Shown here: positions 1 through 64,000 of the stretch, piece after piece
How the letters are laid out: each line of letters opens with the position of its first letter
Numbering within the stretch: position 1 is the stretch's first letter
Source of the DNA: a virus
Length of the DNA stretch: 64,000 bases
Reading direction: 5' to 3' (one strand)
IMG/VR virus record: IMGVR_UViG_3300037091_000121
Location: 3,203 to 67,202 of that record
Translations under genes and position numbers: made by a program
The notes under the pieces: generated by a model
Seen by the model: only the letters and a program-made list of their open reading frames with translations
Database searches by the model: none
Told to the model about the DNA's origin: nothing

Positions 1-651
1 GGTCAAAGGCGCAGCCCATCGTTGTTTAGCGGCCGGTAGACGGCGTTGTATTTCCGCTGTGTATGCTGCGATACGTTGGGTGTTAATAGGGTCCGGGTGC
101 GCCGAAAGCCAACCAATCGCAGCGTCGTATCGCACAAGCTGCTGGTCCATATCCGACAGCTCTGGTGTTCCGCTTACCTGCAACCCATCATCAGCCGATC
201 CAATCCATCGCCATCGCAGATACTTGACACCAGGCACCAGGAATGGCGGATTCCCCAAGATGGAGTCCTCGGAAGCAGGCGGGTTCAGGATCAGGCTTCG
301 CCCTTCAATCGCATACTGGGTTGGTGTCCCCGGCTCTGCTGAACGCCAGTTAATCGTCCCGCCAGAGACATTTGTCGTATTTAACGAAATAGCATATGTA
401 GATGTAGGTTTCAACTGGTAGTGATTATATTCAACCCATATCATCCAAGCGAGGTTCCTGGGCAATGGATACTCTCTTTGGCCGGCGACCAAAAGTATGT
501 CGTCGTCCTCGATTACATCCATCTGAAGTTCGGAAGCCAACCAAACCAAGCTTGGATTGATAAAGTGGTCTAGCTCAAGCGCAGGGACTTCGTTGACGGT
601 AGGATTCCCGATAAGCAGTCGTAAAGTTCCGCGTAGTTGATCGGCTGTCAT
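1..651 (-). CDS. Head-tail adaptor-like virion protein (partial, runs off window edge)
   Basis: ATG at 651 with AGGAGG RBS. Translated by hand as MTADQLRGTLRLLIG...LVAGQREYPLP...WRSAEPGTPTQYA, which resembles the C-terminal domain of 1414-3396 (LVPGVQEYVMP...WRNEVPAEPLYWA). Confidence 0.65.
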   Translation of the reverse strand, partial: MTADQLRGTLRLLIGNPTVNEVPALELDHFINPSLVWLASELQMDVIEDDDILLVAGQREYPLPRNLAWMIWVEYNHYQLKPTSTYAISLNTTNVSGGTINWRSAEPGTPTQYAIEGRSLILNPPASEDSILGNPPFLVPGVKYLRWRWIGSADDGLQVSGTPELSDMDQQLVRYDAAIGWLSAHPDPINTQRIAAYTAEIQRRLPAAKQRWAAPLT

Positions 652-708
652 TCGGTCCTCCTTTCCTCATTACATGATACCCTGAACTGGGCAGACTTAC
701 AACCTACC

Positions 709-1002
709 TCACTTCTTACCCTTCTTGCCACCCTTGTCACCAGAGCCCATAATCCCAAACGCCTTCTCTACTCCACTGTTATACTTATGCTTTAGCTTGC
801 TCGAATCAGGCTGCTTCACTTTTGCCGGAGCAGCAGGGCCTGAAGCGCCGAACCCACCTTTGTTAGACGCTCGGTCTTTATTCATCGCAGCGAAGGCATT
901 GGGGTCGAACTTGTGCAACCCACCACCAGCCACAGGTTTTGGCATCGCCTTTGGTTTCGGCATGGGCTTCGGAGCCATTGGTTTGGGCATCGGTCCTGGC
1001 AT
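709..1002 (-). CDS. Small Pro/Lys-rich hypothetical protein
   Basis: ORF with AAGGAGG RBS, in the minus-strand virion operon. Confidence 0.6.
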   Translation of the reverse strand: MPGPMPKPMAPKPMPKPKAMPKPVAGGGLHKFDPNAFAAMNKDRASNKGGFGASGPAAPAKVKQPDSSKLKHKYNSGVEKAFGIMGSGDKGGKKGKK

Positions 1003-1014
1003 TGTCGTTCCTCC

Positions 1015-1398
1015 TTATGCAATCTCTGCGTCAAAGCGATAAACATGACCCGTCAGATGCACGTCAATCTCCGCCTTAAAATGCGGAGGGAATCCCGTAA
1101 TATGCTTACGAATCGCCACTTCACCAGTAGTCACTGGGGCAGCATTATCAAAAATGATCGTTGAGGCGCCGCCAACAAGAGGTCGCTCCGCATGCAGGGT
1201 ATGAGCCACCCCGTCCACAGAGAAAGCCGCGTCAAACCAGAATACGTCCCCCGCCTTCAGACCCACCTTGCCGCTAGTAACCGGACCCTTACGAACCGTA
1301 TCCAGAGAAACCGTCCAGTTCTTCAAGTTGATCTTGGGAAGCGTGATGCTTTGGGCCGCGCCACCCAAAAGCAGTTTCAGAATATCCAATGGGTTCAA
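1015..1398 (-). CDS. Hypothetical protein
   Basis: ORF track; tightly packed in the operon. Confidence 0.6.
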   Translation of the reverse strand: MNPLDILKLLLGGAAQSITLPKINLKNWTVSLDTVRKGPVTSGKVGLKAGDVFWFDAAFSVDGVAHTLHAERPLVGGASTIIFDNAAPVTTGEVAIRKHITGFPPHFKAEIDVHLTGHVYRFDAEIA

Positions 1399-1413
1399 GA
1401 TATCTCCTTAAAC

Positions 1414-3396
1414 TTAGAGCGCGATGCTCTTCCTTGCTGAATCCTCAGTCGCTGCCACCATTCCAGCATCGAACTCGGCCTTCAGTGCTGTTGCACGTTG
1501 GGTTGCTACTACTGAATCGGGAAAACACGCCGACCAGAGGTAAGCCCCATACATCACCACTAACCTATAGTATATCGAAGGAAGCTGGTCGGGTCCAGCG
1601 GTCGTAATGCTTGGTGGTGTAGCCTTCCTTCGGATCGTCAAGTTAGGGGCCTGCGACACTGCTAATGCCGAAGGCGCGGGCCTGATAACGAAGTGATTTC
1701 CGCCGTAGTGTGCCCAATAGAGCGGTTCAGCAGGCACTTCATTACGCCAGTCCTCACCTAGCCTACGCCACTGCTCAACGTCGCCCTTCTCCAGTAACCT
1801 GTTAGTTCCATACTGAACCCAGACGATCTCAATGGCATCGGCAGGCATCACGTATTCCTGAACTCCAGGAACAAGGGTTACTTCCGTGCTATCAGTGACC
1901 ACATAGTACCGGATCTGGCGATATATCTGCTGGCAACCCCAATCTAAGTAGATATCCACGACTGAATCAGGAATGACCTGGGTGTTCCGCTCATTGGTCA
2001 GCTCTCGCCAAAGGTTACGCATCGTTACCGTGGCGGCAGGTTGAACAGTAACAGGAACTCCAGTCTGACCCGCGAGGATGCTGCTAGAGTTCAGCAAGTC
2101 TGCGAAGTTCTCCTTGCAAATACTTGCTGATATCAAGGCTCCGCCGCCAGCCACAGCGTTCAGGGAGAAGTCTCCTGTGCCCGCACTTGTGAACGGGATA
2201 GCAGTAAGAGTGGTGTCATCAGCCGCTGCTGGCATATTCAGGTATCTGCCTACTCCGGTAGTGAAGAAGTCGTTACACTTGAAGGTGTTGTCAACCCAAG
2301 TCTGACCCCCAGGACCGGTAACTGTAGCAGGGGAAGTCTGGCGATATGCGATGTCGTATAAAGTGTTATTACCGAAGATGCAGCTCTCTATCGTGCTAAA
2401 CTCTCCGAAGTGAAGACTTGTCGGAGTAATATCCAGGCCATACTGGGAAGCACCCCAGAGGACACTATTTCTCAAGATCGCACCAGTGCTGTTGGCATTG
2501 ATCTGAACACCTACCGCACCGCCATCCACAACGCAGTAACTCAACCTAATTGGACTGCCACCCTCCACGCTAACACCAGCCTGCCCTGCCCCTGCGTCTA
2601 TTCGGCAAAACTCTAACAAGTTTCCGCCAGTATCCCTAATCGCCGCTACGTTCGTTCCGCCCTTTATCCAGCACCTTCGGATTATCTGCAATGCGCTGAT
2701 TTCAAGAGCGTATCCGGCTGTAGATGTAGCGTCAAAGATACAGTTCTCGATAATCTGACCCAGTGCTCCGGCTGATACCGTAGCTCCGGCAAAAGAACCC
2801 GATGTCATAAGGTTCTTGAACACAGTCCACTCAGCAGTCCAGTTCCCAACCTTAGCCAGATGGGCTATCCCTCCGTCACCACGAACCAAACTGTATCCTT
2901 CAACACGAACGTAATTCTCTTCAGCTCCATTGATACCTATATTGCTGCCGATCGTACTGGCGTATGCCGTAACCACCCCCGCAGAGTTAGTGTCCCTTAC
3001 CCAGATTATGTTTCCAGGGACCACCACCGAGAATTCATATGGTTCCAGAGATGAGACCGCTGTCCCCTTGGCTCCACCAGCTCCTCCTACGTTGGCTGTC
3101 TGTCCGGAGAAAGAACCCGTGGCTCTGTCTACTACAACCGCATTGCTGCTAGTCCTGGTGATAATCTGGTAGAGGTTGCTGTTGACGTGAATCCCGTTCC
3201 CTTGCATCGAAACAGTGAAACCGCCAGTGGCCGAAGTTATACTTGTAGTCCCTGTTCCGGCAGCATCTGTTACAGTTAAAATAGGAGTCGCTGACTGGCT
3301 AAAGTCTGTGCCTGCGAACGAAGGGCTAAATCCTACGCCGTTGGCTAGGGCTCCGTCTGGCCTAATCTCATAAACGGAATCTGCAGTCCAGGCCAT
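1414..3396 (-). CDS. Right-handed beta-helix tail/fibre domain fused to a head-tail adaptor-like C-terminal domain
   Basis: Pectin-lyase-like Gly/Asn/Ile repeats. The N-terminus is paralogous to 62427-63896 and the last ~200 aa resemble 1-651. Confidence 0.65.
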   Translation of the reverse strand: MAWTADSVYEIRPDGALANGVGFSPSFAGTDFSQSATPILTVTDAAGTGTTSITSATGGFTVSMQGNGIHVNSNLYQIITRTSSNAVVVDRATGSFSGQTANVGGAGGAKGTAVSSLEPYEFSVVVPGNIIWVRDTNSAGVVTAYASTIGSNIGINGAEENYVRVEGYSLVRGDGGIAHLAKVGNWTAEWTVFKNLMTSGSFAGATVSAGALGQIIENCIFDATSTAGYALEISALQIIRRCWIKGGTNVAAIRDTGGNLLEFCRIDAGAGQAGVSVEGGSPIRLSYCVVDGGAVGVQINANSTGAILRNSVLWGASQYGLDITPTSLHFGEFSTIESCIFGNNTLYDIAYRQTSPATVTGPGGQTWVDNTFKCNDFFTTGVGRYLNMPAAADDTTLTAIPFTSAGTGDFSLNAVAGGGALISASICKENFADLLNSSSILAGQTGVPVTVQPAATVTMRNLWRELTNERNTQVIPDSVVDIYLDWGCQQIYRQIRYYVVTDSTEVTLVPGVQEYVMPADAIEIVWVQYGTNRLLEKGDVEQWRRLGEDWRNEVPAEPLYWAHYGGNHFVIRPAPSALAVSQAPNLTIRRKATPPSITTAGPDQLPSIYYRLVVMYGAYLWSACFPDSVVATQRATALKAEFDAGMVAATEDSARKSIAL

Positions 3397-3625
3397 CAGT
3401 GGCCTTCCCTTCGGATGCGAAGCATATTAGAGGTGGCTTGGGCTGACTCAAGACTACAGCAGGGATGGAATTCAGCGGGGGAACCAAACTCATTGGCTCG
3501 TTCAACGGCAAGCTCTCGGCTGGAGTAGACGCCAATGAACCGATATGGAGAGACAGTCTCTACGGCTATCCACTTACCCGCCAGTGACCATCCCCACTCG
3601 GTAGGCATAGTGGCCTTCCTGTCCA

Positions 3626-4147
3626 TCAAGAGATGTCGAATGCCAGAATTTTCAACCCCGCTGCAAAGGAGGCTGTTCCACTTACGTCAGTCTGGGAGAA
3701 CACAACTCTCCACGCTGACAGACGGGTCCCAGTGGTCACAGTCTCTCGGTAGGGGGGATTGAATGGACCATTCATCACTACGCCTGCATTCAGTTCCGTT
3801 CCTCCTACAGACCCGCTATCTATGAAGACCTTCTCTGGCGACTGTAGTGGTATGACGCTCTCCAGAACTGCCTCTTGAACGAATGGTGCAGCAACAGATG
3901 CCGCCTGATTGCCAGCGACTAGATTGAACCTAACCCGAGTGTTCCACGTCACGCCGTCTGTGGTATCCTGAACCTTCACGTCAAGGAAGTCGGTTGCACC
4001 CGTAGCGGCAGCAGTCACGTTGAGCTTGAACTTAAGCATATTCGCCCGAGACAAGTCCATCGGTGCCAACAAATACGTCAGCTTGATGCCTGTGCCATTC
4101 GTGGTGGCAGGGAGCGTGATGCCGTCTATTTTTCTGCCGCCTATCAT
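3626..4147 (-). CDS. Putative virion structural protein
   Basis: Beta-rich ORF (LDVKVQDTTDGVTW) in the virion operon. Confidence 0.55.
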   Translation of the reverse strand: MIGGRKIDGITLPATTNGTGIKLTYLLAPMDLSRANMLKFKLNVTAAATGATDFLDVKVQDTTDGVTWNTRVRFNLVAGNQAASVAAPFVQEAVLESVIPLQSPEKVFIDSGSVGGTELNAGVVMNGPFNPPYRETVTTGTRLSAWRVVFSQTDVSGTASFAAGLKILAFDIS

Positions 4148-4467
4148 TGGCTGTGCGTCCCTTCTACCAAACGGGCCTCTCTGTCAGCAGTACGAGACTT
4201 CAAAACCTCAAGCGCAGTTTCTAGATGAGTTATTGCACACTCATTCTCAAGGCACTTAAACTCGCTATCCTGGTAGAATTCTAATCTTTTTAGAGCAGCA
4301 GTTATTACGTCTTCTACAAAAGCCCCATTAGGTCCCTTTCGTTCATCACCTCTTCCCAGAGGCCCGTTCTGCCATGAGATTGCAAACCCGGTTCCGTAAG
4401 TGCAACCTCCAGCCGGATTACCGTTCTCATCCCTCCAGTTATGATACCCCAAAACAAACCTATTCAT
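4144..4467 (-). CDS. tad1: Tad1-like (Thoeris anti-defence) immune-signal sponge
   Basis: WQNGP...NGAFVEDVI...RLEFYQDSEFKCLENECAITHLETAL...RTADREARLVEGT matches the Tad1 pattern FQxG...GV..DLL..RL..FQ..F..RENA.ALTH.EEAL....R..DR..R.V.GT (from memory). Confidence 0.75.
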   Translation of the reverse strand: MNRFVLGYHNWRDENGNPAGGCTYGTGFAISWQNGPLGRGDERKGPNGAFVEDVITAALKRLEFYQDSEFKCLENECAITHLETALEVLKSRTADREARLVEGTHSQ

Positions 4468-4991
4468 TCTGCGTCCTCGCTAGGTGTCTTCCCACCCCTG
4501 CAGTTGCAATCCACCGCTACTCTCGTTCTGACTGGCTTCGGACCCTCCGTGCAGTCGTTCACATCCACGGCCTTCGGATACTCCTTGCCTGGCCCGAACC
4601 CGAAGATAGTGCAGTCCCAGAGGCCAAGGTTCTTGCCGTAGTCAATGAGTTCCGTGGCAGGCTTCCTCAAGTCGCCCATCTCCTGCGTCACGATATCGAA
4701 GGGTTTGGGAGTCTGATAACCATAGCCCAGATCCTTGTTTCGCATCACACACCGCCTCTCATGTCCATCTCGGTCTGTCCCAACTGTTTTTGTATAAGCG
4801 CTTATCAACCCAAACTCCGTCTTGACGAGTGGCGAAACGCATGGGCACACTCTCCCCGGTCTTCCCATCAAGAACGATAGGTCCCATAAAGACGGCGCTC
4901 AACAGTGGCCTTCTCCGTAGCGAGGATGGATCATCCTTCGTCTAGCTGGACTGCGCACTTGGCATCACCCCTCTCGGTATTACAAAAGCAT

Positions 4992-5024
4992 GGGTGGAGG
5001 GAGGACATACCCTCCACCCTTTTT
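4992..5024. terminator. Intrinsic terminator-like hairpin
   Basis: GGGTGGAGGG-N8-CCCTCCACCC followed by a T run on +. Confidence 0.55.
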
Positions 5025-5036
5025 GGTTAATCCTTA

Positions 5037-5681
5037 TTAGGCGTAAGTGTAACCATCAGCGGGACTCACTACAGACTTGCCCCCCAGGCCGGTCACCGTA
5101 ACATCCACCAGGCCCGCAACACCCGCAGGGCTTGTAGTGGTAATCTGCGTATCGCTGTTAAGGACGAAGGTGGCAGCCGCAATGGAACCAAAGCTCACAG
5201 CCGTTGCGCCAGTGAACCCCGTGCCAGTAATCACGACACTCTCTCCGCCTGCCTGTCCACCAGTAGCGACGCTCAATCCAGTCACCACCGGCATCGCTCC
5301 ACCAGTCGTAGGGACAGTCGTATTCAGAGCCTTAATCTTGTCCGCACCGGCCTGAACAGCGGCCTCTGCCGCCTGGACACGAGCCACCTCGGGGGAAAGG
5401 TCAACTGACGGACCCACCTTGGCGAGGATAGCCTGCACAGCCGAATCAATCTCCACAAACGCAGCCGTGTTAGAAGTCTCAAGTGCCGTAAGGGCCGTAT
5501 CGAGGTCTGTAATCGTCATTGCCATTTCTGTAACTGTTCCTTCTAGCGCGACGAGGCGCTGGTCGATTGAGAGCAGGCCAACAGCCATCTCTGCCGCCAT
5601 CCGCTCAACCAAAGCTGTCAAATACTCACTGTCTTGGTGCATCCGAAATCTCCCCCTGATAGCAGCGAAGAGATCATTCAC
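5037..5681 (-). CDS. Coiled-coil protein with C-terminal IPT/TIG (Ig-like) domain
   Basis: C-terminus PVVTGLS..GG.AGGESVVITGTGFTGATAVSFG...DTQITTTSP...VDVTVT is a typical IPT/TIG domain. Confidence 0.75.
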   Translation of the reverse strand: MNDLFAAIRGRFRMHQDSEYLTALVERMAAEMAVGLLSIDQRLVALEGTVTEMAMTITDLDTALTALETSNTAAFVEIDSAVQAILAKVGPSVDLSPEVARVQAAEAAVQAGADKIKALNTTVPTTGGAMPVVTGLSVATGGQAGGESVVITGTGFTGATAVSFGSIAAATFVLNSDTQITTTSPAGVAGLVDVTVTGLGGKSVVSPADGYTYA

Positions 5682-6236
5682 CTCTTCCCCTTCTTTTTGC
5701 CGTCAGTAGCATGACCGCTGCGGCTTACACCACGTGCGTCAACCTTTTTTTGTAGAACTGGGACTCATTGTGATCGTGACGGCTCCGCCAGTTGCAGTAG
5801 AGGCTCCACTGTTTCGTGTGGCTGAAGTTGGGGAGTTAGAGGCAGCCCCAGTAGCTCCACCTGCGGATTGATTACGTCCTAACGCGCCTTTCGACCCTTG
5901 ATTTTTTGGTTTAATTGGCTTGTTTATTTACGTTTCATCCGCTTCTCGCCTAACTTCTCGGCAGCTGGAAGCCCCTCCTTATTATATCCTAACTTCTTGG
6001 CTCCTGCTACCGCATTGCCTTTTCCGGATTTCAGGGCGTCGCGAACCCCCTCCGCCTTCTCTCCGGCCTCTGCCTTCTTCACCCAAGGCTTCTTCGCTTG
6101 GGTCTTCATGGCTTTCTGGAAGTCTGACACTTATCCACCCCTCCCGCTTTTATAGCTGTCAATCCACAACAGAATCATGGGCACAAAGCAGAGGCCTCCC
6201 AGAATCAGAAGTATCAGCATCATCTCACTTCTCCTT

Positions 6237-7604
6237 CTACAAGCGGGTCCAGCGAACTGAGTAATAGTCCAGAATCAGATCAACGTTATCAGTTCCAGAG
6301 CTGCGTTGCACCGCGAAGAACGGCTGGAAAGCCATCGCCGCCGTCAGGTTCTTCATGTTCATAGTCCCAAGGAAGATGTCAAAAACCTCAGTGTTCTTCG
6401 GGTTATTGGCATCCACATTGGTCATCCAGAAACACACGTTAGTCGGATCGCTGAAGTCAATCGTGAAGTCATAATACTGACCAGCTACCATTGCGACTGG
6501 ACCAAGCACTGGGTTGAACGCCGTGTTAACCAGCGTTCCGTCATTGGTCTCCAGCGTCACGTTCATATTACCAGCCAACTTGAACCAAGCATACTCCGAG
6601 ATGCTGGAAAGAGTGGCGTTGAAGGCCGTAGCAACCCCGAAGACAACGATATCGTTAGACCCTACCGCTGTAGTAGATCCAACCTTCAACCTCGCCTCAA
6701 AGAACGGACCGTCCCCAATGATAGGGTTTGCAACGTCCCACTTGGCGAATGCTAAATTGTCACCCCACCCTAACCCGGCAGTCGATACCCCACTAGTTGC
6801 GTCCAACTGGATCAACGCTTCGCCGTTCCGCGCTCCGTTGCCAGGGTTAGTCAGGTTGAACTTGGCAACCGGCGTTCCTACGCCAGATGAAAAACCAGAC
6901 AGGTTCCCAACAAGAGTTCCGTTGAGTCCAGTAGTGGCCGGTGCCGTAGGAGTAAACGAGACCACCAGATACGGGCCGTAGATTCCAGGAGCCGCAAATG
7001 TTCCCGTAACACTCTGGAGAAACGTGATTACATCTCCAGCAGCCACCGTAGTTCCAGCAGCCAGTGTCAAGGGATAGTTCACGTTGGCTGTCAGGTTGGC
7101 GCCACCATTAATAGCCGTTGCGGTGGTGTCGGTAGTGTTCGCATGAGCCGCCACTGACAGCAGGGTGCTGGCACCGTTGTTCTTCAAGGAGGTGACTGTG
7201 AAGTAATTCGTCACCGACTGCGTAACAACAGGCGAAACACCTTTAGGCGTGACGTATCCGAATGTTACGCCTGTAATAATACCAGCCGCAGGCGCTGTCC
7301 AGTCCGTAGTCGTCTGTGCAGCTGCCGTTACGGTCAGGGCGTTAGCACCAGGAGTGTCCGTCTGGTTATCAATCAGCAACTGCAATGACTGGGTTGGGCC
7401 ACCACCAGCAGCAGGAGGGGGGCCGATGAAGTCATTGAACTCATGGCACTGTGTTCGGTAAGTATCCCTAAAGGTAAAACCCTCAACTTCCTTACCAGCC
7501 TTCGTCCCTAGTGCGTGCTTCCGCTTGTAAGGGCCACGAACGCCAGTTCCCGAGATTAGCCTCAAGTGACCCGGCCTGTTGCCAGTTCCTGCCTGTCCAG
7601 CCAT
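6237..7604 (-). CDS. Virion structural protein (beta-rich)
   Basis: 455-aa Thr/Gly/Ala-rich ORF downstream of the capsid gene, GAGGAGG RBS. Confidence 0.6.
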   Translation of the reverse strand: MAGQAGTGNRPGHLRLISGTGVRGPYKRKHALGTKAGKEVEGFTFRDTYRTQCHEFNDFIGPPPAAGGGPTQSLQLLIDNQTDTPGANALTVTAAAQTTTDWTAPAAGIITGVTFGYVTPKGVSPVVTQSVTNYFTVTSLKNNGASTLLSVAAHANTTDTTATAINGGANLTANVNYPLTLAAGTTVAAGDVITFLQSVTGTFAAPGIYGPYLVVSFTPTAPATTGLNGTLVGNLSGFSSGVGTPVAKFNLTNPGNGARNGEALIQLDATSGVSTAGLGWGDNLAFAKWDVANPIIGDGPFFEARLKVGSTTAVGSNDIVVFGVATAFNATLSSISEYAWFKLAGNMNVTLETNDGTLVNTAFNPVLGPVAMVAGQYYDFTIDFSDPTNVCFWMTNVDANNPKNTEVFDIFLGTMNMKNLTAAMAFQPFFAVQRSSGTDNVDLILDYYSVRWTRL

Positions 7605-7642
7605 TTCTAGACCTCCTCATTCGCTCTGGGGATTGTATACCC

Positions 7643-8617
7643 CTACACTAACTTTACGTTACGCTTACTCCAATGCCTATCGCCCTTGGTGCTTGTGTCG
7701 TTGGGTAAATCGAGAAGCAGATGGCCCCACGTCTTCCCCGTAAGTATCTTCTGGATAGTTCCTCGGTCGGAACCATAAGCATCCGCGATCTGTTGGGCAC
7801 TCTCGGTTCCGATGTTGTATCGGTCCACTATCTGCCTAACCTTTGCTTCGGTTAGCATGTGCCTAACCTGACCGATCTTGCGATGCTCTCGCTTCTCGTA
7901 GGCAGACTGCCATTGGCATTTATCAGAGCAGAAACGCCTCTTCGCGTCCCTTATCTCCATTATACTTCCACAACGCTCACACGGCCTCTGATCCGTCGGC
8001 TTGGAGGCAAACCAATGATTGTAGCACTGGTCAACGCTTCGATAGCAAATACGGTTACAGTCATCTTCTCGACAGATACGGGCAGGCTTCGAAACCTTCT
8101 CCGTCTTACCTTCAACTTCTACGAACTCCCTACCAATGCAATCACCGCGCTTGTTAAGAAGCCTGATCTCGTCGTAAAGCACCTTCACGATAGGCTGATC
8201 GGCAAGAGCCCAACCTCGCTTAACTCTTCCATCGGCGTGATTACCTCGAAGCGAAAGGAACGTAACCACGATCTCTGCCTGACGCTTCTTGGTTACCAGA
8301 TACGGCAAAACTTGCGGTAGAACGTGCCTTATCTGATTACCACCCAGTTTCCACTTATAAAGGGCCTTACGACCCTCTCTGCTCTCCGCTCCTTCGTCAA
8401 TACGTCCATTACCCGTTAGTCGAACCAATTCCTCAAGTTGACCAACCCTGGTATTAGACGCATCTATTACGGCAACCACAGCTTCTCTGACATTCAATCC
8501 AAAAGGCTTTCGAAGGTGCAACGCTATGCTACCCTCGGCCTCCAGATACATCGCAACAGCCCGAGCCTCACCCACATCCATAACCTTGTCAGATACAACG
8601 TTTTCCTTGTATGCCAC
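7643..8617 (-). CDS. Free-standing LAGLIDADG-like homing endonuclease with C-terminal Cys-rich and HTH domains
   Basis: AVAMYLEAEGSI (degenerate LAGLIDADG) and LPQVLPYLVTKKRQAEI, plus CxxC clusters and an HTH tail; has its own sigma70-type promoter. Confidence 0.75.
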   Translation of the reverse strand: MAYKENVVSDKVMDVGEARAVAMYLEAEGSIALHLRKPFGLNVREAVVAVIDASNTRVGQLEELVRLTGNGRIDEGAESREGRKALYKWKLGGNQIRHVLPQVLPYLVTKKRQAEIVVTFLSLRGNHADGRVKRGWALADQPIVKVLYDEIRLLNKRGDCIGREFVEVEGKTEKVSKPARICREDDCNRICYRSVDQCYNHWFASKPTDQRPCERCGSIMEIRDAKRRFCSDKCQWQSAYEKREHRKIGQVRHMLTEAKVRQIVDRYNIGTESAQQIADAYGSDRGTIQKILTGKTWGHLLLDLPNDTSTKGDRHWSKRNVKLV

Positions 8618-8640
8618 TGTATACCCTCCCTTGTATAGAG

Positions 8641-8669
8641 AGTATACACGGATCGGCTGTATTTGTCAA
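8641..8669 (-). promoter_or_regulatory. Sigma70-type promoter for the endonuclease gene
   Basis: TTGACA-N17-TATACT on the minus strand. Confidence 0.8.
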
Positions 8670-8696
8670 GACACTATATTGTGGTATTAAACGCTC

Positions 8697-10069
8697 TCAC
8701 AACGAGCCCGCGACCCCAGTTGGGTGGGTAATCCCATGGCTTTCCCTGTAGCTACCCGTCAAAACCAAGTTGCCGGTCGCAAGGCCATCGGTTTCCCGCT
8801 GAAGAGAGATAGGCCGACGATTGAACCAGAGAACAGCAGTCTCTTTCTTATCGGCCATAAGGAACCAGCGACCATCGTTGGTCATATGGGTCATTACGAT
8901 AACCTGAAGATCGAGAGCGCGAATGGTGTTGGGGTCGTTGTCAGCAGTGAAGGGCCTCTGAATCGAGTTCACGATCCGCTGGGCATTGAACCGATCGTCG
9001 GTGCCCACCACGAGCCTGACAGGCTGAATGGCGAGCTTCCGGCCTCTCTGGTCAACCATACCCGAAGACCACTGGTTGAGGAGCGCCTCAAGGCTCTCAA
9101 TGGACAGGTCGGCACCGCTCGAAAGCTGGTTCGACCACGTTCCACCGTCAGCCCGGAAGTGGACCTGGGAGAGCAGGGGATAACCCGTCCCGTTAGCCGT
9201 ATACTGGACAGCCGTGCCGGCGTTGTTGAAGAGGTCCATAGCGTTGACCTCCTGCGTGTAAGCAGCCGCACGAGCAAGCTCTCGACCGAACTCCGGGAAC
9301 ACTCCGTAAAGTTCGTCCTCCATCGCCTCCATAGTGATACGGCACTGGAGAGCATACGTATTGTGGACATACGTGCGCTTCCACGCTTCAGCACCACTAT
9401 CCTGGGCCGCAGGCGCGCCCTGGGCCTTCAGGAAAAACTGGCCAAGACCAGCCATTACCGTCTCGTTCTCCTGGCCCTTAACGGACCCGTCGATACGGTA
9501 AATCTGCTGGAACTGCTTGACAGCCTCGAGCCCAAACCTTCGATCCCCTCGGCTCTTTATCCGAGGGCTACGAGTTTCCTCGCAGATGGGACTATCTCTT
9601 CACCTCATAGAGGTGCGGGGCACTCGTGGAGCTTTCGGCGTTTCTCGTCTACTTGCTCTAGTCTCTGAACCTTCCGAGAATTCCTTCTCGGCTTGGCTGC
9701 GGATTACCATGCCTTTCGGTTTAGGCTTCCCGCAATTCACCCCGTCTTCACTACCGCATCGCTACGGCAGGGAGCAGCTTTAATCCTACTCGTTAAAATA
9801 AACGTGCTCGCCCTTTACAAGGGTTTGGACTATCTCATCACCCGCTATGGGGTGCCGGACGCTCTAGCCTGTATTCAGGTAGTCTCTGAACCTTCCGCAA
9901 TTTATGCGGCTTGGCTGCGGATTGGGATTTCTCCGTTCCCGCAATTCATCCGGTTATCACTCCGGCCTCACGACCGAAGGGCGCCACTTTCAGGGCTACG
10001 CAGCCCTCTTTCGAGCTGATCCGCAACGTTTGCGGTTGTCATCACGCCTGAGGGAATAATCCCAGGCAT
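8697..10069 (-). CDS. Major capsid protein (gpT-like, HK97 fold), three exons: 10069-9998, 9806-9788, 9532-8697; 308 aa after splicing
   Basis: The spliced frame is open (927 nt): MPGIIPSGVMTTANVADQLERGLR|HVYFNEW|LEAVKQFQQIYRIDGS...MAGLGQF...YALQCRITMEAMEDELY. GAGG RBS before 10069. Confidence 0.85.
9533..9787 (-). ncRNA. Group I intron 2 in the capsid gene (255 nt, ORF-less)
   Basis: Core elements GAAUUGCGGGAA, AAUCCGCAGC, GUUCAGAGACUA, GAGAUAGUCC. 5' exon ends in U and intron ends in G. IGS AGCU-GCUC pairs with exon ends GAGU and GGCU. Confidence 0.88.
9807..9997 (-). ncRNA. Group I intron 1 in the capsid gene (191 nt, ORF-less)
   Basis: Same P/Q/R/S core. IGS GUG-GCGC pairs with 5' exon GCGU and 3' exon CAC; terminal G at 9807. 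Confidence 0.88.
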
Positions 10070-10130
10070 ATTGGACCTCTTTCTTCATTATCATCCTGGC
10101 CCTTGGTATGACAGCCAGGGGTTACCCCTC

Positions 10131-10159
10131 TTGACACTTCCGTCATTTCACTGTATAAT
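10131..10159 (+). promoter_or_regulatory. Consensus sigma70 promoter, probably making a leaderless mRNA
   Basis: TTGACA-N17-TATAAT, ATG 6 nt downstream, no RBS. Confidence 0.8.
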
Positions 10160-10165
10160 GCTAGT

Positions 10166-10663
10166 ATGAAAGATACGGAACTAGCTTATGCAGCAGGTAT
10201 CCTTGACGGAGAAGGATACGTCGGTATGGTCTACCGGAAGCCTGGAGCCCGTCTTGTTAGGGCTGATTACACCCTACAAACTGTTATCGGTATGACACAC
10301 GAGCCCACCATTCGATGGCTCTGCGAAACCTTCGGGTTCAACTTCTTCCGAAAGGAACCAAGGCAAGCCCATCACACCGTCGCCTTCTTGGCATCTCTTC
10401 AACACAAGAGAGCCGCTGAATTCCTTCGTCTAGTTCAGCCCTATGTTAGAACAAAGGCTGAACAGGTCTCTCTTGCGATTGAGTTCATCGACGGCCTCTG
10501 CGAGTGGCGTGATAAAGTCGGAGCCAACCGAAAGAGAATACCCGATGATGAACAAGATCGTCGCCACGGATACTATTCCAAACTCCGAGACCTCAACGGC
10601 AGGAAGCGTGGCGATCAATCAGAACCTAACTCTGAAAGAGCAGCCGACCTATATCCTAGATAA
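10166..10663 (+). CDS. Free-standing single-motif LAGLIDADG homing endonuclease
   Basis: LAYAAGILDGEGYV motif and FLRLVQPYVRTKAEQV; inserted antisense to the head operon. Confidence 0.88.
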   Translation: MKDTELAYAAGILDGEGYVGMVYRKPGARLVRADYTLQTVIGMTHEPTIRWLCETFGFNFFRKEPRQAHHTVAFLASLQHKRAAEFLRLVQPYVRTKAEQVSLAIEFIDGLCEWRDKVGANRKRIPDDEQDRRHGYYSKLRDLNGRKRGDQSEPNSERAADLYPR

Positions 10664-10672
10664 ACCCAACCA

Positions 10673-10702
10673 CAATCCCTCTGGTTATAGCCAGAGGGAT
10701 TG
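10673..10702. terminator. Hairpin between convergent genes
   Basis: CAATCCCTCTGG-N6-CCAGAGGGATTG. Confidence 0.55.
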
Positions 10703-10712
10703 TGCCACATCT

Positions 10713-11351
10713 TCAGGACCACATCTGAAGTGCGTCCAAAGCCCCCGTAATCGCGCCGGTATAGAAGGTAGGAATGAACTGAACATAGGCCAGACCGTTG
10801 ATATCACCAGGGCCATTACCAACCACCTGGGTTCCAGTGCTATCCAGACCACTCTGCGGGAAGCCTACGATCCTCACCATTGGGAGAGTAGACACCACAG
10901 CGTTCAGCACATCCACATGCCACAGACCAGAAGCGCTCTTGACGATATTGAACCTATCCATCAGCATCGCCTGGGTAAACACAGCACTCGCCGGCGTGGT
11001 ATGGAAAGCGTTCATGATGTAGGTGGAGGTCGGCTGAAAGGCTGCGAACGCAACCGGGGCTCCAGTAACACCAGTCGCCTTATTACCCGGCTGCCCAAGA
11101 ATGGGGCTAGTCAACTGGGCCATACCAGCGGTGGTAGCTGTAGTGCAAACAGCGATGGTGCCATTCGCGCCATCAACATAGATCAGGTCGCCTACGACAT
11201 AGGACTGTGCAGCGGTCTCTTTGAAGTAGGATTCCGAGACCAATGCGGGGACGTTATTCGGGTCAACTACTTTAGTTCCGTGGTTAGCTGGTTGTGTTCC
11301 GCTCAACGGATAGTCCAGCGTCACGGGGATCAGCAACATTGTTTGGGCCAT
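10713..11351 (-). CDS. Putative capsid decoration/cement protein
   Basis: Lies just upstream of the capsid gene; AQSYVVGDLIY motif; beta-rich. Confidence 0.55.
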   Translation of the reverse strand: MAQTMLLIPVTLDYPLSGTQPANHGTKVVDPNNVPALVSESYFKETAAQSYVVGDLIYVDGANGTIAVCTTATTAGMAQLTSPILGQPGNKATGVTGAPVAFAAFQPTSTYIMNAFHTTPASAVFTQAMLMDRFNIVKSASGLWHVDVLNAVVSTLPMVRIVGFPQSGLDSTGTQVVGNGPGDINGLAYVQFIPTFYTGAITGALDALQMWS

Positions 11352-11436
11352 TATTTCATCTCCTTAAGACACTGGGTTACCCGCTCAAATAGATCCAGGT
11401 ATCCAAATACATTATACGCGATTCCGTCTAGATTGC

Positions 11437-12279
11437 CTACCACTCCCCTTTTCGGCTACCGTGATCCGGGGAAGCTCGAACATCCACCACTTTTCGTCCT
11501 GCGCTTCGGTTCATAGATTCAGCCACATCCATCGCATTCTGAACCTGCGGGATAGAATCGAATGCGCCTGACGGACTGTATCGAAGAACACGGGCAGCAT
11601 AAACCTCTGGTGGAATCTGAACCGCACGACCAAGCTGTCCAACCAACGGCCTGCCGTCGTCATCCATCACATCCTCTGCGCCCTGCGAGTAGAAAGAACG
11701 CAGACGACGAGAGTTAGGTTTCCCATCCACATCCTTGTCTCTAATCCAACGAGGAATCCATCCCGGACGAACTAGCGTCTTCCCAGTTTTCAGGCTAACC
11801 ATTGCTGCCACATCATCGAACTCTGGCATATAGGCAGCCAGTGACATTCGAGCCCGATCCGTGGCCGACATATTCATACCTGGGTTACGAGATTTAGCCC
11901 TAGCCTCGTTGTCCTCGGAGTAGGCCCTAGCCACCTCTTCAAGAGCCATATCCATCGCGTATTTGATAGGGTCATTAGCCTGTTCCTCGGAGATTTTAGG
12001 TTCCTTGGATGGAACAGGCTCCTCGAAATCCTTTGTGTCTCTCATATTCTCACGGTGGAGTTCCACATTCGAACCCACACCTAATTCTTCTCTCATCGCT
12101 GCTGCTGTCTCCTTACCAAACGCGTTCGCCTCGGCCGCTTCATCCGCTGGCATCGCAAGGGAGTGGGCGCTGCAGAACTCGCTAGTTCCCATCGCCCACT
12201 TGTAACACTTCTCCTCGCCATTTCGATAGGAGCAATAGGAATGGCCCTCACACTTCTGTTTGGAGGATGGCTTCTTCAT
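11437..12279 (-). CDS. Head-module hypothetical protein
   Basis: 280-aa ORF with PGWIPRWIR between scaffold and decoration genes. Confidence 0.6.
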   Translation of the reverse strand: MKKPSSKQKCEGHSYCSYRNGEEKCYKWAMGTSEFCSAHSLAMPADEAAEANAFGKETAAAMREELGVGSNVELHRENMRDTKDFEEPVPSKEPKISEEQANDPIKYAMDMALEEVARAYSEDNEARAKSRNPGMNMSATDRARMSLAAYMPEFDDVAAMVSLKTGKTLVRPGWIPRWIRDKDVDGKPNSRRLRSFYSQGAEDVMDDDGRPLVGQLGRAVQIPPEVYAARVLRYSPSGAFDSIPQVQNAMDVAESMNRSAGRKVVDVRASPDHGSRKGEW

Positions 12280-12441
12280 TCCAACTCACCCTCTTCGTCA
12301 TCCTCCAAGCATTCATCCTCCATCCTATGATACTCCTCAAGGCATTTATCCCAAAGATTTCCGTCTACTTCCATGGACACATTAATTGGTATTGCTTGCT
12401 CGGTGGAGTTGTAAGTTTTGCCCCAATCTAGTTCATTCATC

Positions 12442-13410
12442 CTATCTCTTCCCCTTCGACTTATCGATACGCTTCTTGGCTCTCACGTATTCGTCGATGG
12501 TATGCATCCCTCGCTCATCCACAGCATCAAGAGCAGCCATCTCCTCCGGTGCGATGCGAGCTACTCGCTTATCTGCAAGCCAGCGAGAACCTTTCGCATA
12601 CTCGTCAGAGTATCCCCTGTCAGCATTAGATGATTGATCCATACCACTCCTCGATTGCGGAACCAATGATCGGTTCACCGCCGCCCTAGCCGACTTGTCA
12701 TCCAGGTTAACTGCCCTATCCGGCATCTGGTCGGCATCCATCCAAGCCACCAGCCCCAACGCCGTAGATGCAAGCACCTGAGGGCTCTCCAACCATTCAG
12801 GGGGCATACTCTCAAGTTGCTTACGGAACAACTCATCAAACTGGGGATGGTCCATGATGTGAACATAATCAGGAGCCACAGCAGCCAGAGCATCTGCAGT
12901 CTTTTGCGTGGCGTCATCTACATACTTACGCCCAACCAACCCTCGCTGCTGCGCTAATTGGTCCTGTAACGGTTTGGCGATCTTCTCCGCCTCCTCCCGG
13001 ATAGCAGCCCGGAACTGGTCCGGGGTCATCTCCCACATCTCAGGGTCCTGGCCACGCTGCACCGGTTCAGGAATAACGGGTTCCGGTTCTGGAGTAACGG
13101 GCCGAACATTCGGAGGAGCATCGCCAGTATTCGAACCCATCACCGCTGGTCGTGCCCAATCACGGAACCGCTTCGGGTCACGGATTACCGGATCTCCCTC
13201 ATCTGACAGATCAAGGCCGTGAGTAGCCAGCCGATCCTTAAGACCCTTCACACGATCCTGAAGAGCCGATTGAAGTCGGGTTTCGGCTACCTCTTCCTCG
13301 TCTTGAGGTTCTTCTTCTTCGCCCGAATCCCATTCCTGGATGTTTTCTTCTTCTGGCTCCGGTTCAGGGATTGGGTCTTCTTGTTTTGGTCTTGAGAACC
13401 AACTTGCCAT
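12442..13410 (-). CDS. Putative capsid scaffolding protein
   Basis: Acidic N-terminus, helical body, C-terminal TIDEYVRAKK; sits between portal and capsid. Confidence 0.6.
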   Translation of the reverse strand: MASWFSRPKQEDPIPEPEPEEENIQEWDSGEEEEPQDEEEVAETRLQSALQDRVKGLKDRLATHGLDLSDEGDPVIRDPKRFRDWARPAVMGSNTGDAPPNVRPVTPEPEPVIPEPVQRGQDPEMWEMTPDQFRAAIREEAEKIAKPLQDQLAQQRGLVGRKYVDDATQKTADALAAVAPDYVHIMDHPQFDELFRKQLESMPPEWLESPQVLASTALGLVAWMDADQMPDRAVNLDDKSARAAVNRSLVPQSRSGMDQSSNADRGYSDEYAKGSRWLADKRVARIAPEEMAALDAVDERGMHTIDEYVRAKKRIDKSKGKR

Positions 13411-13538
13411 CTATTTCCTCCATCTTTCCGGCTTCGTGGTTAGCTTGGTGACTTCACAACGGTAACACCTCCACTCATAGAAAACAGGGTGGATATTTTC
13501 TGGAAACCACTTATGAAGTCCAATTCGGCACATCCAAT

Positions 13539-13754
13539 TCATTCAATAACTTCCGCGTCAGGGTCGTTCAAAACGATTGCTAAATTAGCGAACATAGCCG
13601 CCGTCTGAAGATGAGTAAGAGCCAACGACAACTCCCTGGTCTGTGGAAGTTCTTTCAAGTTATCTCGAAGACATCGAAATCGATATCGGTTGGCCTGCAA
13701 TAACTCCCGACCCGACTCTCCCGGTTTATGGTAATAAAACGAATCTCCCCTCAT
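13539..13754 (-). CDS. Acb2/Tad1-hairpin family small protein (putative nucleotide-signal sponge)
   Basis: FYYHKP...R..F..L......P.TRELSLALTHLQTAAMFANLAI fits the family pattern F.YH.P...R......P.SRE.SLA.T.LE.A.MWAN.AI. Confidence 0.65.
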   Translation of the reverse strand: MRGDSFYYHKPGESGRELLQANRYRFRCLRDNLKELPQTRELSLALTHLQTAAMFANLAIVLNDPDAEVIE

Positions 13755-14453
13755 GATTTATCCACTCCTCGCTCTTTACTAGAAACCGTCAAGCTATCCA
13801 CCGGTTCATCAATGATACGCCGAAGCACCGAATGCTGACCCTGCTTGAACTTCACCGTCTCCAGATCAATCTGCGTGTTCACGGCAAGCTGTCGTTCTAC
13901 AAGGTTTAGCCGATACTCCAGGGCTGGCTTAATTACGTCCCGCCAAGTAGAACTCTCTACGAATGACCTAACCATTTGGCGATCTTCTACATCTCTCGGG
14001 TCTACATTCTCTGTCAATTTAGTTGGGTCGGTATGAAGATACTCGTAGGGCTTCTTCATACACCATCTCTCACAATAGACACCACCGGCTCCCACTGACC
14101 GTATTGGTCAGATTCACTAGCAGGAATCCACGCATTCTTGTTCCACACAAACATCATCTCCGAGGGGAGGCACACCCGACCATAGCAGCGGCGATGACGG
14201 TCCATCATCTCGATGTAGCGATATTCGCCCCTCAATGAGCAAAGCTCACCCCACGCCTCCTCGAACAGGTCGGCCTCTTTTCGAATGGCCTCGTAATCAA
14301 CCCTAGCCAATTTTTTCCTTCTCCTTATTCTTACATTCAGGACACTCTACACCGCGAAGAACCGACCCCGCTGCATCCAAATCAGCAGATTCTTTAAAAT
14401 AATACCATACCAAATGCCCACAAATATGCTTTATGCAGACCCCCAAGCTATCA

Positions 14454-15146
14454 TCATCCAACCCCTGAATCTCCTTTAACCACATATCCTTTGTCGAGTT
14501 GATGGATGGACCACTTTCCACTAGGAGAGGGTCTAAAGTCGTAGATACCGCCTGGCTCGGTATTATCACGGAACTCCAGATCGAAGTCAATCTTTGGGTT
14601 ATCCGTCCCCGTCTTTACCCAGCCCTCAATCAATTTAATGCACCTGCTGTGCGTTACGCAACACACCGTAATCCCCTGCCCCTCAACGTGCTGCATCAAC
14701 TTCCTGATCCACCCAATTAAACGCTTCTTCCAAGCCGCGAAACTCTCGCCGCCTTTTACCGGAACCATAGGATGATCCTCTGCATACTGGCGCAGCAAAG
14801 GCTTGGCTATCACCGCGCTCATCCCAGTGAACTCACCCATATCCCAGGGCAGCAGTTCCTTCTTCTTCCTCGGCTTCAATCCTATCGGCCCACCGATCTC
14901 TCTAGCAGTCACCAGGGCTCGAACCAAGGGGCTGCAATACAGTTCTACTATGCCAGCATCCTTCAGCCTCTCTCCTCTATCCTTGGCCTCCTTGACACCT
15001 ACCGATGTCAATGGATGATTGCTCTGCCCCCTCACAACGTCACCAGCAGTCCCCTTCTTCTGGTTATCGGCTGTGGCTCCGTGTCTCACAATCAGGATTC
15101 TAGGGCCTGGAAAAGCAGATACATCGTTAATGTTTTGAGACTTCAT
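14454..15146 (-). CDS. Histidine phosphatase family protein
   Basis: ILIVRHG, SPLVRALVTA, GGES and VTHS motifs. Confidence 0.88.
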   Translation of the reverse strand: MKSQNINDVSAFPGPRILIVRHGATADNQKKGTAGDVVRGQSNHPLTSVGVKEAKDRGERLKDAGIVELYCSPLVRALVTAREIGGPIGLKPRKKKELLPWDMGEFTGMSAVIAKPLLRQYAEDHPMVPVKGGESFAAWKKRLIGWIRKLMQHVEGQGITVCCVTHSRCIKLIEGWVKTGTDNPKIDFDLEFRDNTEPGGIYDFRPSPSGKWSIHQLDKGYVVKGDSGVG

Positions 15147-15329
15147 CTGAACCCTTCAACCATGGGTATCTCTTCACCCATTCGGATTTGGCGGCAGGAA
15201 CTTCATGGTCGGGATAGTTAAGTTGAAATAAATCGAACACTTTATTCATAAGGCAGCAAGCCACCATCCTAGCCTCATCGCGCTCTTTCAGAAACCTAAA
15301 CGCACTCTCTAAAACCTTCTGATCGTCCA

Positions 15330-17450
15330 TCACTGGCCCATCATACCTGGGGGTCCTCCACCCGACTTCGGAGGAGGTGGTCCTGGCGCTCCGATAGATT
15401 TACCCGGACCCGGAGAAGGCATCGCTGGAGCACCTGCAGGAGGCTGCACAGCCCCTCCACTATCTCCTCCAGGGCCTCCAAGGAGAGGCTGCCCACCACC
15501 AGAAGCCATTTCCGCCTGTTGAACCTGTTGCTGTGCTTCAACACCCTTCTTGATCGCTCCCATCAACTCTTCCCGGTGAGGATAGTTCAAAGCGCGAAGG
15601 TAGTCATCCGCCAGCATCATCTTCGCCTCAACGTTACTCTGAACCAATGGATCTCCCAGCATCGCGTTACGGATCATCACCGCAATCTGAACTCTGGTTC
15701 CCATATCAGACATCTGCTTCAACCCAGTAGGAACAAACTGAACCCGTCTTCTCAATATGTCAGGAGGGATAGACTTGAACACATTCTCATTCGCCGGCAC
15801 CGTAGAGCGAAACTTCACCTCTCCGTCAGGGCCAACCCCATACTGCGACACCAACCATCTAACCTGATCCCAAATCTTAACGTGCTGTCGAGCCACCTCT
15901 GCTACGTGGTCCTCGAACACACGCTGCAAAGAGCTGTTCACCATCTGCATCTCACCTAGTGTTGACTCGCTCTCTGCAGGCTTTCCCAAGGATATGTTAG
16001 AGGTGGCCGTCAATCGGTCGCAAATATCCTGAAGATGAAGGTGCATTTGGTAATGCTCGGCAGGAAGCGCCATGGGTGGAACCGGCTTGATGCCGCCAAG
16101 GTTCTGCACCCTAATCGGCTTCCCTAGCTGCATAACGAACCGATCAGGGAACAGTCCAGCCGTGTCATCGTAGAAGATGTTTCCATTCCAGTTAAGAGCA
16201 AGGTCCCCATGGTCGATCAACTGATTAAGAACCGCTGTATCTGCATTATGAAACGAGGAGATCAACTCTGCCACGCCCATCGCAAACATCTCGCCAGGGC
16301 GCACCATATAACGCATCATCGTATAGTAAGGCTGTCCGTGTTCATACTCAAGCCAAGACAGACGAAGTATTTTACGGGTGTCCATGTGCATGACAACAAC
16401 GGCCCACTCCATAAGTCCGTCGCCATCGAAATCCGCTTTCCAACAAAGTTCAGCCACTCTGTACTGTCGGTAGAGTCGATCATCGTCACCTCCGTAGGTT
16501 CCTCTGGCAGAATAGCTATCGGATAGCCCTTGAGCATCTAACCTCTCTCTTCGTTCCTGAGATACATCATCCGATTGAGCCGCCATCACCATCTCGACGG
16601 CATCCTCATCGTAGATACCCTGCTTCACTCCAAGAACAAGGTCCTCGCCACGGATGCTATAAATCTCACCGATACCATACGCCTCTTCAGGTTCTCTCGC
16701 CGTAGGTGGAAGGATGAACATATCCTCCCAAGGGATCACCTTCAGGCAAATGCCCTGGTAGGCGGTGACGGTCTCATGCTCCAGTTTTACTCCTTCTACC
16801 CCAGCCCACACCGCGTGGTCTGGACGACCAGTCTTGGAAAGGTGCTGTCGGGCTTTGTTCTTGTTGTAATTCACCACCACTCTAGGATGACGCTCAATCT
16901 TCTGCTCGTAGGTAGTTCTCACCAGGCAGTTCCCAGTAACAGAAATCTCCTTGTGGATCTTCCTGGCAAACCCAATCCAATCAGCAGAGTTCAGCATCGA
17001 CCACAAGCAGTCGCCAATCACATCGGAATATTGGTCGGCTTCCTTATCGTCATCCTCGGCTATGGTGGAATACGGGGGAACGTCGTCTAGGATCTGCCCA
17101 TTCAGACGGTAGGTATGGGAATCGGCGTAGATACGGGTGAATGGGGAAGGGCTGTCAGAGGAGTTATCCCATCGGTTCGCTGTTCCAGGAGGCATCGTCT
17201 CGTAGGCGTATCGCCATACCTGAGAGGCGTCTCTCCTCCTGGCGACGGTCATGTGGTATCCGTCTATCTCTTGAGCGATTCGAATAGCCAGCGCTGACCG
17301 ACTAACCATCGACTCGGGTATTCGGGTATCTATCCGCTGGAACTGGGGCTCATCCTCTTGAGGTGGCGCTTCAGGTTCTTCCTGATCTTTCTGATCTTCC
17401 TCCTCGGAATCATTGATACCCAGATCATCGGCATTGGGATTATGCAGCAT
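15330..17450 (-). CDS. Portal protein
   Basis: 706 aa with ISVTGNCLVRT, YTMMRYMVRPGEMFAMGVAE and an acidic N-/Pro-Gly C-terminal tail; lies between terminase and scaffold. Confidence 0.8.
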   Translation of the reverse strand: MLHNPNADDLGINDSEEEDQKDQEEPEAPPQEDEPQFQRIDTRIPESMVSRSALAIRIAQEIDGYHMTVARRRDASQVWRYAYETMPPGTANRWDNSSDSPSPFTRIYADSHTYRLNGQILDDVPPYSTIAEDDDKEADQYSDVIGDCLWSMLNSADWIGFARKIHKEISVTGNCLVRTTYEQKIERHPRVVVNYNKNKARQHLSKTGRPDHAVWAGVEGVKLEHETVTAYQGICLKVIPWEDMFILPPTAREPEEAYGIGEIYSIRGEDLVLGVKQGIYDEDAVEMVMAAQSDDVSQERRERLDAQGLSDSYSARGTYGGDDDRLYRQYRVAELCWKADFDGDGLMEWAVVVMHMDTRKILRLSWLEYEHGQPYYTMMRYMVRPGEMFAMGVAELISSFHNADTAVLNQLIDHGDLALNWNGNIFYDDTAGLFPDRFVMQLGKPIRVQNLGGIKPVPPMALPAEHYQMHLHLQDICDRLTATSNISLGKPAESESTLGEMQMVNSSLQRVFEDHVAEVARQHVKIWDQVRWLVSQYGVGPDGEVKFRSTVPANENVFKSIPPDILRRRVQFVPTGLKQMSDMGTRVQIAVMIRNAMLGDPLVQSNVEAKMMLADDYLRALNYPHREELMGAIKKGVEAQQQVQQAEMASGGGQPLLGGPGGDSGGAVQPPAGAPAMPSPGPGKSIGAPGPPPPKSGGGPPGMMGQ

Positions 17451-17714
17451 TATCGCTTTCGTCTAACCTTCTTGGGCTTGGATACTTTCTCTGGCAAGGA
17501 CTTAAACTCCCCCTTCGTTGCCTTATCGAACTCATCTACAACTTTGGGCTTGATCTCTCCCTTGGACTCCATAGCATGGAACGCTCGCTGTTGAGATTTG
17601 CTCTGGTACGGAATTGGAGTTCTCCTATTAAAGTAGTGACAGCACCCGCAGGCATACACCCCAATGGGGGATTGGTCCCTTTTATGTATCCTTACGAATA
17701 CAGACCTTGTATCA

Positions 17715-17980
17715 TCCTAGCCGGCCGGCACCCAGGGGCGCTGTCACAGATGCGGGGCATCGCGCTACCGAGGATCGCCGCCCCTTCTCTTCTCGACACG
17801 CCTGGCCCGCCAACCCCGGATCTACTCTGGGAGTGCTGCTGTCGAGCGGATATAACGAGTTCCCGAGTTGCACGGGGTCTTCCGGGGGGACAACCCCGGT
17901 GAGCTAGCTGTTACTCCATCTCGTTGAGTTTCAGTATGGATGGAGGGGATCGCTTGGGTAGCTGCTCCACCCACACTGCA
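17715..17980 (-). ncRNA. Candidate structured RNA/leader upstream of the portal operon
   Basis: GC-rich region without a credible ORF, directly after a consensus promoter, with several hairpins. Confidence 0.4.
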
Positions 17981-17985
17981 CTGAT

Positions 17986-18014
17986 AGTATACCAAGGTCA
18001 GGGTTGGTTGTCAA
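17986..18014 (-). promoter_or_regulatory. Sigma70-type promoter (phage-repeated TTGACAaccaaccc motif)
   Basis: TTGACA-N17-TATACT. Confidence 0.8.
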
Positions 18015-18577
18015 CCCCCTACCTCTCGTCCGGAGGGATATAGTCCAAGGTGCTCTTCTTGTGAACTAGATCCTTGCTCTGATCGTGGAACTGATCCTTG
18101 GTCTTGGGCCGCAGAGGTGCGTAGAACTTGTTAAGCTCATCAGAGGGCTTAAAGTCCCGGCCGGAGGTATTCTCCCCGCCGTCGATGCCTCGAACCTGCG
18201 CCGCCATCTTGATAACCTCCGGTGGCAACAACTTGGCTGCCTCACCCGGCGGAAGGCTATTCACACGGCTCGTTTTGTTAAGCGCCACGAGACACCGCCT
18301 TCCTAGTAACTTACGCGATCCTTGCCTTTGCCACCGGCAGGCTGGTCAGCCGCCTCGAATGGATGCCAAGCACCCTTCGCCCCGATAACGGCAGGGTCCC
18401 ACTCTCCAGGAATCTCAAACTCTGGCAAACACTGGCGGTCCTCAGTGAAGTTCCCGCCAGGGTTGGGTTCATATTCCGACAGGTCGATGGTAGACTTAGT
18501 GGCAGTCTTCCTACCCTCTGGCGAAATCGGGTACGGATCAACCCGCACAATCGGGGAGTTAGCCATGGTCATTCTCC

Positions 18578-19225
18578 TTATGCTGCAGCACCGGACGAGA
18601 CATCTCCCGCCCCTACCGCTATTATACACGAAGCCTTGATCATTAGCCAATCGTCCACTCCTGGCGAGTACAGTAATTTGGCGTTCTTCCCCCAATGCAC
18701 GGTCATCCCACGAATATCCTCAAACGGCTTGCCATCCAGTAACTCCCCACAGGTGATCCGCAGACCTTCCCTTGGACCACGCTTGACCAACCTGCCAGGA
18801 CCATAAGCAAGGATGTATCCACTACGATTCCGATTTTGGTATCGCTCGGGGATCTCTATACCGCCAGTAGTTTCTCTCTTGCGCCACCCACTAACGAGCA
18901 GCCATTCACCGCAAGGGTCTATCCCATATCCAGGGTTGGAGGTTAGGATGGCTACGATGTCTTCATCAGACACCACTCCCTCCATCTCATTGATACCCGG
19001 CTCCATATCCATCCGCTCAAACAGGACGCGCTCTCCAACTCTGGCCTGAAACTTTCGGCAGATCCCAGAAGGAAGGTCCTTCCTCCCTGAACCCAACTTA
19101 ACTACTTTCCCTTCGTTGCAGTTCCACGGGTCACCGTCGGGAAGGAAGATGCCTCCCTTAGTTTGGGTTTCGGGTGGAGTTATCTGAACCCTATAATTCA
19201 TCCCAGTAGGATTCCAGTTAATCAT
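18578..19225 (-). CDS. groES: GroES-like co-chaperonin with two tandem cpn10 domains
   Basis: TQTKGGIFLPD...GKVVKLGSG...VGERVLF, then ETTGGIEIPE...GYILAYGPG. Confidence 0.8.
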   Translation of the reverse strand: MINWNPTGMNYRVQITPPETQTKGGIFLPDGDPWNCNEGKVVKLGSGRKDLPSGICRKFQARVGERVLFERMDMEPGINEMEGVVSDEDIVAILTSNPGYGIDPCGEWLLVSGWRKRETTGGIEIPERYQNRNRSGYILAYGPGRLVKRGPREGLRITCGELLDGKPFEDIRGMTVHWGKNAKLLYSPGVDDWLMIKASCIIAVGAGDVSSGAAA

Positions 19226-19400
19226 TCCGCCTTTTCCATATAGCTCACTATCATTGTTGTTCGCATTCCTACTCCAAACGCAGACTCAACACATACCTTC
19301 TCGTGCTGGAACTCCAAACCGTTTAGCCAATCACTAGGATCTCTATCCTCATTGAATGACCGAACAACCCACTTCTTTAAATATGTTCCGTTGATACTTC

Positions 19401-21434
19401 TCATCTGTTTCTCCAATGGCTGGATGATTGGCTTATAAATCCAGGAGTAGGAGCCGGCGCATCCTCATCATCCAAAGGCTCCGGTCGTGCCGAGAGACGA
19501 GAGGCCACATAGGCAACCGCATCCATAATATCCGAAGCATCATCCTTCGCAGGCTTGTCACTATAATCTCCATTAGGATATCGCTCGAATGTGTTTCCAG
19601 TAATGAATGTCTTCCCGTTCCTGCGAGCAATCCAAGATCCCGAATCTGTCTCGGGGCACCATACCATGGGAACCGTAACATCGACTCTATGAAGGTCAGC
19701 CATTCCTACTCCAATCTTTTTGGGTCTCCTGAAGGAAATAGACCAACTTCCTCCCTTCCCACGACTATCATACTTTCGAAGGTATGGATCTAGTCCAGAA
19801 ATAGTTCCCATCATTTGCAATCTGTTAAGAGCATCCATATTTCTTCCGGATTGCGATATGATAGGAGCAGCTCCCAACCTAGAGAAGAAAGATGGAACAC
19901 TATCAAACGGAACCGGGGGTGACGGCAGTTGATCCAATGCCCCTTTCCCACCGCTCCCATCTCCACGTATGAACTCATACAAAAACAACCGGAGTTGATG
20001 AGTAGGCATCTCCGCAATCATCTCGTAAGACGGATACTTATCTGGCATACATTCTCGTAACTGTTGAGCAGTCTCGTATCGTATATACCAGACATACTTA
20101 TCGCCATACGGCCCAGTTCTGGTCGTTCCGTGAAACGATTCCAAAAGACTAGTCAACTCCTCCACATACTTAGGATTCGACTCTTCTGACTGGCACAGAG
20201 AAACAGTTCCGTCTTTTCTATAGTGCCCCTCTGAACTTACCCAAGCACATAGACGAATGAACTCATCGCTGTATCGTCTCTTCCCTCCATGCCCTATATG
20301 CGCTAATGAAGATGTCGTAACCAAGAAGTGGTTAGTATTCAAGTCCATCGCCGGGATGAACTCCGGAGCATCTAGTCGATAACCTCTACCTCCTCGAACA
20401 TGGCGTTTCACCGATAGGCACCGATGCCCCGGCGTAACTACCATATCAACGGATCTTCCATAGAAGTTAATGCAGTCAACCGGAATTCCCTCGAACCTAT
20501 GGACTGCCTTTAGAGTTCCCAATCGGAGTTTCCCGCCGTTCGACTTACCCAATGACTCGTCGTAAACGTATACATCCTCCCCTTCCAACAATTCGTTGTG
20601 CTTCTTCCAGCCCCTGGTAGTGAGGGCCTCGGTTTCCTCATCAACACAGTATAAACCTTGGAAGCAACGAATCATATAATCCTCTCTTGGGTCAATAATG
20701 AAAGCAGGAAGTCCATCTCCTACCTGGGATGTAAGTCTAGCTCTAACCGCCTCAATCCTCTTCTGAACGCTGATAACACCAGGGACTACATTCAATCCCC
20801 ATCCTGGCTTATCAGCATAGAGCCCTCTACCGTTCTCGTCCTCTCCCATGAACAATCGAATTCCTGTCCGTAAGGTCTCCCAGCAACTCCGCATGTCTTG
20901 ACGGCTTCCATCGGACCTGGTAGGGACAGTGTTCCCGGCCGGGTCCCCGATGATAACCATAGGTATCTGTTTAAGAGTCCGACCATACGGTTCCCCGTAA
21001 TTCTTCTCAATGTGTTCTGCCATCCACTCCGCGAACTCGTAGAAGGACGAGTCTTGCCCCCTACTTGGATGCAGGCTGGGGAAGATTTGCCACTGCCCCC
21101 AAGGATTCAACTGGGTGATAGCCAGAGCAGGGCACCCCGGAGCGTCGAGCCCGCAATGAAGAGGCAACTCCGGCCAGTATCGCAACTCCTCGGCGGCTAC
21201 GTGAGTATCCCACTTGAACTGCGGATATACCGCCATTCCAGAGGATGCAGACCAGTTGATCTCAAGTTCCCGCTCAATCTGGTCGTCTGACATTCCCGTA
21301 CACGCCGACTCAAAATCATACTCAGGAACAATTGAATAATGCAGGCGGGCAACCCAGTATCCGTCGACAGTCTTCCTCAACCCAAGAGGTGCGGATTCTG
21401 GATCGGCTGGTCTAGGAGCTTTCTCGTCTATCAT
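19401..21434 (-). CDS. Terminase large subunit, C-terminal nuclease half, containing an intein
   Basis: ERELEINW...GMAVYPQF...CGLD...IGDPAG...IEAVRARL...SDIMDAVAY. Confidence 0.8.
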   Translation of the reverse strand: MIDEKAPRPADPESAPLGLRKTVDGYWVARLHYSIVPEYDFESACTGMSDDQIERELEINWSASSGMAVYPQFKWDTHVAAEELRYWPELPLHCGLDAPGCPALAITQLNPWGQWQIFPSLHPSRGQDSSFYEFAEWMAEHIEKNYGEPYGRTLKQIPMVIIGDPAGNTVPTRSDGSRQDMRSCWETLRTGIRLFMGEDENGRGLYADKPGWGLNVVPGVISVQKRIEAVRARLTSQVGDGLPAFIIDPREDYMIRCFQGLYCVDEETEALTTRGWKKHNELLEGEDVYVYDESLGKSNGGKLRLGTLKAVHRFEGIPVDCINFYGRSVDMVVTPGHRCLSVKRHVRGGRGYRLDAPEFIPAMDLNTNHFLVTTSSLAHIGHGGKRRYSDEFIRLCAWVSSEGHYRKDGTVSLCQSEESNPKYVEELTSLLESFHGTTRTGPYGDKYVWYIRYETAQQLRECMPDKYPSYEMIAEMPTHQLRLFLYEFIRGDGSGGKGALDQLPSPPVPFDSVPSFFSRLGAAPIISQSGRNMDALNRLQMMGTISGLDPYLRKYDSRGKGGSWSISFRRPKKIGVGMADLHRVDVTVPMVWCPETDSGSWIARRNGKTFITGNTFERYPNGDYSDKPAKDDASDIMDAVAYVASRLSARPEPLDDEDAPAPTPGFISQSSSHWRNR
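19593..20648 (-). mobile_element. Intein (352 aa) with LAGLIDADG endonuclease
   Basis: Starts CVDEETEALT; block B VTPGHR; AWVSSEG and EFIRGDG endonuclease motifs; VWCPET block F; ends TGN followed by Thr. Confidence 0.9.
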
Positions 21435-21653
21435 TCAACTTTCGCCTCAACGCATTGTTTTCTAACTTAACTATCGCAAACTTGCCATGCCAAAACAAAG
21501 CCAGTTTAATTTGTTTCCCCCAATCCTTATTAGCAAAATCCAACCTCTTGCCCAATAACGAAACTTCTTTATTAAGACATCCAATATGCCTATGCATATC
21601 TTCAATCTGATCTTTCGCATCTGACAATTCTTTTGAAAGTTCTGTTTCGTATG

Positions 21654-21983
21654 TCACCTCTTTAACACCTTTCCCTTACCTCCCGGAATCGGGCTCTCCG
21701 CCACAGCCTTACCTGCCGGTTCCAGGGACTCTGGATTTGCCGATCCGCCAGTAGCCTTCTTCAGCACCTCTGCCGAGTTCTGCTTAACTGGCAGCGAGTC
21801 CCCTGCTCCTGTAGAGTGTAGCTTGCCAATTCGGGCGTAGTGCTCCTTACCATGCCGATCATTGGTCACTCCGCCGCCCTTCTTTCCTATTTTGGAGTAG
21901 TAATCTACCCCATGTTTCTCCTTCGTGGAGTTTCCGCCAATTCGTCCCCACTCGGCAGCCTGGTCTTTCTGTTTAGGTTCCAA
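21654..21983 (-). CDS. KGG-repeat stress-induced (GsiB/Con-10-like) protein
   Basis: GRIGG.STKEKHG.DYYSKIGKKGG...HGKEHYARIG repeats. Confidence 0.75.
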   Translation of the reverse strand: MEPKQKDQAAEWGRIGGNSTKEKHGVDYYSKIGKKGGGVTNDRHGKEHYARIGKLHSTGAGDSLPVKQNSAEVLKKATGGSANPESLEPAGKAVAESPIPGGKGKVLKR

Positions 21984-22191
21984 TTGGACACTCTTCCTTA
22001 ATATTCATTGTCTTCAAGAAACTTCTTTAGACGAATCAAATCCTCTTTACTTGATGAAAAACCCTTACCCCGGCACATCCCATCACAAACCCAAAACCCT
22101 GCTGAACCATCTTTATAGATAGTAACATCCATAGAGTTATTTCCAACATCATCTCCAAGTTCTAGTTTCAACCCTTCATCTGCCTTCTCCA

Positions 22192-23055
22192 TCATTCCTC
22201 CTCCATCTCTACCTGAATAGGCCGTGCTGTCTTGCCTCTCACTTCTCCGGAGACAATTTGCGCGGCGAAGCTAGGGTAAGCAGCAGTACTAATCGCTACC
22301 AAATGGCCTCCGCCTCTACAAGTTTGCAGAGCAGAGCAGACACTCGCCCTAGCCTCCTCCCAGGCCCCTAGCTCGTCAGCAAGGATAATGGTGACACCTG
22401 ATCCTCGCAACTGGTTCTCTCCCTGGGGAACAGCAGCTATGACAGTTCCATTGGATAGCCTGGCTCTCTCCCTTGTCCATACGAACTGGGGGAAGTTTGG
22501 CCACTTCTCTCTTCCCCCGTTTTCCTCGAACTGCTTAACCAAGAATCCGATGCGCTCGTTCAGGATTTCACTAGACCCGTTCTCGCCTCGAAACTTCTGG
22601 GCTGCCAGGATACACTTCCGGTTTCCCGTGGCGTTCATCAACTGCGGCCAGCGCGGGTCCTGACCTCCAGCAGCTATCCAGAGGAGGAAGGCGCACCCGG
22701 TCCAAGTAATCAGAGTTCGACGGCTCTTGGTGATAAGCAGGGGAGTCCTCTCAACTAGCATATCGTCTACGTGGCGAAGGTATGGCCAGTCAGGGATCAA
22801 CTGCACCTTGCCACCGCCGGCCTCATCTTTAGTCCAGCACAGTTCTGTTCTGAACCTGGTGAAGCTATGCTGCCAGGGATTAGCCTCTGCCCTCAGTCTA
22901 TCCCGATAGTGCTGCATCAGGATAGCAAACTGCTCTTCCGGGGTCTCCTTCTTGTATGCCGGCCGGATCGGCTGGCCCGTCAGTCTAGCTATAGCCGCCT
23001 CCTGGGTGGCGTGGAGGACTTCTGACTTCAGCGGACGCCCCCTCTTTACCGGCAC
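22192..23055 (-). CDS. Terminase large subunit, N-terminal ATPase half
   Basis: ITKSRRTLITW (Walker A-like), QLRGSGVTIILADE (Walker B), ISTA (motif III). Confidence 0.8.
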   Translation of the reverse strand: MPVKRGRPLKSEVLHATQEAAIARLTGQPIRPAYKKETPEEQFAILMQHYRDRLRAEANPWQHSFTRFRTELCWTKDEAGGGKVQLIPDWPYLRHVDDMLVERTPLLITKSRRTLITWTGCAFLLWIAAGGQDPRWPQLMNATGNRKCILAAQKFRGENGSSEILNERIGFLVKQFEENGGREKWPNFPQFVWTRERARLSNGTVIAAVPQGENQLRGSGVTIILADELGAWEEARASVCSALQTCRGGGHLVAISTAAYPSFAAQIVSGEVRGKTARPIQVEMEEE

Positions 23056-23573
23056 TTCTTGTTACCCTTCGGTTCCTGCAGGGACTTTACCATCTGCCCT
23101 TCCAACACATCGTCACCTTCAAGAGCAGCCCGCTTGAACCGTTCCAGCATCGCCTCGGCAGTAGGGACAGTCATCTTCATCTCTCGGACAAGCACCTCTC
23201 GGATAAGAACCTCCGTCTCACTCGCCGTCTTATCGGACACACGAACGGCAAGCGGCTGCTCTGGTAGTCCGAGAAACGTCTCCTTGAATACACGAGCAGA
23301 CTCGAAATGACCTCTCTCTGCCAAATACAGAAGCGTAGCCAATCCTTTCTCACCCAGCTTTCGGATGAGAGAGTCTCCCCATATGAGTGAACCTTCCTCA
23401 TCTCGGAAAGCGTTTTTATCGACGAATTCTTCCCATTCATCTTCAATCGCTTGTTTTATGTCAGGGGATTCGAAGTCAGCCTTACCAAGTCTTGCCACGT
23501 TATTTACGACCCTCGTTGATAGCGTTATCGACACCTTGAAGGGTGAAACACCTACGCAACTCCTGTAGCTCAT
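23046..23573 (-). CDS. Possible terminase small subunit
   Basis: Helical ORF directly upstream of the ATPase gene; call rests on position only. Confidence 0.4.
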   Translation of the reverse strand: MSYRSCVGVSPFKVSITLSTRVVNNVARLGKADFESPDIKQAIEDEWEEFVDKNAFRDEEGSLIWGDSLIRKLGEKGLATLLYLAERGHFESARVFKETFLGLPEQPLAVRVSDKTASETEVLIREVLVREMKMTVPTAEAMLERFKRAALEGDDVLEGQMVKSLQEPKGNKKCR

Positions 23574-23781
23574 CCAGAACCGGCTTTAGGAACTGCTTCC
23601 AGCGACGACAGTCGTGGCACTGCCCTTTGGCTGAAGGTTCCTCGGCGTATCCTCCACCGCATGTCTTGCAACAACCCCAACCCGGATCTTTGTCCTTGGT
23701 CATCGGAATATCCATCAGATTAGGTTCTTCCATATCCAACCCCTCCTTCTATCCTATCGCGATGCCTTGGTTCTTGTCAAG

Positions 23782-24240
23782 CTACTCGAAGAGATGGCTC
23801 CAGGTTTGACCAGACCAAATCTTATGAATAGTCCCTTGATAAACACCCAGGTCTTTGGCTATACTAGCCTGGGATTCTCCAGCAAGCATCCTAGCCATAG
23901 CGCCTATAACCTTTTCCTCGGTTAACCTGGAACCACTTGCTCGTTCCCCTCTAGCTATAAGTTCCGGGTTGCGCCTAGAGTAGTGATTATCACCACTTGG
24001 AATCCTCCCCTTTAATGCAGCATCATGCAGGTTGTCCTTGTTAGTCCCAAGGAATAGGTGATCCACGTTTATACACGCTCTATTATCGCAATGGTGACAT
24101 ACCATCATACCTTCAGGGATAGGGCCTTCGGATTCCATCCACGCCCACCGGTGAGCCAAGTATAGAACAGTTCCTCTCCTAATCTTCCCATATCCGTTTT
24201 TATACTTACATCCCTTGAAGATCACGCATTCAGACTCCAC
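23782..24240 (-). CDS. HNH homing endonuclease
   Basis: AHRWAW...VCHHCDNRACINVDHLFLGTNKDN. Confidence 0.9.
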   Translation of the reverse strand: MESECVIFKGCKYKNGYGKIRRGTVLYLAHRWAWMESEGPIPEGMMVCHHCDNRACINVDHLFLGTNKDNLHDAALKGRIPSGDNHYSRRNPELIARGERASGSRLTEEKVIGAMARMLAGESQASIAKDLGVYQGTIHKIWSGQTWSHLFE

Positions 24241-25903
24241 TAGTCTTCTCCTTCTTCTGCATCAATCTCTCAATCATAGAACTTCCCTTGCCCTTGCTCA
24301 AGTCCTTAAGCATATCCTCGGGAACTCCGCTCCGTCTCAAGAACCCAATCTGCTTCTGACTAGCAGGTTCTTTAATCCACTTGGCTTTAGTCCTGGTCCA
24401 GTCAGCAGAAGAACCCCATTGTCTCTCCACAGCCCTATCTGATAATCTAAACGCTTCCTCAATTCCATCCACCGATCTCGATCCCAGTTGCTTATCACCT
24501 TGATAAATCTCAGCGGTATACCTTCCAAGGTCATCTTGCTGAATCCTGGCTTCCCCCGCTCCGGCGATGACTAGCCTATAGCCCTCACGCCAAGGAGCCC
24601 AGATTCGGTTAGTAAGCCTACGAATGTCATCGGGGAGTTCATGGTCGGAAAAAAGGTCCCATTCCTCGCACTTATGATTGAGCTGCTCGACAGACCTCAT
24701 CCCCTCAAGCCTAGACGGAGGAACACCGCTTGCATCGACTTTATCCCGCACCTGATCGAGTCGCTTACCTGCAACGTCCATCGTGTCCGGCAAGCCAAAA
24801 ATCACGGGCGCCGTTACTAGTTTATTTCTCCTACAGTTATCTACGAGGTCTATCACTAGGAGATTTTCTTTCCCTGGAAAGATCCTAGTCCCTCGCCCCA
24901 TACACTGACTATAGAGAGAACTCGACTTCGTTGGGCGCAGCATGATGACACAGGATACCTTTGGCAGGTCCACCCCTTCGGTCAATAACGCACAGTTACA
25001 AAGCACGTCTATATGGCCGTCTCTGAATTCTTGGAGAAGTATAGCTCTCTCCTCCGGGTCCGTCTTACCAGATACAGCAGCCGCCCTAACCCCCTGCTCC
25101 AAGAACAGTTCGGCAGTATCGATTGCGTGCTTCACGTCCACGCAAAACGCCAGGGTGGGTCGCCCAGGGCACAGCTTTTTCCAATACTCCACGGCCATCA
25201 GAGACCGCTCTCGATGATTGACCGCTGCAGAGAGTTGGGAGGTAATGAAATCTCCAGCAGTAGTTCCTACATCAGCTAGGTCTGTTCCCGTCTCTACTCG
25301 ATAGGCCGAGATAGGACAAAGCCATCCTCCGGCGATAGCATCTCGGATGCCAAGATTGTAAGCCTCTCCCTCGAAGATGCGTCCAAGCGTCTTCTTGTCA
25401 CCGCGATTAGGAGTGGCTGTGCATCCGAGCAAGAACGGACCCCCCTCATCCCAACATCCCAGCGCCTTCAAGACCGACTTGTTACCAGGGGCAGCCGCGT
25501 GATGGACCTCATCATACACCACTAACCCTATGTCCATCTTCTCTACTAGGCGCTTCGCCCGCCTTGCCCCGTTCTGTGCCAACGTCTGGATGGAAGCAAC
25601 GATAACATCGGACCCCCAGTAAGCTGACTGCTCCGCCTTCTCGACGGAGATAGTGGCATCGGGCATCGCCTCCCTGATCTTATCAGCCGCCTGGTCTAAC
25701 AACTCTCCGCGATGGGCCAAAACCAACGAAGTTCCTTCTCCCGGCCACCTACGGATCAGATCAGCGAAAGCCACGGTTTTGCCAGTACCGGTGGCCATCA
25801 CCATCATCACTCGGCGCTTTCCTTCCGCCTTGCAGGCAAGGACCGCATCGACCGCCTGCTTCTGGTAGTCTCGGAGGACCGGTCGATCTGGGATGTCAGT
25901 CAT
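24230..25903 (-). CDS. SF2 DEAD/DEAH-box helicase
   Basis: LRDYQ, ATGTGKT, DEVHH, TAT, LTEGVD, QCMGRGTR motifs. Confidence 0.92.
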   Translation of the reverse strand: MTDIPDRPVLRDYQKQAVDAVLACKAEGKRRVMMVMATGTGKTVAFADLIRRWPGEGTSLVLAHRGELLDQAADKIREAMPDATISVEKAEQSAYWGSDVIVASIQTLAQNGARRAKRLVEKMDIGLVVYDEVHHAAAPGNKSVLKALGCWDEGGPFLLGCTATPNRGDKKTLGRIFEGEAYNLGIRDAIAGGWLCPISAYRVETGTDLADVGTTAGDFITSQLSAAVNHRERSLMAVEYWKKLCPGRPTLAFCVDVKHAIDTAELFLEQGVRAAAVSGKTDPEERAILLQEFRDGHIDVLCNCALLTEGVDLPKVSCVIMLRPTKSSSLYSQCMGRGTRIFPGKENLLVIDLVDNCRRNKLVTAPVIFGLPDTMDVAGKRLDQVRDKVDASGVPPSRLEGMRSVEQLNHKCEEWDLFSDHELPDDIRRLTNRIWAPWREGYRLVIAGAGEARIQQDDLGRYTAEIYQGDKQLGSRSVDGIEEAFRLSDRAVERQWGSSADWTRTKAKWIKEPASQKQIGFLRRSGVPEDMLKDLSKGKGSSMIERLMQKKEKTSGV

Positions 25904-26052
25904 CTTTCAATTCCCGCTCCTTTGGCCTTGATCGCATACAGGTTTTACAATTAACCCATATCCAATCTTCGGATGCCTTCACTCCTCCTTCACGGATAAC
26001 CCAACCACAGGAAGTCCAAGAGCCTTTGTTGAAATGGACTATCACTCTCGCC

Positions 26053-26778
26053 TTATTCATCTTCGCTCCAAAGGTCAATAGGGGCTTCGTTAGACCCTCT
26101 CTCTACAGCCTCGGAAGCCAACCGATCAGCCGCCTCATTCTCCACTACTCCGGAGTGTCCACGGACAAAAAGCATCTTGAACTTGGCGCACTCCTTGGAA
26201 AGGGTTCGGATCTCGTTTATCAAGCTCTTGTTCGCTTTAGCTATCCATTTCCCATGGATGACCCCTATCGCATACTGGCTATCGCTCATAACAGTGACCT
26301 TTGCAGAGTGCCGATCTGGTATCATCAACAGCGCCTCTCGGACAGCCATCAGTTCTGCGGCGTTGTTGGTAGACGGCCCGATGGCCTTGCCTCGCTCCGT
26401 CCTCCTGCCATCTGACAGCAGGACCACGCCAATCCCGCCAGGCCCTCCAGGGTTCGGCCAGCACCCTCCGTCGGTATAGGCCACGTAATCCACCGTCTTC
26501 GGAACCGGAACCTCCTTCGGGATCATGTAGTTCTTGGTCTTCTGCTCGAAGGCCAGTGGCCTTCGCTTTACCTTCTTCGTATCTACTACCTCGGGATTCA
26601 TCTCGCGATGGGTAATGTTCCTGGGATCGAACACAGCGAGGAAGTATCGAGCCTCCATTCCAGCCCCACTAGAGGACAGCTCCATCCTGAAGTGGAGGGC
26701 ACCCTCAAGCCCCCTCGCCACCGAGTCTGATAACCAATACATTGCGGTATCGTAGTCGTCAGTAGTCTGTATGGTCAT
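26053..26778 (-). CDS. rnhA: Ribonuclease HI with N-terminal extension
   Basis: YTDGGC..NPGGPGG.G, TNNAAEL, SDSQY, VRGHSG..ENE.AD.LA. Leaderless start 6 nt after a TTGACA-N17-TATACT promoter (26785-26813). Confidence 0.88.
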   Translation of the reverse strand: MTIQTTDDYDTAMYWLSDSVARGLEGALHFRMELSSSGAGMEARYFLAVFDPRNITHREMNPEVVDTKKVKRRPLAFEQKTKNYMIPKEVPVPKTVDYVAYTDGGCWPNPGGPGGIGVVLLSDGRRTERGKAIGPSTNNAAELMAVREALLMIPDRHSAKVTVMSDSQYAIGVIHGKWIAKANKSLINEIRTLSKECAKFKMLFVRGHSGVVENEAADRLASEAVERGSNEAPIDLWSEDE

Positions 26779-26837
26779 GGTTATAGTATACAGTCAAGGG
26801 GGTTGATTGTCAAGTGGGTTCGGTCTTGGCGGAGACA

Positions 26838-26986
26838 AAGAAAAAGCCCTCCGTCTTGTAAGACGGAGGGCTAATGAGAAATTGACCACAAGAGGAAGGG
26901 TTCACAGGAAGGAGCGCGGCTGGGCTGTGAAATCAGCTACGCTCACTAACTGAACCTAGTATAGTCCAGAAACTTTATTCTGTCAA
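26838..26986 (-). ncRNA. Promoter-terminator-bounded small RNA (~115 nt)
   Basis: TTGACA(26986-81)-N17-TATACT(26963-58), no ORF, ends in the AGCCCTCCGTCTT/AAGACGGAGGGCT hairpin + U-tract. Confidence 0.55.
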
Positions 26987-27025
26987 GGGGGTTGCTTCTT
27001 GATACTCATCCCGATATACTCTGGT

Positions 27026-28732
27026 ATGACACCAAAGAGATACACGGATGCAGAACTTCTCGGGCTTCTTGAACTGGTGAACGAAGACCATTACTCCTGG
27101 TTCTCGCCAATGGCTGTAAACCTAATCAATGAGCTTATCCAGTTGCGTAAGGAGATTAATGACCTTAAGGACCCGTTCGTGGAGGAATCGGAGTGAGTGA
27201 CAAGCTATCAACTCACTGGGTCTGTGGATGCGATGACACAGACAATTGCCACTGTCATAACTGCCTGATGGAGAAGATCGATGAGTCGGTGGTTCATCGT
27301 GATGACTACGAGAACGTATACATAGAACAGGGGATTTATCTTAGTAATTCCAAGGGAGAGATAGGTCTATTGAAAGATAGACTAATAACGTTAGAGAGAA
27401 CAATCGTTCTCCTTGAAGAGTGGATTAGCTCGATTCCGGATCACGTGGGGTTCTGCAAGCCGTTGGGATTGAGGAAGAAGGAGTGAGTGATGGATTACTG
27501 CTTTCACGGGTGTGTCTCCCACCTCTGCCGCAAGTGCGTGGAGGATGAGCGAGACGTTGCAGCCAAGCAACGTGATGAAGCCGTGTCTCATCGTGACGAC
27601 TACGAGACTCTCTACATAGAGAAGTGTATCGAGTTGAGGAAGTCCAGAGAAGAGGTTGAACGGTTGAAGGATAGATTATCGGAAGAGGAACTGGGAAGAA
27701 GGAGTGGATGATGGAGAACCGGATGGATATAGAACTTGATCTGGGCGGTGTGATTTCGTTCGGATCTGCCGGGGTGGATAGAAAGTTCATCCATTTTGAG
27801 ATAGGAGTGGATGAACCGTGGGGATACAGTCACCGACTCTGGCTTACATCCGAGGATCTAGAGAAGATTATCGAACTAGCTAATTCGACCAAGCAGGAGA
27901 TGTAGAGATATAGAGAAGGAGTTTGGGTTTTTGAACTATGAAGGAGAAGGAATGAAAGACGCTCTATCTAGATACAAGGAGCAGGCCCATCTGGTCGAGG
28001 CTCTGGAGCACCAGCGCCCTTTGCTGTCGGGAGATAGTGATAGGTCGAAGCTGGCTGCTAGATGGATACAGCATGCCATAGAGCGAGCTAATGAGAAGAT
28101 GGCTGAAGCACGAGTGGAATGTGAAGGATTGGGGGTCGATTGGCACGACTCTTGCAAGTAGGTAGGGTATGACAACCAAAAATCAAGTATCAGAACTGTT
28201 GGAAAGAGTGTCGGATTTGGAGAGGATCGTCACCCTCCTCGAAGAGTGGATTGACGCGCTTCCAGCTCACACAGGATTCTATAAGCCAGAGGGATTGTGG
28301 AAGAAGAATGAGTGACCTATGCTGCTGTAAGATGTGCTTGGATCACGTAACGGCTCAAGTGGAGTTCCTTGCTGCACAGAAGTTCTATGATGAGATGGTT
28401 CAGAAAAGATATAGAATGAGAAGCTTGGGTTACCATTGGTGTCGATATACCTGTGGGTGGGCTTCCGATGAAGTGGAGCGGCTGGCATCCACGCAATCTG
28501 AAACGAAATATAAAAGGAGTTCAGTATGGATGAAGTATTACAGAGTAGCGAGAAAGTTATGGGAAACTCCCAGATAACCGAATGGATCAGATTCTGCTTG
28601 TCCCAGTATCTGTCTGAAGGACAGCTAACCGCCGGAGAATTAGACAATCAGCTTGTCCTTCGCGTGTTTATTACTGTTAACAAGAAGAGTGTTCCCGAGC
28701 TATATATCATTAAGGTTAACAAGCAAGGGTGA
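27026..28732 (+). other. Cluster of small hypothetical ORFs with internally duplicated modules
   Basis: Overlapping short ORFs with AGGAG RBSs; HRDDYE..YIE and LER...LLEEWI...P.H each occur twice. Confidence 0.55.
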
Positions 28733-29074
28733 TGGTTTCTGGGATATTCTTGGGGTTTTGAGCACGAGAGAGTGCAAAATTATGCCAATCGAATGAGTGC
28801 ATACCCCCCCCTAGCAAGGACGACGACAGTAGAAGAGAAGCCTATCGAACAAGTGTTTGCTTCTCTGCGAATGGATACATCTAGGGATGATCGGCTCGAG
28901 GGCATCGATAGGCGCAGCACGGCGGGCAAGGAGGGGGCTCGAGTCCATGGGTGGTGCATCGGGTAGGGCTAGGGGCTAGGGCGTCAGGATGAGAGGCTGG
29001 GTGATTACGGGTGTGCGAGGTGGGGGCAGAGGAATGGCCCCTCGATGAGAGGAGCCTGGGTGAGAGGAGAAGGG

Positions 29075-32000
29075 CTAGCCGAAGATTGAGCGCAGAACCT
29101 CTCGGCCGCAGTCCGTAGCGTAGTAGTAGTGTTCGGGTGCGGTGCGATAGAACGATATCCATCCCTTCATAAACAATCGGTAGGTGTCGTGATACTCTTC
29201 GGGCAGCACGCCGAACCCAAGGGCTCCGGCCGAGGTTCTAATCTTGCCGAGGAGGTCAATCTCACTCTGCGGAACCGGCTCCGCACCGTTGGCGGATCGC
29301 TTGGCGTTGAAGGTGTTGAGGTCACGTTCTGCACAGGTCATCATCGGTTCGTCTCCTTCTTAATCGGGTGGGCTTGCTTGCCCTCGCAATTACAGTATAC
29401 CGATCCGGCCCAGGACATGCATTCCCCCCGGTGTAATAGTTAAACCTTGTAAGCACCAACGCCCAGCACGAAGTCTTTCCAGTCCTTGGTGAGCCTGTAA
29501 TCTCCAAAGGAGCCAAACACGCGCTCATACTCGCCGGCCAGCTCGAGGATCGTGAACCCAGCAGCGAGCGCCTCTATGGGCTTCTCAAACCACTTGTCGT
29601 TGGTGTCGAACCATTCCTGTATACTCATTGCCTCATCCTCCTCGTGCTTGATCCGGGCCAGGGCGTCAGTCACCTTGTCACTAGTCAGCCATTCAGCAGC
29701 AGTCATCATCGTCTCATCCTCCTGGGTTGGTGGGTCAGTGACACCATAGTATACCGGGATGGGGTAGGACATGCATTCCCCCTGGTGTAATACCTGGGGA
29801 ATGCAGCACCGTGCACGCACTGGGGCTCTCCTAATCCAGGTATGCACGAAACGAGGGCTCTCCTAATCCAGGTATGCACGAAACGAGGGATCATTGGTAT
29901 CTAGCCAGTTGTCGAACGATTGCGTTGTGATCATCGGCCTTCCTCCTCATATATGCGTATAACGATCACACCAAAATCAGAAGCCCATTGTTCCGCCTCT
30001 GCTCGGGTAGAGAATTGGAAATTAGCCTTCGTTGCTGGCCGTGTTTCTGACTTATAGATCAGCTTCCATTTAGCCATTGTTGTTTCCTCCACTGCATCCT
30101 ACCGATCCGATCCATGATATGCAACGCCAAGGTGTAATATCTACCTTCTCGGCCTACTCATTCAATCCTTCCCAAACCCCTTCGCTTTGCCTTCATCCAT
30201 CGCAGCGCCACGGTCACAGGGCATTGTCTTTGGCCCTACGGGTGCCCTCGCTAGCTCGGCCAAAGAATTTGACACCAAGACAAGAGATCTAGGCCCTGGC
30301 ATTTGCCTTGCCCTTAAAGGACCTTGCCATACAAGCGCCCGGAGGGCTTCGGAGGTCTTTCTCCGCGCCCTGCTAACGCAATGACTGCAGATCCTTGCAT
30401 GTGGTCGCTGCGGCTTCCGACACGCTCCATCCTCTCTGCCGGGACCTTGTCCCTAACACCCCTTTAGACAGGCACGGAACTGCACTCGGTTTGCCCCATC
30501 TACAATTGTAAATCTACTCACCGCGCTCGTCCGCCGTCATGGCCTTCTTATGAGCATGCCACGCCTCATCCTCAACTCGATCAGCTTCCGATTGGGCGAT
30601 CCACGCCTCCTCGGAAAGCTTATCTACGTCCTTGTATTTGGCAGTCAGTGCTATGGCCTCTTCCAATCCCTTTTTCCATTCCGCATGCTTCCTAGCACGA
30701 CTAGGGCTTCGAACCTTCTCTCCCGACGGTGCAGCAGTCCTCACCTCATCATCATCCGGGCGCAGGTATCGGTGCTCCTCCTCGGCAAGAAGGTATTCCT
30801 CGATCATTGGCTTCTCCTTCTTCTGGTGTCGGCCAGAGTTCGGATGCCGAGTGCTCTGCTTCCCCGGATCCCCCAGCGGGTCATTGACACGCTGACACAG
30901 TTCCTCACGAGACAGGCCAATGACTCTGATCCAGTCCTTACCGTGCTCGACGGTGTATCCCTGCTCTCGATAGTCGGCAGTCATCACTCCCACCCAAAAC
31001 TCTGGCAGGCCATTAAGATACGCGCTGGGTTTGTAGTTCCTCATGCCTATAATCCTCGAGAAGAGTAGTCCTTATCTATAGCGGTCCAATCGAAAGGATC
31101 TACAGTGATAACTATCTTATCGCCTTCCTCATCCTCTTGGCTGCGTGCAGACAGGGATGCCTCTTCGTCAGGTTGTGCCCACTTCACCATGCGCTTTCTC
31201 TCCTCTGCCTTCAGCTCGGCCAGGACCGCCGGGAATCTACGAAGTTCGGCCAACAGCGCATCATCCAGGGGCATGCCAAAGTCAGCCCACTCCATCCCAT
31301 CATCGGGTAGTTCTGGGGTATCCATTAGAACTTCACCACCGGAGCACATGGCCCAAAATCGGGATAGGTGTTCCTGCTAGTGTTCTCCACGCAGTAGGCA
31401 TGTTTGGTTCCATATCTCTCATCAGCCACGTCCTCGTCAATACAGGCGTGAACCTCATCCATGGAATAGACATAATACGGCCGGCCCAGTTCGGTCCAAT
31501 CCTCACCACGCTTGACGAGGAGAAAGATAGCAATCGCCGGCGGTTCAGTATCGCTCTCGCACCATCCGCACATTAGGTCAGCACCGCATCCGCCTACATA
31601 CTTCCCGTGCTTGCAGTATCCGTCTCTCATAGTATTATCCTCCCGTGGTCCCTGGCAGGTCATTCACCCGCACTTCATACTACCGATTCAGCCATCTATT
31701 ACAAAGCCCTTGTGAAGATCAGAACTTCACCACCGTCTGATACTGCTCGGCCAGATCGTTGCCGGCCCTTGCCAATTGTGCAGCTATGGTGCGCTGGTCC
31801 TGTGTCTGCACGGTGACCCAGACGTGGTTGGAGTGCATCCAGATCCCGAGGGACACAATGGCCGACGTAGCTGCGGTCAGCAGTAGGTAAGTGATACCAG
31901 ACTTGTTCACGACATCTCCTCCATTGGCATTGCAGTTTCCCACAATGATTTTGACTCCTGTTCCTTAAGGAACTTCCGCCACTCCAGCATCGGCCCGATC

Positions 32001-34190
32001 AGTCCACCCCACAGGCCGCAAACAGGAATGGCAGCCATCCATACGACCCCAGCCGCCAATACAACCCCAACCGCCACATGGAACATGGTAGCCATCATTC
32101 CTTCATCTCCACCAAACCAGCGTTGCAGCCGAATGTCGAGCGGACCATCCGCAGCCATGTGAAGGCTTCCGCGTAGGTGCTGAAGGCCTGGGTGTAGTTC
32201 GGATCGTCTGCCTCAACTCTGTATCTCATCAGACGTTGACCCTGTTCGTTACGAGCATGATCTGTTCCCCCGCCTTGTTCCATTCATTGGCGGACTTCGG
32301 GAAGTGCCCAATCCGCTTCTCCTCTGCCTTATCGAGGCATATCCCTGCGATCAGGGACAGAACTTCGGACAGGCTGGTTCGCTCAATCTCGTTCTGAAGC
32401 TCCTCGGCGTATGTCTTGTTGGCTTTCATTGCCTTACTCCTCCTAGTGGTCAGGCCAGTGACACCATAGCCTACCGAACTACATTCGTCACTGTCAAGAT
32501 CTTCTTTTTCAAGGGACGTTCCGCCCATGCTCCTAATGGTCCAAGAGACTGGAGCTGGGTATCCACCAGGGCCAGCATCATCCGGTTAAGGTGCTCAATA
32601 TCAGCATCATCCAGATCCTCATCATACCTGCGCCAGTCTTCCATCATATCCTTCTTGGACCTTCTCACACTTCCTCCTCAATATCTCTACTACCACACTC
32701 CGGACACTCCAGATCATCAGCCACGCCTCCATACTCGATTGTGACCTCCTCCTCGAAACGCCAGCAGCACGCCTCACATCGCCATTCGACCATCTCCGTA
32801 TGCCTCTGCGGGCTCTCTATCCAGCGATCCAATGCCCCTTTGTCTATCTCGAACATGTCGTCTCCTTTTCAGTATGAATTGCCCACCCAGTTTCGGTGGC
32901 CATTCAGATATGATTGCCCGCCACTTGTTCAGCGTTATTTCTCTATCCCTTGGTGAGCATCCAAGCACTCGCTTTGTCCTCTACCTTAATGTCAGTGCTA
33001 TCCGGATCATTGATAACCACGCATCCGACCTGCGAATACCTGTAGACATGGATGGGCGTTCCACTATCTAGAAACCCTTGCAGCAGATCAGACGTTCGAC
33101 CGTGGTATCCGATCCTCTCGTAAGAATTGGTCACGCTGCCGTCCTTGTTGACGCTGCCCCAGGTTCCGTTGCAGGCAATGGTGATCTCGAATGCGTTCCT
33201 ACCGACTTGGCGCCCTTGAGCATACTGGTCGTCAGCATAGGTGGACGGGGACAGGTCGTCAAATTCGGATTTGAACAGGACCGGGTTCAAGTAGTCCTCT
33301 GGTGACATCTCTTCGGCTCGTCTGCTTTTCATCCTAGTATCGCTCCTTCTCGTAAGTGTCATCAATGCGTCTGGTTAGTTCTTCGTGAGTTGCTATCTTG
33401 TGGGGAAGATGGGCAGACATCCAGTCCTGGGCGAACATCGCCGCGCCTGCCTCGTCGCTATAAACCCTGTCATACTCTGACGCCAGCTCCGCGAAGGAGT
33501 AACCTGCATCCAGAGCGGAAGTCATGTCCTCTAAATTCGGATCGTAGTATTCGAGCCATTCTCGAATGCTCATCGTATCGCGTGTCATCGGATCATTCTC
33601 CTTCGTGGTTGGTCAGTCAGTAACATCCTATCCTACCGATCTGGACCACAACAAGCAACCCCCCAAATCGTGTCAGTCTTTTGTGTCCTCCTGTAACGCG
33701 TAAACTTCCAAGTCCTCCCACTTGGGCAGATCGAAGCGACAGTCTGGCGACAGATCGTGATTCCGGCCCTTTCGCCAGGTTATCTCATGGGCATAGCAGG
33801 CATGGCAGAGAATGGCGTTGCTGTCGCCTCCGGTAGGCAGAACCCGGACCTCGCCGCGCCAAAGTAGACAATAACCGCCGCTGCAATCAGGATTTTGAAC
33901 GGACTTATGAGTGATCATGGTGTTTATCTCCTCGTGACAATCATTCAGCAACAGCCCAGTGTATGGATCTTCCATTCAACATGCAATCCACACCCGTAAA
34001 ACATCACCTGTTATTACTTGACGGGTACTTGACACAAGCGGCAATCTGCTCCGAAGTCAACACCTCCATCATGGCCGTGGCGTGCCTGGATAGCACGGTA
34101 ATGATGGCCTTAAGCTCCTTAATGCTCTGCGCCTGTGCGTCTATCTCGGCAAGCAGGTTGGATATCTGGAGTGAAGTCATTCTCGTATTA
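29075..34190 (-). other. Cluster of small hypothetical (early-type) ORFs
   Basis: Dense short minus-strand ORFs with GGAG RBSs; promoter TTGACA-N17-TAGACT at 34250-34222. Confidence 0.55.
29823..29886. repeat. Exact 32-bp tandem duplication
   Basis: GGGCTCTCCTAATCCAGGTATGCACGAAACGA x2. Confidence 0.85.
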
Positions 34191-34295
34191 CTCCTTTGTG
34201 GTCAAACATCAGTGATGGCCTAGTCTACCGGCATGGGCCTTGGTTGTCAATCCCTCATTTTGCACCCAGTGTATAGGTATGATATGATATATGTC

Positions 34296-34661
34296 ATGGA
34301 TAAACCAACCAACGGATACCAAACAGCGATGCTCATCCGCAGGCCAGATACAGGGAGAGATCCTTGCAGCTTGTATCTGACAGTTCAGCAGACGGCAGCA
34401 ATGCGTGGCTGTCTACCCGTCAGTGTAAGAAACGCCATTGTGTCTGGTCGATTGCCTTCTTGGAGCCTTGGTGGTATATACTTAATCAACCGTGCGGACG
34501 CCGAGGATTGGGCACTTCGAAAGCCTGCCATCAGTGGCGGCGGACGAGAGGTGAAACACTCCGAGCGAAGAATTGCCAAGCTGCAACGCGCTGCTGCTTC
34601 TCGGGCCTTGAAAGATGGCCGAACCAGTGAACGCGCTCACCGGACTAAAGAAGACGCATGA
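34296..34661 (+). CDS. Excisionase-like HTH DNA-binding protein (start uncertain)
   Basis: YLTVQQTAAMRG....VRNAIVSGRLPSW.LGGIYLINR. Confidence 0.7.
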   Translation: MDKPTNGYQTAMLIRRPDTGRDPCSLYLTVQQTAAMRGCLPVSVRNAIVSGRLPSWSLGGIYLINRADAEDWALRKPAISGGGREVKHSERRIAKLQRAAASRALKDGRTSERAHRTKEDA

Positions 34662-34900
34662 GCTACCAGAGACCCCATAATGAGCCTGCCCGCCCCCAGA
34701 GCATCCGCAACAGCATCACATATGAACCTGACCGCCAAAACATGCCGGTTCAAAAGTGCTGTAGGGTCCCTCGGTGGGTGTCAGAGGCAATCCTCCAATT
34801 CGCAGAGATCCACAATCAAAGTGAATCGGCCGTGATGAGAACAGCGTTAATGGACTTTGCTTCAGGGTTGCTTGAAAACAAGGACAGGGTTGAGCCGTGA
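34658..34900 (+). CDS. Ribbon-helix-helix-like regulator
   Basis: CRVPRWVSEAILQFAE...SESAVMRTALMDF. Confidence 0.55.
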   Translation: MSYQRPHNEPARPQSIRNSITYEPDRQNMPVQKCCRVPRWVSEAILQFAEIHNQSESAVMRTALMDFASGLLENKDRVEP

Positions 34901-34985
34901 TTGCTCAACCCTGTCCTTCCATACCCTGCCCGACCGGGCCACACCAGACCTAGCCATTCCCCGCCCCGCCCAGCCATTCCGTACC
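34880..34985 (-). ncRNA. Family-1 pentamer guide-like RNA A (13 GGH-NN units + 16-bp hairpin)
   Basis: GGTac GGAat GGCtg GGCgg GGCgg GGAat GGCta GGTct GGTgt GGCcc GGTcg GGCag GGTat. Own promoter 35023-34995; hairpin 34918-34880. Confidence 0.85.
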
Positions 34986-35019
34986 CAACACTATAGTATA
35001 CCTAGATGAGGGTTGGTTG

Positions 35020-35667
35020 TCAATCCCTCAAAATCTCACAACTGCAAACCTGAAACCGTCCATAGCTAGGGCGAAAATCACCCACTCCGACCAGCTTTCC
35101 CGCTTGTGTAAGCACATCCCGAAGCACTTGCGGTTCGATATACTCTGGCGTCAACACAAGGAAGATGACTTTCGCCCTCCAACCTTTCTCAACCGCCGGC
35201 CGCTGCCGTGTGATGCCGTTACGCTGAACCACAACTCGGCGCTGATCGAGATAGCTCCAATCCGAGAGGGTTTTACCCGCCAGAGTGATAGGAGCCAGTT
35301 CGGTTTCCACAATCAGACCTGCTTTGAAGAGATCCATTGCGCTCTTTCTTGGTGAGCGAGGGTCTTGCCGAAACTTGGCTGCCCAAACGCAAGCCATTCG
35401 CAAATACTCTCCCGGCAATGCAATCTCGCCTTTCTCCGTTCGGTATACGTAGCTGTTCACGTTGTCCGACTTCTTGGCATCGCTCCCCTTGGCTGCTTTT
35501 GACTTCTCCTCTACTGCCTCACAGTTCCACCGATGGAATAGAATGGGTGTCGTGCCCTCAACCTCCACCTCGCAGCGATAGGGAAACGCCAAAAGATCCT
35601 CTGCGCCGTTGGAAACCTCCTCCAGCGCTGGCATAACATTACGACCATTCAATTTTGTAGCTACCAT
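35020..35667 (-). CDS. RAMP/Cas7-fold-like RNA-binding protein 1 (Vipr-like), 215 aa
   Basis: VEGTTPILFH, IALPGEYLR and the Gly-rich C-terminal loop VGVGDFRPSYGRF parallel RAMP motifs. Start placed at ATG 35667 (AAAGGA RBS); the ORF-track extension is the repeat array. Confidence 0.75.
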   Translation of the reverse strand: MVATKLNGRNVMPALEEVSNGAEDLLAFPYRCEVEVEGTTPILFHRWNCEAVEEKSKAAKGSDAKKSDNVNSYVYRTEKGEIALPGEYLRMACVWAAKFRQDPRSPRKSAMDLFKAGLIVETELAPITLAGKTLSDWSYLDQRRVVVQRNGITRQRPAVEKGWRAKVIFLVLTPEYIEPQVLRDVLTQAGKLVGVGDFRPSYGRFQVCSCEILRD

Positions 35668-35691
35668 AATAGTTTTCCTTTCAAAAAACCC

Positions 35692-35826
35692 TAACCTTAC
35701 CAAACCCCACCGGACCGGGCCGAACCCTACCACTGCATGCCACGCCGCACCCTTCCGGACCATGCCGATCCTTGCCTCTCCGGGCCGCGCCTCGGCTCAC
35801 CGCACCGCTCCTCGCCACGCCACACC
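35692..35826 (-). ncRNA. Family-1 pentamer array B (27 GGH-NN units) in the leader of RAMP-like gene 1
   Basis: 25 of 27 pentamers begin GG; strict 5-nt phase. Confidence 0.85.
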
Positions 35827-35834
35827 TCTAGTGT

Positions 35835-35850
35835 TGCAAGAACAGTGCCA
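35835..35850 (-). promoter_or_regulatory. Sigma54-type (-24/-12) promoter for array B and RAMP-like gene 1
   Basis: TGGCAC-TGTTC-TTGCA, canonical spacing, 8 nt upstream of the first repeat. Confidence 0.65.
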
Positions 35851-35869
35851 ATCGACCATCTCCAGAACG

Positions 35870-35967
35870 AAAAAATAGGCCCATGGTTACACCATGGGCC
35901 TGACGGTAAAGAAGGAGTGTGTTGTGTTAAGCAAGTGGAGTATACCAGATCGAGGGTTGGTTGTCAA
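35870..35967 (-). ncRNA. Promoter-terminator-bounded ~60-nt sRNA with anti-SD core
   Basis: TTGACA-N17-TATACT (35967-35939), then CACTCCTTCTT, then hairpin AGGCCCATGG/CCATGGGCCT + U6. Confidence 0.55.
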
Positions 35968-36021
35968 CCCCTAAAAATAGGGCTTGCTTCGGCGATCTCA
36001 TCCCGGTATACTATGGTGTGA

Positions 36022-36131
36022 GGCAGGGCGTGGCGGGGACAGGCGGGGTGAGGCGCGGCCTGGTGCGACGAGGCGAGGAATGGCAAGGCATGGGTATCTC
36101 ACCCCAAGGAGAAACCCTTGGGGTGAGATAC
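36022..36131 (+). ncRNA. Family-1 pentamer guide-like RNA C (14 units + 16-bp hairpin)
   Basis: GGCag GGCgt GGCgg GGAca GGCgg GGTga GGCgc GGCct GGTgc GACga GGCga GGAat GGCaa GGCat; promoter TTGCTT-N17-TATACT at 35984-36012. Confidence 0.85.
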
Positions 36132-36154
36132 AATTATTAGGAAGGGGTCATAAA

Positions 36155-36694
36155 ATGGCTATAGATCAAAGGCATGTTGTAAACATAAACGGTAAACTTT
36201 ATCTCAAATACTCCGGTGTCCTTGAAGCGGCGACAGAGGCAGGATTGAAATCTTTGGAAGTTGAGATCATCCAGTTGCCTTGTGCAGATAATGGAAATAC
36301 AGCAGTTTGCAAAGCCATTGCTATTCTAGAGAAAGACGGGGTAGTAAGACGGTTCATAGAGATTGGAGATGCTTCTCCTCTCAACGCTTCTAAAATGGTT
36401 ATCAATGCCACAATCCGCCTTGCATCCACAAGAGCGAAAGGACGGGCGCTCCGAGATGCGGTTTGTCATGGCGAGGCTTTGAGCGATGAAATCCCAGAGT
36501 TAGAGCCAGCTCCACAGAACCGAGAGTGGACGCCGGCCAAAGAGGCAAGCCCTCTCGTTCGCGATCAGTTTTGCCAATGGGAGGGATGCGGGGTGGAACT
36601 CCCGCCGGCGGTAGTCACGTTCTCCAAAAGGAAGTATAACCTGAGTCTCTGCCGCGACCACCAGCTGGCAACGGATGCCAAGAAAGCACAATGA
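36155..36694 (+). CDS. Rad52/22-like single-strand annealing protein with C-terminal Zn-ribbon
   Basis: INGKLYLKY.G.L...GDASP.N....A.IRLASTRAKGRALRDA; start reassigned to ATG 36155. Confidence 0.65.
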   Translation: MAIDQRHVVNINGKLYLKYSGVLEAATEAGLKSLEVEIIQLPCADNGNTAVCKAIAILEKDGVVRRFIEIGDASPLNASKMVINATIRLASTRAKGRALRDAVCHGEALSDEIPELEPAPQNREWTPAKEASPLVRDQFCQWEGCGVELPPAVVTFSKRKYNLSLCRDHQLATDAKKAQ

Positions 36695-37224
36695 TGAACT
36701 GGCAAGAGAGATGTGATGCGAGGAAGCGAATAGAGACCACCTTGAGCGACGCGCTGCATTCTACTTACGCAAGAGATGCCGCCCCGCTGTGGCGAGAAAC
36801 GGCACGTCTTGCGATGGCAATGGCTGCCGAGTGCGAGGATCAGTTTCAGCAGAAGGTTGTCCTCACCATCCCTGGGGATGTGGCCAGAGACCTCTCTCCT
36901 AACCTGCGGCTGCACTGGAGAGAAAGAGCCAATAGAACCCATAGGTGGAGAGCGATGGCTCGACTAATATGGCAGTCTGAAGGAAGCGTCCGTTTTAAGC
37001 CGGGGGTTTCAATTCATATCACTGTAAGACGTGGAAGGCTGGTGGATCGAGATAATTGCATCTCGTCCTGCAAGGTCATATTAGACTCGCTGTGGGGTGA
37101 TGACGGGATGCTAGGTGCGGATGATGCAAGGTGGGTGAAGTCTATCGAGGTAATTCAGGAGACAGGTGGGAAATGGACAAAGCATCCGGAAGTCAAAGTC
37201 GAAGTGGCAGGGGAAGTCGAATAG
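36691..37224 (+). CDS. RusA-like Holliday junction resolvase
   Basis: LSPN...HW..R, DRDN....K..LDSL, DDARWV motifs. Confidence 0.65.
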   Translation: MMNWQERCDARKRIETTLSDALHSTYARDAAPLWRETARLAMAMAAECEDQFQQKVVLTIPGDVARDLSPNLRLHWRERANRTHRWRAMARLIWQSEGSVRFKPGVSIHITVRRGRLVDRDNCISSCKVILDSLWGDDGMLGADDARWVKSIEVIQETGGKWTKHPEVKVEVAGEVE

Positions 37225-37568
37225 CCCATCTGAGCAACGAGGATCTGATCGTTAAAGATGAGCCGGTTCGAATTCCTAGCCGGAAAGGTTACTCAAAGAC
37301 CAACCCTGGGCCAGTGTTCGTTTGGTTCTGCCGGAATAAGCACACGTCTAATATGCTTATCGAGGCATTGAAGCAAACTGCATATGGCGAGTGGAAATCA
37401 ACTCCCAGGCAGGCTAGATCTCACGGGAAATTCAGTGGATGCGCCTGGGTATTAAAGTCCTGGGGGCTGACAGAAGCTGAGTATAACGCCATGCAAAGGG
37501 TCGCTGTTAAGTTAGACCCTACTGCGTCGAATATGGTTTGGGATGAGGCGGGTCAGTGCTATGTTTAG
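37131..37568 (+). CDS. Hypothetical protein (true start probably near 37221)
   Basis: ORF track; contains KQTAYGEWKST, matched by guide D. Confidence 0.55.
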   Translation: MGEVYRGNSGDRWEMDKASGSQSRSGRGSRIAHLSNEDLIVKDEPVRIPSRKGYSKTNPGPVFVWFCRNKHTSNMLIEALKQTAYGEWKSTPRQARSHGKFSGCAWVLKSWGLTEAEYNAMQRVAVKLDPTASNMVWDEAGQCYV

Positions 37569-37605
37569 GGGATTGACAACCAAGGCTCATTCCGGTATAA
37601 TATGG

Positions 37606-37709
37606 TGCAAGTCCAGGCACGGCCAGGCTAGGCGGGGCGAGGATGGGCAAGGCATGGCACGGCAAGGTGAGGAGCAGCAGCTTGGATACCTAATATCCAG
37701 GCTGCTGCT
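37606..37709 (+). ncRNA. Family-1 pentamer guide-like RNA D (13 units + hairpin)
   Basis: TGCaa GTCca GGCac GGCca GGCta GGCgg GGCga GGAtg GGCaa GGCat GGCac GGCaa GGTga; promoter TTGACA-N17-TATAAT at 37573-37601; terminator hairpin + TTTT. Confidence 0.85.
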
Positions 37710-38325
37710 ATTTTCAGGCAATCAGTGCTATGTGTAGACCTACTTGGATCGACACTGGGGTCCACTATCGCGGCCGAAGGGTTGTGGTGAGTCAATACGA
37801 TGGCACGATGGCTTTACAAGACACTGGAGGAAACCTGGAGAGCGTTACAGAGGAACTGGAGGATCTTGTTACCGACATCCTGATAATGGTTGAGCAGGTT
37901 AAGTATATGGACAAGGATGTGCTTCAGCAGCAACTTGAAGATAACAGAAGTAAGGGGAATTGATATGAGTGTAATAGATCATCACGCAGAGGAGAGGTTT
38001 CATTCTATGGTTCTGCTGGCGACATCAGAACGCGTTAGGCGCATACTCACGGCTGCTCTCCGGCGTCCACCCACTCCTCGCGAGATGACCCGAGCTATGC
38101 GGGCAGCAGAGGAGAATGATATGGTGGAGAAAGGGCTATGATAACGAAGCATCAGCTTATCACTGCTTTACAGGAATGTCCTGATAATGCCCAGGTGTTC
38201 TTCTGTGTTCCGCACCCGGAGAGTGTTGAGGACTTCCTAACCGCTTACCTGGCCCAGGTGGAATACGCTCACGATGAGGACTGCACTCCGTTCATCCGGG
38301 TTTATCTAGAGTCGGAGAAGGGGCT

Positions 38326-39141
38326 ATGAAGAGCAGCTTTTTGGCGTGGGCACCATTCCTATCGTCGTCTATTATGTCAGGGATTTGGTACTTCATCGGG
38401 TGGAAAGATGGGCGTAGTTTTGAGAGAAAGAAGTTTAACAAAAAGTTCGCTCCTTGGAGAGATGTGCCCCCTGATTCCAAACGCATAGATATGACAGATA
38501 AGGTGGGGGGCTATTGTGTTAAATGGTGGAAGCCTTCCAATCGCGGCTTCACAATTTTGGAATTACTCGTAGTAGTGGCAATCATAGCGATACTTATGGC
38601 CCTTCTTTTCCCGGCTTTCGCAGCAGCAAGGAGGCGAGTGCTGCAAACGTCGTGTGCTTCCAATCTTCGTCAGCTTGGTATGGCCATCTCGATGTATGCC
38701 CAGGACCACGACGGCTATCCGCCTATTGGTGGATACAATTACATTCCTCCAGCCCCTGCCCCGCAAGTATGGAACAGGTCGGACTGGGAAGACGGCCTGG
38801 TTGCGCTTGCTTACGTCAATAATTATAATCTATTTCGATGTCCTTCTGCCTCCAACAAGGATTACCGTTCAGCTTATGGAGTGAACCGATGGATTTTAGG
38901 ATGGGGGATCTCACAGTTATTAGACGCACCACCGTTCCCTAGCAATACTCTTTTGGCTACTGAAAAACAAGGTTCCGATTGGCCGGTTTGGTTACCTACC
39001 GAGCAGACAGGGAATCCTTACTACTTCCCCTTGGACCCCCGTCATAACAATCAACTCAACATTCTTTTCGTGGATGGACACGTAGGAAAGTCCATCATAG
39101 GGGAATTGATCGAGAGCAGCAACATCATTTGGAGATGGTGA
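38326..39141 (+). CDS. Prepilin-type N-terminal cleavage/methylation protein, DUF1559/H-X9-DG family (start uncertain)
   Basis: RGFTILELLVVVAIIAILMALLFPAF..AR....SCASNLRQLG.A..MYAQD, C-terminal RHNNQLNILFVDGHV. Confidence 0.9.
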   Translation: MKSSFLAWAPFLSSSIMSGIWYFIGWKDGRSFERKKFNKKFAPWRDVPPDSKRIDMTDKVGGYCVKWWKPSNRGFTILELLVVVAIIAILMALLFPAFAAARRRVLQTSCASNLRQLGMAISMYAQDHDGYPPIGGYNYIPPAPAPQVWNRSDWEDGLVALAYVNNYNLFRCPSASNKDYRSAYGVNRWILGWGISQLLDAPPFPSNTLLATEKQGSDWPVWLPTEQTGNPYYFPLDPRHNNQLNILFVDGHVGKSIIGELIESSNIIWRW

Positions 39142-39168
39142 TTGGCACGGTTCTTGTATATACTATGG

Positions 39169-39268
39169 TGCTAGTAGGGATGTTGCAATGCCGAGATGGG
39201 TGTTGCATGGCGGGTCTGGGAATAGCAAATCACAGTAGAAGGGTGGATGTGTAGGCATCTACCCTTCT
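39169..39268 (+). ncRNA. Family-2 guide-like RNA E (12 NNY-NN units + ATCACAG + hairpin)
   Basis: TGCta GTAgg GATgt TGCaa TGCcg AGAtg GGTgt TGCat GGCgg GTCtg GGAat AGCaa ATCACAG; upstream TGGCAC-N5-TTGT and TATACT. Confidence 0.8.
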
Positions 39269-39433
39269 TATATTTTAGAGAGAAGATGGAATGAATCACC
39301 TTGTCTACCTTTGGAGGCGCTATCGGGGCCGATGCTACCGATGCGGCAGGGTTCCTCCTCGCAGCCGAGGTAGGGTCTACTGCGAGGAGTGCTTTGCCAT
39401 CATCGTGCAAGAGTTCAAGATGAGTATGTCCAA

Positions 39434-39646
39434 GTGAGTGACACACAGATCATTAAAGGAGACTGTAGGGAGGTGCTTCAAACTCTCCCATCAGAGTCGG
39501 TTCACATGGTAGTTACCTCTCCGCCATGCGGAACCGTTGGCCGCGTAGCAACCCGGCTCGGACGCCGATCCATCTTGATAGAACTCAATCTAGAGTACGC
39601 AGAAATGGCGGCCCGAAGAACTTCCCAGAAAGGACTTGGGATCTGA
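39434..39646 (+). pseudogene. Internally deleted N4/N6 DNA methyltransferase
   Basis: The N-terminal GDCREVL..LP.ESVHMVVTSPP is joined directly to the C-terminal GT...VA.RLGR..I.IELN.EY; the catalytic Y and the DPF.G motif are missing. Confidence 0.75.
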
Positions 39647-39678
39647 TGTCAAGGCGCAACCATGTGAGTTTGGTTGAG

Positions 39679-40143
39679 CTACGTGAATGTCACATCACAA
39701 ACGAAGTTGAGGCTACCTCCGACGAAAATCACAATTGTCGGGGAGGTCCCTAGCGGTAACAATAATGGGCACCCGGCCGGATTGGTTCCGGGAGGTGAAA
39801 CGGCCGGAGGGATCGGAGGTTGGTGCGGAGTTATGAGAATACCGACATCGCCTGCAGAACCCTTGAGGGTCAATTCTGGCGGTATATTTGGAAGTGGAGG
39901 GATCGGTGGGACGGTAGGGTTAGGGATGGTTGGAGGTAGCTCAAGTAGCATTGCAATGGAGCCAGTCGGAATTTGGATGACGTTATTTCCTGGAACCAAT
40001 GTGAGAGATTGATGTGAGCCGGTGAGTCCTGCCCCTGGAGTAAATCGGACAGGCAGAAGCGTTCTGTCTATTACGACCCCACCGGAGTCGATTACGGTAA
40101 CGGCAACCTTCACTTCACACAATGCACTCATTAGCTTACCCAA
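39679..40143 (-). CDS. Pro-rich hypothetical protein
   Basis: ORF track. Confidence 0.5.
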   Translation of the reverse strand: MGKLMSALCEVKVAVTVIDSGGVVIDRTLLPVRFTPGAGLTGSHQSLTLVPGNNVIQIPTGSIAMLLELPPTIPNPTVPPIPPLPNIPPELTLKGSAGDVGILITPHQPPIPPAVSPPGTNPAGCPLLLPLGTSPTIVIFVGGSLNFVCDVTFT

Positions 40144-40649
40144 GACCTTCCTTTGACGACATTTCGGATCTGTATGTTGCTAACCCCATATTCACGCCCC
40201 AGGCCCCTATACGTGACGCCTCCTGCCGAGAAGCGCTCTCGGATCTCTAAAACCTTCTTCTCATTGAGCTTTGCCGAAGGGTGCGCCTCACCTCGGCGTC
40301 TACGCTCGGGTGGGCAGTGTCCTTGAACCCACATCTCCGGGTGCCGTTGCCATATATTTCGACCCTTGGATGCGCAGTCCTTGGCGTTGTCCGATCCTGT
40401 CCCGAGGAATAGATGGGCAGGGTTACAGCAAGGCGGATTGTCGCAGCGATGCAAGACCATAAGCCTGTCGGGAATGTCACCGAACTCCAGAACCCATGCT
40501 ACCCGATGAGCGCGCCACTGTTTTCCCATAAACCTGAATCGCCCGTAGCCTTGAGGCACGCAGGCCCTCGTCCAATTCCAGCACACATCATTATCCCCAT
40601 CGGGAATGTCCACCCCGGACCAAAAATAATCAGCAGTGTTCAGTCTCAT
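40131..40649 (-). CDS. HNH homing endonuclease
   Basis: CWNWT...GYG.F...AHRVAW...VLHRCDNPPCCNPAHLFLGT..DN + HTH tail. Confidence 0.9.
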   Translation of the reverse strand: MRLNTADYFWSGVDIPDGDNDVCWNWTRACVPQGYGRFRFMGKQWRAHRVAWVLEFGDIPDRLMVLHRCDNPPCCNPAHLFLGTGSDNAKDCASKGRNIWQRHPEMWVQGHCPPERRRRGEAHPSAKLNEKKVLEIRERFSAGGVTYRGLGREYGVSNIQIRNVVKGRSWVS

Positions 40650-40690
40650 GCCTATATTGTATCACGTGAAGTGAAGCTATGTCAAGTACC

Positions 40691-43600
40691 TTATCCTCCT
40701 GATTGCTTCGTTAGTGATGTAATCTTGTCGCCAAGGGCTCGATATAACAGATATGCCCCCTTGACCTTCCTCTTGGCATCATCGGTCAACTGGTTCTTGG
40801 CATCGTAACTATTCGCTGCCTTCATAATCTGCGTTGAATAGTTGGAGGCTGACTTCATCCTGAAGGCCAGCTTCCCTCTATCAATAATCCTGGCGCTGGA
40901 TATATCCGGCTGCTGCGTGTAAGGGTTGTCACTGGAAGAATACCCTTTCTGTATACCCTGGACATACGATCCGTAACCCTTGAATTTGTCCGTCAGGGTT
41001 CCTACCATCGCCTTCTTGCGTGCGTCAGTCATTGGTGGTCCGTAGACTGGTAGTCCAAACGCTTTCATCAAGGAATGAAGCCTGGTTTCCGGAACAGCAT
41101 ATTCAGAAGCAGAATCAGTTACTCCCTCATTTGATTTCCCTATTTTGGAAGCATAACGAATCAGTGAGGCCACGGTAGGAGAATTTTTCTTGGCGAATTC
41201 CCATTGCTCCGGGTAAATACCGAGTGTGCTAAGCTCTGGAGATCCGGGCTCGTGGAGTTCTCTGCCAGTTCCTGCATCTCGGTTAGACGCCAGCGCATAT
41301 ATAGCGGGCCCTGCCAGAGGGATAGAGAACAGCTTGTCAGACCAGGTTCTCTGGTCTCCTCCTGAATCTGGCCGTGTCGGTTGCATCATATCAAGAAAAG
41401 GAGTGAACGGGAACCACCTCCCAATATCAACGACATTCCCTTTCCCGATGGGAACAGTCATTGCCCCTCGCTGATACCTTGGCCTGTCCTCTCGATCATC
41501 CTCTGAACCGGGGTTCTCCGCCTCTATATCTCGCCGAAGGCGTGGATACCTTGCCAACAAGTCAGGACGGCGAATCGCGGTCCTGATAGCGCTAGCCATC
41601 GACTTCGTTGGATACGCATTGAAAGCCCATAGCCCTGACCGATTCAAAGCCTCTAGTATAGCAGGCTGGTCAGCATAGTCGAACAGATGATCCTTTACCA
41701 ATTGAGCTGCCGCCTCGTCACCAATCTTACCTCTGGATGCTTCGAACAACGCAAGCTTTACCACCTGGTCAGCAACTGCATGCGCTACTGGACCGGTAGA
41801 CATGAAGGCTTTGTAAGCATCCCTCGGGTTGGTGAACTCCGGTGGAACATATATCCTTCGGCCACCAATGCTCACGAACTTACCAGCCCCGGCCAGGTTT
41901 GCTGCTGACCTTCCACCCGCCCCTGATTCTATCTGGTCCATCACGCTGCTTCGCCAGGTGGGGAAGTGTTCGTCTAGAGTCCGCATCGCCTCGGTGTCTA
42001 CACCCTTTCGCAGCCAGTTCGTAATATCCCGTCCAGCGGTAGCCAACGGCTTTGCCAACCTCAAGGCGCCTAGATTGGCAGTCTTCATTCCAATCTCTGC
42101 CTGATTCAGACGGGAACCAATCGAGGTTAATAGGCCAGTCGGGTTCATTGTGAGCATAAAACGCTTCACCTCAGAGGGGAGATGCTGAATAGCTTTCTTT
42201 ACACCTCGCACCATCTCGTCCTGCTCTGCCTGAACCGCCCGTTTCGATATCCCCTGGACAGCCCTCAAGACAGGGCCAGGAACCTGCTTGCCAGCTAGTG
42301 GGCCATACTTCGGCTCGTCAGGGACCGCTAACCATCCCCCTTTCGGTTTCTCGCCCTTACCGAGAGGTTTGGCGAACGAGTCAGCAACCTCAAGAGCTTG
42401 GGCGTTGGCCGCTGACTTTATGGCCCTCCGGCCTTCCTCTGAACCTGCCGGAGCCTCTATCTGCACCAACCCATGTTCATGCTTCGGAACCGACTTCCTA
42501 TCGGCGGTAGAAGCGAAGTAGTTCAAGGAGCCTTTTCTGGTTCCCTTGGGAGGTCCTTTCTCCGCAATGATCTGCTTTAACTCCTCGGAGGTGATCCCCT
42601 TCGTTGCGGCCATCTTCTCGGCCTTTTCAGGATCAACCTTGAATACCCCACGTAGCATCTCTTGGAACGACCGCGTTCCCTTGGCTACTGCCATAGGGCC
42701 TGCCGGTGCTGTAGCGGCTGTCTTGGCCTCCTGGAGTGGCTTTGGGGTTTCTGTAGGGAGTGCTGGCTTCGGTGTCTCTACAGGCGCTACAGTGGCGTCC
42801 TCTGCCTCTTTTGCTAGCTTCCTGTTCCAATGGTCCTCAATCCCCTGCGCCTGCTTGGGATTGTTCTTGCGCAATCGGCTTATCTGTTTCTGGATGTATT
42901 CCGGGATGCCCTCTGTTGGGCTGCTTGCAGACTGACCCCGCTCGGTTTTGGTTGGCTCTACGGTAGATGTCTTCGTAGATACTGGTTCCGAAGGAGGCTT
43001 TGCCTCTGGATGGAGTTGACGGACTGGCTTCTTGGCCGGGGTTGGCTTGGTCGTCTCTACTCCTTGCTTCTCTGACCATTGCTGTGCTCGTTTCTGCAGA
43101 TCTTCTGCGGTTGGTGTTTTGGCTCCCTTGGCTACAGTTTTCTCCTTGGGGGTAGCATGTTTCTCCTTGACCGCGACGAGCTTAGGCTTCTCCGAAACAG
43201 TAGCAGGAGGATGTTTCTCTCCAATGACTTTAGGAACTTCAAGGTTCCCTGCCTCTGCGTCTCTTGCCAAGCCCTTGATGTGAGACCTAACCTGCTGCCC
43301 AATAGCTCGTATCTCTTCATCGGTTGCGCCGGGATAGTAAGCCCGAAGAAGGTGCATATAGTGACTGTCAGCGCTGGATGGTTTGGACTGCGAGACTATA
43401 TAGGCAGACTTGTCCAATTCGTTATCGAATATCAGTGTAAATAATTTCTTCCCATATCCGTAGCGAGGCTTTGCGGATGCCAGTTGAGCAGGAAGCGAAA
43501 AGCTCTCACCGGGTTTAATGTGCGCGGTGGATGGGAGAGAGACTAATGGCTTCGCGCCCTTGGCAGGAGGAGTGATAGGCTTGCCATAGGCATCTAGGAA

Positions 43601-45754
43601 GCCCGCTTTGACCGGAACAGGTTTATCTGGTTCTATAGGCGGATGAGAAGGCAGTCCAGCAGCTTCCCTTGCTTCTCTTTGCTCCTTCAGAACCTGCCAT
43701 TGGGGCTTTGGCATAGGCACATGCTCAACAGGAGGTGCCGCTGGCGCGACGTGAGGAGTCGCTGTAGGCGCTGAAGGAGGAACGGTAGGAGTAACCGTTG
43801 GTGAGGTGCCAGGAGCCGCAGGAGGGGCCTCTGGTAGCGCTGCTGGTGGATGGGGGGCATTGGTATGGGCCGGGTGAAGTGCCTCTGGGGTATGGGCTTC
43901 CGGCTGCATCCCAGGGAAGCCTTGCTCCTTGGTCCAACCCATCACCTTGTGGAAGAACCCTCTTCGGAACGCGGTTCGCTCTGGAGATGCAGTTTGGTGC
44001 AAAGGCCCCGATAGCTTCCTGTCTCGAAGGGAGTTATGTCGAAGAAGTATCTTGAGGTTTTTGTCTGCCTCCGCTATGGCCTGATCCCCAAGTTCTTTAA
44101 CCAGGTTAGGATCAACTCCCAATTTCTTTGCGTGTTCTATACCTACATCGGGTGAGTGAATATATGTGTCAATCGCATCTGCCAGCCGACTGCGGCCGTG
44201 GTTCTCGTTTCTATGGGCTGTCTCTAATGCTTCCTGCTGCGGATCATCCCCAGAGGATTTAACTACCGCGTTACGTATCTTCGTCCCCACCTTGCCAGCA
44301 GAGAGCAGGTTAGTCGCTATGTTGTTTCTTTCTGCTGCCCTTACCGTTCGGCCCTCCGCTGCTTTCTTGCCAATCCCCACCCAACCGCCCGCTACATCTA
44401 AATGACCAGCCTCTGTTGGATACTTCTCGGCAATCTTTGCACCACCCTTCGCCAATGCTTCTCCAAGGATGGGCTTGGCTACCTTTGCTATCTTACCCGT
44501 AATTGCACTTACCCCATGCCCAGTTGCCACGTTAACAGGGTTGAATTCCCAATCGAGCAGATAATCTGCTATACCTAGCGCTTTATAGGTAAGAGTGTTT
44601 CGCTTGACCCCCAATCCTTCCGCACCAACCCGGAGAGCGTTAGGAGGCACTGCGCCACCTTCAGAGACCACCTTCAGGGCTTTGCCTACCGCTTGAACAG
44701 GATTAGGACCTCCCCTTCCCTGACCTCTCTTAACCGCTGCCGATATCCCTGCAGGATAGACGCTGGCCCCCATATCAAACAATCTCTGCACCGCTCCACC
44801 GATCTTAACTGGCAGCTCGGTGGCTCTCTCAATCCTGTTTCTCGCCGGAACTGACATCCTGCCAGTGTAAGGCTCAATAGAAGCCTCTTGGGGTTCTCCT
44901 GGCTTTGGTGGAGCGGAATGTGAGGTCTGATGCGGAACACCCTGATACATTGGGGACCCAGAGTAATGCTCTCTTTCAGTAGCGGGGTCGATAATGTGCG
45001 GCGTCCCATTGATCGTCTTGTAGTATTGGATCTTGCCAGTGCGATCTCTAAACGCCCTTCCGCTTACATGAGTGGCCCCAAACGATGCCCAAGGGTATCT
45101 CCTGATCGATTGAGGGACATCAGGCGTGAACTGAACTCCAGTAGGAGACGCAGCAGCAGGAGGGGCGGTGGCTCTACTTGGCGAAGTCGGAGTGAATAGA
45201 TGACCAAATGATGTCTTTTTAGGAGTGCTAGGGGTTTTAGGAGTGCTGGGAGTAGGGGGCGGCGGAGATTCTTGTTGAGTGGGCTCTGGTGACGTGAAAA
45301 GATGCCCAAAGGTAGGAGGATCTCCAGCGCCCTTTGATCCAACAAAAAGATGGCCGAGACGGGGAGGATCTCCAACACCTTGACTGCCTACATAATCAAA
45401 GTGTACCGGATCGACTTCCCCTGCGAACGCCCACCCATGAGGGGCAAGTATTTTAGCTAACTTCTTTTGTTCTTGTAGATTACCGCCTGCGGAGACATCC
45501 CAAGCTAGGCCCTTCTGGTGTTGGCTCTCTCCGGGTTTGGCTACAGGATTAGGGTTGTTTCCCCTGCCGGCATAGAGACGCTCTTGCATTTCGCGGGTCC
45601 GATGACCGCCGTACGGACTCATGGTCAGATTAAGGCCCGCTGCTTCAGCGTCCTTAATGCCCCGCATTGCCGCCGCCCTTGCATCTGGGTGCATACCCCG
45701 AAGCATCCCTGGCGTTATCGGCCTATTGTCATCTATACCTGGACCTGGCATCAA
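40691..45754 (-). CDS. Large internal virion/ejection protein with N-terminal M15-type peptidoglycan peptidase
   Basis: RTREMQERLY...AKPGESQHQKGLAWDV...DPVHF; 1687 aa with a low-complexity middle. Confidence 0.75.
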   Translation of the reverse strand: MMPGPGIDDNRPITPGMLRGMHPDARAAAMRGIKDAEAAGLNLTMSPYGGHRTREMQERLYAGRGNNPNPVAKPGESQHQKGLAWDVSAGGNLQEQKKLAKILAPHGWAFAGEVDPVHFDYVGSQGVGDPPRLGHLFVGSKGAGDPPTFGHLFTSPEPTQQESPPPPTPSTPKTPSTPKKTSFGHLFTPTSPSRATAPPAAASPTGVQFTPDVPQSIRRYPWASFGATHVSGRAFRDRTGKIQYYKTINGTPHIIDPATEREHYSGSPMYQGVPHQTSHSAPPKPGEPQEASIEPYTGRMSVPARNRIERATELPVKIGGAVQRLFDMGASVYPAGISAAVKRGQGRGGPNPVQAVGKALKVVSEGGAVPPNALRVGAEGLGVKRNTLTYKALGIADYLLDWEFNPVNVATGHGVSAITGKIAKVAKPILGEALAKGGAKIAEKYPTEAGHLDVAGGWVGIGKKAAEGRTVRAAERNNIATNLLSAGKVGTKIRNAVVKSSGDDPQQEALETAHRNENHGRSRLADAIDTYIHSPDVGIEHAKKLGVDPNLVKELGDQAIAEADKNLKILLRHNSLRDRKLSGPLHQTASPERTAFRRGFFHKVMGWTKEQGFPGMQPEAHTPEALHPAHTNAPHPPAALPEAPPAAPGTSPTVTPTVPPSAPTATPHVAPAAPPVEHVPMPKPQWQVLKEQREAREAAGLPSHPPIEPDKPVPVKAGFLDAYGKPITPPAKGAKPLVSLPSTAHIKPGESFSLPAQLASAKPRYGYGKKLFTLIFDNELDKSAYIVSQSKPSSADSHYMHLLRAYYPGATDEEIRAIGQQVRSHIKGLARDAEAGNLEVPKVIGEKHPPATVSEKPKLVAVKEKHATPKEKTVAKGAKTPTAEDLQKRAQQWSEKQGVETTKPTPAKKPVRQLHPEAKPPSEPVSTKTSTVEPTKTERGQSASSPTEGIPEYIQKQISRLRKNNPKQAQGIEDHWNRKLAKEAEDATVAPVETPKPALPTETPKPLQEAKTAATAPAGPMAVAKGTRSFQEMLRGVFKVDPEKAEKMAATKGITSEELKQIIAEKGPPKGTRKGSLNYFASTADRKSVPKHEHGLVQIEAPAGSEEGRRAIKSAANAQALEVADSFAKPLGKGEKPKGGWLAVPDEPKYGPLAGKQVPGPVLRAVQGISKRAVQAEQDEMVRGVKKAIQHLPSEVKRFMLTMNPTGLLTSIGSRLNQAEIGMKTANLGALRLAKPLATAGRDITNWLRKGVDTEAMRTLDEHFPTWRSSVMDQIESGAGGRSAANLAGAGKFVSIGGRRIYVPPEFTNPRDAYKAFMSTGPVAHAVADQVVKLALFEASRGKIGDEAAAQLVKDHLFDYADQPAILEALNRSGLWAFNAYPTKSMASAIRTAIRRPDLLARYPRLRRDIEAENPGSEDDREDRPRYQRGAMTVPIGKGNVVDIGRWFPFTPFLDMMQPTRPDSGGDQRTWSDKLFSIPLAGPAIYALASNRDAGTGRELHEPGSPELSTLGIYPEQWEFAKKNSPTVASLIRYASKIGKSNEGVTDSASEYAVPETRLHSLMKAFGLPVYGPPMTDARKKAMVGTLTDKFKGYGSYVQGIQKGYSSSDNPYTQQPDISSARIIDRGKLAFRMKSASNYSTQIMKAANSYDAKNQLTDDAKRKVKGAYLLYRALGDKITSLTKQSGG

Positions 45755-45758
45755 TCCC

Positions 45759-47852
45759 CTATCGTCCCTTTGGAGCCCCGACGACCACTTTCTCGCCGTC
45801 CACCTCCATCCAGTAGCTTTTCCCTCCGATCCTGGCTATCCCTCGGTTTCCAGTAGTCCCCCAGACGTTTGTTACCCCCTTGGGGAAGGATAGCCCCTTC
45901 CACTCCCCTGGCACTCTTGACGAGAAATTGATTGTCTCGTTATTGGCGACAGCGTTTCTCCTGAACTCTTTGTCCGTCATCTTGGCGGTGGGGGCGCTTG
46001 GCGCTGCTGTCTGGGCACCCATGCCAAGGTGATTCTTCTTGATCCGAGTTATGAGGTCTGAAAAGTAAGGTTTTGATTTCCCATCAAGACCCTTAAGGAT
46101 ATCTGTAGACGAAATTCCTCTACCTATGAACGCCTGCCATACCTGCCACTCATTGCTCCCTTTCTTGAATGGGTTTGGTTCAGCCCTAGTCTTATCCCAT
46201 AGCGAGGCATCAATACCTTTCGGAGCCGGAACATTCAGCTTGGGGGAGAAATCTTGCCCTTGATAGGTATACTTTGCTCTGTCTTCAGGAGGAAGAGGCT
46301 TTCCTACTGCCCTGGCAGGAGATGCAGTTGCTCGTGCTGGATGTGCCGATCTAGGCGTAGCCTCGGTTCCTGGGAATGCCGGAACAGCAGTGTCCTTCGT
46401 CACTGGAGGAAGGACAGGAGGGCCACCAGCCGCCCTTCTCGGTGCAGTAGCCCCTTGCTTCGGCTGATTCGCTTGGTAGTATGCATAGTCCAGCTTCGTC
46501 TTCACCGAGTCCTTCAGATCCTCTCGCTGCGACGGAGTAGAACGCTCCCATACTCGCTTGAACGCCCCTGCTCTTGCCTTTATACCGTCAGGAGTAGCCG
46601 GGTCATAGTCCGGGGCTGGAGGCTGCTGGAAACCTTGCGAGTGCATACCAGTAAGTATCTTCATCGCAGAGGTGCGTTCCTTGCTAGTACTGCCCTTCGT
46701 TCCCGGAGCCGTCATCGCAGCTCCCATATTGCGATGGAGATACTTCTGGAGCCCAGGGTCCATAGTTAGACCAGCAGCCTTATATACTGCATGTAATTTC
46801 CTGATCTTGGAGGCTCTCACATCCGGGTCCATCGCCAGGAGCTTTTTCTCGTCACCTAGCTGGCTCTCCAGTTTGGATGCTTCCCTGCCCGCTGCTGCCT
46901 TCTGGTCAATCCCGGATCTGCCTCTAGGGTGGGCCTCTCGATACCGATCTGACCTTTCGCGCTCTCTTTGCCCTTGCTGTGCCACATCTAGATGGCCTCT
47001 GCCTAACTCAACCTGGGCATCTCTATACCCTTGTACAGCCCTAGCGTTGATCTCTGCGTCCGAAAGCCTTTCGCCAAACAGCTTCTTTTCGTATGCCCTC
47101 CAGTCTTGCAGGTTCATCTGCGCCTTTTCAGCATTAGAGAGACGCTTATCAGCACGCTTTGCTGCTGCTTCTGCTGCTGTCTGCTTCACCGTTGGCTGGG
47201 TGGCAATGGGAGCCTTTAATCTGGAAGGGGTTACAGGTGCGGGTGGAGTAAAAGTGGCGGTTGCTGGCGAAACGCCGTCTGTGGCTGGAGGAGGCGTTCC
47301 TGTAATCGAAGGAGGAGGTGCCGGAGTAGAGGTTGTATCATACATTCCTTCCGTTCCAGAAATGTTTAGACCTCGGGCCTTCCCTTTCCAGGTCTCCGCT
47401 TCAGCGTCAGCCTGATCTGCAAGGCCATTGTAGTATTCCTGGTATTTTTGTCTATCAGCAGGAGCCATACCCATTACCTGGGCAGATACTGCCATCTCTC
47501 GGTAATGTCTCGATGCAAGCCCTGATTGGTTGGCGCCATTCGTGTAACGTCCTAATAGAGTATCATTAGTTCTATCGGTTTCACCTTTAACACGACGCTT
47601 CTCTTCCTCACCCTGGTATGTAACCCGATCCGCTTCTGCCTTCTGCTGATCTGCTATCCTTTGCTTCTCAATCTCTCTCATGGAATCGACGTTCTTCTGC
47701 GCCTGAAGCTGCCTCGCTGCTTCTTGGTTCTTCTCTGCCTCCGCTTGTTGCTGTTGGGCCTGTGCCTGTTCCCCCATGGCCTTGCCGACCATGAGGCCCT
47801 GAGTCACCTGGGCAGCGGCACTGAGGAAGGACGATAATCCAATTGACGCCAT
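45759..47852 (-). CDS. Putative ejection protein
   Basis: Gln/Ala coiled-coil N-terminus; lies next to the large virion protein. Confidence 0.55.
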   Translation of the reverse strand: MASIGLSSFLSAAAQVTQGLMVGKAMGEQAQAQQQQAEAEKNQEAARQLQAQKNVDSMREIEKQRIADQQKAEADRVTYQGEEEKRRVKGETDRTNDTLLGRYTNGANQSGLASRHYREMAVSAQVMGMAPADRQKYQEYYNGLADQADAEAETWKGKARGLNISGTEGMYDTTSTPAPPPSITGTPPPATDGVSPATATFTPPAPVTPSRLKAPIATQPTVKQTAAEAAAKRADKRLSNAEKAQMNLQDWRAYEKKLFGERLSDAEINARAVQGYRDAQVELGRGHLDVAQQGQRERERSDRYREAHPRGRSGIDQKAAAGREASKLESQLGDEKKLLAMDPDVRASKIRKLHAVYKAAGLTMDPGLQKYLHRNMGAAMTAPGTKGSTSKERTSAMKILTGMHSQGFQQPPAPDYDPATPDGIKARAGAFKRVWERSTPSQREDLKDSVKTKLDYAYYQANQPKQGATAPRRAAGGPPVLPPVTKDTAVPAFPGTEATPRSAHPARATASPARAVGKPLPPEDRAKYTYQGQDFSPKLNVPAPKGIDASLWDKTRAEPNPFKKGSNEWQVWQAFIGRGISSTDILKGLDGKSKPYFSDLITRIKKNHLGMGAQTAAPSAPTAKMTDKEFRRNAVANNETINFSSRVPGEWKGLSFPKGVTNVWGTTGNRGIARIGGKSYWMEVDGEKVVVGAPKGR

Positions 47853-47863
47853 TTCAAATCACC

Positions 47864-49015
47864 TCAAGATGGAAACTGAAGCCCACCTGGCATTGACAGT
47901 CTGTTCAGCATAGCCTCTTGGGGGCGCCTAGTCTGGTTCCGAACGGAATTTTCACCACCTGGCTCATTGCCTCTTGCGCCGGCGCCTTGCATACCGGGAG
48001 GGCTCTGTGGAGAAGCCATCCCTGACGCGGTGTATCCAGGCAGGGGCATCGCAGGGGCATCACCAGCCCCGGCGCTAGATGGCTTGCGCTTCCTTTTCGG
48101 CTTATCTTTGCTCTTGGCCTTCAGCTTCGCCATGTCCAGGTGGTGAGCGATGATCTGATGGATAATGCTCATCGCGTGCATCATCGGATCGTGTTTCGGC
48201 TGGGGCTGTGCAGGGGCATCTCCTGCACCTGCCATACCCTGCCCCAGGTTCCACATACTTGTATCATGCGGGTTCATTCCACCACCAGCGCCAGGAGGGT
48301 TTAGAGAACCAGCCGTTCCGTTAGGAGAACCTGCTCCACCCTGCAAAGAGGCGAACGGATCGTATGGTTGCGGGATAGGGTTGGTGGAAGGGAAAGGGCT
48401 AGCGTTACCTGCACTGACCGCATCTGATGAGGATGTGCCGTCAGGAACCTCACCCCCACCCTTGTTCGCCTTGTTGTAAGCATACGCCTGCGCTACCCCA
48501 GACAGCGATTGGCCGAGATTGTTAGGAGGTGTAGCCCCTGGCCCACTCGCCATATTGTAAGCCTGCTGGTTCACTCCAGAAGCCTCTAGGAGCGCACTCC
48601 TCCGGGCCGCGATAGCGTCAGCCATGTGTTGTTCGCCGAGCGCCATTCTGTTCGACGCATCATTCTGCTGAAGATTAGCCATTTGGTCATTAGCACCACC
48701 AGTGGATACTCCACTGGGATTACCAAATGCGGAAAGCGAATTAACATTGGAACGCTCTGCTTGGCCTTGAATTCCTTGTGATTGTGCCAAAGAGTTTAAA
48801 TCTTGTTGGTTGCTCATTGGCGAGGAGGTGCCGTAGTTGTATAGCTGGTTGGCTATCGCTCTCTGCTGCTTTAGGGCTGCCTGCTGCGCCGCAGACATCT
48901 GCCCGCCGCCGCCTCCTAGAAGGCCCGCGAAACCAGACAGGGCAGCCCCTACGGGGCCTCCCGTGGCGAAACCAGCACCAGCACCCAAAATACCACCTAC
49001 TGGGCTTACAGGCAT
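47864..49015 (-). CDS. Putative ejection/pilot protein
   Basis: Gly-rich N-terminus GGILGAGAGFATGGPVGAAL..AGLLGG and Gln/Asn-rich body. Confidence 0.6.
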   Translation of the reverse strand: MPVSPVGGILGAGAGFATGGPVGAALSGFAGLLGGGGGQMSAAQQAALKQQRAIANQLYNYGTSSPMSNQQDLNSLAQSQGIQGQAERSNVNSLSAFGNPSGVSTGGANDQMANLQQNDASNRMALGEQHMADAIAARRSALLEASGVNQQAYNMASGPGATPPNNLGQSLSGVAQAYAYNKANKGGGEVPDGTSSSDAVSAGNASPFPSTNPIPQPYDPFASLQGGAGSPNGTAGSLNPPGAGGGMNPHDTSMWNLGQGMAGAGDAPAQPQPKHDPMMHAMSIIHQIIAHHLDMAKLKAKSKDKPKRKRKPSSAGAGDAPAMPLPGYTASGMASPQSPPGMQGAGARGNEPGGENSVRNQTRRPQEAMLNRLSMPGGLQFPS

Positions 49016-49079
49016 CTTGCGCCTCCTCCAAAACTAGAGGGGTTGACAATCAACCCCCACCCCGGTATACTCCATTGTT

Positions 49080-49173
49080 CTACAATCGATGCATGTCATG
49101 GCTCTGAAACGCCTTGCCGGTCCAGGAACGGCAAATCACAGCGGATGGGTTAGGGTTTTCCCTTTCCCATCCG
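49080..49173 (+). ncRNA. Family-2 guide-like RNA F
   Basis: Promoter 49043-49071; ATCga TGCat GTCat GGCtc TGAaa CGCct TGCcg GTCca GGAac GGCaa ATCACAG + CGGATGGG/CCCATCCG hairpin. Confidence 0.75.
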
Positions 49174-49872
49174 AACCTTCATCAATGCTGGAGACGACTC
49201 CGCCCGCTCTCTCTTGATGTTAAGTTCGAACGGCTTTGGCTCTGGTGCCTGCCTTGGCTCTGACCGAGGAGGCATATCATTCGATACCGTCGGTCGCTCT
49301 CTCCCTGCTTTGGCAGGATTGGCTTCAGGAGACTTCAAGGTCATAAACGGGTTCAGAGACCTTGGCTTCCCGATTGGCTTCAATGACTTCTCGTTAGGGA
49401 GGTAAGCCTTCGGGCCACCAGGGCCACCTCGCTTACGGGGCGATTCCGGGTTGTTGCTAGGGATCTTCGCTGACGGTTTTTTCCTTCTGGTGTAAACTCT
49501 TGGAGTTGTTTCTGGCGTTAGGGCTTGAACCCCTCCGGTCAATGGCACGGGCGGATCTCCTGACCCAAAAGACACAGGCTTGACCACTGGCTTTCGCCCT
49601 TTCGTTTGACCTAGAGGCTTGTTAAGCAAAGGGGCACTTACTTTTCCAAAACCACCCCTTGTAGGATGAAGACCTTTAGGACCGTTTGGCCCTGGCGGCT
49701 TCATGGCGGGCGCATCGCCAACCCCAGACATCCGACCAAGCACTGACTTCACCTCGGCAGGCTTGCCCTTGACTTTGACGGATAGCTTATTACTATCCTC
49801 TGGCTTCTTCTTGGTGGCTGGTCGCTTCGGGCTTCCGAAGTCTGTTGGTGCTGGCATAGTGGCCCTCCTCAT
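49150..49872 (-). CDS. Basic Lys/Pro-rich protein (start probably ATG ~49857)
   Basis: GAGGAGG RBS before MPAPTDFG; shares the GxGD[AP]P motif with the ejection proteins. Confidence 0.6.
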   Translation of the reverse strand: MRRATMPAPTDFGSPKRPATKKKPEDSNKLSVKVKGKPAEVKSVLGRMSGVGDAPAMKPPGPNGPKGLHPTRGGFGKVSAPLLNKPLGQTKGRKPVVKPVSFGSGDPPVPLTGGVQALTPETTPRVYTRRKKPSAKIPSNNPESPRKRGGPGGPKAYLPNEKSLKPIGKPRSLNPFMTLKSPEANPAKAGRERPTVSNDMPPRSEPRQAPEPKPFELNIKRERAESSPALMKVRMGKGKP

Positions 49873-50030
49873 ACATTATACTCCAAACTGGCACTTGACA
49901 CCAAGGGGCACCCCCGGTATACTCTCCCTGCCTGACAACCAAGGCATTGTCTGGATCTACAATGCAATGCCCGGTGAGGTTCTGCCCTTCAGAGCAGAGC
50001 AACTCAAATCACAGGAGGGCTTCAGCCCTC

Positions 50031-50077
50031 ATAATGCGGCAACTCGGTGGCAAGCCCGAGGGAGGACGCAGAGCCAA
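50031..50077 (+). ncRNA. Twister-like self-cleaving ribozyme 1
   Basis: UAA-UGCG-GC-AA-CUCGG-U-GGC-AA-GC-CCGAG-...-CGCA-GAGCC: P2 UGCG/CGCA, P4 CUCGG/CCGAG, pseudoknots GG/CC and GC/GC. Confidence 0.8.
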
Positions 50078-50156
50078 GAATCAGGCGTTCCTGGGCAGGT
50101 CACGTCGTTGATCGGCTCTGCAGGGCGCAGTCAATCACAGGTGGCCTTCGGGCCAC

Positions 50157-50203
50157 ATAATGCGGCTAACCAGTGGCAAGCCTGGTGGAAGACGCAGAGC
50201 CAA
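50157..50203 (+). ncRNA. Twister-like self-cleaving ribozyme 2
   Basis: Same core with compensatory P4 ACCAG/CUGGU. Confidence 0.8.
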
Positions 50204-50302
50204 AACCTTGTCTGGCCGGGTCCTGTTGGGTCTAGCGATGCGAGGCGAGTCAAATCACAGGAGGGATGGAAACATCCCTCAACTTCCTTCTAAGGAGACA
50301 AA

Positions 50303-50908
50303 ATGGCTGTAAAGAAGAACGACTCGGTAGCTATCCCCGAGTTCAAAACAACAAAGATGCTGGTTCCCATCGTTGGAGTTTCCCCTCTCTTGTGTAATCG
50401 AATTACACAAGAAGTGCTCGAAACTCTTTCTGGCGGAAAGAAAGAGGGCGAAAAGAAGTCAAAGGACAACCGGGGATGGAAGGAGATCGCAATGGATGGG
50501 GCGTATCGTCATCCCAAAACGGGGGCCTACGTATTCCCCTCTTCTGGGCTTATGAACGCTCTGGCATCGGCATCATACCGGATGGGTCTGACCAAGAGCG
50601 CGGTCGAAGTGTTCGCTAATGTCCAGATTGAAGATGAGTGGCTGGACATCCTTGGGCCAGCGCCTCGGGCTCGTCAGGACAGCGGCCGCAACCAGGGCAA
50701 GGGATTGGTCGCTGTGAACCGAGCGGAGTTCCCTTTGGGCTGGCATATCAATGTTCCTGTTCAATTCACTTCCGAGATGAGCGCCAAGAAGCTAGGGATG
50801 CTATTTGAAGCCGCCGGTTTCGGAGTTGGGATTGGATGCTGGAGGCCGGAGAAGAAAGGCCGCTGTGGACGGTTCGTTATTCAGCGCAGTGCTGGAAGCG
50901 ACCTGTGA
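50303..50908 (+). CDS. RAMP/Cas7-fold-like RNA-binding protein 2 (Vipr-like)
   Basis: IVGVSPLLCN, VFPSSGLMNAL, Gly-rich loop GFGVGIGCWRPEKKGRCGRF; TAAGGAG RBS. Confidence 0.75.
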   Translation: MAVKKNDSVAIPEFKTTKMLVPIVGVSPLLCNRITQEVLETLSGGKKEGEKKSKDNRGWKEIAMDGAYRHPKTGAYVFPSSGLMNALASASYRMGLTKSAVEVFANVQIEDEWLDILGPAPRARQDSGRNQGKGLVAVNRAEFPLGWHINVPVQFTSEMSAKKLGMLFEAAGFGVGIGCWRPEKKGRCGRFVIQRSAGSDL

Positions 50909-51417
50909 TGACATACAGGGCGAAGAAGGGATCTGGAATTAGCCACAAGGTCGCCAATGTGGTAGCATTAGAGATGACTCGATTAGACCCGGAAGGGGAT
51001 GGCATCACGGCTCACGCCCTTCACATATCGCAAAAGCCTATTGACATGCCGCTTCACTCAGAGTTTGAGTGGAGGGACGATTTCGCAGGATCGCTTTATC
51101 GTGACAGTCAGGCCAGAGGACTTCTCCGATGTGTATTCCTGGTATCAGATGACGAGGAAGGCACTCCCGCTTATGAAGGCAGGGCTTTTCTGGCAATTAA
51201 GGCTGAAGCCACGGATGATGAAGACGGGGATGATGAGTGCGCAAAGGTCTACAAACCAGCGCTTCTGGTCCTGAAGGACGAGAACCTGTCAACCCAAGTC
51301 ATCGACGATGCTTTGCGTCAACTGAAAGGTTGGCGTGACCGATGGCATTCTTACTCGGAGGTGGCTACTAGGCTTCAGAAAGTCATCTCGGCCATTGATG
51401 AAGTATTTGAACAGTAG
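50908..51417 (+). CDS. Partner protein translationally coupled to RAMP-like gene 2
   Basis: TGATG overlap; motif PLHSEFEWRDDFAGSLYRDSQARGLLR. Confidence 0.7.
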   Translation: MTYRAKKGSGISHKVANVVALEMTRLDPEGDGITAHALHISQKPIDMPLHSEFEWRDDFAGSLYRDSQARGLLRCVFLVSDDEEGTPAYEGRAFLAIKAEATDDEDGDDECAKVYKPALLVLKDENLSTQVIDDALRQLKGWRDRWHSYSEVATRLQKVISAIDEVFEQ

Positions 51418-51430
51418 GTAGATTTAACAA

Positions 51431-51512
51431 GGCGTTTTAGGGCCGGCCCATTCCTTGTATGTCCAGGCAAGTCAAATCAAATCACAGAAGCCCGGAGGAT
51501 ACCTCCGGGCTT
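51431..51512 (+). ncRNA. Family-2 guide-like RNA G4
   Basis: GGCgt TTTag GGCcg GCCca TTCct TGTat GTCca GGCaa GTCaa ATCaa ATCACAG + AAGCCCGGAGG/CCTCCGGGCTT hairpin. Confidence 0.78.
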
Positions 51513-51580
51513 AACCCTATCTTGGGGATTGACAAACAACCCCATTGCCGGTATAACCTTCTACAGTAGGGGTTGCCGAA

Positions 51581-52564
51581 ATGGCTATGAAAACCTACCC
51601 GATGGAGATTGGTCTTCTTTACGAGGATGGCAGCCTATGTGGTTACTACAGCCAGGGCCATCACGACCCGGAGATGTTTGTGGAGGCGGTCTGGCTGAGT
51701 GATGACCGAGAGATCGACGTATCCGAGGTGAAGCACGACTTCCGACGATGGGAGATTTGCTATGGGCCGGATGAGTGGGTGCGCTGCTTGAACACCCCCA
51801 GGGATGGTACCACTCGCAGAGGAGTATTTCCAGTGACTATAGTCGAATGGTACTGATATGAACAACGATGAGGCTAACGCCTTTATGGACGCACGCCGAA
51901 ACGAGCAGCAGTGCCTTATGTTGGACACCTGGGACACCAAGGATGGCGAGAAGAGATTCAATATCTCCTACTGGGCCTGGTCCGAAAAGGGCAAGAAGTT
52001 CCGCATCCACGTGCTAGCCCCAACCCTGGAGATGGCTGCCACCCTGGCTTTGGAAAAAGAGAATAGATTTCGAGATAGCAACAAAATGATTGTCGTGACG
52101 AAATGAAACAATGCGAGATTTGCGGGGCCTTGATTGAGACTAGGAGACAGAAGGCACAGAAGTGCCTTCTGTCTTGGTGCTCGGCTGGATGCTGGAGAAG
52201 AACCATTTGGGCTGGCTGGAAATGACCAAGGAGAACACAAGTGAGCTGGGATATCTACCTAGATATCGACACAGGAGGACCTAAACCCGCACAGGTGTGC
52301 GAGGTTGGGAATATGACGTGGAACGTTGACCCGATGTATGTGAGGGCAATGGGGATTTCACTATCTGAACTAGACGGTCGAATTGCAGGAGATGTGATGG
52401 CACACCTTCGAACCGGACTAACGAATATGGAGGACTGCCCTGACATATACAAGGAAATGAATCCTCCTAACGGGTGGGGAGATTACCACAGCGCTTTGAA
52501 ATACCTTCAGGAGATCACCCATGCATGTGCGCAGCATCCTCGTGCAACGATCAGGGTATGTTAG
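51581..52564 (+). other. Small hypothetical ORFs (51581-51856, 51858-52106, ~52103-52225, 52241-52564)
   Basis: ORF track plus manual translation; promoter TTGACA-N17-TATAAC at 51529-51557. Confidence 0.55.
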
Positions 52565-53092
52565 ATGACCGGATACCCTGACTGGGTTAATCTAGCTCGA
52601 TGGGCTGTCACGAAATACACCAAGAACCGAAAGGACGCCGAGGACATCAATCAGGAGGCCATACTTGGGGCTCTGAAGTCTATTCGTAAGCAGGAAGCGG
52701 GCGGTATCGGAACCTGCTCTCGAAACCAAGCGGTTGTCAAAGGGGCCAGGTGGGCTGCTGCCGAATATCTACGTCAAGGTTTCTACAAGCGTTGTATTCC
52801 AGAGGATAAGGTTGTCGGGTATGACGAGATAGGTTATGATCCACCAGGTGAATCGTTCGAGGATGAGGTGATAGACAAGGTTTTGAATGAATACATCAGG
52901 AATCTTGTTAACACCATCCTGCCTGCAGATCAGAGAGAGGTGATTGAGCGAACATACTGGAATGGGCAAATAGAAACCGAGGTGGCTTCTGCGATGGGAT
53001 ACTCGGTCAACTGGATAAGAGTGCTTAAGCGCAGAGCAAAGGATCGGCTGGCTATGGTTTTGGATCTTGACCAACAAGTCTCGGATAGGTAG
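52565..53092 (+). CDS. Sigma70/ECF-like RNA polymerase sigma factor
   Basis: DAEDINQEA region 2; LPADQREVI..Y......EVA.AMG.S...IR....RA..RL region 4. Confidence 0.8.
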   Translation: MTGYPDWVNLARWAVTKYTKNRKDAEDINQEAILGALKSIRKQEAGGIGTCSRNQAVVKGARWAAAEYLRQGFYKRCIPEDKVVGYDEIGYDPPGESFEDEVIDKVLNEYIRNLVNTILPADQREVIERTYWNGQIETEVASAMGYSVNWIRVLKRRAKDRLAMVLDLDQQVSDR

Positions 53093-53223
53093 ACTAGAGG
53101 AATGGAGATAGACATGCATAGATCATTTGATTTTAGAAAACTACAGGGAGAGGTTGATGAGTGGTCCCTGCGTGTTTGTCGAGAGTGCCATAGGGCTAGG
53201 GAAAATAATCGAAGGAACCACCA

Positions 53224-54180
53224 ATGACTATCAGAACAGATCGGCCCAAGATTTTTCTAACACCTTCTATTGTGGCAATCCTAAAGACTAGGGTCGCAAA
53301 GCCTACATCAAGAATGTCTAATTTGATTAGTCTATGCGACCGGTCAACTGAACCTACGTGGGATATTGGCATCATAAACCACTGCTTGGCATATGTGGTT
53401 ACTGGGAACCCGAAGTATTCGGCTAATGCATACAATCTGATGAGCCAAAGTATGGCTTCCGGTATCGGTCAGGTGACAGGTGACAGTGGCTACCAGGCCA
53501 GGAACCTGTTCCCTGCTGCCTCGGTGGTTCTAGATTGGTGCTACCCGGCCCTGACCGCCGCCCAGAGAACAGCACTGGTCGCCAGTATCGAGATGTGTGC
53601 TGATTGGATCTATCCACGCACCAATCCTTCGAGAGTAGGCCAGTGGGGAGTTGAACAGTATGGGAACAATTACCACGCTGGATTTCAATACACCTGGACG
53701 GCGGGCCTAGCTCTGTATGGAGATAGCGCCAAGGCGCAGGGATACATTGACGAAGGGTTGAGACGGTGGAACAGTGATGTACTGCCCTACCTGAACACCA
53801 CGGCGGCAGGAGGAGCACTTTTGGAGGGTACTAGCTACTCCGTAGACTATCTAGGGATGACAATGCTTCAACTGTTAGCCCATTCAACAGCTACGGACAC
53901 TGACCTGCTAACGCCTCAACTTGCTACTGGGTGGTGTAGTGATGCGATCCGTTGGTTAGCTCACATGACCGCACCGACCATGGACCGTTTAGCCCCAATC
54001 GGTGACCAGACAAAAAATTCTGGAGGAGCGCTTCAAGACGCAGCAAGACTACCTATGTTGATCGCTGCATCGAAGGGTAACCTGGATGCCAAGGCGTGGC
54101 TAGATAACACCATTCCCCCTATCAGCCAGCAGCGACTAAACGCCTGGATTGAGACGCTGTTATACCCGGAGACACTGTAA
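53224..54180 (+). CDS. Polysaccharide lyase-like (heparinase II/III type) N-terminal helical half
   Basis: LDWCY..LT..QR, NNYH, EGTSY, APIGD motifs. Confidence 0.6.
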   Translation: MTIRTDRPKIFLTPSIVAILKTRVAKPTSRMSNLISLCDRSTEPTWDIGIINHCLAYVVTGNPKYSANAYNLMSQSMASGIGQVTGDSGYQARNLFPAASVVLDWCYPALTAAQRTALVASIEMCADWIYPRTNPSRVGQWGVEQYGNNYHAGFQYTWTAGLALYGDSAKAQGYIDEGLRRWNSDVLPYLNTTAAGGALLEGTSYSVDYLGMTMLQLLAHSTATDTDLLTPQLATGWCSDAIRWLAHMTAPTMDRLAPIGDQTKNSGGALQDAARLPMLIAASKGNLDAKAWLDNTIPPISQQRLNAWIETLLYPETL

Positions 54181-55214
54181 TGAGCCTTTCCCTGGATTTC
54201 TACGCCCCTGGCGCTGGCCTGATCTCCTCTCGAACCGATTGGAGCAAGACATCCACACAGCTTATCTTCAACGCAGGCCCTACTGAGGAGAGCCACGAAG
54301 ATAGGGCGCAAGGGGAGTTCCTACTATTCAGAAGCGATTGGCTCTGCGCCGAAGCAAAGCTGGCTTCACACAGCGGGATTGCAGGCGATTGCTCGGACCA
54401 TTGTTGTGTGAGCTTCGGTGGCCAGGCCCAAACGTGGACGCAAGATGGGGTGAAGATCCTAGCAAGCGAATTCACGCCCGCCTACACATTCCTGTCAGCC
54501 AACTTGTCCCCTGCTTACGTAGGGCAATGCACCTCATACCAGAGGTCTTTGTTCTTCCTTAAGGGGGCGGCGTCCCAATACCTGCTAGTGAAGGACGAAT
54601 GGGCAGGAAATACGCAACCGGCTGTCTTCCATTTACAAACTCTAGTTCAGCCGGCGATTGGCATTCTATCCTTCGCAGCGGTATATCCCGGAGCAACGCT
54701 ATTCGGGGTCAATCTCAACATGCCAGACTGGACAAAGACCTCTGTTAGCAAGAGCGTGGATCAGGTTACGCCATCCTGGAGATTGGACTTGCCAGATGGA
54801 GGTGCGAATGAGTTCTGTGTGGCGCTAGAGGCGTCTCCGGCTGCAGCAAGTGGAACCTTAAAAAGTGTAGTGGCCACACCAGGTCTTCGGGGTGTAGGTC
54901 TGGGCTCCGACTTCGCAGCGTGGCTCACCGGACCAGGGCCGTGGAAGTATGTATCGCCTGTTCCTGGCAAGCACTACTTGCTCGGGCTTAAGCCGAACAC
55001 TTCATACACTGTTGATATAGGGGGAAGTCTCAACATGACTAGTAGCAGCGCTGGTGTTCTAGTCATATCGGTAGGAACCGATTCTCGGCCTATTATAGTC
55101 ACTGAAGGCTCGGTGGTGCCGCCGCAACCTCCTACTGCTACAGGGAGAACCTTCCAGATTACCGTTCCCTCGGATGGAAGCGCCGCAACTATAAAGGAAA
55201 TACCCTCGATATAG
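54180..55214 (+). CDS. Heparinase II/III-like C-terminal beta-sandwich half
   Basis: GLISSRTDW, SHEDRAQGEF.L, YQRSLFFL..YLLVKD; TAATG overlap with the upstream gene. Confidence 0.6.
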   Translation: MSLSLDFYAPGAGLISSRTDWSKTSTQLIFNAGPTEESHEDRAQGEFLLFRSDWLCAEAKLASHSGIAGDCSDHCCVSFGGQAQTWTQDGVKILASEFTPAYTFLSANLSPAYVGQCTSYQRSLFFLKGAASQYLLVKDEWAGNTQPAVFHLQTLVQPAIGILSFAAVYPGATLFGVNLNMPDWTKTSVSKSVDQVTPSWRLDLPDGGANEFCVALEASPAAASGTLKSVVATPGLRGVGLGSDFAAWLTGPGPWKYVSPVPGKHYLLGLKPNTSYTVDIGGSLNMTSSSAGVLVISVGTDSRPIIVTEGSVVPPQPPTATGRTFQITVPSDGSAATIKEIPSI

Positions 55215-55226
55215 AAACTCCTGGGG

Positions 55227-56966
55227 CTAGGCGCCCACCCATGAGTAAACGCCTAGCCCCACTGCCGCTCCATTAGCAACAGCGACAATACCTGCCTGAT
55301 TTGGAGCCACTCCAAGAAATGTAGTCCTGCCCTCGACAAGAACATCTAGCCAGTTAATTCCATCGTGAGATACGGAATAGGTTCTGTTAGTAGTCCCGTC
55401 GTCGTGTATCTTAAACCAATTAAACTGCTTTCCAAACATAGTTTTAAGTAAGGGGTTGGATACCCTCGTGTTTGCATCTGACCATTGGGTAACATTTAAA
55501 TTCAAGGTGCTACTGAATACACTCTGCTCAAATGTTATTATTTTACCTCCAGCACTATCTCTCAATGCCAACCCGCCTGCGGTAAATGTAGCGGATATAA
55601 GCCACGTCTCCAGGTGGGTAATCCAAGTGTAAGCCCCAGACGCCAACGTCTTAACCCAGAATTGACCGTGAGACGCTGAAATGTCAGGCGCATTAAGGAA
55701 CCTACTTCCTGCATTGTCTACCAGTGTTGCTGTAGTAACATTTACGGACGTTAAGGACGCCGCCAACGGAGGAGTTGTAAGTTCATTCAATCGACCCCAT
55801 GGCAGCCACGCAGATCCCGACCAACGTGCTACTGATATGCCATTGGTGTAGAAATCTAGGTCTCCGGTGGTTGGAGATCCAGGCTCACTTCCGTATGCCG
55901 TGGCGCTGGTTATATTTCCGCCACTACTGGCCGTAGTCCACGAGGGGTTCGCAGCCGCTCCTTGTGTGGTAAGAACTTGACCTGCCGTTCCGTGGCCCAA
56001 GTTGTTCCACGTAGTAGCCCCTCTAAATAACACATCTCCCTGTGCGGTTCCTGATAGGCTAACGTCAGTCAGCGTGGCGAGACTGTCCGTATCTGCTGGC
56101 AAAGAAGCCCACGTTGGGTTAGCCGCCGCCCCCTGTGTCTCCAGGAACTGACCTGCCGTCCCATGACCAAGGTTATTCCACTGTGTCGCCCCCCGATAGA
56201 GCAAATCGCCTTGAGCCACTCCAGCTAGAGATACATCTCCTAGCCCTGCTAGTGTCCCTGATGACGAGGGAGTCCAGGTGGGATTAGCCCCAGGACCTCC
56301 AGTTGTAAGGACAAACCCTGCGGTTCCTGCGGGGAGGTTATCCCAAAATGATGCGCCGCGATACAGAACGTCCCCTTGTGCGGTTCCTGATAGGGATACG
56401 TCAGACAGAGACGCTAGGCTGCCACCACCGCCAGCAGCAACCCACGAGGCTGACGCACCGGGACCGTTAGAGGACAGAACCTGACCGGCTGTTCCAGCAC
56501 TGCCGTTGGCATCTATCTCGCCATTGGCCTTTACATCGAAGAAAGCCCCGGTCTTAATCTCCCCTGCGGTGAGAAGGCCAGTAACCGTGAGTGGTCCGCT
56601 GATGGTGGAGGTGTTGACGTAGGCAGTTCCGTTGAAAGCGATCAGTTGGCCTAGGGTGGGGGCTGTAAGAGTGAGGGGGGTTCCCTGTAGCTTGCCAACC
56701 GTGTTGCTGACAGCAGGGCCGGTCACGTCCCCACCCAGCATAGGTGATCCACCACCGCCGCCGCCAGAACCGCCTCCTCCACCGCCACTGCCGCCAGAGA
56801 TGTTGATTACCTGACCAGCACTGGCAGCAGCGTTTCTTCCGAAGGTAGTGCTGGCAGCGGTAGGGACGACCCCGCTAATGCGTGTCAGGGAGTCCTCTAG
56901 GTGCCTGACACGGGACTCGTCTGCCGGGTGAGGCATATCCCTGACCCGGCGTGGCTTGAATAGCAT
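55227..56966 (-). CDS. Tail fibre protein with ~53-aa tandem repeats
   Basis: Three copies of L..L.DVSL.G.AQGD.L.RGA..W.NL..GTAG..L.T.G..ANP.W. Confidence 0.75.
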   Translation of the reverse strand: MLFKPRRVRDMPHPADESRVRHLEDSLTRISGVVPTAASTTFGRNAAASAGQVINISGGSGGGGGGSGGGGGGSPMLGGDVTGPAVSNTVGKLQGTPLTLTAPTLGQLIAFNGTAYVNTSTISGPLTVTGLLTAGEIKTGAFFDVKANGEIDANGSAGTAGQVLSSNGPGASASWVAAGGGGSLASLSDVSLSGTAQGDVLYRGASFWDNLPAGTAGFVLTTGGPGANPTWTPSSSGTLAGLGDVSLAGVAQGDLLYRGATQWNNLGHGTAGQFLETQGAAANPTWASLPADTDSLATLTDVSLSGTAQGDVLFRGATTWNNLGHGTAGQVLTTQGAAANPSWTTASSGGNITSATAYGSEPGSPTTGDLDFYTNGISVARWSGSAWLPWGRLNELTTPPLAASLTSVNVTTATLVDNAGSRFLNAPDISASHGQFWVKTLASGAYTWITHLETWLISATFTAGGLALRDSAGGKIITFEQSVFSSTLNLNVTQWSDANTRVSNPLLKTMFGKQFNWFKIHDDGTTNRTYSVSHDGINWLDVLVEGRTTFLGVAPNQAGIVAVANGAAVGLGVYSWVGA

Positions 56967-56971
56967 AGGGG

Positions 56972-57220
56972 TTAGAGGCTTAACGTTCCGGTGAAGTTGA
57001 GCATCCCCGCAGGAACGGTTGTGATCGTAGCTGCAACAGCGTCAACAGTCAGGAACTGGCTGGCAATGTATTGCAACATAGCTGCCTGAGTTGAGAAATT
57101 ATTCAGGTCAGCAGCGCTGAAAACAGCCTGATGATGCTTTCCAGCTACTGTCGCATCAACAGTAACCAGTCCGCCATTTGCGTTTCTATAACCCCCATTG
57201 ACTACCACCGTGACAGCCAT
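56972..57220 (-). CDS. Small virion-associated hypothetical protein
   Basis: ORF with AAGGA RBS upstream of the fibre gene. Confidence 0.5.
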   Translation of the reverse strand: MAVTVVVNGGYRNANGGLVTVDATVAGKHHQAVFSAADLNNFSTQAAMLQYIASQFLTVDAVAATITTVPAGMLNFTGTLSL

Positions 57221-57280
57221 TTCAGTTTCCTTGTCCTTTCATTGGATTAGGGAAAGTTCCCCTGTAACTATTATACCACC

Positions 57281-60127
57281 TCAGCCCGAGTGGCGATTGT
57301 GCAAAAGAGGAATGTAAGTTAGTGTCAAAAGCTCGAACTCCGGCCTGTTGAATACACTCCCCGATATTGATAGCTGTCCAGCTCGGCCTAGAAGATCTCT
57401 ATCCAGCCTTTGAGATAGTTCCAGCTGCACCCCTGGTAAGTAATTGGGTTGTGAGTTCTGAACATTGGGGTTAAACCCCAATAGGTTTAGGGCGTAACTA
57501 TGGGATGTAGGAGGATACTCACTACGAGCCGTATTAGCCGAAAGGGTGACGTTATCAGTTGTAGCCGCTAGGCGGATCTTAACATTTGTAAGCAAGCTCT
57601 CATCGAGGTGCCTGAACCAGATCTGGTGTACGATTACGAGCGCGTAGGCCGGCGTCGAGAAGTTGATCTGGATAGGAGCCGACCCATCCAGGTTCCCACT
57701 CTCCGCCTGGTAGACTACGCCACTCGCGTCTAGTTGATAGAGACCGGCGATGCTCTTGAGAGGCACGTCTGTTGCGAATGCACCACAGAAGTTTTGAGAC
57801 ACTCCCTCCCCCATCGGATTGTAGGTGCAAGGCTCCCAAGCATCCAGGTCAATATTGTAGTCAAGCCTCTGGTCGCCACCATTAGCCCCTGCCGTGGCGC
57901 TGGCGAAGTAGAGGCAGTAGTATCGACCCTCCAGCCTTCGGTGAGTGGTGGCAAACCACTGGTTCCACTTGGAGGCCGGGGCCGATGTCAGCCTGGGGCT
58001 ACAGCGCAGCCAGGAGATGTCCTGCGGATCGCTAGACCCATCCCAAGCCATTACCTTGGGGCCTGGTGCTACCCAGTAAAGGATGCCATTAATCTCCTTG
58101 ACAGTATCTCCTCCGTTCTGCAAGCATCCAACAGCAGCAGTCTTCTGAACAGACGTAGGACCCCACTCCGTCTGCGAGTGAGCGGTGCAGCGGTAGATGT
58201 TGTTCCTGGTGATGATGGTTGCCCACCCCTGGAAGAACCCACCCCACTCTATCTCCTCATCTTGAGCTACGTCTCGGAAGATGTCGAAATTCCAGCCCAT
58301 AGTGGGGCTTCCCCTGGTAAGAGGGTCAACTCCCGAGGTGAACGTCTCGTAATCCTTTGGTCTAAATGGTGTAGCAAGGTTACTGACAGCAATGCCATTA
58401 GGGTGGCCCGCGTAGTTGAAGAGCCACAACCTGCCTTCTGGGGAACGTTGAACATATCTTGCTCCTGCAGGAGGGGCACTCCTGGAACTCTCCGAGGTCA
58501 ATAGGGGGACATCCAGCGTATTCAGCAACTGAATGGTCTCGTTAGGCGTATTGTCTACGTAGCAGGCTCTTACAGAAACTCCGCTGGAGTGGCTGAACTG
58601 GAAACCGTCAGGGTTATTTGTAGTGGTCGCGTAGTTCAGTCCTCCCGTCAGAGTGACTGTATTCCCTGATATGTTTCTAATCTGAAGGGCTTCCTGCTTT
58701 CCAGTAGCCCCAGGTTCGAATACCAACCAGTTGCCTACAGCTAGACCAACAACCGAAGTTAACCCTGTCGATGTATCTCCTACCGCTGAAGCCCCTACCG
58801 TTGTCGAGGAATAGTTAGGTACGGAGTCCACGAACAACCACAGCGGTAGACCGTTACTGTCGAGAGTGAGTGATGGCACACCACCGTTACGGTAGATGCG
58901 GATGGTCGTGACGGTGGAATCTGCGGATATGGCAGGGATAATCAGTGCTGACTTTGAGAACGCGCCCGCCGTGGTTTGATCGAACGATATACCCTCTACG
59001 CTGAAGTCTACAGGTTGACCATTGTTGGTGATTGCCGAAGGGGCGCTCTCCCTCACTCCGTTGCTGTCGTAGTAGGTGTAAACCCATCGATAAGGCCCTT
59101 CCAAGGTTCCGGGGAGATAGACTGATGACATCCAGTCAGAACCACCGCCCTGCGTGTTCTGAACCAACACCCTCATAAAGTTAAGCGCGTTCAAGTCTCC
59201 TATAGGAACGAAGAATGGATACCAAACATTCACGTTCTCTGCATCCGAGAACATCGAAACGCTGTAGTCAGTGGGAGTGTTTACCCCATACTGGAACTGC
59301 ATCCTCACCTTTTGCGTGATCGCGTTCTGATCCTGCTTCACCCAAAAGGCAATACTGTGTGAGATACCTCCAACGTATGTTCCCCATTGAGACGGAAATA
59401 AGAAATCGGTACTGTTGACGTAGTGGCCCAGTGCAGCCGCGTTCACATCGTTCAGGTGGCTTGATACACTGCCGTCAGGAGGAGGGTTGGATGTAGTATC
59501 TACAAGCTGGTTGAAGTTACCAGCACTGTCAGCGCCCCACGCCGTGTTGTAGTTCTCCATGATGCCAAATGGACGAGGAATGACAACTGGAGAAGCAGCA
59601 GGTGCTGTAGGCAAAGACAGTGAGATAAGATGGTTAGGCGAGTTAGTTGGTGAATACTTGTGCAGAGTATTCTGCCTATCGGTGAGGTAGAACTGATCTG
59701 CCAGCGTAGTGCCCTGGAAGTAGGGCTGTGCCGTGCCTCCTAGGCCCGTTCCACCACTCGCTGCCACCCACCCAGTATCAGTCCCCACCTTGATCTCATA
59801 CAGGACTGCCGTAGCGCCTGGACCCATCGCAGAGAGCCAGGTGAACGAGCCGTCACTCTTGTAAAGGAAATCAAGGAACCTTGGTGGTATCGTTCCCGGC
59901 AACGCCCCGAACTGTGCCGTCTCTCCAAGTCGGGTGAGCCACGTCTTTCGAGATACCCGAATGTTACTAAGAACCGGTGCCTTGTCCTCGGGGAAGTCTA
60001 CGCTTCCAGGGTCAGTGCCTTCAAGCAATCCACCAATGGGGGCCTCAATGAGACGCTCCTGCCGGATAGCGCCGTCGCTGGCGATCGAGGGGATTCCCGA
60101 AGCTGCGTAGTCTCCACGAGTCGGCAA
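57281..60127 (-). CDS. Tail nozzle/tubular B-like protein
   Basis: 948 aa, beta-propeller-like (GRLWLF, VGC..G.TV.EI.G.LYW); typical of podovirus tails. Confidence 0.65.
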   Translation of the reverse strand: MPTRGDYAASGIPSIASDGAIRQERLIEAPIGGLLEGTDPGSVDFPEDKAPVLSNIRVSRKTWLTRLGETAQFGALPGTIPPRFLDFLYKSDGSFTWLSAMGPGATAVLYEIKVGTDTGWVAASGGTGLGGTAQPYFQGTTLADQFYLTDRQNTLHKYSPTNSPNHLISLSLPTAPAASPVVIPRPFGIMENYNTAWGADSAGNFNQLVDTTSNPPPDGSVSSHLNDVNAAALGHYVNSTDFLFPSQWGTYVGGISHSIAFWVKQDQNAITQKVRMQFQYGVNTPTDYSVSMFSDAENVNVWYPFFVPIGDLNALNFMRVLVQNTQGGGSDWMSSVYLPGTLEGPYRWVYTYYDSNGVRESAPSAITNNGQPVDFSVEGISFDQTTAGAFSKSALIIPAISADSTVTTIRIYRNGGVPSLTLDSNGLPLWLFVDSVPNYSSTTVGASAVGDTSTGLTSVVGLAVGNWLVFEPGATGKQEALQIRNISGNTVTLTGGLNYATTTNNPDGFQFSHSSGVSVRACYVDNTPNETIQLLNTLDVPLLTSESSRSAPPAGARYVQRSPEGRLWLFNYAGHPNGIAVSNLATPFRPKDYETFTSGVDPLTRGSPTMGWNFDIFRDVAQDEEIEWGGFFQGWATIITRNNIYRCTAHSQTEWGPTSVQKTAAVGCLQNGGDTVKEINGILYWVAPGPKVMAWDGSSDPQDISWLRCSPRLTSAPASKWNQWFATTHRRLEGRYYCLYFASATAGANGGDQRLDYNIDLDAWEPCTYNPMGEGVSQNFCGAFATDVPLKSIAGLYQLDASGVVYQAESGNLDGSAPIQINFSTPAYALVIVHQIWFRHLDESLLTNVKIRLAATTDNVTLSANTARSEYPPTSHSYALNLLGFNPNVQNSQPNYLPGVQLELSQRLDRDLLGRAGQLSISGSVFNRPEFELLTLTYIPLLHNRHSG

Positions 60128-60180
60128 GGTGGGTAATCTCCTCTACTCTATTTCTAACAGCCATCCAGAAAACTATTTTC

Positions 60181-60447
60181 AGGCGTGAGTACTGTAATCC
60201 GAGATTGCAGGTGTCCTAGTACTTATAAATACCTGCAAGGCCCTGGTCCATAGCGTTAGCTGGGACCCCCAACTAGCCCCTCGGCGAGAGGCTGTTGTCC
60301 TCCGGACGCCCTCCGGGGGTCGAAGCGCTCCGCTTTCCAGTATGGGCAAAGTCTACAGGAAAGGCTGCTCTTGACCTAGCTTTATATAAAATCCTCTGCC
60401 GAGGCTCCGCCGAGGGTACCCTTCGAAGAAGGGCAGAGACCACGCCC
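60181..60447 (-). ncRNA. Candidate ~270-nt structured RNA with closing stem and pseudoknot
   Basis: Ends pair with each other (GGCGTG/CACGCC); several 7-9 bp helices; no ORF. Confidence 0.5.
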
Positions 60448-60458
60448 TTGATCTAGGC

Positions 60459-61055
60459 CTAGATCTTCCATCCACCTCCGTGCCCCTGTGAGATATCCTC
60501 ATCAACGCTTATCCCACAAACTGTAGATCCCACCGTCTGCTTGAGGTTCCAGTCAGCGAAGGTGTGGCTCCCGGCCCAGCCCGTAGACATAGACAACCAA
60601 GCATAGCTACCTGGGATGCTCTTCTTGATGTGACTGCAGACCAGACCTGATCCATACACCCCGATTGGATGTGCGTTGCCCGTCTTCGCAAAGGCCGCGA
60701 CTACACCCGTGAAGTAGTCCGTGATTACACCCAATACCTCGGCTTGACTGGCATCATGATCGACCGCGAAGTAGATCGGGCTACCTGCCGACTGGCCAAC
60801 GAATAACGCATTTTTAATTGCAAACATCCCGTCTTCCAGCCCCTTGGCGTGAGAGAAGTAGGCAGCGCTAGTGGGGCTGCCATTCTCAACTATGGTAACT
60901 ACATAGAGCCCCGCTGCAGACAGCGCCATAGCCTCGGCCTTGCTAAGACACGAGGGGCTCGATTTGTAGTATCTTGCCACCCATCTGTAGCCCGAATCAA
61001 ATATGCACTTGGCGTGGTTAGAAAGGTCTTGGTTCGCATCGCACCCTCGGATCAT
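60459..61055 (-). CDS. DUF1906/Rv2525c-like glycoside hydrolase (endolysin candidate)
   Basis: GYRWVARYY, LSKAEA..L..AGL, PIYFAVD, GVYGS motifs. Confidence 0.82.
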   Translation of the reverse strand: MIRGCDANQDLSNHAKCIFDSGYRWVARYYKSSPSCLSKAEAMALSAAGLYVVTIVENGSPTSAAYFSHAKGLEDGMFAIKNALFVGQSAGSPIYFAVDHDASQAEVLGVITDYFTGVVAAFAKTGNAHPIGVYGSGLVCSHIKKSIPGSYAWLSMSTGWAGSHTFADWNLKQTVGSTVCGISVDEDISQGHGGGWKI

Positions 61056-61255
61056 TTATTTTCCTTATACTTGACTGGTGCAGGATACGCACATGTGGCC
61101 TATCGTTACCCACTTATTACATCTAGAACAAAATGCCCAATTTAAACCAGAAACAGGAAGAGGATTAGACTGGCTTGGCATAACATTACACTTCGGATGC
61201 TCCAGACGATCCAACCTATCCTCCAACTCTTTTAGCCTTTTCCCAATGTCTTCTG

Positions 61256-61792
61256 TCATTTGGTCGCCACTGTCCTTTTCGGTCTTGGCCCAATGATAAG
61301 AGCCGAGTCAAACCACCTCATTCTATCCATCACGTCAGACCCATAGGATTTCCCAGTAGTCCACTCATCCACATCTCCAGCAGCGTGACCACGAGCTGCA
61401 CCACCGAACCCCGCGTTGTAGCTGGCAGCAGTGAACTTGAGACGAGCCCAGTCATCTGCGATGTCAGGGTAGCGCCTGATGCACTCGGAAAGATCAGCAG
61501 CCAGCATAGCGCACCCATACGCGATGAGCAGATCAGGGTCAGACTTCCAGGTCCGGTGCGCTTGTGCCAGCCTCGCTATCTCGTGCTGAATGTCTATCTG
61601 CATCACCCCGGTTCCGTGATACACGCCGCCACGGAAGCCCCCGAGGATGTTATCGCAGTTAGTCTCCCTACTAGCGATGGCACAGACAAACCCCAGGTCA
61701 AGCCCATGCTTCTTCGCAGAGACCTCCATCGGGACATAGCAGCCCTGATCCTGCAACCTGGCTATCTGCTCCTGTGCGTCTCGGAGCTTCAT
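61256..61792 (-). CDS. Lysozyme g/SLT-like muramidase
   Basis: AIASRET, GVMQID, ASYNAG, TTG..Y..DV..R. Confidence 0.82.
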   Translation of the reverse strand: MKLRDAQEQIARLQDQGCYVPMEVSAKKHGLDLGFVCAIASRETNCDNILGGFRGGVYHGTGVMQIDIQHEIARLAQAHRTWKSDPDLLIAYGCAMLAADLSECIRRYPDIADDWARLKFTAASYNAGFGGAARGHAAGDVDEWTTGKSYGSDVMDRMRWFDSALIIGPRPKRTVATK

Positions 61793-62331
61793 TCTGACCC
61801 TTGGCCTGTATTGGATATCGTTACTGGCAATGGATCTGGCGCTGTAACGGGCATTGGAGTGGACGCTGCGGGCATGGCAGAGATCAGCAGATTAGTCTTC
61901 TGGTCGGCCAACACGACAGCAGCCTTCAACTCTGCCGCAGCGGTTCCAGTAGCCATGCCCTCGTTCACTCCCGCAGAGTGGCTGGCGCTCTTTGTCATGT
62001 CCAACAACTCCTGCATGCGGCCGTCGATAGATAAGTGAAGCTCTTGAACCTGACCTGACACCTGCTGAACTTTACTTGATGCATCAATCGCCTTTAAGAA
62101 AGCCAACAGTGCAGCAATAAAAGTAGCCAGTGACGTTAGTATAGAGGTCAAGTGGTCTATCGTCACAGAAGCACCACCGCCGCAGAGACTAGGCAGAATA
62201 GCATCTCCTCGGTTCCCGTTACCTTGCCCATCCACCCAGCGATAATCGCAAGAATGAATGCCACTAGAGCTACAATCTTCCCTACCCAAAATGGCTGGAA
62301 TGACATTTCGGTCTCCTTTTACAATATTCAC
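61789..62331 (-). CDS. Membrane protein of the lysis module (holin-like; true start probably ~62166)
   Basis: Hydrophobic ILTSLATFIAALLAFL followed by a coiled coil; adjacent to the lysins. Confidence 0.45.
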   Translation of the reverse strand: MNIVKGDRNVIPAILGREDCSSSGIHSCDYRWVDGQGNGNRGDAILPSLCGGGASVTIDHLTSILTSLATFIAALLAFLKAIDASSKVQQVSGQVQELHLSIDGRMQELLDMTKSASHSAGVNEGMATGTAAAELKAAVVLADQKTNLLISAMPAASTPMPVTAPDPLPVTISNTGQGSE

Positions 62332-62426
62332 CTATTACGGCCGGTCCAATACCAGCCGCCACCTCCGAACAATAATAGCGCCAATATGATGATGAGGATG
62401 GTTTCCATTTCTTTCTCCTTTACAGG

Positions 62427-63896
62427 TCACCCCGCTGCCGAGATTATCTGCGGCGGGCCACCACTACTACTAGGTTGTGTGCTGCTTCCACTAGGCCCTG
62501 ACTGAACAGCCCCCATATCCAACGATCCAACGGTTGCTGTAATTCCAGGGAATGGGCCTGGAGCGCCTTTGCCCCGGACGGCCGCACCGCCACCGGCTGT
62601 ATTGTTCAGTCCGAAGTTGGCGGTTCCCCCGCTCGTCGGGCCTACGTAGGGAGAGGCGGAAAGAATGACATCCTTCGGGTTGAGGTAGGGGTTCACCTGC
62701 CCGGCGCCGGTGGCGTCCGAGTTCATATGGTTGCGCGTACCGCCGGTGTTCGCGGACGCGCCACCGCCATAAGCGTTCCCGTCATAAGCGAAATCGGAAG
62801 GCCAGTTCCCGCTGGTCATCGTAATACCGAACCCGCCGTTGTTGGTCAACAGGTTGTTTTTAACTAGGTCGCCTAGCATGTTGCCGCCCGACCCCTTGAT
62901 CCCGTCGCCACCGTTACCGTGGCAGGTATTGTTATGGATCGAGTTTCCGGTCCCCGTAAAACGGATGCCGTCGGAGGAAGCCCCGGTGTTATTCGTCACC
63001 AGGTTGAACGAGGCGCCGGTGTTGTTGTTCAGGTTGATGCCAGGGCAGGCGTTATCATGCACATAACAGCAGGTCACGTAGTTAGACACGCTGGCGGCCA
63101 TGTTGATGCCGGCGGTGGCGCCCGATCCGCCGCCTGTCGCCTCGCACTCGACAATCGCATCGTTTCCACCCGTGACGTTGAACCCAAGAGTGGTAAAGTT
63201 AGCTGCCTTGCAGCGGCGGGTCATCGAGTGAGTTCCTACGGAGAAAGCGGTCGAAGTGCCGAACGAACCGCAGTCTACATCCAGGTTCTCTACCCAGATA
63301 CCCACCCCGGACATATTAATGACGGTGATACCGGTGTTCGCGGTCAGGGTCAGGGTGGCATGGCCGCTGTCATTCCTGACCGCCCCATAGCCGATCACTC
63401 GCACGGCCCATCCCGTCGCGGAGCTTGGGGTCGAAGATTGGGCAAAGGCGATGGAGGCGGTGGTGGTGAATGCGCCATTGCAATAAATCTTATTGGAGGC
63501 CACAGCCACCGGAGCGACTGCCGTCAGCGTAGCTAGAGCGCCGCCCACCGAACCAGTCCCCGCAACACCTGCCGCTGACGTAGGAGCCCGGTCTAGGGTC
63601 ACGGTGTTCGTGTTGGTTACCACCGTGATCTCGTAGAACCCGGCCGTAAAATTTGTTCCAGAAACGATGTGGATCAGGTTTCCAACCATAGCGGCGGTGA
63701 ACCCGCCAGTAACAGAGGTAAGGGTGGTGACAACGCCGGTGGTGGCCAGATCAGTGAGGGTCAACTGGGCCGCGTTCTGCTGCGAATAATCCGTGACTAC
63801 AGTAAGCGCGTTGATCCCGCCGCCATTGTTGTCATTACCAGGGCCAATACCCCCAGTACCCCTAGTCTCCCACACTGTGCTTGGCGAAAGCGCCAT
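62427..63896 (-). CDS. Right-handed beta-helix tail/fibre protein
   Basis: Asn/Gly beta-helix repeats; paralog of the 1414-3396 N-terminus (TS.TGGFT..M.GN.IH). Confidence 0.7.
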   Translation of the reverse strand: MALSPSTVWETRGTGGIGPGNDNNGGGINALTVVTDYSQQNAAQLTLTDLATTGVVTTLTSVTGGFTAAMVGNLIHIVSGTNFTAGFYEITVVTNTNTVTLDRAPTSAAGVAGTGSVGGALATLTAVAPVAVASNKIYCNGAFTTTASIAFAQSSTPSSATGWAVRVIGYGAVRNDSGHATLTLTANTGITVINMSGVGIWVENLDVDCGSFGTSTAFSVGTHSMTRRCKAANFTTLGFNVTGGNDAIVECEATGGGSGATAGINMAASVSNYVTCCYVHDNACPGINLNNNTGASFNLVTNNTGASSDGIRFTGTGNSIHNNTCHGNGGDGIKGSGGNMLGDLVKNNLLTNNGGFGITMTSGNWPSDFAYDGNAYGGGASANTGGTRNHMNSDATGAGQVNPYLNPKDVILSASPYVGPTSGGTANFGLNNTAGGGAAVRGKGAPGPFPGITATVGSLDMGAVQSGPSGSSTQPSSSGGPPQIISAAG

Positions 63897-64000
63897 CTAG
63901 TTCACCTTATCCAAGGAAACTGTCAACTCAGAACTTAGCACCACCGTTAACCGCAGCGCCCTTCACCTGGTTCAGCACCGCATTGGAAGTCGCCTCATAA

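Follow-up and report, generated by a model that had tools for sequence, protein, structure and literature searches.

How do two free-standing endonuclease genes and two introns without open reading frames (ORFs) come to be gathered around one and the same phage gene, and do they act together? In the uncultured peat-soil phage treated here, the major capsid gene (gpT-like, minus strand) is made of three exons interrupted by two small group I introns, and a free-standing gene for a single-motif LAGLIDADG endonuclease lies on each side of it: E324 (7643-8617, minus strand, 324 aa) after the capsid stop codon, and E165 (10166-10663, plus strand, 165 aa) ahead of the capsid start. All coordinates refer to the analysed stretch of 64,000 nt, hereafter the window. 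The first-pass annotation had read this arrangement as a pairing of each enzyme with one intron insertion site. Below, the genes and introns are described first, and then the ways in which they might be connected.

Exon-intron boundaries were placed by alignment to intronless homologs of the capsid gene. Exon 1 (9998-10069, minus strand) has 24 codons, from the ATG at 10069 to ...ERGLR; exon 2 (9788-9806, minus strand) is a micro-exon of only 19 nt, which encodes HVYFNE and the first base of a Trp codon; and exon 3 (8697-9532, minus strand, stop codon included) starts with the final two bases of the same codon. The spliced product of 308 aa aligns without a gap to intronless homologs of 308 aa (the closest are P0002-P0005), and both introns interrupt the part of the N-terminal coding region that is conserved best (ERGLR / HVYFNE / W). 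In our literature search on micro-exons between group I introns, no phage case was listed, and a fungal mitogenome paper mentions such exons. At the nucleotide level, the exact 22-nt string from the start of exon 3 was found in none of the viral contigs, and blastn of 7000-12500 against phage records returned short intron-core matches only, in five records of Bacillus phages. Exon 3 as a lone-protein query against viral contigs gave a single weak locus (L006).

Intron 1 (9807-9997, minus strand, 191 nt) and intron 2 (9533-9787, minus strand, 255 nt) are predicted self-splicing group I introns, with a P1 of 4 bp in both and a P10 of 3 bp and 4 bp, respectively. Rfam matches them at 9809-10011 (minus strand, 63.9 bits) and 9568-9797 (minus strand, 89.3 bits), against a gathering score of 50 for RF00028, and in both the catalytic core scores as complete, model positions 1-253 being matched. 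There are exactly two such introns in the window, and the same two are the sole matches across the 67.2-kb contig. A U closes each 5′ exon, a G closes each intron, and a contiguous P1/P10 guide can be drawn at every junction. Intron 2 has an additional 3′ hairpin past the end of the Rfam model, and intron 1 closely resembles an intron in a related capsid locus, L034, to which we return below. No endonuclease ORF is found in either intron, the longest stop-free stretches in any frame being 63 and 82 aa, and a sensitive Rfam scan of 6000-12500 detected no further intron remnant near the E324 or E165 gene. It is to be stressed that no more than 19 bp separate the two insertion sites. A typical LAGLIDADG recognition site spans about 20-22 bp, so that one enzyme could be blocked by either intron. 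A pseudo-palindrome over both insertion sites is weak: 7 of 12 pairs are symmetric, which places it in the top 2% of windows, uncorrected for the choice of window.

What kind of proteins are encoded on the two sides? When all stop-to-stop ORFs of the window with 50 aa or more are searched with HMMs of the two LAGLIDADG families, E324 and E165 are the only matches, and these two genes flank the only intron-bearing gene of the window. In the AlphaFold2 models of the flanking proteins (pLDDT 85.5 and 89.0), both have an alpha-beta-beta-alpha-beta-beta-alpha core, and their best Foldseek matches in the PDB are I-CreI and I-MsoI (probability 1.00, E 4e-9 to 1e-7, target-normalised TM about 0.68-0.77). 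Thus, E324 and E165 are predicted to fold as I-CreI-like LAGLIDADG proteins. Matches by sequence are weak (I-MsoI, E 1.5e-5; I-CreI, E 2.2e-4), and Pfam searched directly with E324 and E165 gave no match even at E <= 10; among homologs of E324, 28 of 51 match PF00961 and 13 of 51 match PF14528. I-CreI and I-MsoI are encoded by introns in algal organelle rDNA and act as homodimers. Like them, each protein of the phage has one LAGLIDADG motif per chain, the same fold, a catalytic acid and a lysine equivalent to K98 of I-CreI, but identity is only 15-21%, and E324 carries two zinc-type motifs and an HTH-like tail in addition.

E324 starts with GTG behind a GGAGG Shine-Dalgarno sequence. Its residues 1-165 form the I-CreI-like domain, followed by two Cys-rich motifs of zinc type (C182/C187/C198/H201 and C213/C216/C230/C234) and a helical, HTH-like C-terminus. 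The motif reads ...YLEAEG..., with E28 as the motif acid, and K110 aligns with K98 of I-CreI; E28, G29, K110 and seven Cys are invariant in 51 sequences. In E165, the motif reads ...GILDGEG..., with E16 as the motif acid and K97 in the place of I-CreI K98, and E16 and G17 are invariant in 31 sequences. Close homologs of E165 are three (P0072-P0074), and P0076 and P0077 are also among the close homologs of E165 and E324. The C-terminal part of E324 matches PHROGs labelled HNH endonuclease, and PHROG 5046 puts the same label on the LAGLIDADG family. The E324 family itself, scanned against genome contigs, gave seven weak loci, none of them informative.

Each gene has its own putative sigma-70 promoter. 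That of E165 (10131-10159, plus strand) is a perfect consensus, TTGACA-17-TATAAT (12/12), whose -10 element ends 6 nt ahead of the ATG; the mRNA would thus have little or no leader. That of E324 (8641-8669, minus strand), lying between the capsid stop and the E324 start, is near-consensus, TTGACA-17-TATACT (11/12). As there are 11 promoters of this type in the window against 0.17 expected, they seem to be the general promoter type of the phage and not special to E324 and E165. E165 and the capsid gene diverge, and E165 runs antisense to the structural operon. A hairpin with a 14-bp stem (10671-10704), terminator-like on the minus strand, lies between the converging ends of E165 and up212 (neighbouring ORFs are labelled up or down with their length in aa). 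Three statements of the first-pass annotation thus hold: two free-standing LAGLIDADG genes bracket the intron-split capsid gene, each has its own match to the consensus promoter, and both introns are devoid of ORFs.

Comparison with relatives suggests how these genes came to their places. The order in relatives is up280 - up212 - capsid - down455. Between up212 (10713-11351, minus strand, an upstream structural gene) and the capsid gene, the gap is 643 nt in the window against about 20-75 nt in all nine relatives showing both genes, as calculated from alignment ends; between the capsid gene and down455 (6237-7604, minus strand, a downstream structural gene), it is 1092 nt against about 30-60 nt in two relatives (L023, L029). 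Judged by these gaps, E324 and E165 are apparent insertions relative to the relatives sharing the gene order. A LAGLIDADG gene is present in only one of 53 capsid-relative loci, L034 (two of the locus names, L007 and L028, stand for one contig). An Rfam intron scan of the 17 closest of these loci gave no match at the gathering score; the L034 intron reaches 49.8 bits (E 9e-11) in E-value mode. In L034, a homolog of E324 (37% identity over 237 aa) lies about 75 nt past the capsid stop, and an ORF-less intron is inserted 64 nt ahead of that stop, splitting ...IGR / YRESHG....

Does a LAGLIDADG gene next to a capsid gene imply an intron? Besides the window, six LAGLIDADG loci have the same capsid family, and five of the six are intron-free, the sixth being L034. 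In these five viral contigs (L136, L145, L160, L143, L109), the capsid gene is uninterrupted, the endonuclease ORF starts directly after it, within 60 nt, and their records gave no match to group I introns; hence the post-capsid slot can be used without introns. In a broader sample of 121 viral records holding LAGLIDADG relatives (the tally omits L139, the same contig as L057, and L076), a group I intron match (E <= 1e-3) is present in 21. In all 21 records, the nearest match is at most 1490 nt from the endonuclease gene, with which it overlaps in 12 records; in 6 records it lies on the other strand. By this proximity, the family is evidently linked to introns. The other 100 records have no intron match, and most members of the family, possibly including E165, may therefore home without introns. 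At least 284 relatives were confirmed by tblastn in IMG/VR contigs. The remark in the first-pass annotation that LAGLIDADG enzymes outside inteins are less usual in phages fits what parts of the review PMC3984707 say, but is to be set against this number.

Peat metagenomes add a view on strains living together. In runs X5, X6 and X7, contigs track exon 3 to exactly 9532 and then continue into sequence like exon 2; intron 2 is absent. This is a natural DNA allele without intron 2, missing exactly at the predicted junction, which supports the boundaries only, not splicing. E324 and the 3′ part of the capsid gene show 0-2 differences in metagenome contigs (records 10, 20, 21, 28), and E324 is unchanged beside the intron-2-less allele, the join being made by neighbouring or overlapping contigs of like depth and not by one bridging contig. 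The strains are near-identical over 6660-9175 and 7435-9102, and their differences cluster at 9090-9532 and 10707-11400, so delimiting a patch into which both the introns and the slot of E165 fall. Contig cover in the three runs is lacking at 10048-10599 (E165), with just a 52-nt unlike end at 10707. This patch may be taken as a hint of an association between E165 and the introns, coming from one population contrast. Among co-occurring strains, the intron insertion points within 24 bp number at least two, probably three, which suggests a targeted site; an alternative intron is placed about 5 nt downstream of the intron-1 site. The co-occurrence of enzymes and introns, which had been put forward as a check on their pairing, is thus split in its outcome: E324 does not follow intron 2, and E165 gives a hint only.

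How, then, could the locus work? An ORF-less intron with an adjacent free-standing endonuclease gene, as in collaborative (trans) homing, is what we find at the capsid locus, and collaborative homing is a reasonable mechanism for it. Endonuclease genes on both sides of the capsid gene, at a boundary of exchange between strains, are likewise the arrangement of a HEG island. Our preferred reading, to which we give about an even chance of being right, is that the locus is a homing-endonuclease island in which E165 homes in trans with the introns while E324 is a separate element homing without them. At co-infection, E165 would cut the intron-less N-terminal capsid stretch of competing phages, the carrier genome would be shielded from it by one intron or by both, and repair would copy E165, the introns and the flanking exon sequence as one. 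E324 would occupy the recurrent post-capsid slot, most likely homing alone (intronless homing) on a target that lies in the downstream spacer or else at, or close to, the capsid 3′ end, and would not be tied to the N-terminal introns. Both insertion sites are about 170-190 exon-nt from E165, and E324 is about 915 exon-nt away from the nearest one; the strain comparison, too, makes E165 the likelier trans-homing partner.

The best surviving alternative, which we rate at roughly one chance in four, is that no functional link exists: the endonuclease genes and introns would be independent selfish elements, and the introns either immobile relics or moved by unaided recombination. According to the sections cited of Barth et al. 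(2023, NAR Genomics and Bioinformatics, PMC10448857), HEGs gather around essential phage genes, among them capsid genes, and the intron-free majority of family-bearing records and the use of the post-capsid slot beside uninterrupted capsid genes also agree with independence. It is harder to reconcile with an intron lying within 1.5 kb of the endonuclease gene in every intron-positive record, with the crowding of insertion points across strains, and with a strain-variable patch that holds both introns and the E165 slot.

A more speculative reading, which we regard as improbable, takes the 24-bp capsid stretch R-HVYFNE-W for a hot spot of intron insertion and explains this by its being targeted by one or both of the flanking LAGLIDADG enzymes. 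The two introns would then lock the site twice over, as each would take away one half of a roughly palindromic sequence with the micro-exon at its centre. In a bolder form still, the two single-motif proteins might be a natural heterodimer acting on an asymmetric site. If the hot-spot reading were true, ORF-less introns could have spread as immunity against cleavage of the capsid gene in co-infection.

Slightly less probable again, and quite unlikely in our estimate, is the pairing put forward in the first-pass annotation, in which E324 and E165 would each recognise one insertion site and each intron would guard against its own enzyme. It has a certain appeal, as two enzymes and two ORF-less introns meet at one gene with no others in the window, and as a homolog of E324 does accompany an ORF-less capsid intron in L034. 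However, the intron of L034 is inserted elsewhere, towards the C-terminus, five other contigs have the E324 slot occupied beside intron-free capsid genes, E324 remains unchanged next to the allele without intron 2, and its distance from the intron sites is large. Two non-overlapping targets are also hard to fit into 19 bp, where either intron could block a single enzyme. The pairing of one enzyme with one intron site is thus not borne out. Least of all do we expect that one or both LAGLIDADG proteins have ceased to be nucleases and now either serve the ORF-less introns in trans, as maturases, or bind DNA to regulate the capsid operon. Maturase-like activity in bacterial LAGLIDADG proteins and domesticated LAGLIDADG folds are described in parts of PMC3984707, and E324 bears extra zinc-type and HTH-like modules, but the motif acids and the K98-equivalent lysines are retained in both, both introns score as complete catalytic cores, and added DNA-binding modules are normal for phage HEGs as far as the cited sections of PMC10448857 go.

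None of the components of our preferred reading, an island with E165 homing in trans, is without precedent; HEG islands and collaborative homing have been published, as have capsid introns accompanied by I-CreI-like genes, and the mechanism here would not be a new one. As in the collaborative homing of F-CphI and the psbA intron of S-PM2, of T3/T7-like phages, and of mobE and the nrdB intron of T4, a free-standing endonuclease gene adjoins an intron-bearing gene. The introns of those systems are ORF-less or endonuclease-defective group I introns, and those of the present phage are ORF-less. Their enzymes are Endo VII-like or HNH, whereas those here are predicted single-motif LAGLIDADG enzymes, and, unlike there, two enzymes and two introns 19 nt apart are found with the major capsid gene as host. 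In the cited sections of PMC10448857, HEG islands bracket essential phage genes and HEGs are found at boundaries of genetic exchange, to which the mosaic strain patch around the introns and the E165 slot bears a likeness; that study centres on T5orf172/GIY-YIG and HNH enzymes, and at least 8 of its 20 LAGLIDADG genes are intein-encoded, whereas both bracketing genes here are free-standing LAGLIDADG genes. Mycobacteriophage LittleE, according to portions of Pope et al. (2013, PMC3706429), also has a major capsid gene with a group I-type intron, and its gp14 is an I-CreI-related LAGLIDADG protein encoded on the opposite strand, an orientation which E165 shares. HNH proteins have their C-terminus in common with gp14, which recalls the PHROG matches in the C-terminal part of E324. 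LittleE carries its endonuclease gene within the intron, whereas the introns of the present phage are ORF-less and E324 and E165 are both placed outside the coding region.

The locus would be a compact natural system in which to see how an endonuclease that stands free and an intron without an ORF come to have one target in common, which has been proposed as the step before the origin of mobile introns. From the characterised cases it is set apart by its LAGLIDADG enzymes, by two introns less than one recognition-site length apart, and by strains of unlike intron content that coexist in the same peat samples. Single-motif LAGLIDADG proteins with zinc-type and HTH-like modules may also be of interest for meganuclease engineering. 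As to the family as a whole, environmental phages commonly carry I-CreI-like LAGLIDADG genes, and these recur right after the major capsid gene, a pattern which the PHROG label 'HNH endonuclease' obscures.

How is the capsid gene of this virus organized, and what lies in and around it? The window spans positions 3203-67202 of an IMG/VR virus contig of 67.2 kb (CheckV completeness 61%), and near-identical sequence is found only in peat metagenomes, in 12 runs, three of which may be the source of the window DNA. The capsid region is part of a minus-strand structural gene block, and the capsid protein, a member of the gpT-like Phage_capsid_4 family, shares 30-36% identity with the major capsid proteins encoded by Roseobacter phage CRP-902, Pelagibacter phage HTVC023P and Planktothrix phage Pag-Yong1. 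At 5037-5681(-), a 214-aa ORF whose C-terminal part matches an IPT/TIG domain (E 3e-9) is a probable gene for a surface-exposed structural or decoration protein. Rfam matches group I introns at 9568-9797(-) (89.3 bits) and 9809-10011(-) (63.9 bits), and no further one in the window or the whole 67.2-kb contig. When exon 3 is used as a protein query, 70 homologs are found, including four uninterrupted 308-aa proteins (P0002-P0005; 84-87% identity), whose N-termini read ...ERGLRHVYFNE(C/I/V)(L/K)EAV.... A single splicing pattern reproduces this intronless sequence: exon 1 (10069-9998(-)) ends in ...ERGLR, exon 2 (9806-9788(-)) has 19 nt encoding HVYFNE plus one base, and exon 3 spans 9532-8697(-). 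The joined exons give 308 aa that align with P0002-P0005 free of gaps (270, 260, 260 and 250 identical residues of 308). Thus, intron 1 is 9997-9807(-), 191 nt, and intron 2 is 9787-9533(-), 255 nt, the latter running 35 nt past the end of the Rfam model with an added hairpin there. The last base of both 5' exons is U and that of both introns is G. At each junction, one guide segment forms P1 with the final 4 bases of the 5' exon, a U-G pair included, and, immediately next to this, P10 with the 3-4 bases that open the following exon. The first-pass annotation had described both introns as lacking ORFs, and indeed their longest stop-free stretches are 63 and 82 aa, with no match to endonuclease HMMs.

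The same annotation had proposed that two free-standing LAGLIDADG genes, each with its own consensus promoter, bracket this split gene, and both points stand. E324, a LAGLIDADG ORF at 7643-8617(-), follows the capsid stop codon, and E165, a second one at 10166-10663(+), diverges from the capsid gene. In relatives, the order is up280 - up212 - capsid - down455, these neighbouring ORFs being labelled by their length in aa. The gap between up212 and capsid, computed from alignment ends, is about 20-75 nt in all nine relatives with both genes, versus 643 nt in the window, where it contains E165; that between capsid and down455 is about 30-60 nt in loci L023 and L029, versus 1092 nt with E324 in the window. 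E165 and E324 are the only ORFs in the window matched by HMMs of both endonuclease families, and among 53 capsid-relative loci only L034 is matched. Judged by this gene order, both are free-standing insertions. A perfect TTGACA-17-TATAAT promoter lies upstream of E165, its -10 element ending 6 nt before the ATG with no Shine-Dalgarno sequence (10154-10168), so that the transcript would be leaderless or nearly so. The promoter of E324 is TTGACA-17-TATACT, with GGAGG as the ribosome-binding site after it. As 11 near-consensus promoters are found in the window against 0.17 expected, both endonuclease genes use the normal promoter type of the phage. In seven of the nine other promoters, the spacer opens with a close variant of a CAACC-type motif (A[AC/TC/AA]CAACC; ACCAAGG at 37573), after which GGTATACT or GGTATAAT usually comes next. 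These seven, at 17986-18014(-), 26785-26813(-), 34995-35023(-), 35939-35967(-), 37573-37601(+), 49043-49071(+) and 51529-51557(+), look like an extended phage-specific promoter family, and such a spacer is missing from both endonuclease promoters.

The two enzymes are only 23% identical to each other. Both match PHROG 5046 (E 6e-21 and 6e-13), whose label 'HNH endonuclease' probably hides many phage LAGLIDADG genes. Among solved structures, E165 weakly matches I-CreI variants (E 2.2e-4) and E324 I-MsoI (E 1.5e-5) in sequence. A Pfam search with E324 and E165 themselves gave no match; LAGLIDADG_1 is matched by 28 of 51 aligned E324 homologs. A profile built from E324 and three close homologs reaches 19,569 representative proteins at E <= 0.001, and 93 at E <= 1e-30. 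AlphaFold2 models of both are confident (pLDDT 85.5 and 89.0), and the PDB structures closest to them are those of I-CreI and I-MsoI (probability 1.00, target-normalised TM about 0.7-0.77). According to these models, E324 and E165 have the I-CreI-like LAGLIDADG fold, contrary to the PHROG 5046 label. Each protein has one LAGLIDADG motif, with the conserved motif acid and a lysine aligned with K98 of I-CreI (E16 and K97 in E165, E28 and K110 in E324). E324 continues past about residue 165 with two invariant Cys clusters, one CCCH and one CCCC, and a helical tail, which matches HTH_7 only faintly.

Contigs of four peat runs (X4-X7) were aligned to window positions 6000-11500. Those of X5, X6 and X7 match exon 3 to exactly 9532 and are then unlike the window for 116-255 nt. 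On the gene strand, 30 nt of this can be read, in which the final 14 nt of exon 2, differing once from the window, run straight into exon 3; the variant allele thus lacks intron 2, exactly at the predicted junction. Upstream of this exon-2 piece, the sequence has G as its final base and no coding for the conserved ERGxR-x-V motif; judged from these 30 nt, a different intron probably occupies a position 5 nt downstream of the intron-1 site in the variant. In X5 and X7, another contig piece resembles the window solely over the core of intron 1 (9826-9887) and differs on both sides of it, which indicates a related but different group I intron in these samples. All three runs show almost no difference from the window across E324 and the 3' two-thirds of the capsid sequence (X5 record 10, 6660-9175, 2 differences; X7 record 28, 7435-9102, and X6 records 20 and 21, 0 differences). 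Window-like E324 contigs adjoin or overlap variant contigs at like depth, with no single contig bridging them. Differences are concentrated at 9090-9532 and 10707-11400, versus near-identity across E324, and the variant diverges at 10707, just beyond the E165 slot. The introns and the E165 slot are thereby in the centre of the patch, a pattern as for a gene-conversion tract. In X4, a window-type contig (10059-10516) links the capsid start to E165 with 0 differences. In a second patch, at 6300-7232 inside down455, contigs of 300-470 nt each show 4-8 differences, next to an E324 that is identical between strains.

Is each enzyme then paired with one intron site, as had been proposed? For E324, the relatives speak against it. 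When the capsid profile was compared with 130 loci holding LAGLIDADG relatives, six encoded a member of the window's capsid family. In five (L136, L145, L160, L143 and L109), the capsid stop is followed within 60 nt by the start of a co-oriented LAGLIDADG ORF, the very slot of E324; their capsid ORFs are uninterrupted (304-331 aa, stop to stop), and their records contain no group I intron match. The post-capsid position is a recurrent LAGLIDADG insertion slot. These five are unrelated viral contigs with single-motif LAGLIDADG at about 4950-5450 of each locus, and the zinc-ribbon module of L145 is N-terminal, not C-terminal. In L034, whose contig begins at capsid residue 134 and whose capsid is about 51% identical to that of the window, the slot holds an E324 homolog (37% identity over 237 aa), a 410-aa LAGLIDADG and Cys-rich gene (813-2045) about 75 nt after the capsid stop. 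Its ORF-less intron (475-679; 49.8 bits, E 9e-11, 0.2 bits below the Rfam threshold) lies inside ...IGR / YRESHG..., 64 nt upstream of the capsid stop, with a 5-bp P1 and a 6-bp P10. It is close to window intron 1 in sequence and sits at a different site, likewise after a CGT Arg codon; the window has no intron at this C-terminal site. Since the slot is filled without introns, the L034 intron is elsewhere, and a peat allele lacks intron 2, these comparisons argue against a tie between E324 and one of the N-terminal introns. The proposed interpretation is supported only in part.

The start of E165 is separated by 97 nt from that of the capsid gene and by about 170-190 exon-nt from either insertion site, and the gene is antisense to the neighbouring introns; its three homologs are on contigs of 930-3476 nt. 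Among 121 viral records with LAGLIDADG relatives, a group I intron is matched at E <= 1e-3 in 21, and in all 21 the nearest match is at most 1490 nt from the LAGLIDADG gene (overlapping in 12, on the opposite strand in 6). Weak intron matches overlap the gene on the opposite strand in L084, L100 and L099 (E 1e-6 to 4e-7) and lie 40-46 nt from it, also on the opposite strand, in L097 and L142, so antisense endonuclease genes in or beside introns seem recurrent in this family. Position, the pattern of strain differences and these family habits favour a putative link of E165 to the introns. The insertion sites are 19 bp apart. Of the 12 base-pair positions compared in a 24-bp stretch across the two, 7 are symmetric, which ranks this stretch in the gene's top 2% and is a weak hint of a homodimer site, not significant once the choice of stretch is allowed for. 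Plausibly, either intron could block one and the same enzyme.

Collaborative or trans homing, in which one site is shared by a free-standing endonuclease and an ORF-less intron, is an established concept, described in a cyanophage, in T3/T7-like phages and for T4 mobE (PMC3984707, PMC10448857, PMC2790892). One of them describes 'HEG islands', HEGs around essential genes including those for capsid morphogenesis, and suggests that cooperation between neighbouring HEGs is possible (Barth et al., 2023; PMC10448857). Capsid-gene introns were previously known from Tuc2009 and LittleE, and in the intron of the latter, a mycobacteriophage, the I-CreI-like gp14 is antisense, as is E165 (PMC3706429). 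In an unrelated IMG/VR contig (L163, 462-4308), at least three group I intron matches fall in a phage head gene (phrog_1357), with a double-motif LAGLIDADG gene before it and a GIY-YIG gene after it. Phage micro-exons between group I introns were searched for in the literature, with no case among the entries listed. What is new here is the combination of features: two free-standing single-motif LAGLIDADG genes, a recurrent post-capsid LAGLIDADG slot, two ORF-less introns with a 19-nt exon between them, coexisting strains of differing intron content, and a zinc-type and HTH-like extension on an I-CreI-like core. On these sequence comparisons, the locus is best read as an HEG island, and we give about even odds to the mechanism in which E165 would act in trans homing with the two introns, while E324 would occupy the post-capsid slot independently of them.

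Follow-up and report, generated by a model that had tools for sequence, protein, structure and literature searches.

Organization of the capsid locus

We analyzed a 64,000-nt stretch (the window) of the 67,202-bp record of an uncultivated, podovirus-like phage from peat. On the minus strand of the window, the major capsid gene is split by two introns of 191 and 255 nt. The interruption is confined to the first 31 codons, and the exon between the introns is 19 nt long. Exon 1 (10069-9998, minus strand; 72 nt, 24 codons) starts with an ATG at 10069 and is preceded by an AGAGG ribosome-binding motif (10080-10076, minus strand) and by a weak promoter-like site (10087..10114, minus strand) that matches the consensus at only 9 of 12 positions. 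Intron 1 (9997-9807, minus strand), a group I intron of 191 nt without an ORF, lies in phase 0 between codons 24 and 25 and has its guide sequence at 9987-9981. It is followed by the 19-nt micro-exon 2 (9806-9788, minus strand), which codes for HVYFNE and provides the first base of codon 31. Intron 2 (9787-9533, minus strand; group I, 255 nt, ORF-less) interrupts codon 31 in phase 1, with a guide sequence at 9779-9772 and an extra hairpin, P9.1, at 9567-9546 (minus strand). Exon 3 (9532-8697, minus strand; 836 nt) holds the remaining 277 codons and the stop.

Removing both introns in silico at the boundaries proposed by the first-pass annotation reproduced its product, a single frame of 308 aa. 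As that annotation had noticed, the ORF track overlooks the N-terminus of the protein: it contains 8697-9455 only (252 aa), and the public gene call is the same 252-aa fragment. Skipping of the micro-exon in silico led, also as claimed, to a frameshift, followed by an early stop. The unspliced RNA had been said to run into a TAG immediately after exon 1 and again after exon 2. The second of these stops is present in frame; past exon 1, however, reading continues for nine more codons until an in-frame TGA, and the junction-spanning TAG belongs to another frame.

Exon 3 matched two Pfam families, PF25209 Phage_capsid_4 (43.3 bits, 7.4e-11; cut-off 27) and PF10124 Mu-like_gpT (31.2 bits, 1.9e-7; cut-off 20.1). 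Genes for an SU10 portal (15330-17450) and an SU10 adaptor (1414-3396) form a head module on the same strand. Matches to the capsid protein were found in 21 phage records, where the proteins are mostly annotated as major capsid or head proteins; the annotated capsid proteins of cultured phages are 27-36% identical to that of the window. These matches identify the gene as an HK97-fold major capsid gene of the Phage_capsid_4/Mu gpT-like type.

Four uninterrupted homologs, P0004-P0007, are 84-87% identical and all 308 aa long. Across both intron sites they read ERGLRHVYFNE, one hydrophobic residue and then [L/K]EAV. This motif, the most conserved N-terminal one of the family, is matched by exons 1 and 2, both of which are intact and in phase; the N-terminus translated from exon 1 agrees with P0004-P0006. 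One residue counts against the model: codon 31, which spans the exon 2/3 junction, encodes W, where C, I, V, Y or F stands in the homologs. At greater distance (31.6-64.8% identity), 157 of 160 related loci have a single uninterrupted frame through both intron sites, and the remaining three are cut by contig ends. The homologs are 297-316 aa long in 45 of 63 matches, and the shorter ones come mostly from short contigs. P0016 (51% identical) begins exactly at the intron 2 position; a search for its DNA in IMG/VR did not find it. When introns 1 and 2 were compared by blastn with 163 loci, only the window's own record matched. A search with P0035 gave relatives at 25% identity only, and a metagenome scan did not recover the 84-87% relatives (P0004-P0007).

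Both introns have group I cores

Both introns matched the Rfam group I model RF00028 over its full length (model positions 1-253) and above its gathering score of 50 bits: intron 1 at 9809-10011 (minus strand) with 63.9 bits (E = 6.9e-14), and intron 2 at 9568-9797 (minus strand) with 89.3 bits (E = 1.6e-21). They were the only matches in a scan of the whole 67,202-bp record. The lengths given by the first-pass annotation were reproduced, and none of four ORFs tested inside the introns matched a PHROG family. The splice rule that it had invoked holds at every boundary, with a U ending exons 1 and 2 and a G ending both introns. Its guide pairings were recovered as well. P1 is paired at 4/4 positions in intron 1 and at 6/6 in intron 2, each with one G.U; P10, directly 5' of the P1 strand, is paired at 3/3 and 4/4 positions, pairings short enough to arise by chance.

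The conserved core (P3, P4, P6/P6a, P7 and P8) is fully complementary in both introns. In intron 1, complementarity is complete in all helices from P1 to P9 and in P7.1. Three features of intron 1 nonetheless count against the model: P1 and P10 are short, P5 has just 3 bp, and the Rfam alignment draws P1 in another register. In intron 2 the same helices are complementary save for one mismatch each in P5 and P7.1a, which are inner peripheral stems. Unconstrained minimum free energy (MFE) folds gave back P2-P6, P7.1 and P8 in both introns, and P9/P9.1 in intron 2 too, with MFE z-scores of -3.15 (intron 1) and -2.87 (intron 2). P7 is never visible in an MFE fold because P3 and P7 cross each other. 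The loops of intron 1 include GUGA in L2, GAAA in L5 and, in L9, a GUAA. Subgroup IA introns are distinguished by one or more extra hairpins, P7.1/P7.2, between P7 and the 3' strand of P3. Each of the two introns has one such hairpin (P7.1), which suggests that both are IA-like, the phage type. Subgroup IA2 is heterogeneous, in the part of PMC11878797 that deals with it.

The first-pass annotation had called the two catalytic cores near-identical. This was not borne out: 146 of 189 gap-free aligned positions are identical (77%), blastn finds 71% over 123 nt, and identity is complete only in the universally conserved core segments. A recent tandem duplication was ruled out, since intron 2 is nearer to L195 (78.8% over 203 nt) than to intron 1. 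Because the two are not mutual closest relatives, separate arrivals are probable.

The remark that 191 nt is very small for this class was fair, but the size is not unique, since the Rfam spans of 2 among 43 related introns are shorter. With all core helices in 191 nt, intron 1 may rank among the smallest group I ribozymes found in nature. The group I intron of Azoarcus tRNA-Ile is about 205 nt long and is, to our knowledge, the 'smallest self-splicing' one; our literature search on the smallest group I intron found no usable statement. Like intron 1, the Azoarcus intron has a very compact core, short helices and GNRA-type loop caps. Unlike it, intron 1 is probably of an IA-like subgroup and lies in a protein-coding phage gene rather than in a tRNA gene.

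The covariance matches, the colinearity with four 308-aa homologs and a natural DNA allele that lacks intron 2 (see below) all uphold the exon-intron model. We propose, with a probability of roughly 0.88, that two group I introns split the capsid gene and excise themselves, and that only the doubly spliced mRNA yields the 308-aa protein. Each intron would be removed by a guanosine-initiated, two-step transesterification directed by its own internal guide sequence. The guide of intron 1 would form P1 with the last 4 nt of exon 1 and P10 with the first 3 nt of the micro-exon; that of intron 2 would form P1 with the last 4 nt of the micro-exon and P10 with the first 4 nt of exon 3. Translation of RNA that is unspliced, singly spliced or lacks the micro-exon would terminate early.

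The intron region is polymorphic in nature

Twelve sequencing runs are listed as holding the phage sequence, and none of the 12 is on record as RNA. Three runs, possibly the source samples, contained 100% of the sampled words, and the intron-bearing sequence recurs unchanged in several runs from several studies. X8 and X4 carry this form with 0 differences: a 380-nt X8 contig spans exon 3 into intron 2 (9307-9686), and X4 covers 10059-10516.

Contigs of runs X5 and X6, from two other peat studies and with records of 522 and 937 nt among them, carry another allele. They match exon 3 up to exactly 9532; past that position, their letters are those of the 3' part of exon 2 on the gene's strand, so that exon-2-like sequence abuts exon 3. 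The boundary of intron 2 is therefore fixed to the base. The boundaries of intron 1 were placed by protein colinearity with the homologs only, which counts against the model. The cover of X5 and X6 resumes at 10707, and the polymorphic block thus corresponds to 9533-10706. It holds both introns, exon 1 and an upstream endonuclease gene, all swapped as a unit in a near-identical relative. Its edges are the 3' splice site of intron 2 and a terminator-like hairpin of 14 bp (10671..10704, minus strand), which lies beyond the endonuclease gene, between it and a 212-aa ORF. The block formed by the introns and the upstream endonuclease gene is thus polymorphic in nature, a finding that is new here.

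Stretches of the intron 1 core (9826-9887 and 9911-9954) also matched unrelated X5 and X4 contigs with unlike flanks; related introns therefore exist in the same metagenomes.

Endonuclease genes flank the capsid gene

The gene in the block, divergent from the capsid gene (10166..10663, plus strand), encodes a free-standing I-CreI-like LAGLIDADG homing endonuclease of 165 aa (phrog_5046, 6.2e-21). A consensus sigma-70-type promoter precedes it (10131..10159, plus strand; 12/12 hexamer positions). Searched against the PDB with phmmer, the protein matched I-CreI forms at 2e-4 to 0.02 over residues 6-113. Its AF2 model (pLDDT 84, pTM 0.77) had I-CreI and I-MsoI as all of its top Foldseek matches, with E = 1.8e-8 and a TM of 0.68-0.74 for I-CreI and an rmsd of 2.4-2.7 over ∼145 columns. 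The predicted protein shows the I-CreI fold order (alpha-beta-beta-alpha-beta-beta-alpha), with an N-terminal helix that ends in an acidic residue of a G-D/E-G motif. The corresponding residues, D14-G15-E16-G17, are invariant in 4/4 relatives; we take the acidic residue of the motif to be catalytic.

Directly downstream of the capsid gene lies a second free-standing, endonuclease-like gene (7643..8617, minus strand; 324 aa), with a promoter-like site at 8669-8641 (minus strand; 11/12 match). Its product matched phrog_5046 (5.8e-13, residues 26-164) and phrog_20467 (5.9e-4). In X8, a diverged relative parts from the window sequence at 7604. We ruled out that the two endonucleases are recent duplicates, as their alignment of 110 residues is 23% identical (E = 0.03). 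By these matches, a free-standing LAGLIDADG-type gene with a near-consensus promoter lies on either side of the capsid gene, an arrangement that is new here.

Are these genes related to the introns? It has close to an even chance that they are not: they may be intergenic cassettes that spread by intron-less homing, and the introns may be immobile relics of older invasions. Free-standing endonuclease genes are common between phage structural genes (in the relevant parts of PMC3706429 and PMC3984707), and the probably separate arrivals of the two introns point the same way. Against this reading, the upstream endonuclease gene and both introns were exchanged as one block in X5/X6. The micro-exon, moreover, has a pseudo-palindrome that would suit a homodimeric enzyme of the I-CreI type; its centre is one of only 4 among 901 positions of the spliced gene with 8/13 palindromic matches, a post hoc and weak observation.

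We tentatively favor, at somewhat less than even odds, a mobility layer on top of splicing, in which gene conversion driven by an endonuclease (trans or 'collaborative' homing) would spread or maintain the introns. Gene conversion would be the most likely route because the introns themselves encode no endonuclease, cassettes with strong promoters of their own lie on both sides of the capsid gene, and the block is replaced in a natural relative. The introns may also disrupt the target of the endonuclease in the phage's own DNA. Two observations count against such mobility. The 165-aa protein matched no Pfam family, LAGLIDADG included, even at E up to 10. X5 and X6 have at least 255-299 nt of unlike sequence in place of the block and not its simple absence; 30 letters of this allele gave 0 matches in IMG/VR.

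A more elaborate form of the mobility proposal is, taken jointly, distinctly improbable. The 19-nt micro-exon would be the centre of a pseudo-palindromic site for the homodimeric I-CreI-like neighbor, and each intron would break one half-site, which would protect the phage from its own free-standing endonuclease. Capsid alleles without introns would be invaded by the endonuclease gene and both introns together, in a single gene-conversion cassette. These few bases would form an insertion hot spot, with three or more separate points of entry. The X5/X6 allele appears to bear another intervening sequence, whose end lies 5 nt downstream of the intron 1 site. Finally, intron 1, at 191 nt, would be a natural group I ribozyme that splices itself and is smaller than the usual 'minimal' examples.

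Alternatives to efficient self-splicing

The introns may be real and removed, yet in a manner that is non-autonomous or incomplete, throttling or timing the output of capsid protein. Splicing could then depend on a cofactor protein of the host or the phage, or a considerable part of the transcripts could be mis-spliced, for example with the 5' site of intron 1 joined to the 3' site of intron 2 and the micro-exon lost. The guide pairings of intron 1 are indeed very short (P1, 4 bp; P10, 3 bp), one 19-nt exon must be read by both introns, and loss of that exon shifts the frame and brings an early stop. Exon skipping between tandem introns is reported for orf142 of phage Twort and for the gene that encodes the polymerase of phage SIOphi (the part of PMC11878797 on these genes). 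However, both cores are intact with full-length group I scores, and heavy loss to mis-splicing should be selected against because hundreds of copies of this protein are required. We consider this alternative unlikely, though it keeps some weight.

It is very improbable that one or both introns have decayed, leaving a broken gene or a 252-aa protein that starts at the Met at 9455, and thus a defective phage. It is true that only the 252-aa ORF appears in the ORF track and in public gene calls. Yet exons 1 and 2 retain the conserved N-terminal motif in phase, the core helices are all complementary, the sequence is unchanged in several runs of several studies, and most homologs are full-length. 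An assembly chimera, with foreign intron-like pieces stitched into the capsid gene, might be suspected from the intron 1 core stretches on the unrelated X5/X4 contigs but has next to no chance, given that the independent X8 contig bridges exon 3 and intron 2, X4 covers the exon 1 side, three runs (though perhaps the source samples) contain all sampled words, and a chimera would not bring back a perfect frame of 308 aa with U|...G boundaries.

Comparison with known systems

The major capsid gene of mycobacteriophage LittleE contains one group I intron (Pope et al. 2013, PMC3706429). In the part of that paper that treats it, the intron is ∼820 nt long, encodes a putative LAGLIDADG endonuclease, and is spliced according to RT-PCR and N-terminal sequencing; a capsid-gene intron of lactococcal phage Tuc2009 is cited there as well. 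As in LittleE, the most highly expressed virion gene is split, the exon ends with U and the intron with G, free-standing homing endonucleases abound in the genome, and the intron was recognized through intron-less relatives. Unlike in LittleE, as far as that part describes it, there are two ORF-less introns 19 nt apart, the endonuclease genes lie outside them, and the case is known from DNA alone. A closer parallel in intron number is the tail tube gene orf142 of Staphylococcus phage Twort, with three group I introns and exon skipping (Landthaler and Shub 1999, as reported in part of PMC11878797). There too, several phage-type group I introns occur in one structural gene and an internal exon is skippable, but the gene is a different one, tail tube and not capsid.

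Collaborative homing is represented by psbA and F-CphI of cyanophage S-PM2 and by the DNA polymerase gene of T7-like phages (in the relevant section of the review PMC3984707). Like these systems, the capsid locus has introns that lack ORFs, a free-standing homing endonuclease gene next to them with a promoter of its own, and a block that is present or absent among close relatives. It differs from them, on that section's account, in its enzyme family (I-CreI-like LAGLIDADG) and in having two introns and not one. The defining trait of those systems is that the target of the enzyme is the insertion site; at the capsid locus, the support for such homing is circumstantial and consists of adjacency, block polymorphism and the pseudo-palindrome centred in the micro-exon.

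Micro-exons between organellar group I introns are known from placozoan cox1, where a very short exon flanked by group I introns, as here, is spliced correctly (in the portion of PMC5436844 on this gene). Unlike the phage gene, placozoan cox1 is mitochondrial and its expression includes trans-splicing. Our literature search combining micro-exon, group I intron and phage found no related report.

To place the locus among viral introns, we surveyed 33 intron-bearing IMG/VR viral loci that share one 17-nt core word. The intron lies inside a major capsid gene in 12 of the 33, across six different Pfam capsid families, which is new here. Two or three introns occur within 4 kb at nine of these loci. 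In L174, two Rfam matches lie 37 nt apart in a Phage_capsid_2 gene; alignment with a Rhizobium phage capsid protein allows a micro-exon of either 18 or 30 nt, the 18-nt solution breaking the terminal-G rule. The tandem introns of the present capsid gene are real, though an extreme instance of something already known.

Gene callers overlook the true start of this capsid protein, and the same is probably so in many uncultivated phages. With two ribozymes whose splice sites lie on one 19-nt exon, the gene is a natural test case for splice-site choice and splicing order. A ribosome footprint is longer than 19 nt. Any exon skipping would be lethal for the capsid message. Finally, ORF-less introns beside free-standing LAGLIDADG cassettes, in a polymorphic block, are the configuration that has been proposed to precede composite mobile introns.

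The capsid gene contains two tandem group I introns

We searched the whole window against Rfam. Exactly two matches scored above the gathering score, both to RF00028 (group I intron) on the minus strand: 9568–9797 (89.3 bits, E = 1.6e-21) and 9809–10011 (63.9 bits, E = 6.9e-14). Each covered model positions 1–253, and no further Rfam group I intron was found in the 67,202-bp IMG/VR virus record, of which the window forms bases 3203–67202. A first-pass annotation, made by a model from the sequence, had proposed group I introns of 191 and 255 nt here, and the full-length matches bear it out. We divided the minus strand at its coordinates into exon 1 (10069–9998, 72 nt), intron 1 (9997–9807, 191 nt), exon 2, a micro-exon (9806–9788, 19 nt), intron 2 (9787–9533, 255 nt), and exon 3 (9532–8697, 836 nt), then joined and translated the exons. 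The product has the anticipated 308 residues. Exon 1 encodes the capsid N-terminus through ...ERGLR, the micro-exon encodes HVYFNE plus one base, and exon 3 opens with the remaining two bases of the split codon, followed by LEAVKQF. As proposed, U is the last base of exons 1 and 2, and G that of both introns. Because the bases flanking each boundary differ, alternative boundaries break the frame or this U/G rule.

The frame ended early when just one intron was removed or when the micro-exon was skipped, the latter as predicted. Translation of the genomic sequence shows that the full-length capsid protein would be obtained only by joint removal of both introns. The TAG expected directly after exon 2 is in frame. 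The TAG claimed directly after exon 1 spans the junction out of frame; unspliced reading past exon 1 continues for nine more in-frame codons to a TGA within P2.

Exon 3 by itself (277 aa) matched two Pfam families, Phage_capsid_4 (7.4e-11) and Mu-like gpT (1.9e-7). As the Pfam match begins only at position 47 of the profile, the ORF lacks an N-terminal piece, in line with the claim that the ORF track misses the capsid N-terminus. An SU10-type portal (15330–17450) and an adaptor (1414–3396) share the capsid gene's strand, and relatives of the protein from cultured phages carry capsid or head protein annotations. The gene is located where a major capsid gene belongs. A promoter-like site for it at 10114–10087 (minus strand) matched the consensus at 9/12 positions only.

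Homologs and natural alleles define the intron boundaries

A search of 5.8 billion proteins with the capsid returned 63 relatives. Among the full-length ones, the nearest four (P0004–P0007, 84–87% identical) are each exactly 308 aa long, and their N-termini read ...ERGLRHVYFNE followed by a single hydrophobic position (C, I or V) and [L/K]EAV...QF. Contigs from two peat metagenome runs of different studies, X5 and X6, matched exon 3 with 13–14 differences up to exactly 9532 and then diverged. On the gene's strand, their loose letters are, apart from one synonymous change, the final 13–14 bases of exon 2 directly joined to exon 3. X5/X6 thus carry a natural allele that lacks intron 2, which places the insertion at exactly 9533–9787. 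The intron-bearing form was found with 0 differences in two other runs, X8 and X4, one X8 contig spanning 9307–9686.

We also inspected 160 more distant capsid loci (31.6–64.8% identity). A single open frame ran through both intron sites in 157, the remaining 3 being cut off by contig ends, and none of the 160 held sequence similar to either intron. Both introns are thus rare, recent additions to this capsid family. One relative, P0016 (278 aa, 51% identical), has its called start exactly at the alignment column of intron 2; its gene may carry an intron at that site, with the terminal intron G and two exon bases read as a GTG start. Three others (P0035, P0058, P0059) end prematurely near a conserved TGN motif by the C-terminus and have unrelated tails, which hints at a second interruption site (introns or frameshifts) in the family.

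Both introns have predicted folds of one group I family

All canonical helices could be drawn in both introns, and by script the complementarity was full, barring, in intron 2, the inner peripheral stems P5 (2/3) and P7.1a (3/4). P3 (7 bp), P4 (5 bp), and P7 (5 bp) have the same length in both. Intron 1 has a P2 with a GUGA cap, a P5 of only 3 bp with a GAAA cap, P6/P6a, a 4-bp P7.1 hairpin between P7 and the 3' strand of P3, a 5-bp P8, and a 4-bp P9. Intron 2 has a 7-bp P2 with a GCGA cap, a short P5 hairpin, a longer P6a, a longer P7.1, a 6-bp P8, and a 7-bp P9 plus an extra 7-bp P9.1. We recovered the P1/P10 guide pairings of the first-pass annotation. In intron 1, P1 is 4 bp with G.U at the splice site (guide 9987–9981), and P10 pairs 3 bp with the first three micro-exon bases; in intron 2, a 6-bp P1 crosses the splice site (guide 9779–9772), and P10 pairs 4 bp with the beginning of exon 3. 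Unconstrained folding recovered P2–P6, P7.1, and P8 and, for intron 2, P9/P9.1 as well, with z-scores against shuffles of −3.15 (intron 1) and −2.87 (intron 2). A hairpin at the P7.1 position is the criterion for the phage-typical IA subgroup, and its presence suggests this assignment for both introns. No PHROG match was found for any of 4 ORFs tested within the introns, which agrees with their description as ORF-less.

The two cores had been called near-identical; this was overstated, as only 146 of 189 gap-free aligned positions are identical. Intron 2 is closer to an intron in another viral locus, L195 (78.8% over 203 nt), than to intron 1, which rules out a fresh duplication as the origin of the pair. 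Judged by sequence, intron 1 and intron 2 are two members of one family. Stretches of the intron 1 core (9826–9887 and 9911–9954) also matched other low-depth X5/X4 contigs with unlike flanks; further group I introns belonging to this family occur in the same peat metagenomes.

By established group I chemistry, each intron would bind guanosine in P7 and cleave after the U of its own P1; P10 would then align the next exon, and ligation would follow. Bases 1–3 of the micro-exon would serve as 3' exon for intron 1 and bases 16–19 as 5' exon for intron 2. Since these guide pairings do not overlap, either splicing order would be possible.

Putative homing endonuclease genes flank the capsid gene

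A 165-aa ORF (10166–10663, plus strand) lies immediately upstream of the capsid gene and divergent from it. It matched phrog_5046 (6.2e-21) and had no Pfam match; its residues 6–113 match I-CreI sequences. The top structural matches of its AlphaFold model (pLDDT 84) were all I-CreI and I-MsoI (E 1.8e-8, TM 0.68–0.74). A sigma-70 promoter precedes it at 10131–10159 (plus strand, 12/12 consensus). A 324-aa ORF (8617–7643, minus strand) follows immediately after the capsid stop; its N-terminal half matched phrog_5046 (5.8e-13), and it has a sigma-70-type promoter at 8669–8641 (minus strand, 11/12 consensus). We found 6 such promoter-like sites versus 1.5 expected in shuffles. The two proteins are only 23% identical, and both genes look like autonomous, free-standing cassettes of putative LAGLIDADG homing endonucleases.

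These surroundings vary in nature. The X5/X6 relative is nearly identical to the window over 6660–9175 (2 differences). It carries unlike sequence in place of all of 9533–10706, a span with both introns, exons 1 and 2, the endonuclease gene, and a terminator-like hairpin of 14 bp, and cover resumes at 10707. Its 30 visible letters suggest another intervening sequence ending in G, 5 bases downstream of the intron 1 site. The hairpin (10671–10704, minus strand; perfect, then a T-rich tail) lies between a convergent 212-aa ORF and the endonuclease gene and coincides with the outer edge of the replaced block. A diverged relative in X8 (about 87–90% identical) matches 7378–7604 and then turns to unlike sequence, with no cover over 7616–8854. 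Its point of departure, exactly 7604, coincides with the edge of the downstream cassette, so that cassette also seems variable among relatives.

Homodimeric I-CreI-type enzymes favour palindromic sites. At the micro-exon centre, 8/13 positions are palindromic; just 4 of the 901 centres along the spliced gene score this high (a post hoc, soft statistic). This centre is possibly a candidate homodimeric endonuclease site, as a lead only. The ORF-less introns might rely on the flanking endonucleases to spread or be retained, through collaborative homing, a pathway described in PMC3984707; we hold this tentatively, at a little under even odds.

Related introns recur in viral capsid genes

A 17-nt core word common to both introns matched more than 122 IMG/VR stretches. 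We scanned 40 of these loci and found 43 Rfam group I matches in 33. Their median Rfam span is 254 nt, and only 2 of 43 fall below the 203-nt span of intron 1; the claim that the 191-nt intron is very small thus holds in that it lies near the size extreme, but two related spans are shorter. The interrupted gene is the major capsid gene in 12 of the 33 loci (L166, L167, L170, L172, L174, L176, L179, L194, L196, L199, L202, L204; some possibly near-duplicates), with Pfam families Phage_capsid, Phage_capsid_2, Phage_capsid_4, SU10_MCP, Gp10A-like, Gp13-like, and P22 coat among the 50 of 111 distinct flanking ORFs run (those of at least 100 aa, with one exception).

Nine of the 33 loci hold two or three introns within 4 kb. 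L202 (SU10_MCP) has two with matches 113 nt apart, and L179 (Phage_capsid_4) also has two. In L174 (1853–3027), a Phage_capsid_2 major capsid gene has two matches separated by just 37 nt, predicted to be another tandem pair with a very short exon (18 or 30 nt) between its members; the second intron holds an HNH endonuclease ORF. Among uncultivated phages, then, it is not rare to find introns in capsid genes, several introns in one gene, or even near-tandem pairs. Related introns were also seen in viral psbA (Photo_RC) genes (L238, L243, L203, L183), three of them within about 4 kb in L238, and L175 also has a PhotoRC-II RNA match. Core-word introns split RNA polymerase Rpb1-like, HSP70, and ubiquitin genes in L168, L187, and L192, whose contigs are probably from giant viruses.

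Discussion

The first-pass annotation was essentially correct in observation and interpretation: this is a genuine, well-delimited group I intron pair in a phage major capsid gene. Splicing of a capsid gene intron was shown in mycobacteriophage LittleE (PMC3706429), where lactococcal phage Tuc2009 is also cited for such an intron, and phage Twort orf142 is described as holding several group I introns and showing exon skipping (PMC11878797). A limited literature search, which is not proof of absence, found no related paper on phage group I introns around a micro-exon. The case described here is extreme in exon shortness and near extreme in intron size. On its sequence, it represents a new architecture of a known phenomenon, phage capsid group I introns arranged in tandem around a 19-nt exon, and its interest is increased by the LAGLIDADG cassettes on both sides and by natural polymorphism for presence or absence.

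What the first reader, a model, noticed from the sequence alone, without database searches (positions are those of the whole stretch)
34461..50030. The variable dinucleotides form a gapped code that spells out the neighbouring gene
Writing each unit's NNs as NNx gives codon positions 1-2 of the sense strand of a nearby gene. D (AA CA AC CA TA GG GA TG AA AT AC) matches 37371-37403 KQTAYGEWKST at 9/11. E (TA GG GT AA CG TG GT AT GG TG) matches 38875-38904 YGVNRWILGW at 8/10. C units 2-12 match 36461-36493 VCHGEALSDEI at 8/11. B units 1-13 match 36218-36256 VLEAATEAGLKSL at 8/13. G1 matches 49464-49432 IPSNNPESPRK at 7/11. A matches 34461-34499 (GGIYL..R) at 5/13. A random dinucleotide matches about 1 time in 16, so repeated hits within ~600 bp of each unit are very unlikely by chance. 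The skipped base is always the wobble position, which would make targeting immune to ordinary synonymous escape.
Basis: partly seen in the sequence, partly recalled or inferred. Interest (0 to 1): 0.97.

Follow-up and report, generated by a model that had tools for sequence, protein, structure and literature searches.

The report
Phage VIPR guide RNAs, gapped code
The five-base repeat tracts are guide RNAs of a phage VIPR system, a CRISPR-like DNA silencer first described in 2026, and their two variable letters per repeat do spell stretches of neighbouring genes codon by codon, though imperfectly, as expected if the real targets are rival phages' copies.

Summary
All six match counts are exact. 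An unbiased scan of both strands and all frames puts the best genome-wide match of arrays C, D, E and G1 in the adjacent gene, on the sense strand, at codon positions 1-2. Local shuffle p: D and E <=0.0005, C and G1 0.003, B 0.028. A, F, G2 and G3 are at chance. Only a 3-base target period works.

This is not new. It is the published VIPR system: a Vipr RAMP protein plus GGY/NN vrRNAs, a "1-nt skip" rule, and a skipped base that falls on the wobble position (bioRxiv 10.64898/2026.04.26.720920). The 215-aa protein family here matches PDB 36pp "SUSP1 Vipr protein" at E=5.7e-11.

This scan has already noted VIPR in at least 40 other genomes.

The resident genes are only near-cognate: full-length identity is 0.52-0.77, below the papers' 0.80 cut-off. 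A homologue of D's target gene fits the guide better, 10/11 against 9/11. In related phages, guides match rivals better than the adjacent resident copy. The guide-beside-mismatched-allele layout was not found in the parts of the VIPR papers I read.

The parts
35020..35667 (-). vipr1: Vipr (RAMP/Cas7-like) protein, 215 aa
   Evidence: A 25-sequence family profile (A3) hits PDB 36pp_D 'SUSP1 Vipr protein' at E=5.7e-11 over profile positions 31-202. The single sequence gives E=2.6e-4. The AF2 model (pLDDT 80.9) matches Csm3 and type VII Cas7 chains at E~4e-6, TM~0.5. It also matches phrog_4652 and has no Pfam hit.
34872..35023 (-). vrRNA A: promoter (from 35023), 16 NNGGY units (34992 down to 34913), 16-bp hairpin and U run
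   Evidence: Promoter scan, units, fold z=-4.6. No local gapped match above chance, p=0.41.
35689..35850 (-). vrRNA array B: 28 NNGGY units (35828 down to 35689) in the leader of vipr1, behind a sigma-54-like TGGCAC-N5-TTGCA element (35850 down to 35835)
   Evidence: Units. The sigma-54-like element was read by eye, and its consensus is recalled, not tested. Units 1-13 match 36218-36256 at 8/13, local p=0.028.
35984..36131 (+). vrRNA C: promoter (by eye), 16 units at 36015-36094, hairpin at 36094-36131, directly upstream of ORF 36155-36694
   Evidence: fold z=-5.8. Matches 36461-36493 at 8/11, local p=0.003.
36155..36694 (+). Near-cognate gene for guides B (36218-36256) and C (36461-36493); 179 aa, no Pfam family
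   Evidence: The family has 1946 hits at E<=0.001 among 50%-identity representatives.
37131..37568 (+). Near-cognate gene for guide D (site 37371-37403); no Pfam or PHROG family
   Evidence: 9/11 units match, sense strand, phase 0. The only homologue found, P0122 (79% identity over the BLASTP local alignment; 75% in the alignment), carries Q where the resident has A, which fits guide unit CA and gives 10/11.
37573..37709 (+). vrRNA D: consensus promoter 37573-37601, 14 units at 37604-37673, 16-bp hairpin to 37709
   Evidence: fold z=-4.6. 0 of 200 genome-wide shuffles and 0 of 2000 local shuffles reach its hit.
38326..39141 (+). Near-cognate gene for guide E (site 38875-38904): prepilin-type N-terminal methylation motif plus DUF1559 protein
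   Evidence: Pfam PF07963 and PF07596. 8/10 units match. Homologues P0124 and P0125 carry V-M where the resident has I-L, fitting guide units GT and AT.
39143..39268 (+). vrRNA E: degenerate-repeat guide (13 units at 39167-39231) ending in AAAUCACAG plus a 14-bp hairpin
   Evidence: fold z=-4.6. Local p<=0.0005.
49043..49150 (+). vrRNA F: promoter 49043-49071, 13 degenerate units at 49073-49137, same AAAUCACAG tail
   Evidence: No local match, p=0.75.
49150..49872 (-). Near-cognate gene for guide G1 (site 49464-49432); 240 aa, no Pfam family
   Evidence: 7/11 units match, including a run of six, sense strand, phase 0. No Pfam hit.
49895..50283 (+). Promoter plus three guides G1, G2, G3 (degenerate units), separated by two twister-P5-like elements at 50010-50059 and 50136-50185
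   Evidence: Rfam Twister-P5 scores 27.0 bits (E=0.0068) and 23.2 bits (E=0.065), both below the gathering score of 37.6. G1 local p=0.003; G2 0.53; G3 0.63.
50303..50908 (+). vipr2: distant Vipr paralogue, 201 aa
   Evidence: hhalign against the Vipr1 family gives probability 71%, E=3.8e-5, 166 columns. Against 36pp_D the match is weak, E=0.74. The AF2 model (pLDDT 71.9; built on an alignment made of Vipr1-family rows) matches type VII Cas7 and Csm3 at E~1e-6.

Best explanation
The region carries two VIPR (Viral Interference Programmable Repeat) systems of an uncultured 67-kb phage.

Mechanism, taken from the published work: Vipr protomers polymerise along a vrRNA built of 5-nt units. Each protomer sequesters the conserved GGY triplet and presents the two variable bases. 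The presented dinucleotides pair with one strand of double-stranded DNA while every third target base is flipped out, giving a gapped R-loop that blocks transcription. This is the '1-nt skip' code.

Shown here: the proteins, the RNA architecture, and the period-3, wobble-skipping matches.

Inferred: all five significant guides read like the coding strand, so they would pair with the template strand.

The adjacent genes they spell are near-cognate, not perfect. I think it most likely (about 0.6) that each guide is aimed at the allele of that gene carried by rival phages. On this reading the resident copy, mismatched at 2-5 units of the matched block and at more units over the full guide, is spared. 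Guide and spared allele would stay tightly linked so that recombination cannot produce a self-silencing genome.
For: Membership in VIPR:
- The Vipr1 family profile hits PDB 36pp 'SUSP1 Vipr protein' at E=5.7e-11.
- Both Vipr models have a Cas7/Csm3-like fold.
- 164 of 172 related loci carry NNGGx arrays. In the loci inspected, they sit beside the gene on the same strand.
- Arrays A, C and D have their own promoters, 14-16 units and a 3' hairpin.

The code:
- Only target period 3 gives hits.
- All 5 significant hits are in phase 0 on the sense strand.
- Local p-values range from <=0.0005 to 0.028.

Replication in relatives:
- Among 316 unique arrays, the best own-locus hit lies within 700 bp of the array in 21 of 35 cases with score >=5.5 (5.5 expected) and in 6 of 7 with score >=6.5 (1.4 expected).
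- 15 of those 21 skip the wobble base.

Rival-allele reading:
- No guide reaches 0.80 full-length identity to its own genome. The paper likewise reports no self-targeting hits at >=80%.
- P0122 fits guide D at 10/11 against the resident's 9/11.
- In 8 related arrays, the guide matches a rival locus at 9-12 units but the homologous site in its own locus at 6-9 units. Examples are L023 at 10/10 against 7/10 and L067 at 11/13 against 9/13.
- In all 8, the resident homologue lies 0-581 bp from the array.
- 3 of the 16 mismatched units are six-fold codon-family swaps that keep the amino acid: Leu in C, Ser and Arg in G1.
Against: - Four of the nine arrays (A, F, G2, G3) show no local match.
- In relatives, most arrays show none either: the mean own-locus best score is 4.67 against 4.46 for other loci.
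- For B and C, the resident allele is the best or joint-best fit among 149 representatives.
- For E, the rival alleles fix two mismatches but each adds one, so their total is not higher than the resident's.
- The rival-better-than-own comparison picks the best of 172 loci, so it carries a winner's-curse bias. All loci were also centred on vipr, so shared genes are near arrays by construction.
- I found no rival genome with a full-length match to any guide of this window. I could not scan public collections with the gapped patterns.
- Departures from the type II paradigm: no co-oriented vap gene beside vipr1; the tails are plain hairpins, not the SUSP1 pseudoknot; B has 28 units; the E/F/G units have a degenerate constant triplet.
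- No expression or binding data exist for this phage.
Confidence: 0.85

Rival explanations
1. Autoregulation. The guides act on the phage's own adjacent genes, with partial matches giving graded or timed repression of the neighbouring gene rather than an attack on rival phages.
For: The best match of C, D, E and G1 anywhere in the 67-kb genome is the neighbouring gene. For B and C, no better allele was found among 149 representatives. C lies in the leader of the gene it matches.
Against: Full-length identity is 0.52-0.77, below the 0.80 that the papers use for natural targets. The paper states that perturbing NN pairing abolished silencing. D's homologue fits the guide better than the resident gene does. 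In relatives, rival loci fit better than the array's own locus. The third paper reports self-match scores lower than non-self scores, read as avoidance of autoimmunity.
Confidence: 0.2
2. Historical residue. Guides arise from, or once perfectly matched, the neighbouring gene, and both have since drifted apart. The similarity would be a fossil with no present targeting role.
For: Matches are imperfect. Four of the nine arrays have no local match.
Against: No process is known that copies codon positions 1-2 into a 5-nt scaffold. The arrays keep intact promoters, register and hairpins. Guides in relatives match other phages at 10/10 and 12/15, which drift would not produce.
Confidence: 0.07
3. 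Chance or composition. G-rich dinucleotides resemble common codon starts, so in-frame matches appear without any real relationship.
For: A's 5/13 match is at chance, p=0.41. Background top hits also favour wobble-skipping frames slightly, 116 of 270.
Against: Shuffling unit order preserves composition, yet gives 0 of 2000 shuffles reaching the observed score for D and for E. Top hits cluster within 700 bp in independent phages, 21 of 35 against 5.5 expected. Other target periods fail.
Confidence: 0.01

Closest known systems
Type II VIPR of Escherichia phage SUSP1 and the Pseudomonas fulva prophage (bioRxiv 10.64898/2026.04.26.720920; structures in 10.64898/2026.04.26.720927; PDB 36pp)
   Same: A small RAMP protein (~20 kDa). 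vrRNAs of GGY/NN pentamers with a structured 3' end. One-base skip on the target, with the skip on the wobble base. No self hit at >=80% identity. Phage-borne.
   Different: The protein is only remotely related (profile E=5.7e-11). The tails are simple, sequence-diverse hairpins. No vap gene is co-oriented with vipr1. The guides are scattered as single genes with their own promoters, each beside a near-cognate resident gene. I could not assign a VIPR type, because the classification data are in supplements I could not open.
Solo/orphan vrRNAs of F5 satellites and VIPR-null SUSP1-like phages (bioRxiv 10.64898/2026.10.15.759431, section 8)
   Same: Stand-alone vrRNA genes lying away from vipr. 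Self-match is lower than non-self match, read there as avoidance of autoimmunity.
   Different: Here the solo guides sit in a phage that does carry vipr. They lie next to protein-coding genes that they nearly spell, whereas in that paper solo guides target vipr genes, other vrRNAs, satellites or host repeats.
Ribozyme-interspersed vrRNA arrays (hammerhead; legend of fig. S19 of 10.64898/2026.04.26.720920)
   Same: Guides in one transcript are separated by small self-cleaving-ribozyme-like elements.
   Different: The elements here resemble twister-P5, not hammerhead, and score below Rfam's gathering threshold. 'Twister' has 0 occurrences in that paper's main text.
Class 1 CRISPR backbone proteins (Csm3 / Cas7, type III and type VII)
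   Same: RRM/RAMP fold. According to the papers, a thumb breaks the guide-target duplex periodically.
   Different: No CRISPR repeat-spacer array is present. The period is 5 nt with 3 bases sequestered, against 6 nt with 1 flipped. The guide information is non-contiguous.

Membership tests
VIPR system | Vipr protein: a minimal RAMP homologous to published Vipr | tested here: met
   Profile A3 against PDB 36pp_D 'SUSP1 Vipr protein' gives E=5.7e-11, nearly full length. Foldseek hits Csm3/Cas7 at E~4e-6. For vipr2: hhalign probability 71%, E=3.8e-5.
VIPR system | vrRNA made of tandem YNNGG / GGY-NN pentamers (9-16 units in the paper) flanking vipr | tested here: met
   A has 16, C 16 and D 14 units in strict 5-nt register. 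B has 28 units, outside the stated range. E, F and G keep the register but have a degenerate triplet. Arrays occur in 164 of 172 related loci.
VIPR system | Structured, conserved 3' tail capping the repeat tract | tested here: inconclusive
   A, C, D and E each end in a 14-16-bp hairpin. E, F and G share an AAAUCACAG motif. The hairpins of A, C and D differ in sequence. The SUSP1-type pseudoknot was not looked for.
VIPR system | Targets follow the 1-nt skip rule (NNx) | tested here: met
   Periods 2, 3, 4, 5 and 6 were tested. Only period 3 gives local hits that no distant position reaches.
VIPR system | Skipped base aligns with the codon wobble position | tested here: met
   5 of 5 significant hits in the window. 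15 of 21 strong local hits in related loci.
VIPR system | No self-targeting at >=80% NN identity | tested here: met
   The best full-length identity to the phage's own genome is 0.52-0.77 across the nine arrays.
VIPR system | Accessory vap gene next to vipr | tested here: inconclusive
   No co-oriented ORF follows vipr1; array A does. An ORF follows vipr2 (50836/50908-51417) but has no Pfam family. The relative DSL-LC04 has an ORF overlapping the vipr stop.
VIPR system | vrRNA expressed and bound by Vipr; RNP binds dsDNA and represses transcription | not testable with these tools
   No RNA or biochemical data for this phage. Inferred from the papers.
CRISPR-Cas (class 1) | Repeat-spacer array with contiguous spacers | tested here: not met
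   No repeat-spacer array appears in the tandem-repeat scan, and no CRISPR RNA family appears in Rfam. The guide information is non-contiguous.

The most novel reading that the evidence does not exclude
In this Vipr clade, guide genes and the mismatched resident allele of the gene they attack are inherited as linked 'killer plus immune allele' cassettes scattered through the phage genome. On co-infection, the rival allele is silenced. Recombinants survive only if they take the guide and the resistant allele together. VIPR would then drive allele replacement as well as repression. An extreme form is seen in relatives L120 and L074, where a guide array is embedded in frame inside the vipr ORF itself and spells a conserved motif of rival vipr genes.
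Probability: 0.5. Interest if true: 0.6.

Novelty: new member of a known kind. Interest (0 to 1): 0.4.

Why it matters
The gapped, wobble-skipping code was reached from raw sequence alone and matches the mechanism published in 2026.

The added value is the layout. Guides sit within a few hundred bases of a near-cognate resident gene, while better-matching alleles sit in other phages. If that layout is general, it says how phages avoid VIPR autoimmunity, and it suggests that guide and immune allele form a selfish linked unit.

The window also offers two apparently separate Vipr/vrRNA pairs in one genome, and twister-like processing elements between guides. Both are useful for engineering orthogonal programmable repressors.

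Tried and rejected
Searches and ideas that led nowhere:
- Rfam at gathering threshold found no family for the arrays, only two group I introns elsewhere. ARAGORN found no tRNA.
- Before finding the papers I considered a TRAP-like ring-protein sponge, G-quadruplex arrays and quintuplet decoding. I dropped these once the Vipr homology and the published mechanism were in hand. Reading D's units as NNG gives a stop codon, which also argues against translation.
- The D-target and E-target genes have no relatives in IMG/VR by the search for related loci. vipr2 has none either.
- tblastn of 12 window proteins against the 172 fetched loci found no homologue at E<=1e-4. Rival alleles of the window's own targets therefore could not be examined as DNA.
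- The closest Vipr relatives (L081, L088, L082; 84-86% amino-acid identity) share only the vipr gene with the window at the DNA level.
- blastn of 34200-39300 against GenBank phages gave one weak hit.
- Own-locus against other-locus best scores differ only slightly overall. The signal appears only when position is taken into account.
- The count is 8 of 22.
- I did not run complex prediction, sequencing-run or read-laying jobs.
- Supplements of the three VIPR papers are closed, so type assignment, repeat logos of types I and III-VII, and self-match tables were not seen.

Full report
WHAT IS THERE. The window lies in a single 67,202-bp contig. Reading 33900-39300 and 48900-50400 shows short genes for non-coding RNAs. 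Each has a consensus promoter (TTGACA-N17-TATACT), a start near AUGGUG, and a tract of 5-nt units in strict register. Each then ends in a strong hairpin (14-16 bp, fold z-scores -4.6 to -5.8).

A scan for period-5 GG found four clean arrays: A 34997-34894 (-), B 35838-35679 (-), C 36010-36099 (+) and D 37599-37683 (+). Their units are NN followed by GGC, GGT or GGA. Five more units (E, F, G1-G3) keep the 5-nt register from promoter to tail but have a degenerate constant triplet. Four of these (E, F, G1, G3) end in AAATC-ACAG plus a hairpin; G2 ends in CAATC-ACAG.

CHECK OF THE OBSERVATION.
- The top genome-wide hit of C, D, E and G1 is the adjacent gene. For D, 0 of 200 unit-order shuffles reach its score genome-wide.
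- With +1/-0.7 scoring, no position more than 1 kb away reaches the local score for C, D, E or G1. B's local hit has an expectation of 0.027.
- Local shuffles (2000 each, +-1 kb) give p<=0.0005 for D and E, 0.003 for C and G1, and 0.028 for B. A, F, G2 and G3 give 0.41, 0.75, 0.53 and 0.63.
- Target periods 2, 4, 5 and 6 and unit positions 2-3 give nothing comparable. Positions 5-1 give weak local hits (score 5.3) for F and G2 only. Other registers give no local hit for C, D, E or G1.

Five of the six claimed matches are therefore real. A's is not distinguishable from chance.

WHAT IT IS. [quoted passage not shown] I read its abstract, all of Results, the Discussion, methods sections 26 and 27, and passages around search terms. 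It describes VIPR as follows:
- a ~20-kDa RAMP protein (Vipr);
- vrRNAs of 9-16 YNNGG repeats;
- recognition of double-stranded DNA by the NN dinucleotides with one skipped base per unit;
- targets on either strand;
- transcriptional repression;
- natural targets in competing phages and satellites.

The companion cryo-EM paper (10.64898/2026.04.26.720927; abstract and section 6) shows how this works. The thumb of each protomer displaces the three GGY bases on the guide and one base on the target.

A third preprint (10.64898/2026.10.15.759431; abstract and sections 8, 17 and 26, plus passages) describes solo vrRNAs. It also reports self-match scores lower than non-self scores. A fourth paper (10.64898/2026.10.21.760802) I saw only in the search listing.

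MEMBERSHIP. The 215-aa protein between arrays B and A (35020-35667, -) has no Pfam family and matches phrog_4652.
- It has 6998 relatives at E<=0.001 in the protein collection, none carrying a functional name.
- Alone, it matches PDB 36pp 'SUSP1 Vipr protein' at E=2.6e-4. A 25-sequence profile matches it at E=5.7e-11 over nearly the full length.
- Its AF2 model (pLDDT 80.9) hits Csm3 and type VII Cas7 chains.
- NNGGx arrays occur in 164 of 172 related loci fetched from viral, metagenome and genome collections. In the loci inspected, they lie beside the gene on the same strand.

A second protein (50303-50908) aligns to this family by hhalign (probability 71%, E=3.8e-5). Its model also hits Cas7/Csm3, with the caveat that the model's alignment consisted of Vipr1-family rows. 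It sits just after G1-G3. E, F and G share a tail that A-D lack. Two separate Vipr/vrRNA pairs are therefore likely, though this is an inference.

THE NEIGHBOUR IS A NEAR-COGNATE, NOT A PERFECT TARGET. Over the full guide length, nucleotide identity to the phage's own genome is 0.52-0.77 and never reaches 0.80. This fits the paper's statement that no self-targeting hit passed 80%.

All five significant guides read like the coding strand. Under the published rule they would pair with the template strand (inference).

Evidence from this window on what the guides are aimed at:
- D's gene has a single homologue in 5.8 billion proteins, P0122 (79% identity). At the matched block it reads KQTQYGEWKST where the resident reads KQTAYGEWKST. 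Q can only be CAR, which is the guide's unit at that position, so P0122 fits at 10/11 against 9/11.
- E's gene belongs to the prepilin/DUF1559 family. Homologues P0124 and P0125 carry V-M where the resident has I-L, matching guide units GT and AT. Each differs from the guide elsewhere, so their totals do not exceed the resident's.
- For B and C, the resident allele is the best or joint-best fit among 149 representatives at 50% clustering. Near alleles are not represented in that library.
- 3 of the 16 mismatched units are six-fold codon-family swaps that keep the amino acid: Leu CTN/TTG in C, Ser TCN/AGC and Arg AGR/CGT in G1. My rough expectation is about 0.6 such swaps, so this is only suggestive.

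REPLICATION IN OTHER PHAGES. From 434 detected arrays I collapsed identical sequences and dropped loci under 3 kb, leaving 316 unique arrays.
- The best own-locus period-3 hit lies within 700 bp of the array in 21 of 35 cases scoring >=5.5 (5.5 expected) and in 6 of 7 scoring >=6.5 (1.4 expected).
- 15 of those 21 skip the wobble base, 11 as sense guides and 4 as antisense guides. Among the other top hits the figure is 116 of 270.
- Overall, the own-locus mean best score barely exceeds the other-locus mean, 4.67 against 4.46 for 212 arrays. Most arrays therefore have no detectable local partner.
- Cross-locus scanning found 22 arrays with a non-self hit >=7.5. For 8 of them the targeted segment has a homologue in the source locus, always 0-581 bp from the array.
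- At that homologous site the guide matches its own locus worse than the rival: L023 10/10 against 7/10, L070 12/15 against 7/15, L067 11/13 against 9/13, L120 10/11 against 7/11, L113 10/12 against 9/12, L074 10/12 against 7/12, L068 10/13 against 6/13, L133 9/11 against 6/11.

Two caveats apply. The rival is the best of 172 loci, which biases the comparison. All loci are centred on vipr, so shared genes lie near arrays by construction. At least two of these guides (L067, L120) target vipr itself in rivals, as the papers describe.

NOVELTY. The code, the protein and the wobble logic are published. This scan has also noted VIPR in at least 40 other genomes, including notes of guides beside mismatched resident alleles. 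Those are unchecked AI notes, not independent evidence.

I did not find the guide-beside-near-cognate-gene layout in what I read of the papers. In paper 1, 'allele' has 0 occurrences and 'adjacent' has 1, which is unrelated. In paper 3, 'adjacent gene' and 'own genome' have 0 occurrences. I did not read the papers in full, and their supplements are closed.

This is a new member of a known kind, with one possibly unreported organisational feature.

Noticed in passing
window 9568-9797 and 9809-10011 (- strand): Two tandem group I introns reach Rfam's gathering score (89.3 and 63.9 bits). First-reader notes place them inside the major capsid gene.
   Followed up: no
window 50010-50059 and 50136-50185 (+): Two twister-P5-like elements lie exactly between guides G1/G2 and G2/G3. 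They score 27.0 and 23.2 bits, below the gathering score of 37.6. The VIPR paper mentions hammerhead-interspersed arrays, and 'twister' has 0 occurrences in its main text.
   Followed up: partly
L120 2714-2769 and L074 6094-6159: In two related loci, an NNGGY array of 11 or 13 units is embedded in frame inside the vipr ORF, in a variable loop, and the reading frame stays open. Its NN string matches a conserved Vipr motif in other phages at 10/11 and 10/12, against 7/11 and 7/12 in its own gene. This would be a guide hidden inside the effector's coding sequence.
   Followed up: partly
window 35850-35835 (-) and 39143-39158 (+): Sigma-54-like TGGCAC-N5-TTGCA / TTGTA elements lie just upstream of arrays B and E, seen by eye. 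The consensus is recalled and was not tested.
   Followed up: no
window 35967-35870 (-): A consensus promoter drives a short hairpin-terminated RNA with no pentamer repeats, immediately upstream of array B.
   Followed up: no
L135 1224-1280 against the array at 1570-1665: A related locus has an unusually strong self-match of 14 of 19 units, 346 bp from the array. The same guide matches L073 at 15 of 18.
   Followed up: no
L173 (GenBank OR003939.1, Phage DSL-LC04) 3998-4615: This is the only GenBank phage record with a Vipr of this clade (52% identity). It annotates the gene as a 'helix-turn-helix transcriptional regulator', and an ORF overlapping its stop may be a vap.
   Followed up: no
window 40131-40649 (-) and 52565-53092 (+): An HNH endonuclease (PF13392, E=1.9e-13) and a weak sigma-70-like protein (regions 2 and 4, all below Pfam's cut-offs) flank the region.
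   Followed up: no

What the first reader, a model, noticed from the sequence alone, without database searches (positions are those of the whole stretch)
34880..37709. Candidate RNA-guided system 1: RAMP/Cas7-like protein with four promoter-driven GGH-NN pentamer RNAs
Seen: four strictly 5-nt-phased tracts (A 34921-34985 -, B 35692-35826 -, C 36022-36091 +, D 37606-37670 +). The triplet is nearly always GG[CTA] and the dinucleotide varies. Each starts a few nt after its own promoter, and A, C and D end in a ~16-bp hairpin. They surround a 215-aa protein with RAMP-like motifs and a Gly-rich C-terminal loop. Established: Cas7-group RAMPs polymerise along guide RNA with fixed periodicity. Inference: one subunit binds each pentamer and displays the NN for target recognition, a CRISPR-independent programmable system. 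From memory, a phage RAMP + GGY/NN repeat system was recently reported as VIPR; novelty should be checked against that.
Basis: partly seen in the sequence, partly recalled or inferred. Interest (0 to 1): 0.95.

Follow-up and report, generated by a model that had tools for sequence, protein, structure and literature searches.

The report
Phage VIPR locus with four guides
This is a genuine example of the VIPR RNA-guided DNA-silencing systems first described in 2026, carried by an environmental phage, and three of its guide RNAs spell out versions of the phage's own neighbouring genes as they occur in related phages.

Summary
The 64-kb window contains exactly four 5-nt-phased GGN-NN tracts, of 12 to 28 units. 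All four flank a 215-aa gene at 35020-35667 on the minus strand.

That protein is a Vipr:
- A profile of it hits PDB chain 36pp_D, "SUSP1 Vipr protein", at E=5e-11.
- Its model matches Cas7/Csm3 folds.
- The five SUSP1 residues that hold the GG are conserved.
- In 175 of 183 related loci, pentamer tracts lie within 3 kb of the gene.

This is VIPR, already in print (bioRxiv 10.64898/2026.04.26.720920, .720927 and 2026.10.15.759431), and the locus is a new member of a known kind. The scan has noted VIPR before on other DNA (511 notes).

Local particulars:
- A, C and D are single promoter-driven units ending in 16-bp hairpins of unrelated sequence.
- B is a 28-unit leader abutting the vipr ribosome-binding site, with no promoter or hairpin of its own.
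- C and D lie on the strand opposite vipr, which is rare (10 of 512 tracts).
- No conserved accessory (vap) gene was found.

Read by the published one-base-skip rule, guide C spells VGHGEALADEI. That is the allele of the adjacent Rad52-like gene in relatives; the resident gene has VCHGEALSDEI. Guides D and A behave likewise but more weakly. No RNA data or DNA-level full-length targets were obtained.

The parts
35020..35667 (-). vipr gene (215 aa): stand-alone Cas7-like RAMP, with G-loop GVGDFRPSYGRF near the C-terminus
   Evidence: No Pfam family. phrog_4652 at E=5e-16. PDB 36pp_D 'SUSP1 Vipr protein' at E=2.6e-4 with the single sequence and 5.1e-11 with profile A1. AF2 model pLDDT 83. Foldseek top hits are all Cas7/Csm3/type VII Cas7, with 77 hits at E<=1e-3.
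34880..35023 (-). vrRNA A unit: promoter 35023-34995, 16-unit tract 34985-34906, 16-bp hairpin tail 34918-34880. Lies just downstream of vipr on the same strand.
35687..35826 (-). Tract B: 28-unit leader array ending about 10 nt before the vipr ribosome-binding site. Has no hairpin and no promoter of its own.
   Evidence: Same-strand leader tracts end less than 150 nt before vipr in 121 of 183 related loci. The closest relatives L265/L272 have a 48-unit leader in the same place.
35877..35967 (-). Consensus promoter (35967-35939) followed by an intrinsic terminator (35901-35877), upstream of tract B. Either a roughly 60-nt RNA without pentamers or an attenuated leader of the B-vipr unit.
35984..36131 (+). 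vrRNA C unit: weak -35/-10 (35984-36012), 15-unit tract 36022-36096, 16-bp hairpin 36094-36131. Lies directly upstream of the Rad52-like gene, on the strand opposite vipr.
37573..37709 (+). vrRNA D unit: 12-of-12 consensus promoter 37573-37601, 12-unit tract 37616-37675, 16-bp hairpin 37673-37709. On the strand opposite vipr.
36155..36694 (+). 179-aa Rad52-like single-strand annealing protein with a C-terminal Cys-rich motif. This is the gene family that guide C decodes to; the resident site is 36461-36493, in frame, with 18 of 22 informative bases matched.
   Evidence: AF2 pLDDT 80. Foldseek top 10 hits are all human RAD52, E about 1e-4. Homologue alignment; site scoring.
37131..37568 (+). 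131-145-aa gene of unknown function. This is the gene family that guide D decodes to; the resident site is 37377-37403, in frame, with 14 of 18 bases matched.
   Evidence: variant allele
34233..34661 (+). 142-aa HTH/excisionase-like gene. Guide A units 4-11 decode to its conserved GGIYL-I/V-PR segment; the resident site is 34470-34492.
   Evidence: Pfam HTH_17 at E=1.8e-4, below the family cut-off. phrog_66 at E=3e-4..
36691..37224 (+). 177-aa RusA-like resolvase candidate lying between the two guide-cognate genes (context only)
   Evidence: phrog_34 at E=2.2e-3

Best explanation
The locus is a VIPR (Viral Interference Programmable Repeat) system of an environmental phage.

By homology with the solved SUSP1 system, Vipr protomers polymerise one per GGY-NN pentamer along each vrRNA. 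They bury the GGY and present the NN pairs. The filament then binds double-stranded DNA whose sequence reads NN-x-NN-x... (one base skipped) and blocks transcription.

A, C and D are made as roughly 105-120-nt RNAs, each from its own phage promoter and capped by a 3' hairpin. B is transcribed as the leader of the vipr message and would need processing.

Read with the one-base-skip rule, C, D and A address codon positions 1-2 of conserved segments of three early genes: a Rad52-like annealing protein, an unknown 145-aa protein and an HTH/Xis-like protein. They match these genes in the form found in related phages. The resident copies, which sit next to the guides, differ at 1-2 guide-read codons (A, C) and at 2 of the first 9 (D).

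The most likely role is silencing those genes in co-infecting or resident relatives while sparing self.

What is shown:
- homology, fold, residue conservation, tract-gene co-occurrence;
- promoter and hairpin anatomy;
- the decoded matches.

What is inferred:
- transcription, binding and silencing;
- that the mismatches protect the resident genes.

The stated confidence of 0.8 is for membership of VIPR and the shared mechanism. I put the rival-allele targeting part at about 0.55.
For: (1) Homology to a characterised Vipr. PDB 36pp_D matches at E=5.1e-11 over profile positions 33-203.

(2) Residue conservation. The SUSP1 residues that read G1 and G2 and stack on Y3 are H17, R138, D177, W178 and R179 (paper .720927 section 5). 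They align to H45, R156, D197, F198 and R199 here (alignments). H45, R156, D197 and R199 are invariant and F198 nearly invariant among 34 relatives.

(3) RAMP fold. The top Foldseek hits are all Cas7/Csm3/type VII Cas7 chains.

(4) Co-occurrence.
- 76 of 80 IMG/VR loci carry at least one tract of 7 or more units: 224 tracts, against 5 in shuffled loci.
- 175 of 183 loci with flanks of at least 600 nt carry a tract within 3 kb.
- Phage DSL-LC04 has three tracts directly upstream of its homologue.

(5) The unit counts of A, C and D (12-16) and their RNA lengths fit the published 9-16 units and roughly 100 nt.

(6) No self-target above a shuffled-guide null. The paper reports the same for its systems.

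(7) Guide C.
- Units 2-12 decode to V-G-H/Q-G-D/E-A-L-A-D/E-D/E-I/M.
- Homologue P0124 (65% identical) has VGHGEALADEI, 11 of 11 codons.
- P0125 and P0126 match 10 consecutive codons.
- The resident gene has VCHGEALSDEI.
- The best run for any of the other six guide/orientation combinations over the 242 proteins then held was 5.

(8) Guide D.
- Units 1-9 decode to T-H/Q-Y-G-D/E-C/W-K/N-I/M-T.
- Homologue P0122 has TQYGEWKST; the resident gene has TAYGEWKST.
- A divergent contig in run X7 shows the DNA changes that turn the resident Ala codon into CAG. By my reading this gives 16 of 18 bases for units 1-9, against 14 of 18 for the resident site.
- The same contig joins 37547 to 37798, skipping the D cassette.

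(9) Guide A. Units 4-11 decode to GGIYLVPR. P0246 and P0247 have GGIYLIPR; the resident gene has GGIYLINR, the only one of 7 aligned sequences without Pro.

(10) All three resident sites are in frame with the skipped base at the wobble position, as the papers describe for natural targets.
Against: - No RNA evidence: no RNA run holds the locus.
- No DNA-level target with at least 80% of all NN positions was found.
  - The best allele for C reaches 22-23 of 28-30 (0.73-0.82, depending on the Leu codon and on whether the hairpin unit is counted).
  - For D the best is 16 of 22-24.
  - For A only 8 of 13-16 units line up.
- The unmatched units are mostly the 3'-most ones. In SUSP1 the R-loop grows from the 3' end.
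- The resident sites alone are at chance level genome-wide.
- The resident allele of the C site differs from P0124 at 2 of 11 codons. That is fewer than their overall 35% divergence predicts, so the differences do not themselves show selection for escape.
- 11 of 67 units have A at position 3, which the SUSP1 pocket would exclude.
- The tails are simple hairpins of unrelated sequence, not the conserved pseudoknot tail of type II.
- None of the ten neighbouring genes is found beside vipr in 241 related loci, so there is no recognisable vap.
- B has no promoter, tail or identified target.
Confidence: 0.8

Rival explanations
1. Self-regulation. The guides act on the phage's own neighbouring genes despite the mismatches. 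For example, they might shut off the early recombination and regulator genes once Vipr has accumulated. The better match to relatives would then only reflect drift of the resident genes.
For: - Each cognate gene lies within about 400 nt of its guide.
- The resident C site matches 18 of 22 bases over units 2-12 and is the single best 9-unit match in the window, at 15 of 18.
- Tolerance to mismatches is not stated in the text I read.
Against: - Whole-guide self scores are 19 of 30 (C), 14 of 24 (D) and 13 of 32 (A). These are at or below the shuffled-guide null.
- Relatives' alleles match better at every one of the three sites.
- The papers report abolished silencing when NN pairing is perturbed, and no self-targets at 80% or more.
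Confidence: 0.12
2. The true targets are unrelated competitors such as satellites, prophages or host genes. The resemblance of C, D and A to neighbouring gene families would then be incidental, or a trace of how guides arise.
For: - Published natural targets are mostly satellites and resident prophages.
- B and the outer units of A, C and D have no assigned match.
- Only a small, relative-biased sequence space could be searched.
Against: - An 11-codon in-frame run for C, against a background maximum of 5, is very unlikely by chance.
- The same pattern recurs for D and A, each with its own neighbouring gene.
Confidence: 0.06
3. The tracts are not guide RNAs at all but, for example, G-rich structural or regulatory DNA.
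For: No transcription data are available.
Against: - The tracts are tightly and strand-specifically linked to vipr homologues: 502 of 512 tracts lie on the gene's strand.
- GG is fixed and NN variable.
- Promoters and hairpin caps are present.
- The protein is homologous to one solved in complex with exactly such RNA.
Confidence: 0.02

Closest known systems
Type II VIPR of Escherichia phage SUSP1 and the Pseudomonas fulva prophage (bioRxiv 10.64898/2026.04.26.720920, Results, Discussion and methods sections 18 and 20 read plus term passages; .720927, sections 5-6 and passages read)
   Same: - Stand-alone roughly 20-kDa Cas7-like Vipr with conserved GG-reading residues.
- Roughly 100-nt RNAs made of GGY-NN pentamers placed up- and downstream of vipr.
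- Phage-borne, with no CRISPR-like long-period array.
- Guides decode in frame with the skipped base at the wobble position.
- No self-targets.
   Different: - Only distant in sequence: found at E=5e-11 with a profile and 2.6e-4 with the single sequence.
- No vap1-like operon partner.
- Tails are 16-bp hairpins of unrelated sequence instead of a conserved pseudoknot tail.
- A 28-unit leader array.
- Two guides on the opposite strand under their own promoters.
- 16% of units have A at the Y position.
Other VIPR types with 'staggered' or long arrays (same paper, section 9 and the fig. S18 legend; figures and supplements not seen)
   Same: A long uninterrupted pentamer array next to vipr (tract B; 48 units in L265/L272, up to 71 units in L068).
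   Different: The type cannot be assigned because type definitions are in figures and data files I could not see. No hammerhead or other Rfam ribozyme was found in the window or in 18 related loci.
Solo vrRNAs that target relatives' vipr genes or vrRNAs while scoring lower on self (bioRxiv 10.64898/2026.10.15.759431, sections 8, 9 and 17 read)
   Same: Guides aimed at close relatives, wobble-aligned, with a lower self-match that avoids autoimmunity.
   Different: Here the phage keeps its vipr. The addressed genes are ordinary early genes, not vipr or vrRNAs, and each guide sits beside the resident, mismatched copy of its cognate gene.
Cas7/Csm3 backbone subunits of type III and type VII CRISPR effectors
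   Same: Same fold (RRM core, G-loop, thumb); periodic binding along a guide RNA (paper .720927 section 5).
   Different: A single RRM. 5-nt rather than 6-nt periodicity. No cas partner genes were recognised among the 12 neighbouring ORFs scanned. The target is dsDNA read discontinuously.

Membership tests
VIPR system | Protein homologous to an experimentally characterised Vipr | tested here: met
   Profile A1 against PDB hits 36pp_D 'SUSP1 Vipr protein' at E=5.1e-11, covering chain residues 5-188. The single sequence gives E=2.6e-4.
VIPR system | RAMP fold: RRM core, glycine-rich loop, thumb | tested here: met
   AF2 model pLDDT 83, pTM 0.75. 77 PDB chains match at E<=1e-3, and every listed hit is a Cas7/Csm3-family chain. 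The G-loop GVGDFRPSYGRF is present. The thumb was not inspected residue by residue.
VIPR system | Residues that bind G1, G2 and Y3 of the repeat (SUSP1 H17, R138, D177, W178, R179) | tested here: met
   They align to H45, R156, D197, F198 and R199. Four are invariant and F198 is conserved in at least 90% of 34 relatives. W is replaced by F, which keeps the aromatic ring.
VIPR system | Adjacent RNAs of tandem GGY-NN pentamers with variable NN, 9-16 units | tested here: met
   A has 16 units, C 15 and D 12. B has 28, outside that range. GG is present in 67 of 71 units, and position 3 is C or T in 54 of 67.
VIPR system | Structured 3' tail capping each vrRNA | tested here: inconclusive
   A, C and D have 16-bp hairpins, but these share no sequence and no pseudoknot was tested. 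B has none.
VIPR system | Accessory vap gene in the locus | tested here: not met
   None of 10 neighbouring ORFs recurs beside vipr in 241 loci (tblastn E<=1e-4). No neighbour cluster of real genes exceeds 37 of 152 loci. The paper says loci 'typically' have a vap and names six vap genes for seven types, so a vap may not be obligatory.
VIPR system | vrRNAs expressed and bound by Vipr | not testable with these tools
   No RNA run is listed for this DNA.
VIPR system | Targets obey the one-base-skip (NNx) rule | tested here: inconclusive
   Decoded guides give an 11-codon match (C), 7+1 codons (D) and 7 of 8 codons (A) to relatives' alleles, in frame. No DNA-level match over the full guide was obtained.
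Type II VIPR (SUSP1 clade) | vap1 partner and conserved pseudoknot tail | tested here: not met
   No operon partner: vipr is followed by vrRNA A and a convergent gene. The tails are unrelated hairpins.
CRISPR-Cas class 1 | CRISPR array plus cas operon | tested here: not met
   No long-period repeat array in the window. The 12 neighbouring ORFs scanned hit no cas family in Pfam or PHROGs.

The most novel reading that the evidence does not exclude
Each promoter-driven vrRNA and the mismatched resident allele beside it form a selfish 'guide plus immune allele' cassette. During co-infection, Vipr loaded with the guide silences the sensitive allele of an early gene in related phages. Genomes, or recombinants, that carry the cassette would then out-replicate those that lack it. 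This would be an RNA-guided form of marker exclusion or allele drive among phages.

The variant contig in run X7 would be such a victim. It has the better-matching allele and no D cassette.
Probability: 0.3. Interest if true: 0.6.

Novelty: new member of a known kind. Interest (0 to 1): 0.35.

Why it matters
VIPR itself is already published, so the locus does not reveal a new principle.

Its value is as a clean natural example outside the Enterobacteria/Pseudomonas systems studied so far, probably from a phage of Planctomycetota. It shows:
- how guides can be deployed as independent promoter-hairpin cassettes;
- that vipr can work without a recognisable vap;
- that guides can be aimed at ordinary early genes of sister phages (a Rad52-like annealing protein and an Xis/HTH-like protein), with each guide beside a mismatched resident copy.

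That last point gives a directly testable pair of target sites, resident versus relative allele. These could be used to measure mismatch tolerance and self/non-self discrimination in VIPR.

Tried and rejected
1. Self-targeting. Full-guide and local-run scans of the 67-kb contig gave nothing above shuffled-guide nulls. No 8-unit sub-guide of B reaches 14 of 16 anywhere in the window.

2. Targets in held loci. The guides were scanned against 81 and then 241 vipr-anchored loci, and the best scores equalled the null. Guide A's six 5' units match the conserved PEYIPPQ codons of vipr in L008, L010 and L310, but the score (12) is at the null mean (11.7). I do not count this as a target.

3. Targets in IMG/VR. 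Seven exact pattern scans were run: six of half-guides and one of C units 2-12.
- Four scans found nothing.
- The other three found 59, 42 and 2 stretches. When rescored with the whole guide these reached at most 20 of 24 (D), 23 of 30 (C) and 21 of 32 (A), meaning the forced 16 bases plus chance.
- These scans need a perfect half-guide, so they are insensitive.

4. My count at that site is 7 of 9 units (14 of 18 bases), then 0 of 3.

5. Expression. No RNA holder is listed. The contigs laid are DNA.

6. Rfam. There is nothing at gathering score in the locus, and the three sub-threshold hits are noise. No ribozyme was found in 18 related loci.

7. Type assignment. It is not possible from the text.

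8. Host. This is only inferred. The evidence is a DUF1559/N-methyl gene and 30 of 80 genome contigs relatives whose titles name Phycisphaerae, Planctomycetota, Pirellulales or Frigoriglobus. Placing Frigoriglobus in that phylum is from my own knowledge.

9. A vap search by clustering neighbour ORFs.
- The largest cluster (48 loci) consists of antisense ORFs over the pentamer tracts, so it is spurious.
- The next clusters are phage replication genes: a 155-aa protein, an AAA ATPase and a helicase. These three labels are my own reading of the example sequences, not tool assignments.
- They occur in 30-37 of 152 loci.

Full report
**What is there.** The window is 64 kb of a single 67,202-bp virus contig.

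A register-aware scan finds only four 5-nt-phased GG tracts on either strand, all between 34.9 and 37.7 kb:
- A, 34906-34985 (-)
- B, 35687-35826 (-)
- C, 36022-36096 (+)
- D, 37616-37675 (+)

Shuffled windows give 0.72 short tracts on average. Of the 71 units, 67 begin with GG. The third base of those is C 33, T 21, A 11, G 2, and all 16 dinucleotides occur at the last two positions.

**Promoters, hairpins and the gene.**
- A and D follow 11-12-of-12 sigma-70 sites.
- C follows an 8-of-12 site that shares the GGTATAMTATRGTG context of A and D.
- These promoters belong to a phage-specific family, GTTGACAACCAA...GGTATAMT, found six times in the window where none is expected.
- A, C and D end in perfect 16-bp hairpins of unrelated sequence (z -4.8 to -5.5).
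- B has no such promoter and no structure (z +0.84). It runs to within about 10 nt of the ribosome-binding site of the 215-aa gene 35020-35667 (-).
- The nearest promoter upstream of B (35967-35939) is followed by an intrinsic terminator (35901-35877).

**The protein is a Vipr.**
- Pfam has no model for it. PHROGs has an unannotated family, phrog_4652, at E=5e-16.
- phmmer against PDB sequences finds one chain, 36pp_D 'SUSP1 Vipr protein' (E=2.6e-4).
- A profile of 34 relatives raises this to E=5.1e-11 over nearly the whole chain.
- The AF2 model (pLDDT 83) matches 77 PDB chains at E<=1e-3. All listed hits are Cas7/Csm3-type subunits of type III and VII effectors. That fold library predates the VIPR structures.
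- In the SUSP1 structure G1 is read by H17 and D177, G2 by R138 and W178, and Y3 partly by R179 (paper .720927 section 5).
- In the printed alignments these residues fall on H45, D197, R156, F198 and R199, which are invariant or nearly so in the family.

**Tracts go with the gene.**
- The family is large: 6,998 proteins at E<=1e-3 among 7,327 candidates.
- Of 80 IMG/VR loci, 76 have at least one tract of 7 or more units. That is 224 tracts, 223 on the gene's strand, against 5 tracts after shuffling.
- The loci from IMG/VR, genome contigs and metagenome contigs were pooled, and 183 of them have flanks of at least 600 nt. Among these:
  - 175 have a tract within 3 kb;
  - 121 have a leader tract ending less than 150 nt before the gene;
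  - 122 have one starting less than 150 nt after it;
  - 502 tracts are on the gene's strand and 10 are opposite.
- A (downstream) and B (leader) are therefore the family's standard layout. C and D, on the other strand, are unusual.
- The closest relatives are L265 and L272 (84% amino-acid identity). They share only the vipr gene at the DNA level (76%) yet have the same layout, with a 48-unit leader and hairpin-capped single units.

**Comparison with print.** The system was published in 2026 as VIPR.
- It has vrRNAs of 9-16 GGY-NN units plus a 3' tail. Targets are read as NN-x-NN. The complex represses transcription on either strand without a PAM.
- Seven types and six vap genes are described. 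Natural targets are in satellites, prophages and other VIPR systems.
- Structures show one protomer per repeat and an R-loop triplex.
- A later preprint shows competition with satellites, and solo guides aimed at relatives' vipr with lower self-match.
- The present locus meets the defining features that can be tested.
- It differs from the type II exemplars in its tails, the lack of a vap, the long leader and the divergent guide cassettes.
- Its type cannot be assigned from the text I could read.

**What the guides address.**
- Whole-guide scans of the phage's own genome are at null level, as the paper reports for its systems.
- Exact half-guide scans of IMG/VR found only chance matches.
I tested this on homologues.

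Guide C:
- Units 2-12 decode to V-G-H/Q-G-D/E-A-L-A-D/E-D/E-I/M.
- The adjacent 179-aa gene has VCHGEALSDEI at 36461-36493, in frame (18 of 22 bases). This is the best 9-unit match in the window (15 of 18).
- Its closest homologue outside this genome, P0124, has VGHGEALADEI. P0125 and P0126 have 10 consecutive compatible codons.
- Over the 242 proteins then held, no other guide/orientation combination exceeded 5, apart from D-sense on P0122 (7).
- The 179-aa protein models as a Rad52-like annealing protein and is followed by a RusA-like gene.

Guide D:
- Units 1-9 decode to T-H/Q-Y-G-D/E-C/W-K/N-I/M-T.
- The resident 145-aa gene has TAYGEWKST (14 of 18). Its only other homologue found, P0122, has TQYGEWKST.
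- A roughly 80%-identical contig in run X7 carries the changes that make the second codon CAG, which I read as 16 of 18.
- That contig joins 37547 to 37798, so it lacks the D cassette. The joint has only 30 letters on its short side, so it is weak evidence.

Guide A:
- Units 4-11 decode to GGIYLVPR.
- Homologues of the HTH/Xis-like gene have GGIYLIPR. The resident gene alone has Asn in place of Pro.

All three resident sites put the skipped base at the wobble position.

**Limits.**
- The matches cover the middle of the guides, not their 3' ends.
- None reaches the published 0.8 identity over every unit, except C on a favourable count.
- The homologue evidence is at protein level apart from the X7 variant.
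- B has no candidate target.

**Verdict.** This is a real, well-formed VIPR locus and a new member of a known kind. The plausible role is inter-phage competition directed at sister phages' early genes. The scan has noted VIPR many times on other DNA (511 notes in at least 381 genomes). Two of those follow-ups describe guides that spell the neighbouring gene's allele in relatives lacking the cassette. I did not check those notes.

Noticed in passing
window 50303-50908 (+): A second, divergent Vipr-like gene (201 aa) with G-loop GIGCWRP. hhalign against the Vipr profile gives probability 68%, E=4.9e-5, over 164 columns. The phage therefore seems to carry two VIPR-type systems.
   Followed up: partly
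window 35877-35967 (-): An 11-of-12 consensus promoter followed about 35 nt later by a strong intrinsic terminator, giving a roughly 60-nt pyrimidine-rich RNA without pentamers just upstream of tract B. It is either a small RNA of unknown role or an attenuator of the B-vipr unit.
   Followed up: partly
window 9568-9797 and 9809-10011 (-): Two tandem group I introns (Rfam RF00028, 89 and 64 bits). The relative L265 also has one, at 7770-7980.
   Followed up: no
window 17986-18015, 34222-34251, 34995-35024, 35939-35968 (all -); 37572-37601, 49042-49071 (both +): A phage-specific promoter family, GTTGACAACCAA-N-GGTATAMT: six copies where none is expected by chance. Three of them lie in the VIPR locus.
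   Followed up: partly
window 38326-39141 (+): A phage gene with a prepilin N-methylation motif and a DUF1559 domain (both above the Pfam cut-offs). From my own knowledge this type is typical of Planctomycetota, which gives a hint about the host.
   Followed up: partly
window 37235-37547, run X7: A co-occurring allele of the 145-aa gene, about 80% identical, in a DNA run labelled peat metagenome. Its contig skips 37548-37797, the vrRNA D cassette.
   Followed up: partly
L068 2412-2776, L019 3375-3714, L265 2978-3217: Relatives carry very long uninterrupted pentamer arrays (71, 57 and 41 GG units; the last spans 48 units), far beyond the 9-16 units of single vrRNAs. This implies processing into several guides.
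   Followed up: no
window 40131-40649 (-): A free-standing HNH endonuclease gene (Pfam HNH_3, E=1.9e-13) 2.4 kb from the locus.
   Followed up: no
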